A DNA stretch of 64,000 nt from Raja brachyura. Lineage: Eukaryota. Position numbers and translations under genes: made by a program. The notes under the pieces are model-generated. The model was not told where the DNA came from, did not search any database, and saw only the letters and a list, made by a program, of their open reading frames with translations. The stretch is from positions 42,160,001-42,224,000 of the forward strand of contig OY740805.1 of NCBI GenBank assembly GCA_963514005.1, in the 5' to 3' direction. Of this stretch, positions 1 to 64,000 are shown piece by piece (the first letter of the stretch is position 1; every line of letters begins with the position of its first letter).

Positions 1-333
1 GAAGGGACGGGTGACCTTTCGGGTCGAGGCCCTTCTTCAGACTGAGAGTCGGGTGAAGGGAGACTAGAGATATAGAAGGGTAAAGTGTGAAAACGACAGA
101 TCAAAGCAGACGTTGAACAAGGAAATGTAGAATGGTTCATTGTTAGCGGAGGGGATGGTGACAATGAGGCATACAATCAGCAAAATTATTCAGGACGGTG
201 AAACTTGTCGAAGAACTAGGGTGTGGCGGTACAGAGAGAGGGAACGGTTACTGAGTTTACTGAGTGTATGCCTCCTGCATTTCCGTGTGCCAACTTCTCT
301 CTTTTATAGATGGTTATCCAGGTTCCCACATAC

Positions 334-618
334 TTGATATCTGGAGATGGGCCTCTCGTGTTTCGCCCAGTCTTTTATTTCGTATGTAACAGGAATACCT
401 GTTCACAGAATCACTTGTTACATCGATGTGACTGTGGACAGTGATCAGCCCGCTGGAGTCCTCAGTGAACAGTGTGTCAGACCGTGCTGTCACACCTTGT
501 CCACTCCCATCCAGCCACCGCATCTCCGGCTTGGGAAACCATCCATCCGATTTACACACCACACCCACTCCTTGCGTGGTGCTTTCCTCCAAGCGGATCC
601 GGGGCCGTAGTCTAAATC
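334..618 (-). CDS. Butyrophilin/B7-family IgC exon, intact but orphan (no upstream IgV exon in window)
   Basis: ttgcAG acceptor at 620-619 and GTATGT donor at 333. 285 bp, phase 1/1. Encodes GFRLRPRIRLEESTTQGVGVVCKSDGWFPKPEMRWLD...SVNRYSCYIRNKRLGETREAHLQIS with both Ig Cys and the BTN-type C-x-S-x-GW(F/Y)P-x-P motif. The flanking intron (620-860) is homologous to 15780-16023. Confidence 0.85.
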
Positions 619-1305
619 CTGCAATCGGGACGTAATCGGTAAACACGATTGTTACACGTGTAATCTGGCATGGAAAGGGTTTTCCGTGTGTCGGGTCAGT
701 GAGCAGCAGAGGATGCCTGGTGCCTGAAGAGCCACAGCGAGCAGCGATGGGAACTCCAACGATCAATGGTTGGGTCACCGGGTAGCGCCGCGTTGCCGCC
801 CCATCTGCTCGTTGTCACCTTCTCCTTTAGCTGACAATGATCCGTTCTACATTTTCCTTGGTCCGCGTCCCCTTTAGACATTAGACAATAAACAATAGGT
901 GCAGGAGTAGGCCATTCAGCCCTTCGAGACAGCACCGCCATTCAATGTGATCATGGCTGATCATCCCCAATCAGTACCCCGTTCCTGCCTTCTCCGCATA
1001 TCCCCTGACTCCGTTATTCAGCTCTCTATACTTCCATAAGAGCCCTGTTTAGCTCCCTCTTGAAAGTATCCAAAGAACCGGCTTCCACCGCCCTCTGAGG
1101 CAGAGAATTCCACAGACTTTGATTTCTCTTCTTCACACCTAACCCTTCCATATCTCTGACTCCATCTCCCATGATTCGCAGTCTGAAGGATCTCGACCCG
1201 AAACGTCACCCTGTAGCGGCACCTAGTGGCTAATCGGTGTATGACAGAACCCAAGTCAGAGGCCGGGTCTGTAACGTGACAGGGTTGGTGCGCGGTATGT
1301 CACGT

Positions 1306-3176
1306 AGAAACATAGAAAATAGGTGCAGGAGGCCATTCGGCCCTTCAAGCCAGCACTGCCATTCAATGTGATCATGGCTGATCGTCCACAATCAATAACC
1401 CGTGCCTGCCTTCTTCCCATATCCCTTGATTCCACTAGCTCCTGGAGCTCTATCTAACTCCCTCTTAAATCCATCCAGTGACTTGGCCTCCACTGCCCTC
1501 TGTGACAGCGAATTCCACAAATTCACAACTCTCTGGGTGAAAAAGTGTTTTCTCACCTCAATCTTAAATGGCCTCCCGTTTATTCTAAGACTGTGGCCCC
1601 TGGTTCTGGACTCACCCAACATTGGGAACATAGGGAGGTTGCACGGCAGTCGGGTCACGACCCATGACCCGTACTGTTGCTAAAGCCTGTTAAAACCCGC
1701 CGAAATTGTCAATTTTTGCGCTGTAAATAATTATGGAAATCGGGATAAGCGTGAGAGACATTTAGCCTACTTCAGAATTCCAAAAGTGAGGCGAGATGAT
1801 GGTTGATAGAAGCGAGAGCTGAAGGGACAACAACAGCCAAAGTGCTTGGCGAACATTGGCCGTTTGCTCATTGCATTTCATCAACAGTAAGGCATTATTT
1901 GTGGAGTTTTTCTTGATTTCTTTGGCATCCAAAAAGTTTCAGAAGTGATAAATCTGGCTGTAAAATTTTAAAATCGCCCATGGTTCTGAAGTGGGTTTTT
2001 ACATACAAAATGAAAACGCCTCTGAAGCAATTTACAGCCAGATTTATCACTTCTGAGAGATTTTAGATACCAAAGGAATCAAGAAAAACCACAAATAATG
2101 CCTTCCTGTTGATGAAATGCAGCGATCAAACGCAATAATTCCCAATATTTTCTATTTCCATATCTGCACGGCCAATGTTCGCCAAGCACTTTAGCTGTTG
2201 TTGTCCCTTCAGATCTCGCCTCTCTTTACCTTAATTTCGCTTCACGTTTGGAATTGTGAAGTTGGGTATATGTCTCTCACGATTACTCCCATTTCCACAA
2301 TATTTTACAGCCCAAAAATCCAAAATTTTGGCGGTTTTTAACAGGTAAGAAAGTATACGTTTCGTATATTAACAACAGATGCCAGAAGCTGCGATGTCCT
2401 CCAGGTGGATTGAGTGGCTCCGTGCGTCAAGCCCTATGACCCAGTGACCTTACGTGCAACGCCCCTATTTTTCCTGCATCTAGCTTGTCCACTCCTTTTT
2501 ATAATTTTATATGTTTCTATAAGATCCCCACTCATACTTCTAAACTTCAGTGAATACAAGCCCAGCCTTTTCAATCTTTCCTTGTATGACAGTTGCACCA
2601 TCCCAGGGATCAATCACGTGAACCTATGCTGCACTGGCTCAATCACAAGGATGTCCTTCCTCAAATTAGGAGACCTAAACTGTAGACGACACTCCAGATG
2701 TGGTCTCACCAGAGCCCTATACAACTACAGAAGAACCTCTTTACTCCTATACTGAAATTATCTTGTTATGAAGGGCAACATTCCATTAGCTTTCTTCACT
2801 GCCTGCTGTACCTGCACGCCAACTTTCAGTGACCGGTGTACAAGGACGCCCAGGTCTCGCTGCACCCCCCCCCCCCTTACCCAACCTAACCCCATTGAGA
2901 TAATAATCTGCCCCCTTGTTTTTGCCACCAAAGTGGACACCTCACATTTATCTATATTATACTGCATCTGCCACACATCTGCCCAGTCACTCAACCTGTC
3001 CAGGTCACCCTGCAACCTCCTAACATCCTCTTCACAGTTCACACTGCCACCCAGCTTTGTGTCATCCGCAAACTTGCTAGTGTTGCTCCTAATTCCCTCT
3101 TCCAAATCATTAATATATATGGTAAACTGTTGCGGCCCCAACACCGAGCCTCAGGGCACTCCACTCGCCACTGCCT
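1306..3176 (-). mobile_element. 5'-truncated CR1 LINE (RT C-terminus plus 3' tail), interrupted by a MITE
   Basis: ORFs 2758-3144 (FTIYINDL...KFADDTKLGG) and 1392-1658 (CR1 ORF2 C-terminus). (TTTCTATG)n-type tail at 1306-1320. Confidence 0.9.
1632..2466. mobile_element. Non-autonomous foldback DNA transposon (MITE) inserted in CR1
   Basis: Imperfect TIRs AGGGAGGTTGCACG / CGTGCAACGCCCCT. Long internal inverted repeat (~1810-1965 vs ~2030-2220). Comparison with uninterrupted CR1 copies (GGGAACATTTTTCCTG, e.g. at 25611) implies an AT duplication or a blunt insertion. Confidence 0.8.
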
Positions 3177-3690
3177 GTCACGTGACAGGGTTCGTGCGCG
3201 GGGCCGGGTGTGTCACGTGACAGGGTTGGTGCCGGTGTGTCACGTGACAGGGTTGGCGCGTGGGGCCGGTGTGTGACGTGACAGGGTTGGTGCGTGGGGC
3301 CGGGTGTGTCACGTGACAGGGTTGGTGCGTGGGGCCGGGTGTGTCACGTGACAGGGTTGGTGCGCGAGGCCGGGTGTGTCACGTGACAGGGTTGGTGCGC
3401 GAGGCCGGGTGTGTCACGTGACAGGGTTGGTGCGTGGGGCCGGGTGTGTCACGTGACAGGGTTGGTGCGCGGGGCCGGGTGTGTCACGTGACAGGGTTGG
3501 TGCGTGGGGCCGGTGTGTCACGTGACAGGGTTGGTGCGTGGGGCCGGTGTGTCACGTGACAGGGTTGGTGCGTGGGGCCGGGTGTGTCACGTGACAGGGT
3601 TGGTGCGTGGGGCCGGTGTGTCACGTGACAGGGTTGGTGCGTGGGGCCGGGTGTGTCACGTGACAGGGTTGGTGCGCGGGGCCGGGTGTT
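3176..3690. repeat. Minisatellite of ~15 x 34-35 bp, each unit carrying the palindrome GTCACGTGAC
   Basis: Unit GTGTCACGTGACAGGGTTGGTGCG(T/C)GGGGCCGG(G), read directly. One further degenerate unit at 1261-1305, on the other side of the CR1. Confidence 0.95.
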
Positions 3691-3700
3691 GACGGTTTCC

Positions 3701-3851
3701 ATGGAGCAGCCTCAGTGCACGAGTCCCGGGCCGTCGGAGACGTTGCGCCGCTGCCGTGAGAGAGAGTCTCTGCGCCCAATTCGCTCTGGTGACCGGCATG
3801 GACCAGGCTGCGGCTCGGTACATCCTGGAGGACAACCAGTGGCTGCTGGAA
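3701..3851 (+). pseudogene. TDP2: TDP2-like exon 1 (N-terminal UBA-like domain), frameshifted relative to its ATG
   Basis: The frame from 3756 reads RESLCAQFALVTGMDQAAARYILEDNQWLLE, resembling the human TDP2 N-terminus (RRLLCVEFASVASCDAAVAQCFLAENDWEME, from memory). A GTAGGT donor at 3852 follows. The ATG at 3701 is in another frame, and the UBA frame has TGA at 3690 with no ATG before the domain. No later TDP2 exons were seen. Confidence 0.7.
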
Positions 3852-4431
3852 GTAGGTAGCAAGCACTGGGTAGAAGCGGTGGAAGATAGTGACCTTCAAA
3901 TGGGGGTGGTTGGAGAAAGCAGCCTTCCGCGGCCCATGTTAATGTATGTGTNNNNNNNNNNNNNNNNNNNNNNNNNNNNNNNNNNNNNNNNNNNNNNNNN
4001 NNNNNNNNNNNNNNNNNNNNNNNNNNNNNNNNNNNNNNNNNNNNNNNNNNNNNNNNNNNNNNNNNNNNNNNNNNNNNNNNNNNNNNNNNNNNNNNNNNNN
4101 NNNNNCTGGGTGAGTTGTGTGTGGGTCTGTGTGTGTGAGCGTGAGTGTGTGTGGGGCTGAGGCGTGTTGCTAGGCAACAGTGGGTGGTCGGGCTGCAACT
4201 GTCGCGTGGACCGGGCGTGATCTGGGCCGAGCGGTCACGTGGTCAGGGGGCGGCGGTTGGGCGGTTGGAATTCAAACGGTTGTCGGTTGGACCCGGGGAC
4301 GGACGGACAGAGTGAAGTGACCGTGAGGTCTGATGCCGCGTGTGGTGGAGAGTGAAGCACAGTTCCTGCAGCAAACTGTAGGATCTTCGGTGTGAAGAGA
4401 CCGGTCTGATGCCGTGTGTGATAGAGTACAA

Positions 4432-4766
4432 TCTCTCCATATCTGTCTCTCTATCTATCTCTGTCTCTCTCTCACTCTCCCTCACTATCCCACTCTCTCT
4501 CTCATTTCTCACTCTCTCTCATTCCACTCTCTCTCTCCCTCACTATCCCACTCTCTCTCTCATTTCTCACTCTCTCTCATTCCACTCTCTCTCTCCCCCA
4601 CTCTATCCCGCTCTCTCTCTCTCTTATTTCTCTCTCTCCTCTCATTTCTCTCCTCTCTCTCTTTTCACTCTCTCTCCCATGGTCTCTCACCCCCTCCCCT
4701 CTCTCTCATTAAATATATATATGTGTGTGTGTGTGTGCGCGTATGTATGTGTGTGTGTGTATATAT
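4432..4766. repeat. (CT)-rich low-complexity tract plus (TG)/(TA) microsatellite
   Basis: Direct inspection. Confidence 0.9.
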
Positions 4767-6832
4767 CAGGCACGTGCCGTCAGGGTAGGCAAGGTAGGCA
4801 CTGCCTACCCTGACTAAAATTATGAAATGGCAATTTTTAAATATAAATAGTAAAGGCATGGGAGAATGATGCCTGTCTAAGAGATCGATCTCTTAGGTAG
4901 GCATAATTCTCCGTGCCTTTCACCCGCAGCGCTTGTAACACGGGAAGCTCTGTGCAGCCCCCGTGCCGTCAGCGCTGCCTGAAGCCGTCAGATTCAATGG
5001 GAGCTGAAGGCAGCAGAAATTCTGCCTTTGCAGCACTGCGCATGTGCATCATCTTTCTGCGCATGCGCATCGCGTGTTTCTTGGCGGGATGTTCAAATAT
5101 GGATTGCCATTATTTTAATAGTATCTTAGCAAACAAATGGAGAATGGACTTAATGTACCAATAATGTGGTAAGTGCATTTCTTTGTGCTTTATGTTTTTA
5201 AATACTGCAGTTCCCGGGGTGGGGGGAGAGCTCCGTTCACAGTGTTTGGGCAGTCTGGCGTTGTGAAGGAGGGGATTGGGGTCAGTAACCCACTTGCTAC
5301 GCTCCGGTCTGAGTGCAGGTGAGATGGGACTAGGGGAGAGTAAATGTTCGGCACGGACTAAAAGGGCCGAGATGGCCTGTTCCCGTGCTGTATTGCCATA
5401 TGGTTTTATTGTGGCCGGGGAGTGGATCAGCTCGGGTGGTAGCCGCAGCACTCCGGGCATGGACAGCAGAACTGGCCGCCACTTCCGCGGAAGGAAGCAG
5501 CTCGGGTGACTGCGAGTGGCCGCCGGGACCCTGCCACTTCAGCCCCTTCTGCTGGTCCCCACTCACCTCTGGCAGTGCTCTCCGTCTGAACATCTCTCAC
5601 CTGCCGCTCGCCGGCCGGCTTCCCGCAAATCTTTAAATTCCGACAGCGCGTTCACGGGTCCAGTTTAGGTTACTTGGCTGTGGGAATTTAAGGATTTGCG
5701 GGGCGCGGTTGACATAAGCGAAGCCAGCGAACGGCAGGTGAGAGATGTTCAGACGGCGAAGGAGATAGGCGACGTTTCGGGTCGAGACCCTTCTTCAGAC
5801 TTAGTCTGAACATCTCTCACCTGCCGCTCGCCGGCCGGCTTCCCGCAAATCTTTAAATTCCGACTCAGTCTGAAGAAGGGTCTCGACCCGAAACGTCGCC
5901 TATCTCCTTCGCCCCTTAGATGCTGCTGCACCTGCAGCTGAGTTTCTCCAGCTTTTTGTGTGACCCCCATCTCTCACCTGCCGTTCGCCGGCTTCGCTCA
6001 TGTCAACCGCGCCCCGCAAATCCTTAAATTCCCACAGCCAAGTAACCTAAACTGGACCCGTGAACGCGCTGTCGGAATTTAAAGATTTGCGGGAAGCCGG
6101 CCGGCGAGCGGCAGGTGAGAGATGTTCAGACTCAGTCTGAAGAAGGGTCTCGACCCGAAACGTCGCCTATCTCCTTCGCCCCTTAGATGCTGCTGCACCC
6201 GCTGAGTTTCTCCAGCTTTTTGTGTAACCCTCGATTCTCCAGCATCTGCAGTTCCTTCTTTAACACGGCAGGTGAGAGATGTTCAGGCGAAGAGCACTGC
6301 CTGAGGTGATCAGAAGGCGCTGAAGAGCAGCCGGTTCTGGTGTTGGGTCCCGGTGGCCGTTCGCACCCGAGCTGCTTCTATCCCCGGAAGTGGCGGCCAG
6401 TTCTGCTGTCCTTACCCGGAGCGCTGCGGCAGCGGTGAGTGAGTTTGATATGATCTCTGTCCCCCTCCTTCTCAAAACCTCTCCCTTCTCGCATATTTAA
6501 CCCCTGCCGCAGGCTCCCCACACGGTGTGAAAGGAACTCCCACTCCAATTGGACCCTTGAATTAGTATTGTCATTCCATAAGATGACAACTGATTCAACG
6601 TCCCGATGTGCTCCCGTTTTTCCCACCATCTCTCCACCTGCCTTCATCCTCCGTCCCCCACCCATTCAGTAATTAAAAAATAAAGGAGATTTAGAACCCT
6701 TGGGAAAATTGAATTGTCACTTATTTTTTATTGTTTACGAAGAGAACAATCTGCGCATGCGCGGTTTTAAGATTTTTTTTTTGAAAGCCGGCTGACTGCC
6801 TACCCTGAGTAATTACTCACGGCACGTGCCTG
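4767..6832. mobile_element. Non-autonomous hAT-type DNA transposon with an internally rearranged palindromic core
   Basis: Perfect 14-bp TIR CAGGCACGTGCCGT / ACGGCACGTGCCTG. Subterminal CAGGGTAGGCA repeats. 8-bp TSD GTATATAT (4759-4766 and 6833-6840). No transposase ORF. Confidence 0.88.
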
Positions 6833-7509
6833 GTATATATATATATAACAGTATATGTCAGGATGTCTGTGTGTGTACAATATAGTCTTATCTACACCAA
6901 TGTAAAGGTTGCTGATGAGGTAAGGCTCTGTTGTGAGTAGCACAAAGAAAGACACCGAGTGAGAGTAAGAGACTGTTTATTCTGCAAACACTGCTTTTTA
7001 TCTTGACCTCAGGCACGAGTTTCCATTTTAGATTACACAATATATATATATTAACATAATATAATATAAATTATAATATTTATATTATATATATATATAT
7101 ATATATATAACATTACAAAGACATCACATCTCCCTCTTCACTTTACAGACATTACAGGCACTGGCATTGACATTATATGTATATTACATATCGTACCAAG
7201 ACATCACAGCCAGTATATGTATCTATATTGTACACACACAGACATGCTGATATATATATGTATGTATTNNNNNNNNNNNNNNNNNNNNNNNNNNNNNNNN
7301 NNNNNNNNNNNNNNNNNNNNNNNNNNNNNNNNNNNNNNNNNNNNNNNNNNNNNNNNNNNNNNNNNNNNNNNNNNNNNNNNNNNNNNNNNNNNNNNNNNNN
7401 NNNNNNNNNNNNNNNNNNNNNNNNNNNNNNNNNNTGCTGGGGCAGCTGTGATGTGTGAATGCGTGTGAGTGTGTGTCAGACACTGTCATTCACTGTCTTC
7501 ATTCTGTAG

Positions 7510-7632
7510 ATGATATCTTCCTTGCTGGAGTTCCTGACTGGGCCCTGCCGCTGGTCCTCACCATTTGTCTTCTCATTGCCGCCCACGTTGCTGTGTTTTA
7601 TTGGAACGTGAAACAAAACAGATGCATCAAAG
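7510..7632 (+). CDS. Butyrophilin-type transmembrane exon (TM-1)
   Basis: tgtAG acceptor and GTACGT donor. 123 bp, phase 1/1. (D)DIFLAGVPDWALPLVLTICLLIAAHVAVFYWNVKQNRCIK has a hydrophobic helix plus basic stop-transfer residues, the same layout as exon 18347-18466. Confidence 0.75.
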
Positions 7633-8158
7633 GTACGTTAAACAACAGCGTAAGATGCAGGTCGGGAAATCCGGGCGGGTTTATGCCAGATTCCCACTGT
7701 AACTTCAGTGGAAAACCAGAGCACTCTCCGAGGGGCTTCCACCTTCCAGCGGCTCCTGGGGTAACATTGTGCATGTGTGAACGGGCGATCCATGGTCAGC
7801 ATCGACTCGGTGGGCTGGAGGGCCTGTTTCCATGCTGTATCTCTGAACTAAAGAAAATTAAACATTACCAAAGTTAGGTCAATCTTCTCAATGCTCGGTT
7901 GTCAGTGTTCCAGTGAATGGCCATCACAGCTGTGTTTCACTTTGGTGTGAAATCAATCCTCAGACTCTGAAGATGAAACAAAAAGCTTTAACTGGGGTTG
8001 ACTGCAGACAGGGCGAGGGCAGATTCCAGACACTGATGGTAACTCCAGCCGGGAACAGCAGCGAGGTGAAGCTGCATCCTCCACTCTGCAACCGTGCTCT
8101 CTGCCAGCTTCCATCCGTGGCTGTATCCTCAGCCACTGGTCCCCCTCACCGGGGAACA

Positions 8159-8212
<54 letters not shown>

Positions 8213-9320
8213 ATATTTAAACCTCTCATCACACTGATGATCATTTATTTTCTGGGTTTCCCAGCTCTCAATATCCTGCATGAATCTTCAGTTAACAGAT
8301 TCAAATTGACTTCAAGGAAAGATAATCCAACTGTCCATGCAAACCTGTCTGCCATTTGTACTCGGCTACAGTCACACAGACAGTCATGTGTAGAGAGTCT
8401 GTGTCTTGGTGGGGGAGTGTTGGCTGGGACACTGGGAGAACTCCTTGCTCATTAAATAATGTCCTGAGCTGTTCCATTCCACCACAAGTGCTGGACTTCA
8501 GAGTATCTTGAACCAGTCCCCACCTGCAATGGTACAACACTGGGTCAGCCCTCCACTGAAGTGTCAGCTCATATTATGAGCTCTGCTAATGAAGTGACTC
8601 TCAAGTGGAGGGGAAGTCAGGCCTTTATTGAGTTTACAAAGTCATGAATGATTTGAAGTGAATCCAGAAAAGTTTCTTGTACAGTGTTTGTGGCTGCATT
8701 TGAATCACAATTGCATTTAAACGTGAATCGGTGTTTGAACAATTTCCACTCTGAAATGGCATTACTGGCAATGCCAGCATTTAATGCCCATCTCCAATTG
8801 CCTCTGAACCAAGTGGGCGGGGGGTGGGGGGTGGCATTTCAGATTCTGGATCAAGGTGTACAACTTTGCTGCGTATCTGGGAGTTACATGGAGTTACGGA
8901 CTGGGGAAGGGCAGCAGCTTTGTTTCTTTAAAGGACATTTTTCAACTGGTGAAAATTCCTTGGTGTGCGGGAGAGTGAAGGCAGAGTGTTCTGTGTACCC
9001 CTGACCTGTGTAATTAGTGGGAAAGGAAAGTACACGAGAATATGTGGCTATTGAACTGCAGAGGCTAGTTTATACCGAAGGCAGACACAAAATGCTGGAA
9101 CAACTCACTGGGTCAGGCAGAGGAATAGGTGATGTTTCCGGTCGAAAATATATGTAGCAGCTTTCATTATGCATTGAATCTTTCATATGAGCAATGTATC
9201 CAGACCAATGATATTTGGAAGAGTTCCAAACTATAACAAAAGAATCTCATTTGCTTTCTTTAAATCGCCAGCAGGAAAGATTCAACAAATATTCTGAAGC
9301 TTAACCATTGTATTTTCTAG

Positions 9321-9652
9321 AGGAGTTCTCTGTGATTCTGCCAGACTATCCGGTTGTGGCCATGGTGGGTGGAGATGCCGTGTTGGAATGTCAGAAGGTA
9401 CCGGATACATCACTGGACGCCCTGGAGGTCCGATGGTTTACAACGAGCCCGGGGTCACCGGCGGCCAGGACCGACCTGAGGTGCAGGACGGGGCTAACCG
9501 AGGGAGGACGGAGCTTATTCGGGAAGAGTTTCCCCGTGGAACCGCATCGCTTAAACTGAAGAGGGTCAAAGTATCAGATGCTGGAATGTACACGTGTTCC
9601 ATCAGCACCCCCACGTCCAGTCACCAGGCGGCGCTGCGGCTGCAGGTTGAAG
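9321..9652 (+). pseudogene. Butyrophilin IgV exon copy 1, frameshifted by a 16-bp deletion
   Basis: Near-identical to 15048-15395 but 332 bp long. The VHLYT segment is deleted between CACC microhomologies at ~9456-9459. Splice sites are intact. Confidence 0.9.
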
Positions 9653-9749
9653 GTGAGTCCCTCTGGAGGAATAGAGTTCACACCAGGGTTTACGCCGGGA
9701 ATGTCAGTAAGCTGCCCCCCAGACTGGGATTTTACTGGGAAGGTCAAGT

Positions 9750-10550
9750 TTCTCCCTTGCTTTGAATTGTGGGATAAATATAGGTCCCTTGCAGTCAGAA
9801 ACAGGTGAATTGATCATGGGGAACAAGGACATGGCAGACAAATTGAATAACCACTTTGATTTTCTCTTCACTAAGGAAGACATAAATAATATGTTGGAAA
9901 TAGCAGGGGACCGGGGGTTAAATGAGATGAAGGAACTGAGTGAAATCCAGGTGAGCCGGGAAGTGGTGTTAGGTAAATTGAATGGATTAAAGGCCGATAA
10001 ATCCCCAGGGCCAGATAGGCTGCATCCCAGAGTACTTAAGGAAGTAGCCCCAGAAATAGTGGATGCATTAGTGATAATTTTTCAAAACTCTTTAAATTCT
10101 GGAGTAGTTCCTGAGGATTGGAGTGTAGCTAATGTAACTCCACTTTTTAAAAAGTGAGGGAGAGAGAAAACGGGGTATTACAGACCAGTTAGTCTAACAT
10201 CGGTAGTGTGGGAAATGCTAGTGTCAGTTATTAAAGATGGCATAGCAGCACATTTGGAAAGTGGTGAAATCGTTGGACAAAGTCAACATGGATATATGAA
10301 AGGTAAATCATGTCTGACGAATCTTATGGAACTTTTTGAGGATGTAACTAGTAGGGTGGATAAGGGAGATGTGTTATATCTGGACTTTCAGAAGGCTTCC
10401 GACAAGGTCCCACATAAGAGATTAGTATACAAACTTAAAGCACACGGTATTGGGGGTTCAGTATGTGGATAGAGAACTGGCTGGCAGACAGGAAGCAAAG
10501 AGTAGGAGTAAACGGGTTATTTTCAGAATGGCAGGCAGTGACTAGTGGGC
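9750..10550 (+). mobile_element. CR1 LINE ORF2 fragment
   Basis: KSPGPDRLHPRVLKE, ANVTPLFKK, SQHG..KGKSCLTNL and YLDFQKA motifs, with stops. Confidence 0.9.
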
Positions 10551-11277
10551 TACTAGTCAGGGCGTGGTCTACTAGCCTCACCGCGACCGCTGAAAACCAA
10601 TGCAGAATCACTCCCTGACCCTCGATCTGGAGTAACTCCCTGGAGTAACTCTTGCTTCTGGTTTCCTGGTCCTCCATAATTATTCCAAATGGAATTTAAA
10701 CTGGAGGTGGTGGGGGGCTGAACAATAACAGCCTATTGCATTTTATCTGTTTATTTATTGAGTACATATATGGTCTATGGTATATAAACACACTGAACTT
10801 TTATCTCCTGTTCTGTATTATGTTTACATATTCTGTTGTGCTGCAACAAGCAAGAATTTCATTGTCCTCTCTGGGACTCCATGCTTTAATTGTGCGGGGA
10901 ATCTCCATGGAGCAGCCAGCAACTCTGGATAGAAGAAATTGTGTGACGTTTCGTGTTGAGACCCTTCTTTGGATTCCCTCTGGGTTTAGTGTTTTTAGTT
11001 TACTTTAATGATACATCTTGGAAACAAGCCCTTCGGCCCACCGAGTCCACGCCGACCACCGATCACCCATACACTAGTTCTGTCCCACACATTAAGTCGA
11101 GAGTCATGAGTGTTTTATTCTCTCACGTCCCAGTTAGAACAACGAAATCCTTACTTGCAGCAGCACAACAGAATATGTAAACATAGTACTCTGTAAACAG
11201 TGTTATAAATGATAAAACAAAACTCTGTATATTTATATATGAATATATAAATATGTGCGTGCGTTTGTGTGTGTGTA

Positions 11278-11278
<1 letters not shown>

Positions 11279-11347
<69 letters not shown>
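11279..11347. repeat. (CA)n microsatellite (another at 8160-8203)
   Basis: Direct inspection. Confidence 0.95.
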
Positions 11348-11351
<4 letters not shown>

Positions 11352-11844
11352 TTTCCCTCCTGAGATTAATAAAGTTCTCTCGTATAGTATCGTGTGTGTA
11401 GGAAGGAACTGCAGATGCTGGACATAGACACAAAACTGAAGATAGACACAAAAAGCTGGAGTAACTCAACAGGTCAGACAGAATCTCTGGACAAAAGGAA
11501 AATATTACTTATTGGGTTGGGTCTGAAAGATTTGTGCACAACTTTGGAATGTGGAAGGAAACAAGAGCACCCGGAGAAAACCCATGCGATCAAAGGGAAA
11601 AGGAGCAAACTCCATACAGACAGCACCCATATTCAGGATCAATTCCGGGTCTCTGGCACTTTTAGGCAACAATTTTATGGCCAATATATTGCCCCATAGT
11701 CTTGAACTTAATTAAAACATACAGTAGCTGTAAAGGGGGACATAGCATCACTTGGAGATATAAGACTGAAAATTGATATTTTAATTGTTTTAGTAACAAA
11801 AGTTATCAACGTATAATTTTTTGTGTGTTGGAAAACAAAATATA

Positions 11845-12070
11845 GTGGCACAGCTGGTAGACTTGCTGCGTCACACGCCAGAGATCTGTGTTCGATCCTG
11901 TCCTCGGGCACTGTCTGTGTTGAATTTGCACATTCTCCCTGCAAGCGTGTGGGTTTCCTCCCACATCCCAAAGATGCACTGGCTTTGTAGGTTAACTTGT
12001 CTGTGTGAATTTGCCCCTAATGTGTAGGGAGTTTTTGACGAAAGTGGGATAATAGAACTTGTGTGAATGG
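11845..12070 (+). mobile_element. HE1-like tRNA-derived V-SINE, diverged
   Basis: A box (GTGGCACAGCTGG), B box (GTTCGATCC) and the central TTTGCACATTCTCCC...GTGGGTTTCCTCCCACA domain shared with the copy at 44956. Confidence 0.7.
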
Positions 12071-12174
12071 GTAAACAAAATGCAGGAGAAACTCAGCAGG
12101 TGAGGCAGCACGAAATTTTGTTCAGACCTTTCGGTCCGAACGACAATAAAGGTAGCATTTCATTTTATTTCAGC

Positions 12175-12570
12175 ATCTATGGAGCGAAGGAAATAGGCGA
12201 CGTTTTGGGTCGAGACCCTTCTTCAGACTGATGTGAGGGTGGGGTGGACGGGAAGAAGAAAGGAAGAGGCGGAAACAGTGGGCTGTGGGAGAGCTGGGAA
12301 GGGGAGGTGAAAGCAGGGATTACCTGAAATTGAAGAAGTCAATGTTCATACCGCTGGGGTGTAAACTGCCCAAGCGAAATATCAGGTGCTGCTCCTCAAT
12401 TTACGGTGGGCCTCACTCTGGCCATGGAAGAGGCCCAGGACAGAAAAGTCGGATTCTGAATGGGAAGGGTAGTTGTAGTGCTGAGCCACCGGGAGATCAG
12501 GTTGGTTATTGCGGACTGAGTGGAGGTGTTGTGTGAAGCGATCGCCAAGCCTACGCTTCGTCTCACTGAG
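12175..12570 (-). mobile_element. Penelope-like element fragment (GIY-YIG endonuclease region)
   Basis: ETKRRLGDRFTQHLHSVRNNQPDLPVAQHYN is typical of the Penelope GIY-YIG C-terminal half. The associated GTCTGAAGAAGGGTCTCGACCCGAAACG motif recurs at ~1-50, 5770-6170 and 20500. Confidence 0.7.
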
Positions 12571-13365
12571 GTTGATCATCCACTGAATAATCCAACCACA
12601 ATTTTGTTTGGAAATGGAAAGAAATATTAGAAATTGAATTAATTGCAAAGTGTAAAAAGAGTTGAGATACTGTATTATAATTTTGCTGCATGCCATTGTG
12701 GTATATATCATGTCTTGATTGCTGGATATGTTTAGTTTGTGACTTTATTTGAAGCAGAAATAATATGTGAATGCTTCATTGAGCATAATTCCGACTAGTA
12801 ACTACGCACTTTGTCCGAGCACATTATTGCACGCGTCATGCAAGCCGTCTTAAATGACCACCTAAACTGTCATTTGGCAACTTAAAAAGCTGCCAAGGTT
12901 GCACGGCTAACAACAGGGAAAAAAAGTGAGAGCCCTGCAAGTTGTATAATATTTTTGACACTGTCAAAGGCCTTTCTTACATATGCTGTCACAATGCACT
13001 GTAGTCTCTAAACAATGCTTCAGTAATTTTCCTTGCCCTCCATTTCAGAATAATATTGTTTTAAGCCGATAACTCGACACTAGCACTGGCAATAAATAAA
13101 TAAAGCACAGCTTTCCTGCCCCTCATCTCATTGCAAATGCTCGGCTGCAAATCGGTGTCAATCTGGTGGACCATCTTCCTCTAGTCGTGGGGGTGGGGGA
13201 TTGGGAGGGGCCTCACAAGTGGAACAGCCTAGGGCCTCTCTTCATCTAAATCCGGCCCTGGGCCCCGGCGTCCTCTGCTGCTCGCTGGCCCGGCACACGG
13301 AAAGCCCTTTCCATGTCAAGATACACATGTAACAATTGTTTTCACCGATTACATCCAGATTGCAG

Positions 13366-14897
13366 GATTTGGACTATAACCATATAACAATTACAGCACG
13401 GAAACAGGCCTTCTCTGCCCTTCCAGTCTGTGCCGACCATTTATTTTCCCCTAGTTCCATCTACCTGCACTCAGACCATACCCCTCCATTCCCTTCCCAT
13501 CCATATACCTATCCACTTTACTTTTAAATGTTAAAATTGATCCTGCCTCCACCACTTCTGCAGGAAGATCATTCCACACAGCCACCACTCTCTGAGTAAA
13601 GAAGTTCCCCCTCATGTTGCCCCTAAACTTCTGTCCCCTAATTCTCATGTCATGCCCTCTTGTTTGAATCTTCCCTACCCTCAATGGGAAAAGCTTATCC
13701 ACGTCAACTCTGTCTATCCCTTTCATCATTTTAAAGACTTCAATCAAGTCCCCCCCTTAACCTTCTGCGCTCCAAAGAATAAAGACCTAACTTGTTCAAC
13801 CTTTCTCTGTAACTTAGTTGCTGGAACCCAGGCAACATTATAGTAAATCTCCTCTGTACTCTCTCTATTTTGTTGCCATCCTTCCTATAATTAGGCGACC
13901 AAAATTGTACACCATACTCCAGAATTAGTCTTACCAATGCCTTGTACAATTTTAACATCACTTTACTACTCCTATATTCAATGCTCTGATTTATAAAGGC
14001 CAGCACACCAAAAGCTTTCTTTACCACCCTATCTACATGCGATTCCACTTTCAGGGAACTATGCACAGTTATTCCTAGATCCCTCTGTTCCACAGCATTC
14101 CTCAATTCCCTACCATTTACCATGTATGTCCTATTTTGATTTGTCATGCCAAGATGTAGCACCTCACACTTATCAGCATTAAGCTCCACCTGCCATCTTT
14201 CCGCCCACTCTTCCAAATGGCCCAAATCTCTCTGTAGACTTTGAAAATCTACTTCATTATCCACAGCACCACCTATCTTAGTATCATCTGCATACTTATC
14301 CAATTTTCCACCCCATCATCTAGATCATTGATGCACATGACAAACAACAGTGGACCCAACACAGATCCTTGAGGCACCCCACTGGTCACCGGCTTCCAAC
14401 CTGACAAACAGCCATCCACCATTACTCTCTGGCATCTCCCATTCAGCCACTGTTGCATCCATCTTGCTACTCCGCCATTAACACCCAAAGATTGAACCTT
14501 CTTAACCAACCTTCCATGGGGAACCTTGTCAAAGGCCTTACTGAAATCCATATAGACAACATCCACTGCTTTACCCTCATCAATTTCCCTAGTAACCTCT
14601 TGAAAAAATTCAAGAAGGTTTGTCAAACTTGACCTTCCAGGCACAAATCCATGTTGACTGTTCTTGATCAGACCCTGTTTATCCAGATGCTTATATATAT
14701 TATCTCTAAGTATCCTTTCTATTAATTTGCCCACCACTGATGTCAAACTAACAGGTCTATAATTGCTAGGTTTATTCTTTGAAGAATAAACCTGGCCGTG
14801 ACTCTGGCCCTGGATCCGCTTGGAGGAAAGCACCACGCAAGGAGTACATGTGGTGTGTAAGTCCGATGGATGGTTTCCAAGCCGGAGATACGTTGGG
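13366..14897 (+). pseudogene. Butyrophilin IgC exon copy 1, split by a CR1 and 3'-truncated
   Basis: Acceptor ttgcAG|GATTTGGACT at 13366. The remainder (GGCCCTGGATCCGCTTGGAGGAAAGCACCACG...GGATGGTTTCCAAG) resumes at ~14800 and then joins the intron preceding IgV copy 2. Confidence 0.8.
13376..14785 (-). mobile_element. CR1 LINE (RT domain to 3' tail)
   Basis: ORFs 14273-14836, 13740-14303 and 13451-13747: [40 protein letters not shown]. Confidence 0.92.
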
Positions 14898-15047
14898 GGT
14901 GGATTGAAAGACTAAGAGTAAAGTATCCAGACCAATGACATTTGGAAGAGTTCCAAACTATAACAAAATAATCACATTTGCTTTCTTTAAATCGCCAGCA
15001 GGAAAGATTCTACAAATATTCTGAAGCTTAACCATTGTATTTTCTAG

Positions 15048-15395
15048 AGGAGTTCGCTGTGATTGTGCCGGACTATCCGGTGGTGGCCATGGTGGGTGGA
15101 GATGCCGTGTTGGAATGTCAGAAGGTACCGGATACATCACTGGACGCTCTGGAGGTCCGATGGTTTACAACGAGCCCGGGGTCACCTGTACATTTATACA
15201 CCGGCGGCCAGGACCGAGCTGAGGTGCAGGACGGGGCTTACCGAGGGAGGACGGAGCTTATTCGGGAAGAGTTTCCCCGTGGAAACGCATCGCTTAAACT
15301 GAAGAGGGTCAAAGTATCAGATGCTGGAATGTACACGTGTTCCATCAGCACCCCCACGTCCAGTCACCAGGCGGCGCTGCGGCTGCAGGTTGAAG
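15048..15395 (+). CDS. Butyrophilin IgV exon copy 2, intact
   Basis: ttttctAG acceptor and GTGAGT donor. 348 bp, phase 1/1. EEFAVIVPDYPVVAMVGGDAVLECQKV...LEVRWF...VHLY...YRGRTELIREEFPRGNASLKLKRVKVSDAGMYTC...LRLQVE carries the canonical BTN/MOG V-set motifs. Confidence 0.92.
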
Positions 15396-16023
15396 GTGAG
15401 TCCCTATGGAGGCATAGAGTTCACACCAGGGTTTACACCGGGAATGTCAGTAAGCTGCCCCCCAGACTGGGATTTTACTGGGAAGGTCAAGGGTTACTGA
15501 CAATGTTGACCGCTGCCTCGGCACAGGCTGGGAGTGACACGGCCTGGAACGGAATGGCAGCGGCGAGGTTGTGTGTAGGAAGGAACTGCAGATGCAGGTT
15601 TACACCGAATGTAGACATAAAATGCAGGAGTAACTCCGCGGGACAGGCAGCATGTGTGGAGAGAAGGAATGGGTGACGTTTCGGGTCGAGACCCATCTGA
15701 AGACAGAGAAACATGGGAGAGGGAGTCTAGAGATATGGAAGGGTAAGGTGCGAAAAAGATGAATCAAAGGGGACGCGGTTCAAGTAAAATGTAGAACAGA
15801 TCATTGTTAGCTGAAGGGGAAGGTGACAACGAGGCGATAGGGCGGTAACGCGGCGGTACCCGGTCACCCAACCAATGATCGTTGGAGTTCCCACCGCTGC
15901 TCTTTCTGTGCCTCTTCAGGCCCCGGCGTCATCAGCTGCTCACTGACCCAGCACACGGAAAGCCCTTTCCATGCCGAGATACATGTGTAACTATCGTGTT
16001 TACCGATTACATTCCGATTGCAG

Positions 16024-17249
16024 TTTGAACATCGGGCCAATAGATCTGTGGATGACACAGTCAACCTGGGCCTGCATTTCATCATCCAGCACCTAGACTG
16101 CCAGGGGACCTATGCGAGGATTTTGTTTGTGGATTTTAGAACTGCATTCAACACCATTGTGCCAGAGCTACAAATTCTCCAAATTGACTGTGCCTGAATC
16201 CCTCCATCAGTGGATCAGCAGCTTGTTGACAGACAGGAAGCAGCATGTGAGGCTGGAAAAGCACATTTCAGCCCCGCAGACCCTCAGCATAGGAGCACCT
16301 CAAGGCTGCGTACTCTTGCCTCTCCCCGATTCTCTCTACACCAATGACTGCACCTCCACAGACTCCTCTGTCAAGCTTCTCAAGTTTGCGGACGACACAA
16401 CCCTGATTGGACTGATCCAGGATGGGGAGGAATCTGCCTACACACAGGAAGTGGCACAGCTGGTGTCCTGGTGCCTTCGTAACAACTTGGAGCTCAATGC
16501 TCTTAAGACGGTGGAATTAATTGTAGACTTTAGGAGAGCTCCCCCTCCCCTCACACCACTCACCATCAACAACACCACAGTCACATCTGTGGAGTCCTTT
16601 ACATTCCTGGGAACCATCATCTCCAAGGGCCCTAAATGGGGGGGCCATCATCGACTCGACAGTCAAAAAGGCCCAAAAGAGGATGTACTTCATGCGGCAG
16701 CTGTGGAAGCACAATCTGCAACAGGCAATGATGGTCCAATTCTATGATGGTCCTCACCTTCTCCATCATGGTCTGGTTTGGCTCAGCCACTAAGCCCGAC
16801 ATCCGGAGGCCGCAGCGAATCGGTCGATCAGCTGAGAAGGTAGTTGGCTGCAACCTTCCCTCCGTTGATGAACTGTACACTGCAAGGGCCAGGAAACGAG
16901 CGGGTAAGATCATCTCTGATGCCTCTCACCCTGGCAACAAACTCTTTGGTTCACTTCCCTCTGGAAGGCGACTGCAGACTGCCAAAGCTGCAACAGCCAG
17001 ACATAAAAACAGCTTTTTTCCATGAGTAGTAGCTCTACTCAACAACCAAAAATCTGTAGCCTCCTTTTGCTCTGGTATTTTATTTAATGCACATGTTTAT
17101 GATAATGTGTTATTATTAATGTTTAATGTTTTTTGTGTCATTCCTAACTGTCACTGTATGGCATGTTGTCACTTGTGGGCGGAGCACCAAGGCAAATTCC
17201 TCGTATGCGAATACTTGGCCAATAAACATATTAATTCATCCATTCATTC
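16024..17249 (+). mobile_element. Rex1/Babar (L2-group) LINE, 5'-truncated, inserted in the IgC splice acceptor
   Basis: GAPQGCVL, KLLKFADDTTLIGLI and LNALKTVELIVDFRR motifs. (CATT)n tail. TSD ATTGCAG at 16017-16023 and 17250-17256. Confidence 0.88.
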
Positions 17250-17256
17250 ATTGCAG

Positions 17257-17530
17257 GATTTGGCCTCCGGCCCTGGATCCGCTTGGAGGAAAGCACCACG
17301 CAAGGAGTGCGTGAGGTGTGGAAGTCGAATGGATGGTTTCCCAAGCCGGAGATATGGTGGCTGGATGGGAGTGGACAAGATGTCTGACACACTGTTCACT
17401 GAGGACTCCAGCGGGCTGATCACTGTCCACAGTCACATCGATGTCACAAGTGATTCTGTGAACAGGTATTCCTGTTTCATACGAAGTAGGTCAACGGGGA
17501 AAACACGAGAGGCCCATCTCCAGATATCAG
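17257..17530 (+). pseudogene. Butyrophilin IgC exon copy 2, frameshifted
   Basis: 274 bp versus 285 bp for the intact paralog at 334-618 (11-bp deletion near 17383). The first Ig Cys is changed to Trp (VVCKS to EVWKS). GTACGT donor at 17531. Confidence 0.88.
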
Positions 17531-18346
17531 GTACGTGGGAACCTGGGAAACATTCTACAAAAGCAAGTTCTGAACTAACTTTTTCTGCGCAAAAGGCATT
17601 AACGTTCGAGTGGACCCACCAGCACTCTGCTGCTCTGGTCTCATTCCCAAGGCGCAGCTTTTCTTCTTTGAGCCCAGAGGGTTTCCTGGCAGAAGAACTA
17701 TCGGATACCACAAATAGACACAAAGTGCTGGAATTATGTTGCGGGTCAGGGAGCATCTCTGGTGAAAAAGGATGGGTGACGTTTCAGGTCGGAACCCTTC
17801 TTCAGAGATGCTGCTTGACCCGCTAAGATACTCCAGCATTTTGTGAATAAACCAGCATCTGCAGTTGTTTCCTACACATTTTATCTGCGGCCACACCTGT
17901 CCACTGTCTACTCTCCACCCTCGTCCATCACATCTGTGTCCAGGTCTTTGGCCACTTCTCCATTTTGCGCTGCCACTGATATCTAACTGGCCATACACCA
18001 AACACATTAACATTACCTGATACATTGACCACCTTGGAAAGTGCATGACTTCTTTCTCAAGGCACGACATTAATATAAACGCTCATAGACAATGATTTAA
18101 TTCACCACTGTAATCTCCATTAGATCGACATTGGGTTTACTGCGTATAAACGAGGATTCTATGTGTCGAATTAGAGCCCCGGGTCTGCGGTGCTGTAGTA
18201 ATGGAATCTGAATCTGGCTTTCTTCCCTGCGGAGATGCTGCCTGACCCGCTGAGTAACTCCAGTATTCTGTGTCTATCCGGTATAAACCAGCATCTGTAG
18301 TTCCTTCCTGTTCCTTTTACTGATCTATTTTCATTCACCAATGTAG

Positions 18347-18466
18347 ATGAGTTATTTCCTAAAACCAACCCTTGGCTGCTGGTTTTCTGGGCGTTTGCGG
18401 CCCTCGTGGTTACGGCTGCTGCTTTCGATATAATGTTGCACAGAAAAGAAGATAAAATGATTAAAG
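18347..18466 (+). CDS. Butyrophilin transmembrane exon (TM-2)
   Basis: tgtAG acceptor and GTGAGA donor. 120 bp, phase 1/1. (D)ELFPKTNPWLLVFWAFAALVVTAAAFDIMLHRKEDKMIK has the BTN-type F-P-x-x-x-P-W juxtamembrane motif. Confidence 0.85.
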
Positions 18467-18639
18467 GTGAGAGCAAGATATGGTGCCGCGTTATTGCATT
18501 CAGAAAGTTTATAAAACGTTTATATTTTGTACACAATTTAGCATCCACACAAACGTTAGATTTGATCACAGCTCCGTAGTTTGACGCACCCCGCATGGTC
18601 GGCTGTTCTGGAGCGGTAGATCGCATGGGATCCAAGAAG

Positions 18640-19760
18640 CGATAGCTGAATGGATAGCAAATTGGCTTCATGGAAGGAAGCAGAGGGTAATGGTGGAAGA
18701 TTGCTTCTGGGACTGGAGGCCTGTGACTACTGGAGTGCCTCAGGGTTCGGTGCTGGGCCCGTTACTGTTTGTCATCTACATCATTGGTTTGGATGAGAAT
18801 ATACGGATGAGAGGCCAGTTCATTGGCTATATTTAAGAGGGAGTTAGATGTGGCCCTTGTGGCTAAAGGGATCAGGGGGTATGGAGAGAAGGCAGGTACG
18901 GGATACCGAGTTGGATGATCAGCCATGATCATATTGAATGGCGGTGCAGGCTTGAAGGGCCGAATGGCCTACTCCTCCACCTATTTCTATGTTTCTATGT
19001 GTATGTTTCTATACATGGCAATGTTAGCAAGTTTGGTGAAGATACAACAGTGGGTGGTTTTGCAGATAGTGAAGATGGTTGTGAAACATTGCAGGATCTG
19101 GATCGATTGGCCAGGTGGGCTGAGGAATGGTTGTTGGAATTTTATACCGCGAAAAGTGAGGTGTTGCATTTTGGGAAGTCTAACGTGGGCAGGACCTACA
19201 CAGTGAATGGCAGGGCTCTTCTCTCTGGAGATGTCGTAGAGCAGAAGGATCTAGAGTACAGATGCATGTTATAGGAAAGATGTTGTCAAGCTGGAAAGGG
19301 CACAGAGAAGATTAACGAGGATGTTGCCAAGACTAGAAGGTCTGAGCTATAAGGGGAGGTTACGTAGGCTGGGAGGACAAGAGTTGATCTTATAGAGGTG
19401 TACAAAATCATGGGAGGAATAGATCCGGTGGAGGCAAACGCCCAGAAAACCAGCAGCCAAGTGTTACAAATTAACTCATCTACGCAGAGATTCTTGCCCA
19501 GAGTAGGTGAATCGAGGACCAGAGGTGAAGCTGAAGGGGACAATAATTCATTGGAATCTGAGGGAAAACCTTTTTCACACAAATAGTGGTGGGTGTATGG
19601 TAGAAGCTGTCAGAGGAGGTTGTTGTGGCTGGGACTATCACAACGTTTCAGAACCAGTTACAGGTACATGGATAGGACAGGATTGGAGGGATATGGGCCA
19701 AACGCAGGCAGATACGATTAGTGTAGCTGGGTCATGTTAGCCGGCGTGGGCAAGTTGGTT
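18640..19760 (+). mobile_element. Old CR1 fragments with a nested younger CR1 3' tail (~18812-19000)
   Basis: [15 protein letters not shown] and EVLHFGKSN motifs; (TTTCTATG)n tail. Confidence 0.75.
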
Positions 19761-20519
19761 CAACGTGTTACAGACACAGGCAGATGGGATTAGTGCCGGC
19801 ACAAGGAGATTCTAGGACGGCGCTGTGGAGCAGCGGTAGAGTTGCTGCCTTGTAGCGCTAGAGACCCGAGTCAATCCTGATGCTGATTGTATGGAGTTTG
19901 TACGTTCTCCCGGTGACCGCGTGGGCTTTCTCCGGAGCTCCAGTTTACTCCCACTCCCAAAGACCAGCGATCTCCCCACCTTAACACTATCCGATACCCA
20001 CTAGCGACACTTTTTACATTTACCAAGCCAATTAACCTACAAACCCGTACGTCTTTGGAATGTGGGAGGAAACCGAAGATCTCGGAGAAAACCCACGCAA
20101 GTCAGTCCGCCTAGACATACCTGATCTCCCGTTGCTAAAAACTTTAACTCCCCCTCCTGTTCCCACATTGATGTTTCTGTTCTGGGCGTCCTCCATCTTC
20201 AGAGTGAAGCTCGACGGAAGTTGCAGGAACAGCATCTCAGCTTTCATTTGGGCAGCTTACAATATTGACTTCTGTAACTTCAAGTAACCTTGCTTTCCCT
20301 CTCTCTCCATCCCTCCCTCTTCCGAGTTCTCCGACCAGTCCGACTGTCCCCCAGATTAAATCTTATCTCTGTATGTTTCGTTGTCACATTCTCCTGGCTA
20401 ACAATTATCTATTCTACATTTCCTTGATCTGCATCCCATTTCATCTCCCGTTTTCACACCTCACCCTTCCTTATCTCTTGTTTCCGTCTCCTCTGACTCT
20501 CAGTCTGAAGAAGGGTCTC

Positions 20520-21950
20520 CAATGTTCTGGATCAGTTCATGTGGACTGGAGGGTAGCCACTTTTTAAGAAAGGAGGGAGAGAGAAAACGGGGAATTATAG
20601 ACCAGTTACTGTAGACTTACATCGGTAGTGGGGAAGATGTTTTGAGTCGATTATTAAAGATATTACAGCTGCGCATTTGGAAAGCAGTGACAGGATCGGT
20701 CAATGTCAGCATAGATTTATGAAGGGGAAATCATGCTTGACTAATCTTCTGGAATTTTTGAGGATGTAACAAGTAGAATGGATAAAGGAGAGCCAGTGGA
20801 TGTGGTGTATTTGGACTTTCATAAAGCCTTTGACAAGGTCCCGTACAAAAGATTAGCGTGCAAAATTGGAGCACATGGTATTGGGGGTAGGGTATTGATA
20901 TGGATAGAGGAACGGTTAGCAGACAGGAAGTAGGGAGTAGGAATTAATGGGTCCTTTCCAGAATGGCAGGCAGTGACTAGTAGGGTGCAGCAAGGGTCGA
21001 TGCTGGGAGCCCAGTTATTTACAATATATATAACCGATTTAGACGAGGGAATCAAATGTGACATCTCCAAGTTTGTAGACGACACAAAGCTGGGTGGCAG
21101 TGCGAGATGCGATGAGGATGACATGAGGCTGCAGGGTGATTTGCAGGATAGGTTGAGTGAGAGGACAGATACATGGCAGATGCAGTATAATGTGGATAAA
21201 TGTGAGGTAATCCACTTTGGTGGCAAGAAAAGGAAGGCAGATTATTATCTGAATTGTGTCCGATTAGGAAAAGGGAAGGTGCAAGAAGACCTGGGTGTGC
21301 TTGTACATCAGTCACTGAGAGTAAGCATGCAGGTACAGCAGACAGTGAAGAAAGCAAATAGATTGCTGCCCTTCATTGCGAGAGGATTTGAGTTTAGGAG
21401 CAAGGAGGTCCTACTCTTGTTGTACAGGGCCCTGGTGAGACCACTTCTGGAGTACCGTGTACAATTTTACTCTCCTAATTTGAGGAAGGACATTCTTGCT
21501 ATTGAGGGAGTGCAGCGTAGGTTCACCAGGTTAATTGCCGGGATGGCGGGACTGACATATGATGAAAGAATGGGACGGCTGAGCTTGTATTCACTGGAAT
21601 TAAGTTGGTTGAGAGGGGATGTTATCGAAAGAAAAAAAAATCTTCAAGAATTGGGCAGGCTAGATGCAGGAAACATGCTCACGATGTTGGGGAAGTCCAG
21701 AACCAGGTGTCACCGTTTAACAATAAGGGGTAGACCATTTAGGACAGAAATGAGAAATTTGTGAAACTGTGGAATTTTCTATCACCGAAGGCAGTGGAGG
21801 CCATTCCATCGGATGTTTTCAAGGCACTTCGATTTAGCAATTAGGGCTAGAGGAATCAAGGGTTATGGGGTAAATGCAGTAATTGCGTACTGATTTAAAT
21901 GATCAGCCACGATTATATGGAATAGCGGAGCAGGCTCAAAGGGCCGAATA
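20520..21950 (+). mobile_element. CR1 LINE ORF2 fragment
   Basis: ORF 20973-21764 (FTIYITDLDEG...SKFVDDTKLGG...RPLLEY). Confidence 0.9.
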
Positions 21951-21954
21951 TCAA

Positions 21955-22725
21955 TAGACAATAGACAGTAGGTACAGGAGCAGGCCATTAGGCCCTTCGA
22001 GCCAGCACTGCCATTCGTACAAATATAGAAAATACGTGCAGGAGGAGGCCATTTGGCCCTTCGAGCCAGCACCGCCATTCATTATGATCATGGCTGATTG
22101 GCCGCTATCAATAACCCATGCCTGCCTTCTCCCCATATCCCTTGACTCCAAAACCCACAGGTCCCTGGAGCTCTATCCAACTCTCTCTTAAATCCATGTG
22201 ATCAAGGCTGATCATCCCCAATCAGTACCCCATTCCTGCCTTCTCCCCATATCCCCTGACTCCGCTATTTTAAAGAGCCCTATCTAGCTCTTTCTTGAAA
22301 GCATCCAGAGAACCTGCCTCCACTGCCCACTGAGGCAGAGAATTCCAGAGACTCACCACTCTCTGTGAGAAAAAGTGTTTCCTCGTCTCCGTTCTAAATG
22401 GCTTATTCCTTATTCTTAACCTGTGGCCCCTGGTTCAGGACTCCCCCAATCGGGGACATGTTTCCTGCCTCTAGTTTGTCCAAGCCCTAAACAATCTTAT
22501 ATGTTTCAATGAGATCCCCTCTCATCCTTCTAAACTCCAGAGCGTACAAGCCCAGCTGCTCCATTCTCTCAGCATATGACAGTCCCACCATCCCGGGAAT
22601 TAACCTTGTAAACCTATGCTGTACTCCCTCAATAACAAGAATGTCCTTCCTCAAATTAGGGGACAAAAACTGCACACAATACTCCAGGTGTGGTCTCACT
22701 AGGGCTCTGTACAACTGCATAAGGA
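21955..22725 (-). mobile_element. Stacked CR1 3' fragments
   Basis: ORF 22487-22744 (LYRALVRPHLEYCVQF) and repeated 3' UTR segments. Confidence 0.8.
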
Positions 22726-23512
22726 ATATCCTATTCCTGCGCATATTTGTCTATGTTTCTCAGACCTGAAATTCACCCATTCCTTCTCTCCAGTGATGCT
22801 ACCTGCCCGCTGTTACTCCAGCATTTTGTGTCTATCTTGAATCACTGAGGTGTCCTTTGAAGTACAATGGCCATTCATGAAGTCAGAAGAGATAAGTTGG
22901 TGTAATCACCACAAGCTCTCTCCGAGCAACGACCTGGCCCTGTTGTTTGAGAAAGGTCTGATCAAGTATAAACATTAGCATGAGAGCCCTAATGGCACTG
23001 TTGTATATTCCACATTGGTGTGACAAAACCCACAGGTTTACGACTGGGCCAACTGAAGGCTCCTCTGGTGGTTTCCTCGGCTCAGCACCGCAGCGACAGC
23101 TGGAGTTACGACTCGAGTTGCTGAAGCTCAACATTGCGACCGAGGCGAGAGGAGAAAACCTCACTGAGCCACAGCAGATGGTGCAGAAAGGAAGTGGGAA
23201 AATCCCATTCACACAACCCGTGTGAAGGTTGTGGGATTCACGGCCTAAAGGGTGGAGCAAGAGCAAGCCTTGCCACATGGGGAAGGTTCTTGGAGGAAAT
23301 CTCGGTGCGCAGTGTCCTTGCGGTCATTTGCAGGTGGAGTTTGTCTCCATCACCGTCTCCTCCGGCTCTGGTGAATGTGGGGTCCTTGTGCCCCACCTCC
23401 TAGCGCAGTATCTCAATCCAGAGGGCACTGTGTGAATTGTGCTCTGTTTGTGCACAGCGTGGAACGTGCTGCCGGCCTCACTCACTGACATGTTCCTGCT
23501 TCTTGTTTTCAG

Positions 23513-23539
23513 AACTGCAGCTGTTTCTCTCTTTTGAAG
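23513..23539 (+). CDS. Butyrophilin cytoplasmic 27-nt mini-exon
   Basis: Strong pyrimidine tract ttcttgttttcAG and GTAAGA donor. 27 nt, phase 1/1, (E)LQLFLSFE. Exons of 21 or 27 nt follow the TM exon in BTN genes. Confidence 0.65.
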
Positions 23540-23744
23540 GTAAGATATTTCGGAGACAACAGAGGAACAGGCCATTCGGCCCAAACTGTCTGATTATGAG
23601 TTCCCGCGGTAGGTATCAAAGGTATGAGGTGATGAGGTGAGAGGACGATGTGTGCAGGGATCTGAGGAGTGATGTTTTAACACAGGGAATGGTTTTGATA
23701 TCTGAATCATGCTATCAGAGAATGTGGCGAATCCAGATACTGAA

Positions 23745-24755
23745 TATAATGAAGTAGATTTTCAAAGTCTACAGAGAGATTTAGGCCATTTGGAAGAGTG
23801 GGCTGAAAGATGGCAGATGGAGTTTAATGCTGATAAGTGTGAGGTGCTACATCTTGGCAGGACAGATCAAAATAGGACGTACATGGTAAATTATAGCGAA
23901 TTGAGGAATGCAGTTGAACAGAGGGATGTAGGAATAACTGTGCATAGTTCCCTGAAGGTGGAATCCCATGTAGATAGGGTGGTAAAGAAAGCTTTTGGTG
24001 TGCTGGCCTTTATAAATCAGAGCATTGAGTACAGAAGTTGGGATGTAATGTTAAAAGTGTACATGGCATTGGTGAGGCCAATTCTGGAATATGGTGTACA
24101 ATTCTAGTCGCCAAATTATGGGAAAGGTAAAAAAATAGAGAGAGTATAGAGGAGATTTACTAGAATGTTGCCTGGGTTTCAGCACCTAAATTACAGAGAA
24201 AGGTTGAACAAGATAGTTATTTGGAGCGCAGAAGGTTAAGGGGGGACTTCATCTTCTTTCGTGTGGCGTGCACAACCTAAAGTTGTTGGGCAACTTGTTC
24301 TATTTGATCTTCCGTTTGTCCACGTCGAGTCGATTGCATTAATCGAAACTGGGCGTACCACGTGAAGGTTGCAATCTTCCACTAAGGGGGGACTTGATAG
24401 AGGTCTTTAAAATTATGAGAGGGATAGACAGAGTTGACGTGGATAAGCATTTTCCATTGAGAGTAGGGAAGAGTCAAACACGAGGACATGATTTGAGAAA
24501 TAAGGGACAAAAGCTTAGGGGTAACATGAGGGGGAACTTCTTTACTCAGAGAGTGGTAGCTGTGTGGAAAGAGCTTCCAGTGGAAGTGGTGGAGGCAGGT
24601 TCGATTTTAACATTTAAAAATAAATTGGGTAGGTATATGGACGGGAAAGGAATGGAGGGTTATGGTCTGACTGCAGGTAGATGGGACTAGGTGAGAGTAA
24701 GTGTTCGGCACGGACTAGAAGGGCCGAGGTGCTGTAATTGTTATATGGTTATATA
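23745..24755 (+). mobile_element. CR1 LINE 3' part with a nested 133-bp retro-insertion (24250-24382)
   Basis: ORFs 23709-24107 and 24394-24690. The insert is flanked by the 13-bp TSD TAAGGGGGGACTT. Confidence 0.88.
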
Positions 24756-25284
24756 CAGTGACTACGCTCAGAACAAAACATAGAACATAGAACAGTACAG
24801 GAAAAGATCCTTCAGACCACGTATAGACACAGAAAGCTGGAGTAACTCAGCGGGACAGGCAGCATCTCTGGAGAGAATGAACCCATTCCTTTTCTCCAGA
24901 GATGCCACCTGTCCCGCTGAGTTACTCCAGCTTTTTGTGTCTATCCTAGACTCTTCCGACAGTGGAAACATCCTCTCCACATCCACTCTATCCAAGCCTT
25001 TCACTATTCTGTAAGCTTCAATGAGGTCCCCCCTCGTTGTTCTAAACTCCAGTGAGTACAGGCCCAGTGCCGTCAAACGCTCATCATATGTTAACCCACT
25101 CATTCCTGGGATCATTCTTGGAATACACCTCCTCTGGACCCGCTCCAGAGCCAGCATATGCTTCCTCAGATAAGGTGCCCAAAATTGCTTCAAATGCGGG
25201 CTGACCAACACCTTATGGAGCCTCAGCATTACATCCCTAATTTTGTATACTAGCCCTCTTCAAACAAATGCTAGCATTGCGTTT

Positions 25285-28200
25285 AAGAAACATAGAAACA
25301 TAGAAAATATGTGCAGGAGGAGGCCATTCGTCCCTTCGAGCCAGCACCGCCATTCATTGTGATCATGGCTGATCGTCCCCTATCAATAACCCATGCCTGC
25401 CTTCTCCCCATATCCCTTGACTCCACAAGCCCCTAGAGCTCTATCTCGCTCTTAAATCCATCCAGTGACTTGGCCTCCACTGCCCTCTGTGGCAGGGAAT
25501 TCCATAAATTCACAACTCTCTGGGTGAAATCGTTTTTTCTCACATCAGCCTTAAATGACCTTCCCTTTATTCTAGGACTGTGGCCCTTGGTTCTGGACTC
25601 GCCCAACATTGGGAACATTTTTCCTGCATCTAGCTTGTCGAGTCCTTTTATAATGTTATATGTTTCTATACGATCCCCCCCTCATCCTAAACTCTAGTGA
25701 ATACAAGCCTATTCTTTTCAATCTTTCCTCATATGACAGTCCCGCCATCCCAGGGATCAATCTCGTGAACCGATAGTGCACTTCCTCAATCGCAAGGATG
25801 TCCTTCCTCAAATTAGGAGACCAAAACTGTACACAATAGTCCAGATGTGGTCTCACCAGAGCCCTACACAACTGCAGAAGAGCCTCTTTACTCCTATACT
25901 GAAATCCTCTTGTTATGAAGGGCAACATTCCATTAGCTTTCTCCTCTGCCTGCTGTACCTGTCAGCCAACTTTCAGTGGTAGGTGATAGGCCCAGGTCTC
26001 GCTGCACCCCCTTACCTAACCTAACCCCATTGAGATAATAATCTGCCGCTTTGTTTTGCCACCAACGTGGATAACCTCACATTTATCTATATTATTCTGC
26101 ATCTGCCACGCATCTGCCCACTCACTCAACCTGTGCAGGTCTCCCTGCAACCTCCTAACATCCTCTTCACAGTTCACACTGCCACCCAGCTTTGTGTCAT
26201 CCACAAACGTGCTAGTGTTGCTCATAATTCCCTCTTCCAAATCATTAATATAAATGGTAAACAGTTGCAGCCCCAACACAGAGCTTTGTGGCACTTCACT
26301 CGTCACTGCCTGCCATTCTAAAAAGGACCCGTTCACTCCTACTCTTTGCTTCCAGTCTGCCAACCAATTTTCTATCCATGTCAACACCCTACCTCCAATA
26401 CCATGTTCTCTAATTTTAGTCACCAGTCTCCCGTGCGGGACCATATCAAATGCTTTCTGAAAGTCTACATATACTACATCCACTGGCACCCCTTCATCCA
26501 TTTTACTTGTCACATCCTCAAAAAATTCCAGAAGATTGAGGGGGGATCTTATAGAAACTTACAAAATTCTTAAGGGGTTGGACAAGCTAGATGCTGGAAG
26601 ATTGTTCCCGATGTTGGGGGAGTCCAGAACAAGGGGTCACAGTCTAAGGATAAGGGGGAATTCCTTTAGGACCGAGATGAGGAAAACATTCTTTACACAG
26701 AGAGTGGTGAGTCTCTGGAATTCTCTGCCACAGAAGGTAGTTGAGGCCAGTTCATTGGCTATATTTAAGAGGGCGTTAGATGTGGCACTTGTGGCTAAAG
26801 GGATCAGGGGGTATGGAGAGCGGGCAGGTACGGGATATTGAGTTGGATGATCAGCCATGATCACACTGAATGGCGATGCAGGCTCGAAGGGCTGAATGGC
26901 CTCCTCCTGCACCTATTTTTCTATGTTCTATGTTTCTAAGATTAGTCAAGCATGATTTCCCTTTCATAAATCCATGTTGACTTGGACTAATCCTTTTACT
27001 GCTATCCAAATGCCCCATTATTACCTCTTTAATAATTGACTCCAGCATCTTTCCCACCACCGAAGTCACACTAACTGGTCTGTAATTCCCCGTTTGCTCT
27101 CTTGCTCCTTTCTTGAAAAATGGGATAACATTAGCTATCCCCCAATCCACAGGAACTGATCCTGAATCTATTGAACATTGGAAAATAATCACCAATGCGT
27201 CTACTATGTCTAGAGCCATCTCCCTGAGGACCCTGGGATGCAGACCATCAGGCCCTGGGGTTTTATGGTCCTTCACTCCCATTAGCCTAGCCAATACTAT
27301 TTCTCACCTAATGAAAATTTATTTCAGTTCCTCTACCCTCTTAGATCCTCTGTCCACCAGTACATCTGGGAAATTGTTTGTGTCTTCCTTAGTGAAGGGT
27401 TACCCATTCAACCCTTCTGCCATTTCCTTGTTGCCCATAATCATTTCACCCGTGTCTGCCTTCAAGGGACCCACATTTGACTTTGCTACTCTTTTTCTCT
27501 TAACATATCTAAAAAAGCTTTTACTGTCCTTCTTTATATTCCTGGCAAGCTTCCCTTCGTACTTCATCTTTTCTGTCCGTATTGCCCGTTTTGTTTCTTT
27601 CTGTTATCCTATGAAAGTTTCCCAATCCTCTGGCTTCCGGCTACTCACTGCTCACATCTTTTCTTTTAGTTTTATTCTATCCCTAACTTCTCTTTTCAGC
27701 CACGGTTGCCTCCTACTCCCCTTAGAATCTTTCTTCCTTTTTGGAATGAAATTATCCTGCGTTTTTTGGATAATGCCCAGAAATTCCTTCAATTGCTGTT
27801 CCACTGTCATTCCTGCTAGGATCCCATTCCAGTCTACCTTGGCCCGCTCCCCTCTCATGCCTTCATAGTCCCCTTTGTTCAACTGCATCACTGACACTTC
27901 CGATTTAACCTTCTCCTTCTCAATTTGCAGATTAAACCTAGTCATATTATGATCACTGCCTCCAAGCGGTTCCTTTACCTCGAGGTCTCTTATCATATCT
28001 GGTTCATTGGACAACACTAAATCCAGAATATCCTTTTTTCTGGTCGGCTCCATTACAAGCTGCTCTAAGAATCCATCTCGGAGGCATTTTACAAACTCTC
28101 TTTCTTGGGGTGCTGAACCAACCTGATTTTCCCAGTCTACCTGCATATTGAAATCCCCATCACCACAGTGGCATTACCTTTGTTACATGCCAGTTTTAAC

Positions 28201-29575
28201 TCCTGCTGCAACTTACACCCTACATCCGGGCTATTATTTGCGTGTCTGTATATAACACCAATTAGTGTCTTCTTGCCTTTACAATTCCTCAACTCAATCC
28301 ACAGTGACTCTACCTCATCAGTCCCTATGTCTTCCCTCGCAAGGGACTGAATTCCATCCCTCACCAGCAGAGCTACCCCCCCCCCCCCCTCCTCTGCCCA
28401 CCTGCCTGTCCTTTCTATAGGATGTATAACCCTGAATATTAAGTTCTCAGGCCCGATCCTCCTGCAGCCACGTCTCAGTAATCCCCACAATGTCATATCT
28501 ACCAACCTCTAACTGAGCCTCGAGCTCATCTATTTTACTTCTTATACTTTGCGCATTCCTAATACAATACTTTTAATTCCTCATGAATCTCACCTTTCAC
28601 ATCGATCCCTATTACACTTGGCCATACTCTCCTATCCCTTTGTGAGCCTTTCCCGTTAATTCTGGGGTCATTAGCTTTCCCTTTACTCTCTTTCCCTTTA
28701 ACTCCATCCTCGACTATCCCATTTGACACCCCATCCCCCTTATTCAGTTTAAAACCACCCGTGTGGCAGTGGCAAACCTGCCTGGCAGAATGCTGGTCCC
28801 CCACCTGTTAAGATGCAATCCGTCCCTTTTGTACAGTTTCCCCTTACTCCAAAACAGATCCCAGTGATCCCAGTTCCTCAGCCACACATTCAGGTCCTGT
28901 ATCTCCCTGTTCCTGCTCTCGCCAGCACGACGAACTGGAAGCAAACCAGGGATAACAACCCTGGAGGTCCTGCTTTTCAACATTTTTCCGAGCTCTAAAG
29001 TCACGCTGCAGAATATTCATCCCCTTCTTTCCAACATCGTTTGTGCAGACATGCACTACCACTTCCGGCTGTTCACCTTCGCCCTTGAGGATTTTCTGCA
29101 CTCTGTCCGTGACATCCTGGATCCTGGCACCATCCTCGAATCCCGTGTGTTCCTGCAGAAACCCCTGTCCGCACCTCTCACAATGGATTCTCCAACTACA
29201 ATGGCGTTGCCTGACGTTGGCCTCTTTGGTTTTGGCTCAGCAGCACTTTTTCCTTCGTAAGCCAGTCCGCCGCTCAGTGTGATAATGCCTTCTGTCCTGA
29301 CAGCTTCTAAGTGGGTGAACCTGTTCACATGAGGTACAACACCTGGGGACCTTTGCATTCCATGTTTCCCTCCCTTTCTCACCGTCACCCACCTTCTCTC
29401 TTCCAGTACCTCAGGTGTAACAATCTTGCTGTAGGACTTGTCGAGGAACGACTCAGTTTCTTGGACGAACCTGAGGCCATCCACTTGCTTCTCCAGTTCC
29501 CCAACACAGTCCTTCAGGAGCTGTACCTGGATGCACTTCTCACATTTGTAGCAGCCAGAGGCAGAAAGCATTTGG
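25285..29575 (-). mobile_element. Near full-length degenerate CR1 LINE (ORF1 Zn-finger/leucine zipper/esterase, ORF2 APE and RT)
   Basis: ORF1 motifs CYKCEKC..LLKDCVGELEKQV, AIVVGESIVRG, VVVHVCTND and RDGLHLN. APE motifs GGGVALLV, LIGVIYR, ILDLVLSN and GSDHN. RT and 3' tail are present, with many frameshifts. Confidence 0.9.
26538..26937 (+). mobile_element. Young CR1 3' fragment nested in the older CR1
   Basis: TSD AAGATT on both sides. Nearly identical to the 3' end of the CR1 at 30814-32552. Confidence 0.88.
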
Positions 29576-29579
29576 TTTC

Positions 29580-30600
29580 TTTACTACCGATTTGACTTCC
29601 AGATTAACATTTGGGGAATCCTGCACCAGCACTCCCAAGTCGCTTTGCACCTCCGATTTCTGGATTCCCTCCCCATGTGGAAATAGTCTGCATCTTTATT
29701 CCTACTACCAAAATGCATGACTCCACACTTTGCTACACTATATTGCATCTGCCACTTCTCTGCCCACTCTCCCAACCTGTCCAAGTCCTTCTGCAGAGTC
29801 ACTACTTTCTCCACACTACCTGCCCCTCCACCTATTTTCATATCATCCGCAAACTTGGCCACAAAGCCTTCTATCCCGTCGTCCAAATCAGTAATACGCA
29901 ACGTGAAGAGTAGCGGCCCCAGCACCGACCCTCACAGAACTCCGCTAGTCACTGGCAGCCAACCACAAATAGCCCCCTTTATTGCCACTCTTTGCCTTCT
30001 GCCATCCAGCCAACCTGCTATCCATGCTGGTATCTGCCCTTTGATACCATGGGCTCTCATCTTCCTGAGTAGCCTCACGTGTGGCACCTTATCAAAGGCT
30101 TTCTGAAAATCTAGATGAACAACATCTACAAACTCTCCTTTGTCTGTCCTGCTGTTTACTTCTGCAAAGTATTCCTGCAGATTCGTCAGGCAAGACCTCC
30201 CCTTCACAAAACAGCTGACTTTGACCTATTTTATCATGAACCAAGTTCTCCGTAAGCTCAGCCTTTATAATGGATTCTGAAATCTTACCAACCACCAAAG
30301 TCAGACTAACCGGCCTCTAGTTCCCAATATTCTGCTTTGCTCCCTTCTTGTGCAGCGGGGTAATATTGGCAAATTTCCAATCATCTGGAACCACTCCTGA
30401 CTCTAGTGATTCTTGAAATATCACAGATGCTATCTATGCATTAATGCGTCCACAATCTCTAAAGCAACCTCTTTCAGAACCCTGGGGTACAGTCTATCCA
30501 ATCCAGGTGACATATCCACCTTCAGCCCTTTCAGCTTCCCAGCACCTTCTCCTTCGTAATAGCCACTCCACTAACTTCCATCCCCTGATCTCTTGCATTT
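29580..30600 (-). mobile_element. CR1 ORF2 fragment (mirror copy at ~62600-63099)
   Basis: ORFs 29584-29925 and 29932-30207 (KGRSCLTNL, LDFQKAFDKVPH, KFADD). Confidence 0.88.
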
Positions 30601-30813
30601 AAGACATGTGNNNNNNNNNNNNNNNNNNNNNNNNNNNNNNNNNNNNNNNNNNNNNNNNNNNNNNNNNNNNNNNNNNNNNNNNNNNNNNNNNNNNNNNNNN
30701 NNNNNNNNNNNNNNNNNNNNNNNNNNNNNNNNNNNNNNNNNNNNACTTTATCTGCAGCCCGAGGTTATATAGACCTGAGACCCATTCCTTATCTTCAGCG
30801 ATGCTGCCTGTAT

Positions 30814-32552
30814 AGAAACATAGAAAATAGGTGCAGGAGTAGGCCATTCGGCCCTTCGAGCCTGCACCGCCATTCAATGTGATCATGGCTGATCATCCAA
30901 CTCAGTATCCCGTACCTGCCTTCTCTCCATACCCCCTGATCCCTTTAGCCACAAGTGCCACATCTAACGCCCTCTTAAATATAGCCAATGAACTGGCCTC
31001 AACTACCTTCTGTGGCAGAGAATTCCAGAGACTCACCACTCTCTGTGTAAAGAATGTTTTCCTCATTTCGGTCCTAAAGGAATTCCCCCTTATCCTTAGA
31101 CTGTGACCCCTTGTTCTGGACTCCCCCAACATCGGGAACAATCTTCCAGCATCTAGCTTGTCCAACCCCTTAAGAATTTTGTAGGTTTCTATAAGATCCC
31201 CCCTCAATCTTCTAAATTCCATCGAGTACAAACCGAGTCTATCCAATCTTTCCTCATATGAAAGTCCTGACATCCCAGGAATCAGTCTGGTGAATCTTCT
31301 CTGTACCCCCTCTATGGCAAGGATGTCTTTCCTCAGATTTGGAGACCAAAACTGTACGCAGTACTCCAGGTGTGGCCTCACCAAAACCCTGTACAACTGC
31401 AGTAGAACCTCCCTGCTCCTATACTCAAATCCTTTCGCTATGAATGCTAACATACCATTTGCTTTCTTCACTGCCTGCTGCACCTGCATGCCTACTTTCA
31501 ATGACTGGTGTACCATGACACCCAGGTCTCGTTGCATCTCCCCCTTACCTAATCTGCCACCATTCAGATAATAGTCTACCCTCATGTTTTTGCCACCAAA
31601 GTGGATAACCTCACATTTATCCACATTGTACTGCATCTGCCATGCATCTGCCCATTCACTCAGCCTATCCAAATCACCCTGCAGCCTCCAAGCATCCTCC
31701 TCACACCTAACTATACCCCCCAGCTTGGTATCATCTGCAAATTTGGAGATGTTGCATTGAATTCCCTCGTCCAAATCATTAATATATATTGTAAATAGCT
31801 GGGGTCCCAGCACTGAGCCTTGCGGCACCCCACTAGTCACTGCCTGCCATTCTGAAAAGGACCCGTTTACTCCTACCCTTTGCCTCCTGTCTGCTAGCCA
31901 GTTCTCTATCCACATCAATACTGAACCCCCAATACCGTGTGCTTTAAGTTTGTATGCTAATCTCTTATGCGGGACCTTGTCGAAAGCCTTCTGAAAGTCT
32001 AGATATAACACATCCACTGGTTCTCCCTTATCCACTCTACTAGTTACATCCTCGAAAAATTCTATCAGATTTGTCAGACATGATTTACCTTTCGTAAATC
32101 CATGCTGACTTTGTCCAATGATTTCACCACTTTCCAAATGCGCTGCTATCCCATCTTTAATAACTGACTCTAGCAGTTTCCCCACTACCGATGTTAGACT
32201 AACTGGTCTGTAATTCCCCGCTTTCTCTCTCCCTCCTTTTTTAAAAAGTGGGGTTACATTAGCTACCCTCCAATCCTCAGGAACTACTCCAGAATCTAAG
32301 GAATTTTGAAAAATTATCACTAATGCATCCACTATTTCTGTGGCTACCTCCTTGAGTACTCTGGGATGCAGACTATCTGGCCCTGGGGATTTATCGGCCT
32401 TCAATCCGTTCAATTTACCCAACACCACCTCCCGGCTAACCTGGATTTCACTCAGTTCCTCCATCTTATTTGACCCCCGTTCCACTGCTATTTCCGGCAG
32501 ATTATTTATGTCTTCCTTAGTGAAGACAGAACCAAAGTAGTTATTCAAAGTA
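30814..32552 (-). mobile_element. Young 5'-truncated CR1 with an uninterrupted RT ORF (557 aa), left arm only
   Basis: ORF 30902-32575 is stop-free through the RT domain. TSD GTAT (30810-30813 and 32553-32556). The empty site is visible in the right arm at ~62430-62450. Confidence 0.95.
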
Positions 32553-32610
32553 GTATCGCTGAGTAACTCCAGCATTTTGTGTCTGCCCTAGGTATACGGT
32601 TTACCAGCAG

Positions 32611-33015
32611 TCTGGTCGCGGCCGGGTTCAAGTGGAGTCTGGTCCCAGCCGGGTTCAAGTGGAGTCTGGTCCCAGCCGGGTTCAAGTGGAGTCTGGTCCC
32701 AGCCGGGTTCAAGTGGAGTCTGGTCCCAGCCGGGTTCAAGTGGAGTCTGGTCCCAGCCGGGTTCAAGTGGAGTCTGGTCCCAGCCGGGTTCAAGTGGAGT
32801 CTGGTCCCAGCCTGGTTCAAGTGGAGTCTGGTCCCAGCCGGATTCAAGTGGAGTCTGGTCCCAGCCGGGTTCAAGTGGAGTCTGGTCCCAGCCGGGTTCA
32901 AGTGGAGTCTGGTCCCAGCCGGGTTCAAGTGGAGTCTGGTCCCAGCCGGGTTCAAGTGGAGTCTGGTCCCAGCCGGGTTCAAGTGGAGTCTGGTCCCAGC
33001 CGGGTTCAAGTGGAG
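32611..33015. repeat. 27-bp minisatellite x15 within a CR1 ORF1 esterase remnant (x4 at 62276-62383)
   Basis: Unit CCAGCCGGGTTCAAGTGGAGTCTGGTC. The minus strand reads (LHLNPAGTR)15 after FRRDG. Confidence 0.95.
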
Positions 33016-33367
33016 TCCGTCCCGTCGGAACACTTCCCTCCTTCTCCATTACTGGGGCCAATGTCCCACAGATTCAAATCCACATCTTCCACATCAGTCT
33101 TTGATCCACGCGTTCAACTCTCTAATCCTCTCAACTCGATGCCAATTTGCTCTCGGCTCAAGTAGCAATCCAGAGATTATTACCTTCTTTGTTCTGCTGT
33201 CCAATTTGGTATCTAGCTGTTCAAATTCAGGATTGAACCCAGGTCCCTGGAGCTGTGAAGAGCTGCGTCACTGTGCCCCCCTCTCTTTGTTCCTTGCTCC
33301 CCGCTGTCATTATTTTATTTCCAATTTTAGTTGCAGTGAAAATGTGAAATATTTCTGTTTTGTGCAG

Positions 33368-33394
33368 GATACGAGGAAATGGAACGATATTATG
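33368..33394 (+). CDS. Butyrophilin cytoplasmic 27-nt mini-exon
   Basis: tttctgttttgtgcAG acceptor and GTATGT donor. 27 nt, phase 1/1, (G)YEEMERYY. Identical in the mirror copy. Confidence 0.6.
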
Positions 33395-34362
33395 GTATGT
33401 ACAGGCCGATGTACAATTCATTAAAACTATCTGGTGTGTGTTATGTCAGCTAAAGCGCAGATCATGAATGGTTCAATATAACGTAGAACAGTACATCACA
33501 AGAACAGGCCATTCGGCGCACATTATCTGTGCAGAACATGTTGCGAAGACCAGCTCTTATCTGCCTGCACATAATCCATATCCCTCCATTCCCTGTATAT
33601 CCAGGTGTCTATCTAAAATGCCACTATCGTATCTGCCTCCACCACCACCCCTGGCAGCACATCCCAGGTGCTCCCCACACTGGGAAAAACACTTGCCCCA
33701 CACAAATCCTTTAACCTTTGCCCCTCTCACCTTAAAGCTATGTCCTCGAGTCTTTGATTATTTTCACGCTGGGGAAAAAGGTTCTGACTATCCACCTGTT
33801 CTATGCCTGTCATAATTGTATCCACTTCTGCCTCAACCACCTCTTCCAACAGCTTGTTCCATATACCCACCACCCTTTGTGTAAAAGAGTTCCCTCTCTG
33901 GTACCTGTTAACTCTACTGCCTCCCCCCCCTTACTTTAATCCTATGGTTGTTGATTCCCCTACTCTGGGGACGAGACTCTGTGCGTTTCCCCGATCTATT
34001 CCTCTCACAATACTGTACACCTCTTTCTGATCACCCCTCATCCTCCTGCGCTACGAGGAATAAAGTCCTAGCCTGCTCACCCTCTCCCTATAGCTCAGGC
34101 CCTTGAGTCCTGGCAACATCCTTGTGAATCTTATCTGTACCCTTTACAGCTTGACAACGTATTTCCTATAACGTGGTGCCCAGAACTGAACACAACACTC
34201 CAAATGTGGCATCACCAACGTCTTATATATCTGCAACGTGACCTCCCAACTTCTATATTCAATACTGTGACTGATGAAGCCCAATGTGCTGAAACACTTT
34301 ATGAGCACACTATCTACCTGTGACGCCACTTTCAAGGAACTATGTTACTGCATTACATTACA

Positions 34363-37300
34363 TTTTACTTCGGAGTCACGTGAGTGACTACGTGAAGACC
34401 CCGCCAGCACGCATGCGTGACATATCGTCGAACGCATTGCGGAAGCGACAGTCGGGAGGAGCGCCGCTCCTCCAACGTAAGTTTGAAAAACCTACTGAAG
34501 GTAAGTCTTACCATTCTGGTGAGCGTGGCGACTCGGTGTTCTTTGTGTTTCAGCAATGGAGAAAGCACCATGGAGTCGAGGAAATCCAGGTGAGCAGCGG
34601 CAAAAACTGCTGCTGTGGAAAGCAGCCAGCGGCATGCCGTCTCTCCAGAGCTGCAGGTGCTGCCAGCAGCTCCCGACTTTTCACCGCAACAGACCGCAGG
34701 TGTGCCGCGGTCCGCCGGCAAAACCACCCGGAAGTCGGATGGGTCCGTTGACTCGGCTGGGTCCGGCTCTGAGGACACCCCATTCGCAGATAGCGACGGC
34801 GGGCATCTTTCCCGCATGGAGCAGTTGGTGGAGCAATTGCTCCAGCGTGACTTGCTTATGCAAGGGCAGAGTCACAGTGGGTCTCCTCGCAGACCCACGG
34901 CAGTACCCTATCAAGGACTGCCAAATGTCTCACCCTCTTTGCAGCGGAGCATTAGGGGTCAGAGCTGGGCTAACCCTGAAGAAGGGGCAATGGCTGAAGA
35001 GTCACCTGTGTCAGGGGTGCCAGAAGAGTTGTTGGGCATGGTTAATAAACATGCTGTACCAACCCAGAAAGGACTGCCTATACATCCAAAAGTGGTAGCC
35101 AGTATTAATTACATGGCTACAAACCAGCTGCAGGAGCAAGCCATAAACAACACGGCAGAGGAATACCTTGCTCCAGAGAACTGCATTTCTCTAAATGTGC
35201 CTGCAGTCAACAATCCCATCTGGGGCAACATGAGCCCATCTATAAGGAGCCAGGAGGTGAAACTCCAGAGAATCCTTAAACTGCTGGCTGCTGGTAGCAC
35301 AGCAGTAGCCAGAACAGCTGATGGTGTTGAGATGCCTGAAGAGCTACAAGACGCTCTAGCACTTCTGTGTAATACTCAATTTGAGATTAACAGTTACAGG
35401 AATAGCATCATCAAGCCTGCACTTAATCCCAATTTTGCGGGATTATGCAGGACTAGCAGCACACAGCCGCCAACTTTGCTGTTTGGGGACAACCTCCCGA
35501 AGCAGGTAAAAGACCTGGATGAGGACGCCAAGGCAATAGGCCTGATCAAGGTGCCAAACACCTCCAAAACCTATTATCAGCAGCGGCAGCACCCCTACAC
35601 ATCCACCAGACATCGTTACAATGAGAGACCATCTGGTGGTGAAAGCTCGAAGGCTTGCACAGCGGGCATTTTTAGACCATGGCCCAGTCCGGCCTTCCTG
35701 GAAAATGCGCCAACCCCACAACGCAGCAACACAATACACGAAGAAACGAGGGCAGAGACAACCCACACAACACCGGTAACCTTGGAGGTAGGTGGGTCTG
35801 GTTGTCCCAAAAACATTGCTGCCCAGATTCATCAAGGGTTGGTGGACGGTTGCACTTGTTTCATCATGTGTGGAACACTCTTACCTCTGATCCTTACATA
35901 CTCGGAAGTATTCAGGGTACTAATTGAATTTGTATACGAACTCCCCATCCCAGTTCAGCATACGCCCAGCCGAAAGTTCATATTTTCACAAAGAGAGAAC
36001 AGCAGGCCATGCTGAACTGTTAAGACTAAACGAAAATAGGGTAATTGAGAAGACAATCAGAATCTCAAGAGTTTGTATCAAATATTTTTACAAAAACAAA
36101 AAAGATGGCGGATGCCGCATCATTATAGATTTGACCGAACTAAATACTTCCGTTCAGTATGCCTATTACAAAATGGACACGTTTGTCACAGCCAATAGCT
36201 AATTTCTGATAGGTACTTCATGGCTTGCATCAATTTAAGGATGCATACTATTCAGTGCCAATACACAAGGATCATCGGAAATATCTAAAATTTGTCTGGA
36301 TGGGACAGCCTTGGCAGTATAAAGCCTTACCCATTGGGTTGTCATCGGCACCCAGGCTGCTTACAAAATTGTTAAAACCAGCTTTAGCATAATTAAGGAA
36401 GCATAACCATATTGCCATGGTTTACCTTGACGATATTCTCATTGTAGGTGAGAATTTGGAGATGGCTACATTGGCAGTATCAGCCACAAAACATCTTTTC
36501 AAAAGCTGGCATTAACATACATCCAGATAAATCAAAAAATGAAACCCTCCACTACCATGGATTATCTGGGGTTCACTATCGATTCTGTTCAAATGTCTAT
36601 TACCTTGCCACCAAACAAAGGGACAGACTTGACGGAAGCATGTAAAACCCTCACTGGCATCAGGGAACCATCCATTCTGCAAGTAGCCAGAGTGATTGAG
36701 AAACTAGTGGCTGCATTCCAGCAGCACAATTTGGACCACTCCATTGACAAAACCTGCAAAGAGCAAAAATTCTAGCTCTTAAAAATCATGCGGGCCATTT
36801 TGATAGGCCTATGAAACTATCAGAGAAGCTAAATTAGAATTATATTGGTGGATAGAAAATGCTCAGCATTGTTCTAACCCCATCACTATCATGAATCCCT
36901 CGGTTACATTACAGACTGATGCCAGTGCTGAAGGTTGGGGAGCAGCTAATACCACCACAAGTTGTGGTGGCAGATGGAGTGCACAAGAATTAACTCTGTT
37001 GGGAGCACTAGGGATTAATTATCTAGAAATGCTGGGAGCATTTCATGGACTCCGGGGCTACTGCTCAGATAAGCACCAGTTGCATGTACGGTTACAAATT
37101 AATAATACCACAGTGGTGGCCTATATTAATCATATGGGTGGAATAAAATTGATATCATGTGATGAATTGACTAATTACATCTGGCACTGGTGTCTGGATA
37201 GCGAGATTTGGATCTCAGCCACTTACCTTTCAGGTAAACTAAATACGGTGGCGGACACCAGGTCACGCAATTCATCAACAACATTGAATGGATGTTGGAT

Positions 37301-39035
37301 CGGGACCCGGGGCCAGCAGCGATGGATGTTTCTCACTGCATTGGGGGGATTGTTTTGCTATGCATTTCCCCCCTTCTGCCTCATCAGTCGGGTCTTACAA
37401 AAAATTAAACAAGACTCCGCAACGGGTATTTCGGGTTTCCCGACAGGCCTACCCAACCATGGTCCCCAGCAGTACTAAAGATGGCCGCAGAACACTGCAT
37501 TCGGATCCTCAAACGGCCGAGCCTGTTGGTACACCCTGTGACGGGTAAGTCATCCGTGCCATGATCGAATGAACCTATTGATTGCAGATTCTGAACAGGC
37601 CATTTCTGGACTACGGACTCTCCGACAGGACGATCAGTGTCATCACAGCGTCGTGCAGGGAGTCACCAGAGACAGAACTGACATTGTCAGAAGATGGGAA
37701 GTGTTCTGCATTAGAACAAACACTTCATATGACGGCCACCATCACTGAAGTGCTGGAGTTCTGGCCACCCTTCATTCCATGAAGGATTGAGCTACAGTGC
37801 CATTAATTTGCAAGGAGTGCCCTATCTAATTACCTGGCCCGAGGGAGTGTTCACCTGCCCATAGGATCACACCCACTGGTATCTAAACTGATGAGGGGTA
37901 TTAATTCTATTCCCCCAGGGCCAGATACACCCATACATGGGACTTAGGCATAGAATTTACTATGCTTCGAGGATGGACACCAATATCGGGGCTCACCCTG
38001 GATAACTAACATATAATATGGTTATGTTTATGGCTCTTGTAACAGCACAACGGGTCCAGTCCTTACTAAGCTAAGTATGGATGCCATGTGTTAACCAATG
38101 GCAGATAACCTTCCTGATACAGGGGTTACTCAAACTATATCGACCCAGTTCCTCTGGCCAAAAATTATCATTCTGGCCTACCCTGCAGTTAGTCGGCTCT
38201 GCATTGTGACATATATTTTGCGATATAGAAGGAACCAAGAATCTAGGGGCACGGAGAGGACTTTACCCATAAGCCACAAACGCCCTCATCATAAGGTCAC
38301 AGTGCAAGCCATTTCCAGTTGGCTAAGGGTGGTATTGGGTGCAGCGGGGATGGACACTGATGTTTTTAAATCTCACTCCACCAGGGCTGCATCCACGTCG
38401 GCGGCTAGGATGATGGGAGTCCCTATGGACCACATCCTTGCTACAGCGGGTTGGAGCAGTGAACGGACTTTCAGCACTTCTATTATAAACCCGTGGCCGC
38501 TCCTGAGACGTTGCAGGGGAAAATGTTAAGTTCTGTTACATGATTGACCCAATGTGGGGCATATCATTTTAGGTATGATTAAATACCTTCTTTGTTTTTC
38601 AGCACAGTGTCATGTCTGAAATACGTTCATCCTCCATCCCTAGCATGGCAGTGTGTGAGCATGGACTCGTTCCAGGGCATGAAATCACAGAGCTTTGAAA
38701 TCTTCACGTAGTCACTCACGTGACTCCGAAGTAAAATAGTAAGATTAAATGAGAACTTACCAGTTTGAAATTTGATCTTTATTTTATGAGGAGTTCCGGT
38801 GAGGGATTACGTGCCCTCCGCTCCCAAACCCTCTCTTATAAAGTTCAACTGGTATATAAAGTTCTCTCTTATCTTACTATGTTAGTCTACTCTGGTATCT
38901 GTGATTTCACACCACTGCTTTGAAGAATGTCGCGCATGCGTGCTGGCGGGGTCTTCACGTAATCCCTCATCGTAACTCCTCATAAAATAAAGATCAAACT
39001 TCAAACTGGTAAGTTCTCATTTAATCTTACTATTT
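34363..39035 (+). mobile_element. DIRS1-type tyrosine-recombinase retrotransposon, full structure, coding-degenerate
   Basis: Left ITR begins TTTTACTTCGGAGTCACGTG. gag-like ORF from 34615. RT motifs KKDGGCRIIIDL and YLDDILI (~36423). RNase H motifs TDASAEGWGA, INYLEMLG and NTTVVAYINHMGG. Methyltransferase remnant YAFPPF. YR motif HSTRAASTSAA...AGWSS. Internal complementary region at 38701-38812. Right ITR plus extension at 38928-39035, ending in TTT. Confidence 0.95.
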
Positions 39036-39945
39036 ATAAAGGCCAGCACACCAAAAGCTTTCTTTACCACCCTATCTACATGTGATTCCACCTTCAGGGA
39101 ACTATGCACAATTATTCCTAAATCCCTCTGTTCCACAGCATTCCTCAATAATACCTGTAGTCGACAGTACCCGTAGTCGACACCGAACCCGGGTCTCTGG
39201 CGCTGCTTTCGCTGTAAGGCAGCAACTCTACCGCTGCGCCACCGTGACACCCTAGTAACCCACAAAAAAGCAACACGTCCTTGAGATGTGGGGGGAAACC
39301 GGAGCTCCCAGAGAAAACCCACGTGGCCACGGGGNNNNNNNNNNNNNNNNNNNNNNNNNNNNNNNNNNNNNNNNNNNNNNNNNNNNNNNNNNNNNNNNNN
39401 NNNNNNNNNNNNNNNNNNNNNNNNNNNNNNNNNNNNNNNNNNNNNNNNNNNNNNNNNNNNNNNNNNNNNNGATTGTGCCTGGGTCTCTTGGGCTGTGAGG
39501 CAGTGTCTCCACTGCTGCACCACCCTGCTGCTCTCACAGAGAGAACAAGAGTTGTGATGTGTGGATTATTTGAGGAGGTAACTGAGATGAAGGCAGGGCT
39601 CTAGATGTGGTTTATATGGACTTTGGAAGGGGCTTTTGTGCTCGTTCTGCATGGTAGGCTGGTTCAAAAGGTTCATGGTGGGTGGACAGCTCTGTTGTTG
39701 GTGACAAAAGCAAATGTCGAGGGTGCCTGCTCAGCTCAGGCCCGGGAATGTTGTTTTAGTTTAGTTTAGCAAGTTTAGTTTATTGTCACGTGTACTGAGG
39801 TACAGTGAAAAACATATTTGTTGCGATCTAACCAGTCAGCGGACAGAATTGACATGATTATAATTGTGTCGTCCACAGTGTACAGATACAGGGTAAATGG
39901 AGTAACATTAAGTGCAAGGTAAAGTCCAATTAAAGATAGCCTGCA

Positions 39946-40508
39946 AGGGCCTGTCCCACCAGCATGCAACTCTATGCGATAAGCGCGATCAAACTAGAAG
40001 CGGGGGCCGCGCGGAGGTCGGGTGATCCCCTGTACAGGGCCGTTCCCACCAGCACGCGCCTGCATGTGGCAAGCGCAACCAAACCGGCAGCGAGGGCCGC
40101 GCGGAGGTCGGGTGAGTGGCGCAACGCGGCACAAAGTGAGGCGAACTTGGAGCGAAGTCTTAAAGGTAAGTTCGCCAGGACACAGAGGGGCACAGAGGCA
40201 CACACACACAGAGGGCCACGGAGCCACACACATGGAGGGTCACTGAGGCACTTACAAATAGGTTCACTGAGGCACGATGTCGGGGCAGCGTGTAAATGTC
40301 GAGGCGACCGCGAGCCGACAAGCCGTTGCCGCGCGGAATTTTTGAACATGGTCAGTTTTTTGGAGCCCTGCGCGGTGTCGGGACGAACTCCGCACAATTC
40401 CGCGCGGCTCCGGCGATCGAAGTGGGACCGGCCCCGCGACGCCGGACGGCTCAAGCGACCACGTTAGGTCACGCTAATCGCATAGAGTTGCATGCTGGTG
40501 GGACAGGC
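39946..40508. mobile_element. PIF/Harbinger-like MITE (mirror of 55052-55630)
   Basis: TIR AGGGCCTGTCCCACCAGCATGCAACTCTATGCGAT. The right TIR is slightly truncated in this copy. Confidence 0.85.
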
Positions 40509-40715
40509 TGAGGGTCTTCAATGAGGTGGATGGGAGGTCAGGACCGCTCTGTTGTTGGTGAGAGGACGGTTCAATTGCCTGATAGCAGCCAGTAAAGAAA
40601 CTGTCCCTGGATCTGGAGGTGTGTGTTTTCACAATTCTGTACCTCCAGCCTGATGGGAGAGGGGAGAAGAGGGAGTGACCGGGGTGAGACCGGTTCTTGA
40701 TTATCCTGTTGGCCT

Positions 40716-41185
40716 TGCTGGGGCAGCATGAAGTGTAGATGGAGTTGATGGAAGGGATATTGCATAATGGTCTGGGCTGCTGGCTTTGCTGGGGCAGTGT
40801 GAAGTGTAGATGGAAGGGATATTGCATGATGGTCTGGGCTGCTGGCCTTGCTGGGGCAGCGTGAAGTGTGGATGGAGTTGATGGAAGGGATATTGCATGA
40901 TGGTCTGGGCTGCTAGCCTTGCTGGGGCAGCATGAAGTGTAGATGGAGTTGATGGAAGGGGTATTGCATGATGGTCTGGGCTGCTGGCCTTGCTGGGGCA
41001 GTGTGAAGTGTTGATGGAAGGGATATTGCATGATGGTCTGGGCTGCTGGCCTTGCTGGGGCAGTGTGAAGTGTAGATGGAGTTGATGGAAGGGATATTGC
41101 ATAATGGTCTGGGCTGCTGGCCTTGCTGGGGCAGTGTGAAGTGTAGATGGAGTTGATGGAAGGGATATTGCATAATGGTCTGGGA
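40716..41185. repeat. ~67-bp tandem amplification inside a Rex1/L2 3' fragment (~7 units; ~3 units at 54640-54850)
   Basis: Unit GGCCTTGCTGGGGCAGTGTGAAGTGTAGATGGAGTTGATGGAAGGGATATTGCATGATGGTCTGGGCTGCT. Confidence 0.88.
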
Positions 41186-41326
41186 TGCATCCACCATTCT
41201 CTGCAGTTTCTTGCTGCCTTGGATTAAGCTGTTACCAAACCATGCTGTGATGCACAACGATAAGATGCTTCCAACGGAACATCTCTGCAAGTTGGTGAGT
41301 GTTGATGGGGACATGTGAAACCTCCT

Positions 41327-41727
41327 GGCCTGTCCCACTTGGGTGATTTCTCGGCAACTGCCGGTGACTGTCATAGTCGTAGCAGGTTGCCGAAAAACCG
41401 GCGACTGGACTAATGGGCCTGTCCCTTGGGCGATGTTTTTTAGGCGGCTGCCGGCGAATATCACATTGAAATTCGCCAAAGTCAGCACCAGCGACAACCA
41501 ACGTCACCCGGCGACACCCTACAACAGCACCTACGTCAAACTACGCTCATTTGCCGTCAAACCCAAGGTCGCCTCTGTGTCGCCGAAAAACATTCAACAT
41601 GTTGAAAATTTTTCGGTGACCAGGAAGACGCTATGACTCTTTGGGCGACTGAAGGTACAGGTGACACCCCGGCGAGCGCATAGTCTCCTGTAGTCACCTA
41701 AAAAGTGGTCTAAGTGGGACAGGCCCA
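41327..41727. mobile_element. Second Harbinger-like MITE (mirror at ~54100-54500)
   Basis: TIRs GGGCCTGTCCC(ACTT) / (AAGT)GGGACAGGCCC. The inner unit 41414-41727 is flanked by TAA/TAA. Confidence 0.75.
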
Positions 41728-41732
41728 TAAGG

Positions 41733-42625
41733 AAGGTGTGCTTTCATGGTCGTTGCTTCAACATGCTCATTGCTTCAACAAGGTGTGCTTTCATGGTCGT
41801 TGCTTCAACAAGGTCACTGCTTCAACAAGGTGCGCTTTCTTGGTCGTTGCTTCAACATGGTCGCTGCTTCAACAAGGTGTGCTTTCTTGGTCGTTGCTTC
41901 GACATGGTCGCTGCTTCAACAAGGTGCGCTTTCTTGGTCGTTGCTTCAACATGGTCGCTGCTTCAACAAGGTGAGCTTTCTTGGTCGTTGCTTCAACATG
42001 GTCATTGCTTCAACAAGGTGTGCTTTCTTGGTCGCTGCTTCAACAAGGTGTGCTTTCATGGTCGTTGCTTCAACATGCTCGTTGCTTCAACAAGGTGTGC
42101 TTCCATGGTCGTTGCTTCAACATGGTCACTGCTTCAACAAGGTGCGCTTTCTTGGTCGTTGCTTCAACAAGGTGTGCTTTCATGGTCGTTGCTTCAACAT
42201 GGTCGCTGCTTCAACAAGGTGTGCTTTCCTGGTCGTTGCTTCAACATGGTCGCTGCTTCAACAAGGTGTGCTTTCTTGGTCGTTGCTTCAACATGGTCGC
42301 TGCTTCAACAAGGTGTGCTTTCTTGGTCGCTGCTTCAACAAGATGTGCTTTCTTGGTCGTTGCTTCAACATGGTCGCTGCTTCAACAAGGTGTGCTTTCA
42401 TGGTCGTTGCTTCAACATGGTCGTTGCTTCAACAAGGTGTGCTTTCTTGGTCGTTGCTTCAACATGGTCGCTGCTTCAACAAGGTGTGCTTTCTTGGTCG
42501 TTGCTTCAACATGGTCGTTGCTTCAACATGGTCGCTGCTTCAACAAGGTGTACTTTCTTGGTCGTTGCTTCAACATGGTCGTTGCTTCAACAAGGTGCGC
42601 TTTCTTGGTCGTTGCTTCAACATGG
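41733..42625. repeat. Compound minisatellite of 13-bp and 17-bp monomers (~0.9 kb)
   Basis: GGTGYGCTTTCWT and GGTCGYTGCTTCAACAW arranged as 30- and 47-bp higher-order units. Confidence 0.95.
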
Positions 42626-42769
42626 CTGGTTCTGGACAAGTTGGTGATGATATTTACTCCTAGGAGCTTGAAGCGTTCAACCACCAATGCAAACTGGGGT
42701 ATGTGAACCGCTTCACTTCCTGAAGTTGATCACTAACTCCTTTGTCTTGCTGACATTGAGGGCGAGACG

Positions 42770-44285
42770 GACAAATAGGTGCAGGAGTTGGTTATTCGGC
42801 CCTTCAAGTCAACACCGCCATTCAATATGATCACGGCTGATCATCCGTACCCCATTCCTGCTTTTCCCCATATCCCATGATGCCTTTAGCCCAAAGAGCT
42901 AAATCTAACTTGCTTTTGAAAACATCCAGTGAATTGGCCTCCACTGCATTCTGTGGCCGAGAATTCCACAGATTCACAACTGTCTGGGTGAAGTTTTCCC
43001 TCATCTCAGTCCTACCCCTTATCCTTAAATTGTGTTACCCATGGTTCTGGACTCTCCCAACATTGGGAACATTTTTCCTGCATCTGGCCTGTCCAATCCT
43101 GCATGATTTTATTAATGTTTCAATGAGATCCCCTCTCATCCTTCTATATTCCAGTGAATACAAGCCGAGTCGAGCCATTCTTTCATCATATGACAGTCCC
43201 GCCATCCCGGGAATTAACCCAGTGAACCTACGCTGCACTCCCTCAATTGCAAGAACGTCCTTCCTCAAATTAGGACACCGGGTTACGAGATTCTCAATCT
43301 CGTCATTAACTGATATCCGGCATACAATGGTGGTGTCGTCTGCGAATTTGTAAATGGAATTAGATCTGTACGTGGCTGAACGGTCGTGGGTGTACAAGGA
43401 GTGAGGAGGGGGGCTGAGAAGCAGTGCGGAGGATTATCGTAGAGGATGATTTGTCCCTCATCCTCACTGATTGGGGTCTGTAGGTCAGGAAGTCGAGAAT
43501 CCAGTTGCAGAGTCGAGTGCTGACTCCAAGTTCCACGAGTTTGGCAATGAGCACGGAGTGTACAATGGTATGAAAGACAGAGGTGTGGTCCATGAATAGA
43601 AGTCTGATGTAGGTGTCTCTCTTCTCCAGGTGTTCTAGGCATGAGTGTAGGCCCAAGGAGATAGCATTGTGGTGGTAGGCGCTGGGTAGACTGGATGTTC
43701 CATAACCATAAAGGTACAAGGCATTGGTGAGACCAATTCTGGAGTATGGTGTACAATTTTGGTCGCCTAATTACAGGAAGGATGTCAACAAAATAGAGAG
43801 AGTACAGAGGAGATTTACTAGAACGTTGCCTGGGTTCCAGCAACTAAGTTACAGAGAAAGGTTGAACAAGTTAGGTCTTTATTCTTTGGAGCGCAGAAGG
43901 TTAAGGGGGGACTTGATTGAGTTCTTTAAAATGATGAAAGGGATAGACAGAGTTGACGTGGATAAGCTTTTCCCATTGAGGGTAGGGACGATTCAAACAA
44001 GAGGGCATGACATGAGAATTAAGGGACAGAAGTTTAGGGGTAACTTGATGGGGATCTTCTTTACTCAGAGAGTGGTGGCTGTGTGGAATGATCTTCCAGC
44101 AGAAGTGGTGGAGGCAGGATCGATTTTAACATTAAAAAGTAAAGTGGATAGGTATATGGACGGGAAGGGAATGGAGGGGTATGGTCTGAGTGCAGGTAGA
44201 TGGGACTAGGGGAAAATAAATGGTTCGGCACGGACTGGAAGGGCCGAGAAGGCCTGTTTCCGTGCTGTAAATGTTATATGGTTAC
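42770..44285. mobile_element. Patchwork of CR1 (-), Rex1 (-) and CR1 (+) fragments (mirror at 50891-52360)
   Basis: ORFs 43035-43397, 43360-43719 and 43724-44209. The chimeric junctions are identical in both arms. Confidence 0.85.
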
Positions 44286-44955
44286 ATGTCTGTACAGCGT
44301 TTGTTTGTTCTCCCCATGATCCACTTAGGTTTCCCCGATATCTTCGGTTTCCTCCCCCTCTCCAAAGACGTGCAGATTTGTAGGTTAATTGGATTGGTAA
44401 ATGTAAGAATTGGCCCTCGTGGGTGTAGGATAGGTAATTGTTATATGGTTATAAAGGTCTGGGCTTTATGTTAGACCTTTGGGCAGCACTTGGAGTATTG
44501 TACAGTTCTGGTCATTACTTGTATTTAGTTTAGAGATACAGCACAGAAACAGGCCCTTCAGCCCACCGGGTCCGTGCCGGCCAGCGATCCCCGCACACTA
44601 ACACTATCCTGCACCCACTGGGGACTATTTTTACAATTACCAAAGCCAATAGTTAATTTTTACCAAAAAAATTCCAATCTTTACAAAGCCAATTACCCTG
44701 CAGACCTGCAAGTCTTTGGAGTGCGGGTGGAAACCGAGGATCTCGGGGAAAACCCAGGCAGGTCACGGGGAGAACGTGCGTGCAGACAGGACCCGTAGTG
44801 GGGATGGAACCCGGATCCCCGGCGCTGCATTCGCTGTAAGGTGACAACGCTACCGCTGCGCCACCGCGACCACCCTCTGCGGGAATCTTGTATTCGCCCT
44901 GCGGAGAGTGCGGAGGAGATTCACCAGCACCTTCAATGATGGGGAGAGACTGGAC

Positions 44956-45845
44956 GGCACGGTGGCGCAGCGGTAGAGTTGCTGCCTTACAGCACCAGAC
45001 AACCCGGGGTTCGATTCTGACTACGGGTGCTGTCTGTACGGAGTGTGCACGTTCTCCCTGTGACCTGCGTGGGTTTTCTACGGGTGCTCCGGTTTCCTCC
45101 CACACACCAAAGACGTGCAGGTTTGTAGGTTAATTGGCTTTGGCAAAAATGGTAACTTGTTTTAACCATATAACCATTACAGCACGGAAACAGGCCTTCT
45201 CGGCCCTTCCAGTCCGTGCCGAACATTTATTTTCCTCTAGTCCCATCTACCTGCACTTAGACCACACCCCTCCATTCCCTTCCCGTCCATATACCTATCC
45301 ACTTTACTTTTAAATGTGAAAATCGATCCTGCCTCCACCACTTCTGCAGGAAGATCATTCCACACAGCCACCACTCTCTGAGTAAAGAAGATCCCCCTCA
45401 TGTTACCCCTAAACTTCTGTCCCTTAATTCTCATGTCATGCCCTCTTGTTTGAATCTTCCCTACCCTCAATGGGAAAAGCTTATCCACGTCAACTCTGTC
45501 TATCCCTTTCATCATTTTAAAGACCTCAATCAAGTCCCCCCTCAACCTTCTGCGCTCCAAAGAATAAAGACCCAACTTGTTCAACCTTTCTCTGTAACTT
45601 AGTTCCTGGAACCCAGGCAACATTCTAGTAAACCTCCTCTGTACTCTCTCTATTTTGTTGACATCCTTCCTATAATTAGGCGACCAAAATTGTACACCAT
45701 ACTCCAGAATTGGTCTCACCAATGCCTTGTACAATTTTAATTGTGTTGGATAGCGTTAGCGTGTGTGGGGATCGCTGGTCGGTCGGCACAGACTCGATGG
45801 GCCGAAGGGCCTGTTTCCCTACTGTATCTCTGAACTAAACTAAGA
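44956..45845 (+). mobile_element. HE1-like V-SINE interrupted by a CR1 3' fragment (45168-45740, minus strand); an inverted SINE copy lies at ~44530-44866
   Basis: GGCACGGTGGCGCAGCGGTAG (A box), GGTTCGATTC (B box), V-domain and CR1-like tail GGGCCGAAGGGCCTGTTTCC. Confidence 0.8.
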
Positions 45846-46842
45846 CGGGGCTAGGCTTGTTCCTCTCTGGAGAGGAGGCCGATGACATTATGAGAGGCAG
45901 AGATAGGGTAGGATGTCAGAACCTTTTCCCCATGACACAGGGATGGAGACACAGAAACAAGGATGGAGAGGAGCGAGCGTTACGTCCTGGGCTATACTTA
46001 AGCTATATTTAAGAGGGAGTTAGATGTGGCCCTTGTGGCTAAGGGGATCAGAGGGTATGGAGAGAGGGCAGGTACGGGATACTGGGTTGGATGATCAGCC
46101 ATGATCATATTGAATGGCGGTGCAGGCTCGAAGGGCCGAATGTCCTACTCCTGCACCTAATTTCTATGTTTCTATGGGCCCCAGTGGAATCAGACATCAC
46201 TGTGTCTGAGAGAGATTTGGACGGGCGGTTAAGCCGGCACGATACGGCACACACGGATACAAAGTGGGCGACATGATAAGCTAGTTATCAGATGCCACTG
46301 AAGTGGATAGTATTGTAGGTAGAGAATGTTATTAAAAATCACAGGGCAAGTGGGCTGACGAATGGTTGAAGGAATTTAACGGAGATAAGTGCGAGGAAGG
46401 GGAGGCCCGGGATCTGGGGAACAAGCTGGGCGCGACGGGGCTTGGAAGGGTTCAGAAAAGATTTACAAGGATGGTGCCAGGACCAGAGGGTGCGAGCTAC
46501 AGGGAGAGGCTGAGTAGACTGGGTCTTGATTCCTTGGAGCGCAGGAGGATGAGGGGTGATCTTATAGAGGTGTACAAAATCATGAGAGGAATAGATCGGG
46601 TAGAGGCACAGAGTCTTTTACCCAGAGTAGGGGAATCGAGGACCAGAGGACATGGGTTCAGGGTGAAGGGGAAAAGATTTAATAGGAATCTGAGGGGTAG
46701 CGTATTTCACACAGAGGGTGGTGGGTGTATAGAACACACTGCCGGAGGAGGTAGTTGATGCTGGGACTATCCCATCCTTTAAGAAACATTTGGACAGGTA
46801 CATGGATAGGAGACGCTTGGAGGGATATAGTCCAAAGGTGGG

Positions 46843-47140
46843 ACTAGTGTAGATGGCACATTGTTGGCCGGTGTGGGCAAGTTGGGCCGAAGGGCCTGTT
46901 TCCATGCTGTATCACTCTGTGACTAGTGTAGATGGGGCATGTTGGCTAGTGTGGGCAAGTTGGGCCGAAGGGCCTGTTTCCATGCTGTATCACTCTGTGA
47001 CTAGTGTAGCTGGGGCATTGTTGGCCGGTGTGGGCAAGTTGGGCCGAAGGGCCTGTTTCCATGCTGTATCACTCTATGACTAGTGTAGATGGGGCATGTT
47101 GTGCTGAAGGGCCTGTTTCCCCGCTGTGTCACTCTGTGAC
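46843..47140. repeat. ~78-bp tandem repeat (x~4) of a CR1 3' tail
   Basis: Unit ACTAGTGTAGATGGGGCATGTTGG...GGGCCGAAGGGCCTGTTTCCATGCTGTATCACTCTGTG. Confidence 0.85.
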
Positions 47141-47329
47141 TGGGCACTGCTGGCGGGAGGGAGAGGGTTGTGGTCTCCATTGGCGGGGGGGGGGGGATCC
47201 CGGGCTGAGGCCGGGATGGGGGGGGGGGGATTAGGGCGCGGGTGGCAGTCAGAGCAGATATCAGATCGAATGGCAGATGGTGTCTCCACACGGGGCAATA
47301 GGGCAGGGGTTTCACTATCACCCCCTCGG

Positions 47330-47832
47330 GCCCCTTCACCCTCTCCCCGTCTCCGTAACCCCCCCCCCCCTCACTCTCTCCCCGTCTCCGTAACCCCCCC
47401 TTCACCCTCTCCCCGTCTCCGTAACCCCCCCTTCACCCTCTCCCCGTCTCCGTAACCCCCCCCTCCCCTTCACACTCTCCCCGTCTCTGTAACCCCCCCC
47501 CCTTCACCCTCTCCCTGTCTCTGTAACCCCCCCCCTTCACCCTCTCCCCGTCTCCGTAACCCCCCCCTTCACCCTCTCCCCGTCTCTGTAACCCCCCTCC
47601 TTCACCCTCTCCCCGTCTCTGTAACCCCCCCCCCCTTCACCCTCTCCCCGTCTCCGTAACCCCCCCTCACCCTCTCCCCGTCTCCGTAACCCCCTCCTTC
47701 ACCCTCTCCCCGTCTCCGTAACCCCCTCGGGCCCCTTCACCCTCTCTCCGTCTCTGTAACCCCCCCCCTCCCCCCCTTCACACTCTCCCCGTCTCTGTAA
47801 CCCTCCCCCCCTTCACCCTCTCCCCGTCTCTG
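47330..47832. repeat. ~30-bp C-rich minisatellite
   Basis: Unit CCCTTCACCCTCTCCCCGTCTC(C/T)GTAAC(C)n, about 15 copies. Confidence 0.92.
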
Positions 47833-48404
47833 TGACGTCCCTGTAATATCTGGGATTTCATCTTCCCTTCCATGCTGTTCCCTCCCCCCCCCCCCAACTC
47901 CCCGCACCCCCTTCCTGATTCTGCGATGGGAGCTGGTGCTCCGGGTTCACGCTCCCGGGTGAGTGGGATGCGGGAGGAATGGGAAGCTCCGTGTCTGGGA
48001 GACGGAGCTGTGGTCAGTATTGTGTGTGAGCGCCTCTCCCTCTCACTCGCTTGCTCGTTCTCTACCGCTTCCGCCCTCTCTCCGCCCCCTCTCCTCCCGC
48101 CTCTCTCTCTCTTTCTCCACCCCCCCTCTCTCTCTCTCCCAGTCTCTACCCCGCCCCCTTCCTCTCCTTTCCTCTCCGCTCCCTCTCTCTCCCCCACATC
48201 AGCACCACCTCACTCTTCCCCCCCCCTGTTCTGAACATGGAGGAGGACTGGCCAAACCTTGTGCCTTCCACCACAGTGAGGAATGCTGTGCTGGATGTTT
48301 TGGGTTACATTTTTATTGTGTGTTGTGTGTTCTTTATCATTGTACCGCTGCTGGCAAATTCATTTCACTTGCACGAATAAAACGGATTGAATTGTATAGA
48401 TTGT

Positions 48405-48900
48405 ACCCTCCCCTCTCTCCTCTTCCCTCCCCCCTCTTCCCTCCCCCCTCCTCTCTCCCCTCCCCCCCCCTTCTCTCCCCCCCTTCTCTCCCCCCCCCTT
48501 CTCTCCCCCCCCTCCCCTCCCCCCCCCTCTCTCCCCCCCCCTCTCTCCCCCCCCCTCTCTCCCCCCCCTCTCTCCCCCCCCCTCTCTCCCCCCCCCTCTC
48601 TCCCCCCCCTCTCTCCCCCCCCTCTCTCCCCCCCCCTCTCCCCCCCCCCTCTCCCCCCCCCTCTCCCCCCCCCTCTCCCCCCCCCTCTCTCCCCCCCCCC
48701 TCTCTCCCCCCCCCCCTCTCTCCCCCCCCCCTCTCTCCTCCCCCCCCCTCTCTCCTCCCACCCCTCTCTTCTCCCCCCCCCCCTCTCTCCCCCCCCCCTC
48801 TCTCCTCCCCCCCTCTCTCCTCCCCCCCCTCTCTTCTCCCCCCCCTCTCTCCTCCATCCTGTCTCCCCACTCTCTCCCCGTCCCTTCTCCCTCCATCTCA
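48405..48900. repeat. Nearly pure polypyrimidine (C5-9TCTCT)n tract
   Basis: Direct inspection; G-run purine tract on the minus strand. Confidence 0.95.
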
Positions 48901-48985
48901 CCCCGGCCGCCGCTGCTGAAATTGAAACTGAAGTGTGACTGTCCTGTACTGGGTACATGTGACAATTGAATCTTGAATCTTGCAG

Positions 48986-50093
48986 GTCGGCCGAGGCGGA
49001 GGGCCCGGACACGGGAGCGAGGTCCCGGGAGGAGCCGCTCCAGATGTGGCCGCCCTCGCCGTTGAGGGAGAGGAGCGGGGGCGATGAGGGCCCGGCCTCC
49101 GGTCCAGAGTTCGCCACCGGCCGCTCGCCCCAGTCCCCCGCCGGCGGGGGGCCGCAGTTTGCGGGCCCCGGGAGCTCCGGGCAGCGGCGCTCGGGTCGGC
49201 CTGGCTGCGGCGCGGGGTTCCCGGGCACCGAGCCCTCGCCCCGGCGCAAGGGCCGGGGTCTCCGCGACAGCTTCACCATCCCGGAGCCGGCGGGTGGCAG
49301 AGAGCTCCCGGTGATCACCGGGGAACGGCCGCCGGGCCTGGGGACGCTGCCGCCGCCGCCGAGCCCAGCCTGGGAGATGCAGCAAGACTCCAGTGTAACT
49401 CAGCCCCGCCCGTGTGCACAGCAAGATCCCAGTGTAACTCACCCCTGCCCGTGTACACAGGAATATCCCAGTGTGACTCACCCCCGCCCGTGTACACAGC
49501 AAGATCCCAGTGTGCCTCAGCCCCGCCCGTGTACACAGCAAGATCCCAGTGTAACTCATCCCCGCCCGTGTACACAGGAAGACCCCAGTGTGACTCATCC
49601 CCGCCCGTGTACACAGGAATATCCCAGTGTAACTCATCCCAGCCCGTGTACACAGCAAGATCCCAGTGTAACTCATCCCAGCCCGTGTACACAGCAAGAT
49701 CCCAGTGTAACTCATCCCCGCCCGTGTACACAGGAATATCCCAGTGCAACTCACCCCCGCCCGTGTACACAGCAAGATCCCAGTGTGACTCAGCCCCGCC
49801 CGTGTACACAGGAATATCCCAGTGTAACTCATCCCAGCCCGTGTACACAGCAAGACTCCAGTGTAACTAATCACCGCCCGTATACACAGGAAGATCCCAG
49901 TGTAACTCAGCCCCGCCCGTGTACACAGGAAGATCCCAGTGTAACTCACCCCCGCCCGGGTACACAGCAAGATCCCAGTGTAACTCACCCCCGCCTGTGT
50001 ACACAGGAACATCCCAGTGTAACTCACACCCGCCCGTGTACACAGGAATATCCCAGTGAGACTCAGCCCCGCCCGTGTATACAGGAACATCCC
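48986..50093 (+). CDS. Putative exon of an unidentified gene: Pro/Gly/Ser-rich segment followed by ~18 x 13-aa repeats (TQQDPSVTHPRPC)
   Basis: cttgcAG acceptor at 48984-48985 and CpG-rich sequence. Only one plus-strand frame stays open across the unique part (~130 aa), and it continues through the 39-bp repeat into the N run. No recognisable homolog. Confidence 0.35.
49380..50093. repeat. 39-bp minisatellite, ~18 copies
   Basis: Unit CAGCAAGATCCCAGTGTAACTCACCCCCGCCCGTGTACA, with substitutions but no visible indels. Confidence 0.95.
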
Positions 50094-52504
50094 NNNNNNN
50101 NNNNNNNNNNNNNNNNNNNNNNNNNNNNNNNNNNNNNNNNNNNNNNNNNNNNNNNNNNNNNNNNNNNNNNNNNNNNNNNNNNNNNNNNNNNNNNNNNNNN
50201 NNNNNNNNNNNNNNNNNNNNNNNNNNNNNNNNNNNNNNNNNNNNNNNNNNNNNNNNNNNNNNNNNNNNNNNNNNNNNNNNNNNNNNNNNNNNNCGCCCTA
50301 ATCCCACCCCAACCCCCCCCCCCCCCCCCGGCCTCAGCCCGGGACCCCCCCCTCCCCCGACGATCGATACCACAACCCTCTCCCTCCTGCGAGCAGGGCC
50401 CAGTCATAGAGTTATACAGCGGGGAAACAGGCCCTTCGGCACAACTTGCCCACACTAGCCAACATGCCCCATCTACACTATTCATAGCGTGATAGAAACA
50501 TAGAAAATAGGTGCAGGAGTAGGCCATTTGGCCCTTCGAGCCTGCACCGCCATTCAATGTGATCATGGCTGATCATCCAACTCAGTATCCCGTACCTGCC
50601 TTCTCTCCATACCCGCTGATCCCTTTAGCCACAAGTGCCACATCTAACGCCCTCTTAAATATAGCATGGATACAGCATGGAAACAGGCCCTTCGGCCCAA
50701 CTTGCCCACACCGGCCAAAAATGTCCCAACTACACTAGTCCCACCTTTGGACTATATCCCTCCAAACGTCTATCCATGTACCTCTCCAAATGTTTCTTAA
50801 AGGATGGGATAGTCCCAGCATCAACTACCTCCTCTGGCAGTGTGTTCTATACACCCACCATCCTCTGTGTGAAATACGCTACCCCTCAGATTCCAGTCCG
50901 TGTCGACCATTTATTTTCCCCTAGTCCCATCTACCTGCACTCAGACCACACCCCTCCATTCCCTTCCCGTCCAGAAACCTATCCACTTTACTTTTAAATG
51001 TTAAAATCGATCCTGCCTCCACCACTTCTGCAGGAAGATCATTCCACACAGCCACCACTCTCTGAGTAAATAGTTCCCCCTCATGTTACCCCTAAACTTC
51101 TGTCCCTTAATTCTCATGTCATGCCCTCTTGTTTGAATCTTTCCTACCCTCAATGGGAAAAGCTTATCCACGTCAACTCTGTCTATCCCTTTCATCATTT
51201 TAAAGACCTCAATCAAGTCCCCCCTTAACCTTCTGCGCTCCAAAGAATAAAGACCTAACTTGTTCAACCTTTCTCTGTAACTTAGTTGCAGGAACCCAGG
51301 CAACGTTCTACTAAATCTCCTCTGTACTCTCTCTATTTTGTTGACATCCTTCCTATAATTAGGCGACCAAAATTGTACACCATACTCCAGAATTGGTCTC
51401 ACCAATGCCTTGTACCTTTATGGTTATGGAACATCCAGTCTACCCAGCGCCTACCACCACAATGCTATCTCCTTGGGCCTACACTCATGCCTAGAACACC
51501 TGGAGAAGAGAGACACCTACATCAGACTTCTATTCATGGACCACACCTCTGTCTTTCATACCATTGTACACTCCGTGCTCATTGCCAAACTCGTGGAACT
51601 TGGAGTCAGCACTCGACTCTGCAACTGGATTCTCGACTTCCTGACCTACAGACCCCAATCAGTGAGGATGAGGGACAAATCATCCTCTACGATAATCCTC
51701 CACACTGCTTCTCAGCCCCCCTCCTCACTCCTTGTACACCCACGACCGTTCAGCTACGTACAGATCTAATTCCATTTACAAATTCGCAGACGACACCACC
51801 ATTGTAGGCCGGATATCAGTTAATGACGAGATTGAGAATCTCGTAACCCGGTGTCCTAATTTGAGGAATGACGTGCTTGCAATTGAGGGAGTGCAGCGTA
51901 GGTTCACCGGGTTAATTCCCGGGATGGCAGGACTGTCATATGATGAAAGAATGGCTCGACTCGGCTTGTATTCACTGGAATATAGAAGGATGAGAGGGGA
52001 TCTCATTGAAACATTAATAAAATCATACAGGATTGGACAGGCTAGATGCAGGAAAAATGTTCCCAATGTTGGGAGAGTCCAGAGCCATGGGTAACACAAT
52101 TTAAGGATAAGGGGTAGGACTGAGATGAGGGAAAACTTCACTCAGAGAGTTGTGAATCTGTGGAATTCTCGGCCACAGAATGCAGTGGAGGCCAATTCAC
52201 TGGATGTTTTCAAAAGCGAGTTAGATTTAGCTCTTTGGGCTAAAGGCATCATGGGGTATGGGGAAAAGCAGGAATGGGGTACGGATGATCAGCCGTGATC
52301 ATATTGAATGGCGGTGTTGACTTGAAGGGGCGAATAACCAACTCCTGCACCTATTTGTCCGTCTTGCCCTCAATGTCAGCAAGACAAAGGAGTTAGTGAT
52401 CAACTTCAGGAAGTGAAGCGGTTCACATACCCCAGTTTGCATTGGTGGTTGAACGCTTCAAGCTCCAAGGAGTAAATATCATCACCAACTTGTCCAGAAC
52501 CAGC

Positions 52505-54092
52505 CATGTTGAAGCAACGACCAAGAAAGCGCACCTTGTTGAAGCAACGACCATGTTGAAGCAACGACCAAGAAAGCACACCTTGTTGAAGCAGCGACCA
52601 TGTTGAAGCAACGACCATGAAAGCACACCTTGTTGAAGCAGCGACCATGTTGAAGCAACGACCAAGAAAGCACACCTTGTTGAAGCAGCGACCATGTTGA
52701 AGCAACGACCATGAAAGCACACCTTGTTGAAGCAACGACCAAGAAAGCGCACCTTGTTGAAGCAGCGACCTTGTTGAAGCAACGACCAAGAAAGCACACC
52801 TTGTTGAAGCAGCGACCAAGAAAGCACACCTTGTTGATGCAGCGACCATGTTGAAGCAACGACCATGAAAGCACACCTTGTTGAAGCAGCGACCATGTTG
52901 AAGCAACGACCAAGAAAGCACACCTTGATGAAGCAACAACCATGTTGAAGCAACGACCATGAAAGCACACCTTGTTGAAGCAGCGACCATGTTGAAGCAA
53001 CGACCAAGAAAGCACATCTTGTTGAAGCAGCGACCATGTTGAAGCAACGACCAAGAAAGCACATCTTGTTGAAGCAGCGACCAAGAAAGCACACCTTGTT
53101 GAAGCAGCGACCATGTTGAAGCAACGACCATGAAAACACACCTTGTTGAAGCAACGACCAAGAAAGCACACCTTGTTGAAGCAGCGACCATGTTGAAGCA
53201 ACGACCATGAAAGCACACCTTGTTGAAGCATCAACCTTGTTGAAGTAACGACCAAGAAAGCGCACCTTGTTGAAGCAACGACTATGTTGAAGCAACGACC
53301 AAGAAAGCACACCTTGTTGAAGCAGCGACCATGTTGAAGCAACGACCATGAAAGCACACCTTGTTGAAGCAGTGACCATGTTGAAGCAACGACCATGAAA
53401 GCACACCTTGTTGAAGCAACGACCAAGAAAGCGCACCTTGTTGAAGCAGCGACCTTGTTGAAGCAACGACCAAGAAAGCACACCTTGTTGAAGCAGCGAC
53501 CAAGAAAGCACACCTTGTTGATGCAGCGACCATGTTGAAGCAACGACCATGAAAGCACACCTTGTTGAAGCAGTGACCTTGTTGAAGTAACGACCAAGAA
53601 AGCACACCTTGTTGAAGCAGCGACCTTGTTGAAGCAACGACCAAGAAAGCGCACCTTGTTGAAGCAGTGACCATGTTGAAGCAACGACCAAGAAAGCACA
53701 CCTTGTTGAAGCAACGACCAAGAAAGCGCACCTTGTTGAAGCAGCGACCATGTTGAAGCAACGACCATGAAAGCACACCTTGTTGAAGCAACGACCATGT
53801 TGAAGCAACGACCATGAAAGCACACCTTGTTGAAGCAGCGACCTTGTTGAAGCAACGACCAAGAAAGCACACCTTGTTGAAGCAACGACCAAGAAAGCGC
53901 ACCTTGTTGAAGCAGCGACCATGTTGAAGCAACGACCATGAAAGCACACCTTGTTGAAGCAACGACCATGTTGAAGCAACGACCATGAAAGCACACCTTG
54001 TTGAAGCAGTGACCTTGTTGAAGCAACGACCAAGAAAGCACACCTTGTTGAAGCAACGAGCATGTTGAAGCAACGACCATGAAAGCACACCT
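52505..54092. repeat. Compound 13/17-bp minisatellite, right-arm copy (~1.6 kb)
   Basis: Reverse complement of 41733-42625 with more units. Confidence 0.95.
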
Positions 54093-55051
54093 TCCTTATG
54101 GGCCTGTCCCACTTAGACCACTTTTTAGGTGACTACAGGAGACTATGCGCTCGCTGGGGTGTCACCTGTACCTTCAGTCGCCCAAAAAGTCATATCGTCT
54201 TCCTGGTCACCGAAAAATTTTCAACATGTTGAATGTTTTTCGGCGACACAGAGGCGACCTTGGGTTTGACGGCAAATGAGCGTAGTTTGACGTAGGTGCT
54301 GTTGTAGGGTGTCGCCGGGTGACGTAGGTTGTCGCTGGTGCTTACTTTGGCGGATTTCAATGTGGTATTCGCCGGCAGTCGCCTAAAAAACATCGCCCAA
54401 GGGACAGGCCCATTAGTGCAGTCGCCGGTTTTTCGGCAACCTGCTACGACTATGACAGTCACCGGCAGTTGCCGAGAAATCACCCAAGTGGGACAGGCCA
54501 GGAGGTTTCACATGTCCCCATCAACACTCACCAACTTGCAGAGACGTTCCGTTGGAAGCATCTTATCGTTGTGCATCACAGCATGGTTTGGTAACAGCTT
54601 AATCCAAGGCAGCAAGAAACTGCAGAGAATGGTGGATGCAGCCCAGACCATCATGCAATATCCCTTCCATCAACTCCATCTACACTTCACACTGCCCCAG
54701 CAAGGCCAGCAGCCCAGACCATCATGCAATATCCCTTCCATCAACTCCATCTACACTTCATGCTGCCCCGGCAAGGCCAGCAGCCCAGACCATCATGCAA
54801 TATCCCTTCCATCAACTCCATCAACACTTCACGCTGCCCCAGCAAGGCCAACAGGATAATCAAGAACCAGTCTCACCCCGGTCACTCCCTCTTCTCCCCT
54901 CTCCCATCAGGCTGGAGGTACAGAATTGTGAAAACACACACATCCATATCCAGGGACAGTTTCTTTACTGGCTGCTATCAGGCAATTGAACCGTCCTCTC
55001 ACCAACAACAGAGCGGTCCTGACCTCCCATCCACCTCATTGAAGACCCTCA

Positions 55052-55630
55052 AGGGCCTGTCCCACCAGCATGCAACTCTATGCGATTAGCGCGACCAAAC
55101 GTGGTCGCTTGAGCCGTCCGGCGTCGCGGGGCCGGTCCCACTTCGATCGCCGGAGCCGTGCGGAATTGTGCGGAGTTCGTCCCGACACCGCGCAGGGCTC
55201 CGAAAACTGACCATGTTCAAAAATTCCGCGCGGCAACGGCTTGTCGGCTCGCAGTTCCCTCGACATTTACACGCTGCCCCAACATCGTGCCTCCGTGAAC
55301 CTATTTGTAAGTGCCTCCGTGACCCTCTATGTGTGTGGCTCCGTGGCCCTCTGTGTGTGTGTGCCTCTGTGCCCCTCTCTGTGTGCCCCTCTCTGTCATG
55401 GCGAACTTACCTTTAAGACTTCGCTCCAAGTTCGCCTCACTTTGTGCCGCGTTGCGCCACTCACCCGACCTCCGCGCGGCCCTCGCTGCCGGTTTGGTTG
55501 CGCTTGCCGCATGCAGGCGCGTGCTGGTGGGAACGTCCCTGTACAGGGGATCACCCGACCTCCGCGCGGCCCCCGCTTCTAGTTTGATCGCGCTCATCGC
55601 ATAGAGTTGCATGCTGGTGGGACAGGCCCT
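55052..55630. mobile_element. PIF/Harbinger-like MITE with complete TIRs
   Basis: AGGGCCTGTCCCACCAGCATGCAACTCTATGCGAT ... ATCGCATAGAGTTGCATGCTGGTGGGACAGGCCCT. 3-bp TSD TCA (55049-55051 and 55631-55633). Confidence 0.88.
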
Positions 55631-56550
55631 TCAGGCTATCTTTAATTGGACTTTACCTTGCACTTAATGTTACTCCATTTACCCTGTATCTGTACACTGT
55701 GGACGACACAATTATAATCATGTCAATTCTGTCCGCTGACTGGTTAGATCGCAACAAATATGTTTTTCACTGTACCTCAGTACACGTGACAATAAACTAA
55801 ACTTGCTAAACTAAACTAAAACAACATTCCCGGGCCTTAGCTGAGCAGGCACCCTCGACATTTGCTTTTGTCACCAACAACAGAGCTGTCCACCCACCAT
55901 GAACCTTTTGAACCAGCCTACCATGCAGAACGAGCACAAAAGCCCCTTCCAAAGTCCATATAAACCACATCTAGAGCCCTGCCTTCATCTCAGTTACCTC
56001 CTCAAATAATCCACACATCACAACTCTTGTTCTCTCTGTGAGAGCAGCAGGGTGGTGCAGCAGTGGAGACACTGCCTCACAGCCCAAGAGACCCAGGCAC
56101 AATNNNNNNNNNNNNNNNNNNNNNNNNNNNNNNNNNNNNNNNNNNNNNNNNNNNNNNNNNNNNNNNNNNNNNNNNNNNNNNNNNNNNNNNNNNNNNNNNN
56201 NNNNNNNNNNNNNNNNNNNNNNNNNNNNNNNNNNNNNNNNNNNNNNNNNNNNNNNNNGGCCACGTGGGTTTTCTCTGGGAGCTCCGGTTTCCCCCCACAT
56301 CTCAAGGACGTGTAGCTTTTTTGTGGGTTACTAGGGTGTCACGGTGGCGCAGCAGTAGAGTTGCTGCCTTACAGCGAAAGCAGCGCCGGAGACACGGGTT
56401 CGGTGTCGACTACGGGTACTGTCGACTACAGGTATTATTGAGGAACGCTGTGGAACAGAGGGATCTAGGAATAATTGTGCATGGTTCCCTGAAGGTGGAA
56501 TCGCATGTAGATAGGGTGGTAAAGAAAGCTTTTGGTGTGCTGGCCTTTAG

Positions 56551-59500
56551 AAATAGTAAGATTAAATGAGAACTTACCAGTTTGAAGTTTGATCTTTATT
56601 TTATGAGGACGATGAGGGATTACCTGAAGACCCCGCCAGCACGCATGCGCGACATTCTTCAAAGCAGTGGTGTGAAATCACAGATACCAGAGTAGACTAA
56701 CATAGTAAGATAAGAGAGAACTTTATATACCAGTTGAACTTTATAAGAGAGGGTTTGGGAGCGGAGGGCACGTAATCCCTCATCGTAACTCCTCATAAAA
56801 TAAAGATCAAACTTCAAACTGGTAAGTTCTCATTTAATCTTACTATTTTACGTCAGAGTCACATGAGTGACTATGTGAAGATTTCAAAGCTCTGTGATTT
56901 CATGCCCTGGAACGAGTCCATGCTCACACACTGCCATGCTAGGGATGGAGGATGAACGCATTTCAGACATGACACTGTGCTGAAAAACAAAGAAGGTATT
57001 TAATCATACCTAAAATGATATGCCCCACATTGGGTAAATCATGTAACAGAACTTAACATTTTCCCCTGCAACGTCTCAGGAGCGGCCACGGGTTTATAAT
57101 AGAAGTGCTGAAAGTCCGTTCACTGCTCCAACCCGCTGTAGCAAGGATGTGGTCCATAGGGACTCCCATCATCCTAGCCGCCGACGTGGATGCAGCCCTG
57201 GTGGAGTGAGATTTAAAAACATCAGTGTCCATCCCCGCTGCACCCAATACCACCCTTAGCCAACTGGAAATGGCTTGCACTGTGACCTTATGATGAGGGC
57301 GTTTGTGGCTTGAGGGTAAAGCCCTCTCCGTGCCCCTAGATTCTTGGTTACTTCTATATCGTAAAATATATGTCACAATGCAGAGCCGACTATCTGCAGG
57401 ATAGGCCAGAATGATAATTTTTGGCCAGAGGAACTGGGTCGATATAGTTTGAGTAACCCCTGTATCAGGAAGGTTATCTTGCCATTGGTTAACACATGGC
57501 ATCCATACTTAGCTTAGTAAGGACTGGACCCGTTGTGCTGTTACAAGAGCCATAATCATAACCATATTATATGTTAGTTATCCAGGGTGAGCCCCGATAT
57601 TGGTGTCCATCCTCGAAGCATAGTAAATTCTATGCCTAAGTCCCATGTATGGGTGTATCTGGCCCTGGGGGAATAGAATTAATACCCCTCATCAGTTTAG
57701 ATACCAGTGGGTGTGATCCTATAGGCAGGTGATCACTCCCTCGGCCCAGGTAATTAGATAGGGCACTCCTTGCAAATTAATGGCACTGTAGCTCAATCCT
57801 TCATGGAATGAAGGGTGGCCAGAACTCCAGCACTTCAGTGATGGTGGCCGTTGCGGAGTCTTATTTAATTTTTTGTAAGACCCCACTGATGAGGCAGAAG
57901 GGGGGAAATGCATAGCAAAACAATCCCCCCAATGCAGCGAGAAGCATCCATCGCTGCTGGCCCCGGGTCCCGATCCAACATCCATTCAATGTTGTCGTTG
58001 AATTGCGTGACCTGGTGTCCGTCACCGTATTTAGTTTACCTGGAAGGTAAGTAGCTGAGATCCAAATCTCTCTATCCAGACACCAGTGCCAGATGTAATT
58101 AGCCAATTCATCACATGATATCGATTTTATTCCACCCATATGATTAATATATGCCACCACTGTGATATTATTAATTTGTAACCGTACATGCAACTGGTGC
58201 ATATCTAAGCAGTAGGCCCGGAGTCCATGAAATGCTCCCAGCATTTCTAGATAGTTAATCCCTAGTGCTCCCAACAGGGTTAAATCTTGTGCACTCCATC
58301 TGCCACCACAACTGGTGGTGGTATTAGCTGCTCCCCAATCTTCAGCACTGGCATCAGTCTGTAATGTAACCGAGGGATTCATGATAGTGATGGGGTTAGA
58401 ACAATGCTGAGCATTTTCTATCCACCAATATAATTCTAATTTAGCTTCTCTGGTAGTTTCATAGGCCTATCAAAATGGCCCGCATGATTTTTAAGAGCTA
58501 GAATGTTTGCTCTTTGCAGGTTTTGTTAATGGAGTGGTCCAAATTGTGCTGCTGGAATGCAGCCACTAGTTTCTCAATCACTCTGGCTACTTGCAGAATG
58601 GATGGTTCCCTGATGCCAGTGAGGGTTTTACATGCTTCCGTCAAGTCTGTCCCTTTAGTTGGTGGCAAGGTGATAGACATTTGAACAGAATCGATAGTGA
58701 ACCCCAGATAATCCATGGTAGTGGAGGGTTTCATTTTTTTAATCTATCTGGATGTATGTTAATCCCAGCTTTTGAAAACATGTTTTGTGGCTGATACTGC
58801 CAATGTAGCCATCTCCAAATTCTCACCTACAATGAGAATATCGTCAAGGTAAACCATGGCAATATGGTTATGTTTCCTTAATTATGCTAAAGCTGGTTTT
58901 AACAATTTGTAAGCAGTCTGGGTGCCGATGACAACCCAATGGGTAAGGCTTTATGCTGCCAAGGCTGTCCCATCCAGACAAATTTTAGACATTTCCGATG
59001 ATCCTAGTGTATTGGCAATGAACAGTATGCATCCTTAAATTGATGTAAGCCATGAAGTACCTATCAGAAATTAGCTATTGGCTGTGAAAAACGTGTCCAT
59101 TTTGAAATAGGCATACTGAATGGAAGTATTTAGTTCGGTCAAATCTATAATGATGCGGCATCCGCCATCTTTTTTGTTTTTGTAAAAATATTTGATACGA
59201 ACTCTTGAGATTCTGATTGTCTTCTCAATTACCCTATTTTCGTTTAGTCTTAACAGTTCAGCATGGCCTGCTGTTCTCTCTTTTGTGAAAATATGAACTT
59301 TCGGCTGGGCGTATGCTGAACTGGGATGGGGAGTTCGTATACAAATTCAATTAGTACCCTGAATACTTCCGAGTATGTAAGGATTAGAGGTAAGAGTGTT
59401 CCACACATGATGAAACAAGTGCAACCGTCCACCAACCCTTGATGAATCTAGGCAGCAAAGTTTTTGGGACAACCAGACCCACCTACCTCCAAGGTTACCG

Positions 59501-60918
59501 GTGTTGTGTGGGTTGTCTCTGTCCTTGTTTATTCGTGTATTGTTTTGCTGTGTTGTGGGGTTGGCGCATTTTCCAAGAAGGCCGGGCAGGGCCATGGTCT
59601 AAAAAAGACCGCTGTGCAGGTGGGCCGGCCTTCGAGCTTTCACCACCAGATGGTCTTTTGTTGTAACAAAGTCTGGTGGATGTGTAGGGGTGCTGCCGCT
59701 GCTGATAATGGGTTTTGGAGGTGTTTGGCACCTTGATCAGGCCTATTGCCTTGGCGTCCTCATCCAGGTCTTTTACCTGCTTCGGGAGGTTGTCCCCAAA
59801 CAGCAAAGTTGGCGGCTGTGTGCTGCTAGTCCTGCATAATCCCGCAAAATTGGGATTAATGCAGACTTGATGATGCTATTCCTGTAACTGTTAATCTCAA
59901 ATTGAGTATTACACAGAAGTGCTAGAGCGTCTTGTAGCTCTTCAGGCATCTCAACCCCATCAGCTGTTCTGGCTACTGCTGTGCTACCAGCAGCCAGCAG
60001 TTTAAGGATTCTCTGGAGTTTCATCTCCTGGCTCCTTATAGATGGGCTCATGTTGCCCCAGATGGGGTTGTTGACTGCAGGCACATTTAGAGAAATGCAG
60101 TTCTCTGGAGCAAGGTATTTCTCTGCCGTGTTGTTTATGGCTTGCTCCTGCAGCTGGTTTGTAGCCATGTAATTAATACTGGCTACCAGTTTTGGATGTA
60201 TAGGCAGTCCTTTCTGGGTTGGTACAGCATGTTTATTAACCATGCCCAACAACTCTTCTGGCACCCCTGACACAGGTGACTCTTCAGCCATTGCCCCTTC
60301 TTCAGGGTCAGCCCAGCTCTGACCCCTAATGCTCCCCTGCGAAGAGGGTGAGACATTTGGCAGTCCTTGATAGGGTACTGCCGTGGGTCTGCGAGGAGAC
60401 CCACTGTGACTCTGCCCCTGCATAAGCAGGTCACGCTGGAGCAATTGCTCCACCAACTGCTCCATGCGGGAAAGACGCCCGCCGTCGCTATCTGCGAATG
60501 AGGTGTCCTCAGGTCCGGACCCAGCCGAGTCAACGGACCTGTCCGACTTCCGGGTGGTTTTGCCGGCGGACCGCGGCACACCTGCGGTCTGTTGCGGCGA
60601 GAAGTCGGGAGCTGCTGGCAGCACCTGCAGCTCTGGAGAGACGGCATGCCGCTGGCTGCTTTCCACAGCAGCGGTTTTTGCCGCTGCTCTCCTGGATTTC
60701 CTCGACTCCATGGTGCTTTCTCCATTGCTGAAACACAAAGAACACCGAGTCGCCACGCTCACCAGAATGGTAAGACTTACCTTCGGTAGGTTTTTCAAAC
60801 TTACGTTGGAGGAGCGGCGCTCCTCCCGACTGTCGCTTCCGCAATGCGTTCGACGATATGTCGCGCATGCGTGCTGGCGGGGTCTTCACGTAGTCACTCA
60901 CGTGACTCCGAAGTAAAA
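56551..60918 (-). mobile_element. DIRS1-type retrotransposon, right-arm copy with a ~310-bp internal deletion
   Basis: Same ITR/ICR architecture, flanks and frameshifts as 34363-39035. The deletion at ~57850 lies between ACGG microhomologies (left-copy 37422-37735). Confidence 0.95.
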
Positions 60919-61897
60919 TGTAATGTAGGAGTGCAGTAACATAGTTCCTTGAAAGTGGCGTCACAGGTAGATAGTGTGCTCATAAAGCGTTTCAGCACGT
61001 TGGCCTTCATCAGTCACAGTATTGAGTATAGAAGTTGGGAGGTCACGTTGCGGATATATAAGACGTTGGTGATGCCACATTTGGAGTGTTGTGTTCAGTT
61101 CTGGCACCACGTTATAGGAAATACGTTGTCAAGCTGTAAAGGGTACAGATAAGATTCACGAGGATGTTGCCAGGACTCAAGGGCCTGAGCTATAGGGAGA
61201 GGGTGAGCAGGCTAGGACTTTATTCCTCGTAGCGCAGGAGGATGAGGGGTGATCAGAAAGAGGTGTACAGTATTGTGAGAGGAATAGATCGGGTAAACGC
61301 ACAGAGTCTCGTCCCCAGAGTAGGGGAATCAACAATCATAGGATTAAAGTAAGGGGGGGGGGGGGGGGGTAGGAGTAGAGTTAACAGGAACCAGAGAGGG
61401 AACTCTTTTACACAAAGGGTGGTGGGTATATGGAACAAGCTGTTGGAAGAGGTGGTTGAGGCAGAAGTGGATACAATTATGACAGGCATAGAACAGGTGG
61501 ATAGTCAGAACCTTTTTCCCCAGGGTGAAAATAATCAAAGACTCGAGGACATAGCTTTCAGGTGAGAGGGGCAAAGGTTAAAGGATTTGTGCGGGACAAG
61601 TGTTTTTCCCAGTGCGGGGAGCACCTGGAATGTGCTGCCAGGGGTGGTGGTGGAGGGAGATACGATAGTGGCATTTTAGATAGACACCTGGATATACAGG
61701 GAATGGAGGGATATGGATTATGTGCAGGCAGATAAGAGCTGGTCTTCGCAACATTTTCTGTACAGATATTGTGGGCCGAATGGCCTGTTCTTGTGATGTA
61801 CTGTTCTACGTTATATTGAACCATTCATGATCTGCGCTTTAGCTGACATAACACACACCAGATAGTTTTACTGAATTGTACATCGGCCTGTACTTAC

Positions 61898-61924
61898 CAT
61901 AATATCGTTCCATTTCCTCGTATC
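61898..61924 (-). CDS. Butyrophilin 27-nt mini-exon, right-arm paralog
   Basis: Identical 27 nt to 33368-33394. gtgcAG acceptor and consensus GTAAGT donor. Confidence 0.6.
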
Positions 61925-63099
61925 CTGCACAAAACAGAAATATTTCACATTTTCACTGCAACTAAAATTGGAAATAAAATAATGACAGCGGGAGCAAGGA
62001 ACAAAGAGAGGGGGGCACAGTGACGCAGCTCTTCACAGCTACAGGGACCTGGGTTCAATCCTGAATTTGAACAGCTAGATACCAAATTGTACAGCAGAAC
62101 CAAGAAGGTAATAATCTCTGGATTGCTGCTTGAGCCGAGAGCAAATTAGCACAGAGTTGAGAGGATTAGAGAGTTGAACGCGTGGATCAAAGACTGAAGT
62201 GGAAGGTGTGGATTTGAATCTGTGGGACATTGGCCCCAGTATTGGGGAAGGAGGGAAGTGTTCCGACGGGATGGACTTCACTTGAACCCGGCTGGGACCA
62301 GACTCCACTTGAACCCGGCTGGGACCAGACTCTACTTGAACCCGGCTGGGACCAGACTCCACTTGAACCCGGCCGCGACCAGACTGCTGGTAAACCGTAT
62401 AACTAGGGCAGACACAAAATGCTGGAGTTACTCAGCGATACAGGCAGCATCGCTGAAGATAAAGAATGGGTCTCAGGTCGATATAACTAGGGCAGCAGAT
62501 AAAGTAAACGTACGTGTACGTGTGTGTGTGTGTGTGTACGTGTGTGTACGTGTACGTGTGTGTGTGTGTGTGTGTGTGCCTTCTTCACAGTAGAAGACAC
62601 ATGTCTTAAATGCAAGAGATCAGGGGATGGAAGTTAGTGGAGTGGCTATTACGAAGGAGAAGGTGCTTGGGAAGCTGAAATGGCTGAAGGTGGATACGTC
62701 ACCTGGATTGGATAGACTGTACCCCAGGGTTCTGAAAGAGGTGGCTTTAGAGATTGTGGACGCATTAATGCATAGATAGCATCTGTGATATTTCAAGCAT
62801 CACTAGAGTCAGGAGTGGTTCCAGATGATTGGAAATTTGCCAATATTACCCCGCTGTACAAGAAGGGAGCAAAGCAGAATATTGGGAACTAGAGGCCGGT
62901 TAGTCTGACTTTGGTAGTTGGTAAGATTTCAGAATCCATTATAAAGGCTGAGATTACGGAGAACTTGGTTCATGATAAAATAGGTCAAAGTCAGCACTGT
63001 TTTGTGAAGGGGAGATCTTGCCTGACGAATCTGCAGGAATACTTTGCAGAAGTAAACAGCAGGACAGACAAAGGAGAGTTTGTAGATGTTGTTTATCTA

Positions 63100-64000
63100 T
63101 TTATCATATTTAACACCTCGCTGAACCAGGCGGTCGTCCCATTATGTTTCAAGACTGCCACCATCATACCTGTGCCAAAAAATCCAACATACAATGTCTC
63201 AATGACTACCGCCCTGTAGCACTCACCCCCATAATGATGAAGTGCTTCGAGAGGCTGGTCAGGGACCACATCACCTCCAGACTCCCCTCCACACTCGACC
63301 CATACCAGTTTGCTTACAGGCCAAACCGCTCCACAGAGGACGCTATATCCTCCGTGCTCCATCTGAGCCTGGAACATTTAGAGGAGAAAAACACCTATGT
63401 GCGAATGCTGTTCGTGGATTCCAGTTCAGCATTCAACACCATTATCCCCCAGCACCTGATAAGCAAACTGGTTCCATTGGGCCTCGGCACCCCCATGTGT
63501 AACTGGCTACTGGACTTCCTCACTGACAGACCTCAGTCTGTGAGGGTTGGAAATAACACCTCCAATACCATCTCTCTAAGCACCGGCTCCCCTCAGGGCT
63601 GCGTCCTGAGTCCACTGCTGTTCACCCTGATGACTCACGACTGTTGTGCCAGGTTTAGTACAAACCACATCATGAAGTACGCAGATGACACAACAGTGGT
63701 GGGCCTCATCAGGGACGACAATGAGCTGGCTTACAGGGAGGAGGTGAAACAACTGGTGGACTGGTGCAATACGAACAACCTGATCCTGAATGTCGAGAAA
63801 ACAAAGGAGATTATCGTCGACTTCAGGAAAACCCGGCACAGTCCCACACCACTTCACATCAATGACAGCGATGTGGAGGTGGTCAGTAGCACAAAGTTCC
63901 TGGGGGTGCAGGTCACTAACAGTCTGACCTGGTCGACTAACATCTCATCAACTGTTAAGAGAGCGCAGCAGCGGTTGCACTTTCTGCGCAGGATGAGAAG
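63100..64000 (+). mobile_element. Rex1/Babar LINE RT region, right arm only, runs off the window
   Basis: [50 protein letters not shown] and [12 protein letters not shown] motifs. It interrupts a CR1 that is continuous in the left arm at 30112. Confidence 0.9.

Follow-up and report, generated by a model that had tools for sequence, protein, structure and literature searches.

The window, a 64,000-nucleotide stretch of the Raja brachyura assembly (contig C25), lies across two copies of a duplicated block of ~45 kb, which are 97% identical and each carry a broken butyrophilin (BTN) gene, and the mirror layout in which they appear probably reflects an error in assembling an ordinary duplication. 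The two arms, the broken genes, a split CKK-domain gene between the arms and the locations of the orphan halves of that gene are established; both the apparent spacer of 6.6 kb and the inverted order of the arms depend on a join over a probable scaffold gap. This is an ordinary duplication cluster, with its orientation given only as assembled. Our preferred explanation, which we hold tentatively, is that the arms are real direct tandem copies and that a 118-kb block (-68029..50093; negative positions lie to the left of the window) was scaffolded backwards between two gaps.

Table 1 Features of the window and of the mirrored arms, in window positions
Feature	Position	Strand	Basis or remark
Left arm of duplicated block	2524..44240	+	Self-BLAST with flanks, chained alignment
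Right arm	50891..64000 in window; on to about 96,650 (G000:C25 ~42.257 Mb)	-	Self-BLAST with flanks, chained alignment
Mirrored block in window	30112-30610/63099-62598		97.6%
Mirrored block in window	32906-37425/62385-57848		96.6%
Mirrored block in window	37732-39328/57851-56258		97.8%
Mirrored block in window	39472-40913/56103-54638		96.1%
Mirrored block in window	41764-44240/53425-50891		93.6%
Butyrophilin IgV exon, open frame	15048..15395	+	Pfam V-set, E 3.6e-13
Butyrophilin IgC exon, broken	17257..17530	+	11-bp deletion, conserved Cys lost
Butyrophilin transmembrane exon, open	18347..18466	+	tblastn
Identical tract, 1,557 bp	22265..23821	.	Likely conversion or recombination
First heptad exon, 27 bp	23513..23539	+
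Second heptad exon (mini-exon), 27 bp, left copy	33368..33394	+
Second heptad exon, right copy	61898..61924	-
CR1-type LINE piece, left arm only	30812..32548	-	RVT_1; arm indel
Decayed DIRS retrotransposon	34366..38700 (right end approximate)	+
DIRS mirror copy	56900..60915 (left end approximate)	-
Left-side-only DNA, SINE/LINE pieces	44241..46684	.	Part of apparent spacer
CKK-gene upstream region	46685..47229	+	Mirrored at 77% by 50313-50894
5' part of large CKK-gene coding exon	48987..50093 (start predicted)	+	tblastn
200-N run, probable scaffold gap	50094..50293	.
Upstream region of second CKK-gene copy, body absent here	50294..50894	-
LINE insertion, presumably Rex1-type, right arm only	63100..64000, ends about 64,512	+	RVT_1 plus ALKBH8_N (Pfam)

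Self-BLAST with flanks showed that the mirror, which a preliminary description had put at 33 kb or more, is present in the assembled sequence and is larger, with arms of ~42 and ~46 kb and a whole span of ~94 kb. In the chained alignment, the arms were 97.1% identical (1,026 substitutions over 35,451 columns) and differed by six arm-specific indels of 1–5.3 kb each, and one of the arm-specific insertions is a DIRS element at 67.9–73.3 kb; at 33361-33740, where about 12 mismatches had been noticed, we counted exactly 12 substitutions. The outer match is interrupted, as described, by an element that we take to be Rex1, following the name first given to it; this right-arm insertion measures ~1.4 kb, and the match restarts at 64513 and reaches 2524/96652. 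Segmental duplications are copies longer than 1 kb with more than 90% identity, the thresholds applied here, and the arms are long high-identity copies that include introns and non-transposon DNA, which supports the proposed segmental duplication inside a growing butyrophilin cluster. The cluster sits on the MHC class I chromosome.

Exons for the IgV, IgC and transmembrane parts of a skate butyrophilin, together with two heptad exons, lie in each arm. The IgV exon matched named skate BTN proteins at 81–91% and was free of stops in tblastn; its mirror copy lies at about 84,635-84,983, beyond the window. The second heptad exon is common to both arms on opposite strands, in agreement with the preliminary description. 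The right-arm IgC copy carries a separate 7-bp deletion, unlike the 11-bp deletion of the left arm. No leader exon was detected in either arm with eight leader queries, and in tblastn the stretch from one transmembrane exon to the other was free of B30.2 exons, with the closest at -3.8 kb and 107.6 kb; the earlier observation that the converging genes lack B30.2 between their mini-exons thus holds. With regard to BTN/BTNL membership, the IgV, IgC, transmembrane and heptad exons are homologous to BTN; an intact frame and a leader are lacking, and B30.2, which is usual but not universal in BTN/BTNL, is absent from both arm copies. As neither a leader nor a B30.2 exon turned up and the IgC frameshifts differ, both copies are pseudogene fragments. 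The suggestion that the duplication drives immune-gene copy number did not stand, and a dosage gain from these copies is unsupported because both are leaderless, B30.2-less and IgC-frameshifted.

The DIRS element noticed earlier is also common to both arms, each of which holds gag, RT/RNase H/methyltransferase and tyrosine recombinase pieces in this order. The pieces matched C5 frames at 40–63% by tblastn, and the RT/MT and recombinase frames matched Pfam RVT_1, Dam and Phage_integrase (the Pfam scan covered 93 of 310 candidate ORFs from C5 and C2 blocks, plus two window frames). The left end of the element (34366) is the point where the arm departs from a B30.2-bearing paralog, ~1 kb ahead of the B30.2 exon of that paralog.

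The spacer contains a 200-N run and a coding exon cut off by it, both of which the preliminary description had missed. The exon, identified only via an exon lying downstream in a C5 copy, matches residues 132-174 of the ray CKK protein P0051 (tblastn, E 2.8e-6), carries a 39-bp/13-aa repeat and has a frame that is open right into the Ns. For the exon itself, Pfam gave no match and the ESM Atlas no usable match; Pfam CAMSAP_CKK (PF08683) was found on the ray homologues P0051-53. The spacer copy is missing residues ~620-1053 of P0051, a 3' half that occupies 6.2 kb on the unplaced contig C151, and at least 6.2 kb of the 3' half of the gene is missing at the spacer. The window contains only the N-terminal exon part; the CKK domain sits in orphan 3' halves and in the ray homologues. 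On C25, the domain occurs only at -72 kb (-) and -66 kb (+), flanking another 200-N run, and none was found on C25 rightward of the window. That run is the centre of a second mirror, 92–98% identical, 118 kb leftward. The four orphan 3' halves, which differ in sequence, lie at this second mirror and at both ends of C151. In the assembled order, a CKK 5' half lies on each side of one gap, facing its counterpart, and the other gap is flanked in the same way by 3' halves.

A run of 200 Ns is the conventional size of a scaffold gap. Outside the window, four N runs were found, each exactly 200 long, and three of them fall in or at CKK-gene copies; the other five runs of the window are 134–166 long. 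The run in the spacer is probably a scaffold gap, although it is directly indistinguishable from a mask. The CKK gene is whole in three rays, and gap-free C5 copies hold the 5' part, the 39-bp repeat and the 3' part on a single strand, with such units head to tail at C5:32.69-32.75 Mb. Other CKK loci number three (C10, C35 and C38), and this CAMSAP-like gene represents a fourth, multicopy type. In its ray homologues the CKK domain is terminal, as in CAMSAP/Patronin CKK genes (PF08683); unlike these genes, the spacer gene has a 13-aa repeat, and Pfam found no other CAMSAP domain in the homologues.

Flipping the block -68029..50093 would make both joins 5'-to-3' and both mirrors direct tandem copies. 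The distances between copies, the independent IgC lesions and the six kilobase indels fit paralogs. In such a history, a rearrangement at the DIRS insertion would have stripped an ancestral butyrophilin copy of its B30.2 exon and placed the B30.2-less gene upstream of the CKK gene; duplication of this unit would have followed, after which the two IgC exons would have decayed independently, transposons would have entered individual copies, and the paralogs would have become mosaic through unequal exchange with one another. Contigs may have broken in the CKK gene, which is GC-rich and full of repeats, and contig ends that are homologous may have been joined to each other, giving two gap-centred mirrors. 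Against the flip, C151, which has a CKK 3' half at either end, is just as good a fit to the gap and would stay unplaced, the mosaic of the left arm would also be expected from a deletion haplotype, and real inversions exist inside gap-free stretches of the cluster. If the block is indeed reversed, the outcome is a curation fix: turning the 118-kb block (or placing C151) would restore the split CKK gene, and the apparent number and orientation of butyrophilins on the skate MHC chromosome would change. Mirrors centred on N runs should accordingly not be taken for palindromes. Birth and death of BTN copies and mosaic paralogs are a known kind of biology.

The transmembrane block differed by 1.8–2.6% among all six copies and by 2.1% between the arms, and gap-free duplicates in the same cluster are 92–98.7% alike. 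In the blocks at 22–34 kb, the arms are sister copies (support 0.95–1.0). The left arm is a mosaic, with an inner part nearest the right arm and an outer part 0.7–1.8% from a copy at 221–258 kb. A false duplication, in which the 118-kb block would come from the second parental haplotype and correspond to the start of the 306-kb right block as a shorter, deletion-type allele kept and scaffolded next to it over a gap, is in our view unlikely. Falsely joined haplotypes, which the preliminary description had itself considered, are a live reading because the join crosses a probable gap that splits the CKK gene. Such a gap between copies resembles the heterotype false duplications of bioRxiv 2020.05.22.110833. 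Once reversed, the block agrees with the right block at its start (47 kb) and also at its end (-59..-42 kb versus 343–356 kb, 95.7–98%), the mosaic is as expected from unequal crossing-over between direct repeats at 76–94 and 221–247 kb, removing the block likewise yields a 5'-to-3' CKK join, and exactly two copies of the DNA at 39480-39940 are present among the matches listed. However, 2.9% substitutions over 35 kb and six kilobase indels are far beyond the genome-wide heterozygosity of 0.1–1.6% that the same source gives for VGP species; a caveat to the divergence argument is that false duplications favour divergent regions. In addition, the -41..-4 kb part is without counterpart in the right block, and some copies must be paralogs because C151 adds a collinear copy over ~100 kb.

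Also unlikely is a truly inverted arrangement in which C151 (121.5 kb, gap-free, with intact B30.2 exons and an inverted-repeat structure of its own) fills the gap, so that the whole would form a nested inverted structure of ~220 kb with a spacer far longer than assembled. This contig comes from the cluster, its CKK 3' halves point inward at both ends, and its right end begins ~280 bp past the 39-bp repeat of a gap-free C5 copy (97% identity); two CKK 5' ends face the gap. However, two 3' halves would still face each other at the -68 kb gap, no further CKK 5' halves were found in the assembly (five strong matches among 12, one on C25), and C151 could be an allele of the 118-kb block, with which it is collinear. 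True inversion would mean nested inverted repeats outside the sex chromosomes, in an immune cluster and bounded by a recurring gene cassette, with an inversion polymorphism testable at the cluster. It is more doubtful still that the CKK gene, expanded in the skate, marks the edges of butyrophilin duplication units like a core duplicon, C151 in the gap completing a ~220-kb nested inverted repeat, and that the cassette carried B30.2 exons to C5 (related pieces on C2 and C11).

That the palindrome is real as assembled, with its 6.6-kb spacer and a fold-back junction inside the CKK gene under the Ns, is improbable. Inversion is common in this cluster, since true inverted duplications exist in gap-free stretches (C151; -36..-17 versus 9–29 kb; 106–155 versus 256–350 kb), and both the sister relationship of the arms and the single 1,557-base identical tract, expected 1e-17 times by chance, are in its favour. 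A real palindrome would nevertheless require two CKK copies cut exactly where contigs break elsewhere, no complete copy would be left of a gene found whole in three rays, and the outer left arm is nearer a third copy than the right arm. Judged by PMC8327919, which describes palindromes with arms longer than 8 kb and above 99% identity, the skate arms are long and inverted in the assembly only and fall short at 97.1%. The predicted arm-to-arm conversion finds support in the one identical tract, which looks like a conversion tract; a palindrome maintained by conversion is unsupported because the arms, with large indels, are no more alike than other paralogs. Long dsRNA from convergent transcription, also suggested earlier, would need a real inversion and transcription of the arms. 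The idea that the spacer is foreign DNA imported from C5 in place of B30.2 was rejected because the C5 copies carry BTN-derived B30.2 pseudo-exons and cluster DNA, and a Narcine homologue apparently shares a contig with Narcine BTN genes.

Of the 22 sequencing runs listed, the best contains 0.53 of the sampled words; no RNA run is among them, a result that carries no information on expression. Among short-read contigs of four runs over 32500-52400, none spanned the spacer. Contig depths for arm-shared versus left-only or spacer DNA, which are uncalibrated and do not represent copy number, were 33–60 versus 10.5–13 in run X1, 15–25 versus 13–16 in X5 and 186–359 versus 209–335 in X2; they disagree between runs, lack a single-copy calibration and were not used in the conclusions. 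Sites that differ between the arms showed a single letter per run: at 39272, X1, X2 and X5 carry the right-arm letter; at 41671, X1 and X6 have the left-arm letter and X2 has the right-arm one. In X1 and X2 there are also letters absent from both arms. These two runs may come from other species or haplotypes than the assembled animal and are therefore no test of fixed paralog variants.

A partial literature search, limited to main texts, found no report of a skate BTN cluster or of a link between CKK and BTN genes. The mirror resembles the primate sex-chromosome palindromes of PMC8327919 in its >8-kb arms around a spacer and its one tract of perfect identity; unlike them (>99%), the skate arms are 97.1% identical, have kilobase indels and no intact arm gene, and owe their orientation to the assembly only. 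Near-identical neighbours, a probable gap between them and a repeat-rich skate genome recall heterotype false duplications and mis-oriented contigs (bioRxiv 2020.05.22.110833); those are defined by read depth and k-mers, whereas the skate cluster has gap-free paralogs of equal divergence. The human BTNL8/BTNL3 duplication with its 56-kb deletion CNV (PMC3729544) and lineage-specific BTN duplication (PMC12841164) share with the skate cluster paralogous BTN blocks, hybrid copies of the unequal-exchange type and a place on the MHC class I chromosome. Unlike the clusters described there, the skate copies are leaderless, frameshifted fragments, and the skate cluster has inverted as well as direct repeats.

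The preliminary description proposed a palindrome of at least 33 kb placing two butyrophilin (BTN) 3′ regions tail to tail, and the mirror order of its arms is present in the assembled sequence, extending, with flanking DNA, from 2524 to 96,652 (window coordinates, continued past both ends). The window occupies 42,160,001-42,224,000 of the scaffold C25 in a 2.7-Gb genome, and the analysis covered 724 kb of C25, the unplaced contig C151 in full (121.5 kb), and a total of 260 kb on the sequences C5, C2, and C11. A chained alignment of the arms gave 1,026 substitutions in 35,451 columns (97.1% identity), with exactly 12 at 33361-33740, where about 12 mismatches had been reported. Six arm-specific indels of at least 1 kb were found, left-only (2,219, 2,295, and 2,444 bp) or right-only (1,038, 1,416, and 5,329 bp), the largest being a second DIRS element. 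The arms are sister copies over 22-34 kb, and 22265-23821 contains 1,557 bases without any arm difference (chance expectation, 1e-17 occurrences), which suggests conversion or recombination. Between -2 and 12 kb, the left arm differs by 0.7-1.8% from a third copy (221-258 kb) and by 3-8% from the right arm. A left-only CR1 piece (30812-32548) has near-identical counterparts (99.8-99.9%) at 328.3-330.1 kb and at C151:73.7-75.2 kb, which points to a very recent insertion or conversion.

Each arm carries IgV, IgC, transmembrane, and two 27-bp heptad exons. No leader exon was detected in either arm (the leader that matches is at -10.2 kb, on the other strand), and the reported absence of B30.2 was borne out, with no such exon between the two transmembrane exons. 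In the left-arm IgC, 11 bp are deleted and a conserved cysteine is gone, and the right-arm IgC has a distinct 7-bp deletion; the paralog's intact exon measures 285 bp. Because leader and B30.2 are missing and the IgC deletions differ, both copies are pseudogene fragments, with a common B30.2 loss followed by separate decay. Similarity between the arm and C151's B30.2-bearing paralog stops at the DIRS left end, approximately 1 kb before the B30.2 exon, and does not resume. At the left mini-exon donor (33398), the +4 base is unlike that of the right copy and of every other paralog. An IgC fragment split by a CR1 piece (14802-14879 and 13338-13385, mirrored at ~85.1-85.2 kb) just ahead of the IgV exon is what remains of a tandem V-C duplication.

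BTN exons recorded at the left of the window
Feature	Position	Strand
Open BTN IgC exon	314-814	-
Orphan transmembrane exon, second BTN type	7509-7631	+
Frameshifted BTN IgV exon	9320-9654	+

The spacer between the arms is not inert. The sequence at 48890-49400 recurs four more times, in three places on C5 and one on C2. Three ray proteins, all ending in a CAMSAP_CKK domain, match the exon that follows the 39-bp repeat in one C5 copy; they map back onto the window exon (residues 132-174 of the homologue P0051, E 2.8e-6), whose translated frame stays open as far as the Ns at 50094. Where C5 copies are free of gaps, the parts of this CKK gene are consecutive on one strand, and units stand head to tail at C5:32.69-32.75 Mb. 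C25 has the CKK domain at just two places, -72 kb (- strand) and -66 kb (+ strand), and none right of the window. Genome-wide, we found CKK loci on C10, C35, and C38, which are likely ordinary CAMSAPs, plus this fourth, multicopy gene, of which no complete copy was present in the stretches examined. Dispersed cassette copies lie at C5:32.69-32.75, C5:0.10-0.13, C5:32.44, C2:28.85, C2:58.66, and C11:30.23 Mb. Three C5 copies contain BTN-type B30.2 pseudo-exons with one stop codon in common; these cassettes are an interchromosomal duplication out of the BTN cluster.

The first sequence right of the Ns is upstream DNA of another CKK-gene copy, in reverse orientation. The spacer N run is 200 long, and the window's other five are 134-166. 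All four N runs outside the window in the fetched DNA are exactly 200 long, a common gap size, and three lie in or at CKK-gene copies (-68 kb, C5:32.44 Mb, and C11:30.23 Mb). We infer that the 200-N runs are scaffold gaps at contig breaks in the GC-rich, repeat-filled CKK gene, mask and gap looking alike. The run at -68 kb, which has GGGTT-rich intron repeats and CKK last exons on its flanks, sits in the middle of a second mirror (~-92,300 to -40,300, 92-98%). In the scaffold as built, one gap lies between two CKK 5′ halves and the other between two 3′ halves.

The palindrome is very probably not of its assembled size, and we consider it rather probable that it is not inverted at all. Our leading, still tentative, reading is that the 118-kb block between these gaps (-68029..50093) may be reversed in the scaffold, both mirrors really being direct tandem copies. 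Flipping it would make both joins 5′-to-3′, complete the CKK gene, and turn both mirrors into direct tandem copies. It is unlikely that the block is instead the other haplotype, carrying a deletion-type allele of its right-hand neighbour. Such false duplications sit across gaps (bioRxiv 2020.05.22.110833), and the mosaic left arm agrees with this, but a divergence of 2.9% plus six large indels is high, and C151 adds one more collinear copy (over ~100 kb of the block). C151:1-121536 is gap-free and itself an inverted repeat (3.1-45.5 kb versus 68.9-116.3 kb, 90-98.7%), with outward-pointing BTN genes that have B30.2 exons. Doubtful, too, is that C151 fills the gap, with the arms truly inverted around >120 kb; it carries a CKK domain and 3′ half (spanning 6.2 kb) at both ends, and its right end begins ~280 bp past the 39-bp repeat of the C5 copy, but the -68 kb join is left unexplained. 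A palindrome real as assembled is highly improbable. Among short-read contigs from four sequencing runs compared with 32500-52400, none spanned the spacer. The mirror described earlier is observed in the assembly, but its interpretation is only partly supported, given a probable gap and a split CKK gene in the spacer.

The region is an ordinary birth-and-death butyrophilin cluster. The 524 kb around the arms contains many more BTN exon sets, complete and broken, in both orientations; gap-free duplicates, direct and inverted, are 92-98.7% alike, and the transmembrane block differs by 1.8-2.6% among all six copies. The structure works like human BTN segmental duplications (PMC3729544). Primate palindromes are defined by >99% identity (PMC8327919), above the 97.1% of the skate arms. 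Named butyrophilins from Amblyraja, Rhinoraja, and Leucoraja share 81-91% identity with the window IgV exon, which marks the animal as a skate. The same scaffold has MHC class I matches at 18-24 Mb, consistent with the BTN-MHC linkage reported in several cartilaginous fishes (PMC12841164). Contigs of only 104-263 kb are listed for three Leucoraja BTN proteins, and a thorny skate assembly was excluded from an MHC study because key genes had no placement (PMC10751288); both agree with a hard-to-assemble region. A partial literature search found nothing on this skate BTN cluster or the multicopy CKK gene. In two copies (C25 -25,882..-25,532 and C151:78,408-78,758), the IgV exon is inverted relative to its own IgC exon, a local inversion of ~1.6 kb. 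Farther along C25, a 43-kb satellite (285,300-328,400) occupies the intron preceding a B30.2 exon. From 356,529, after the third 200-N run, there is a 22-bp satellite.
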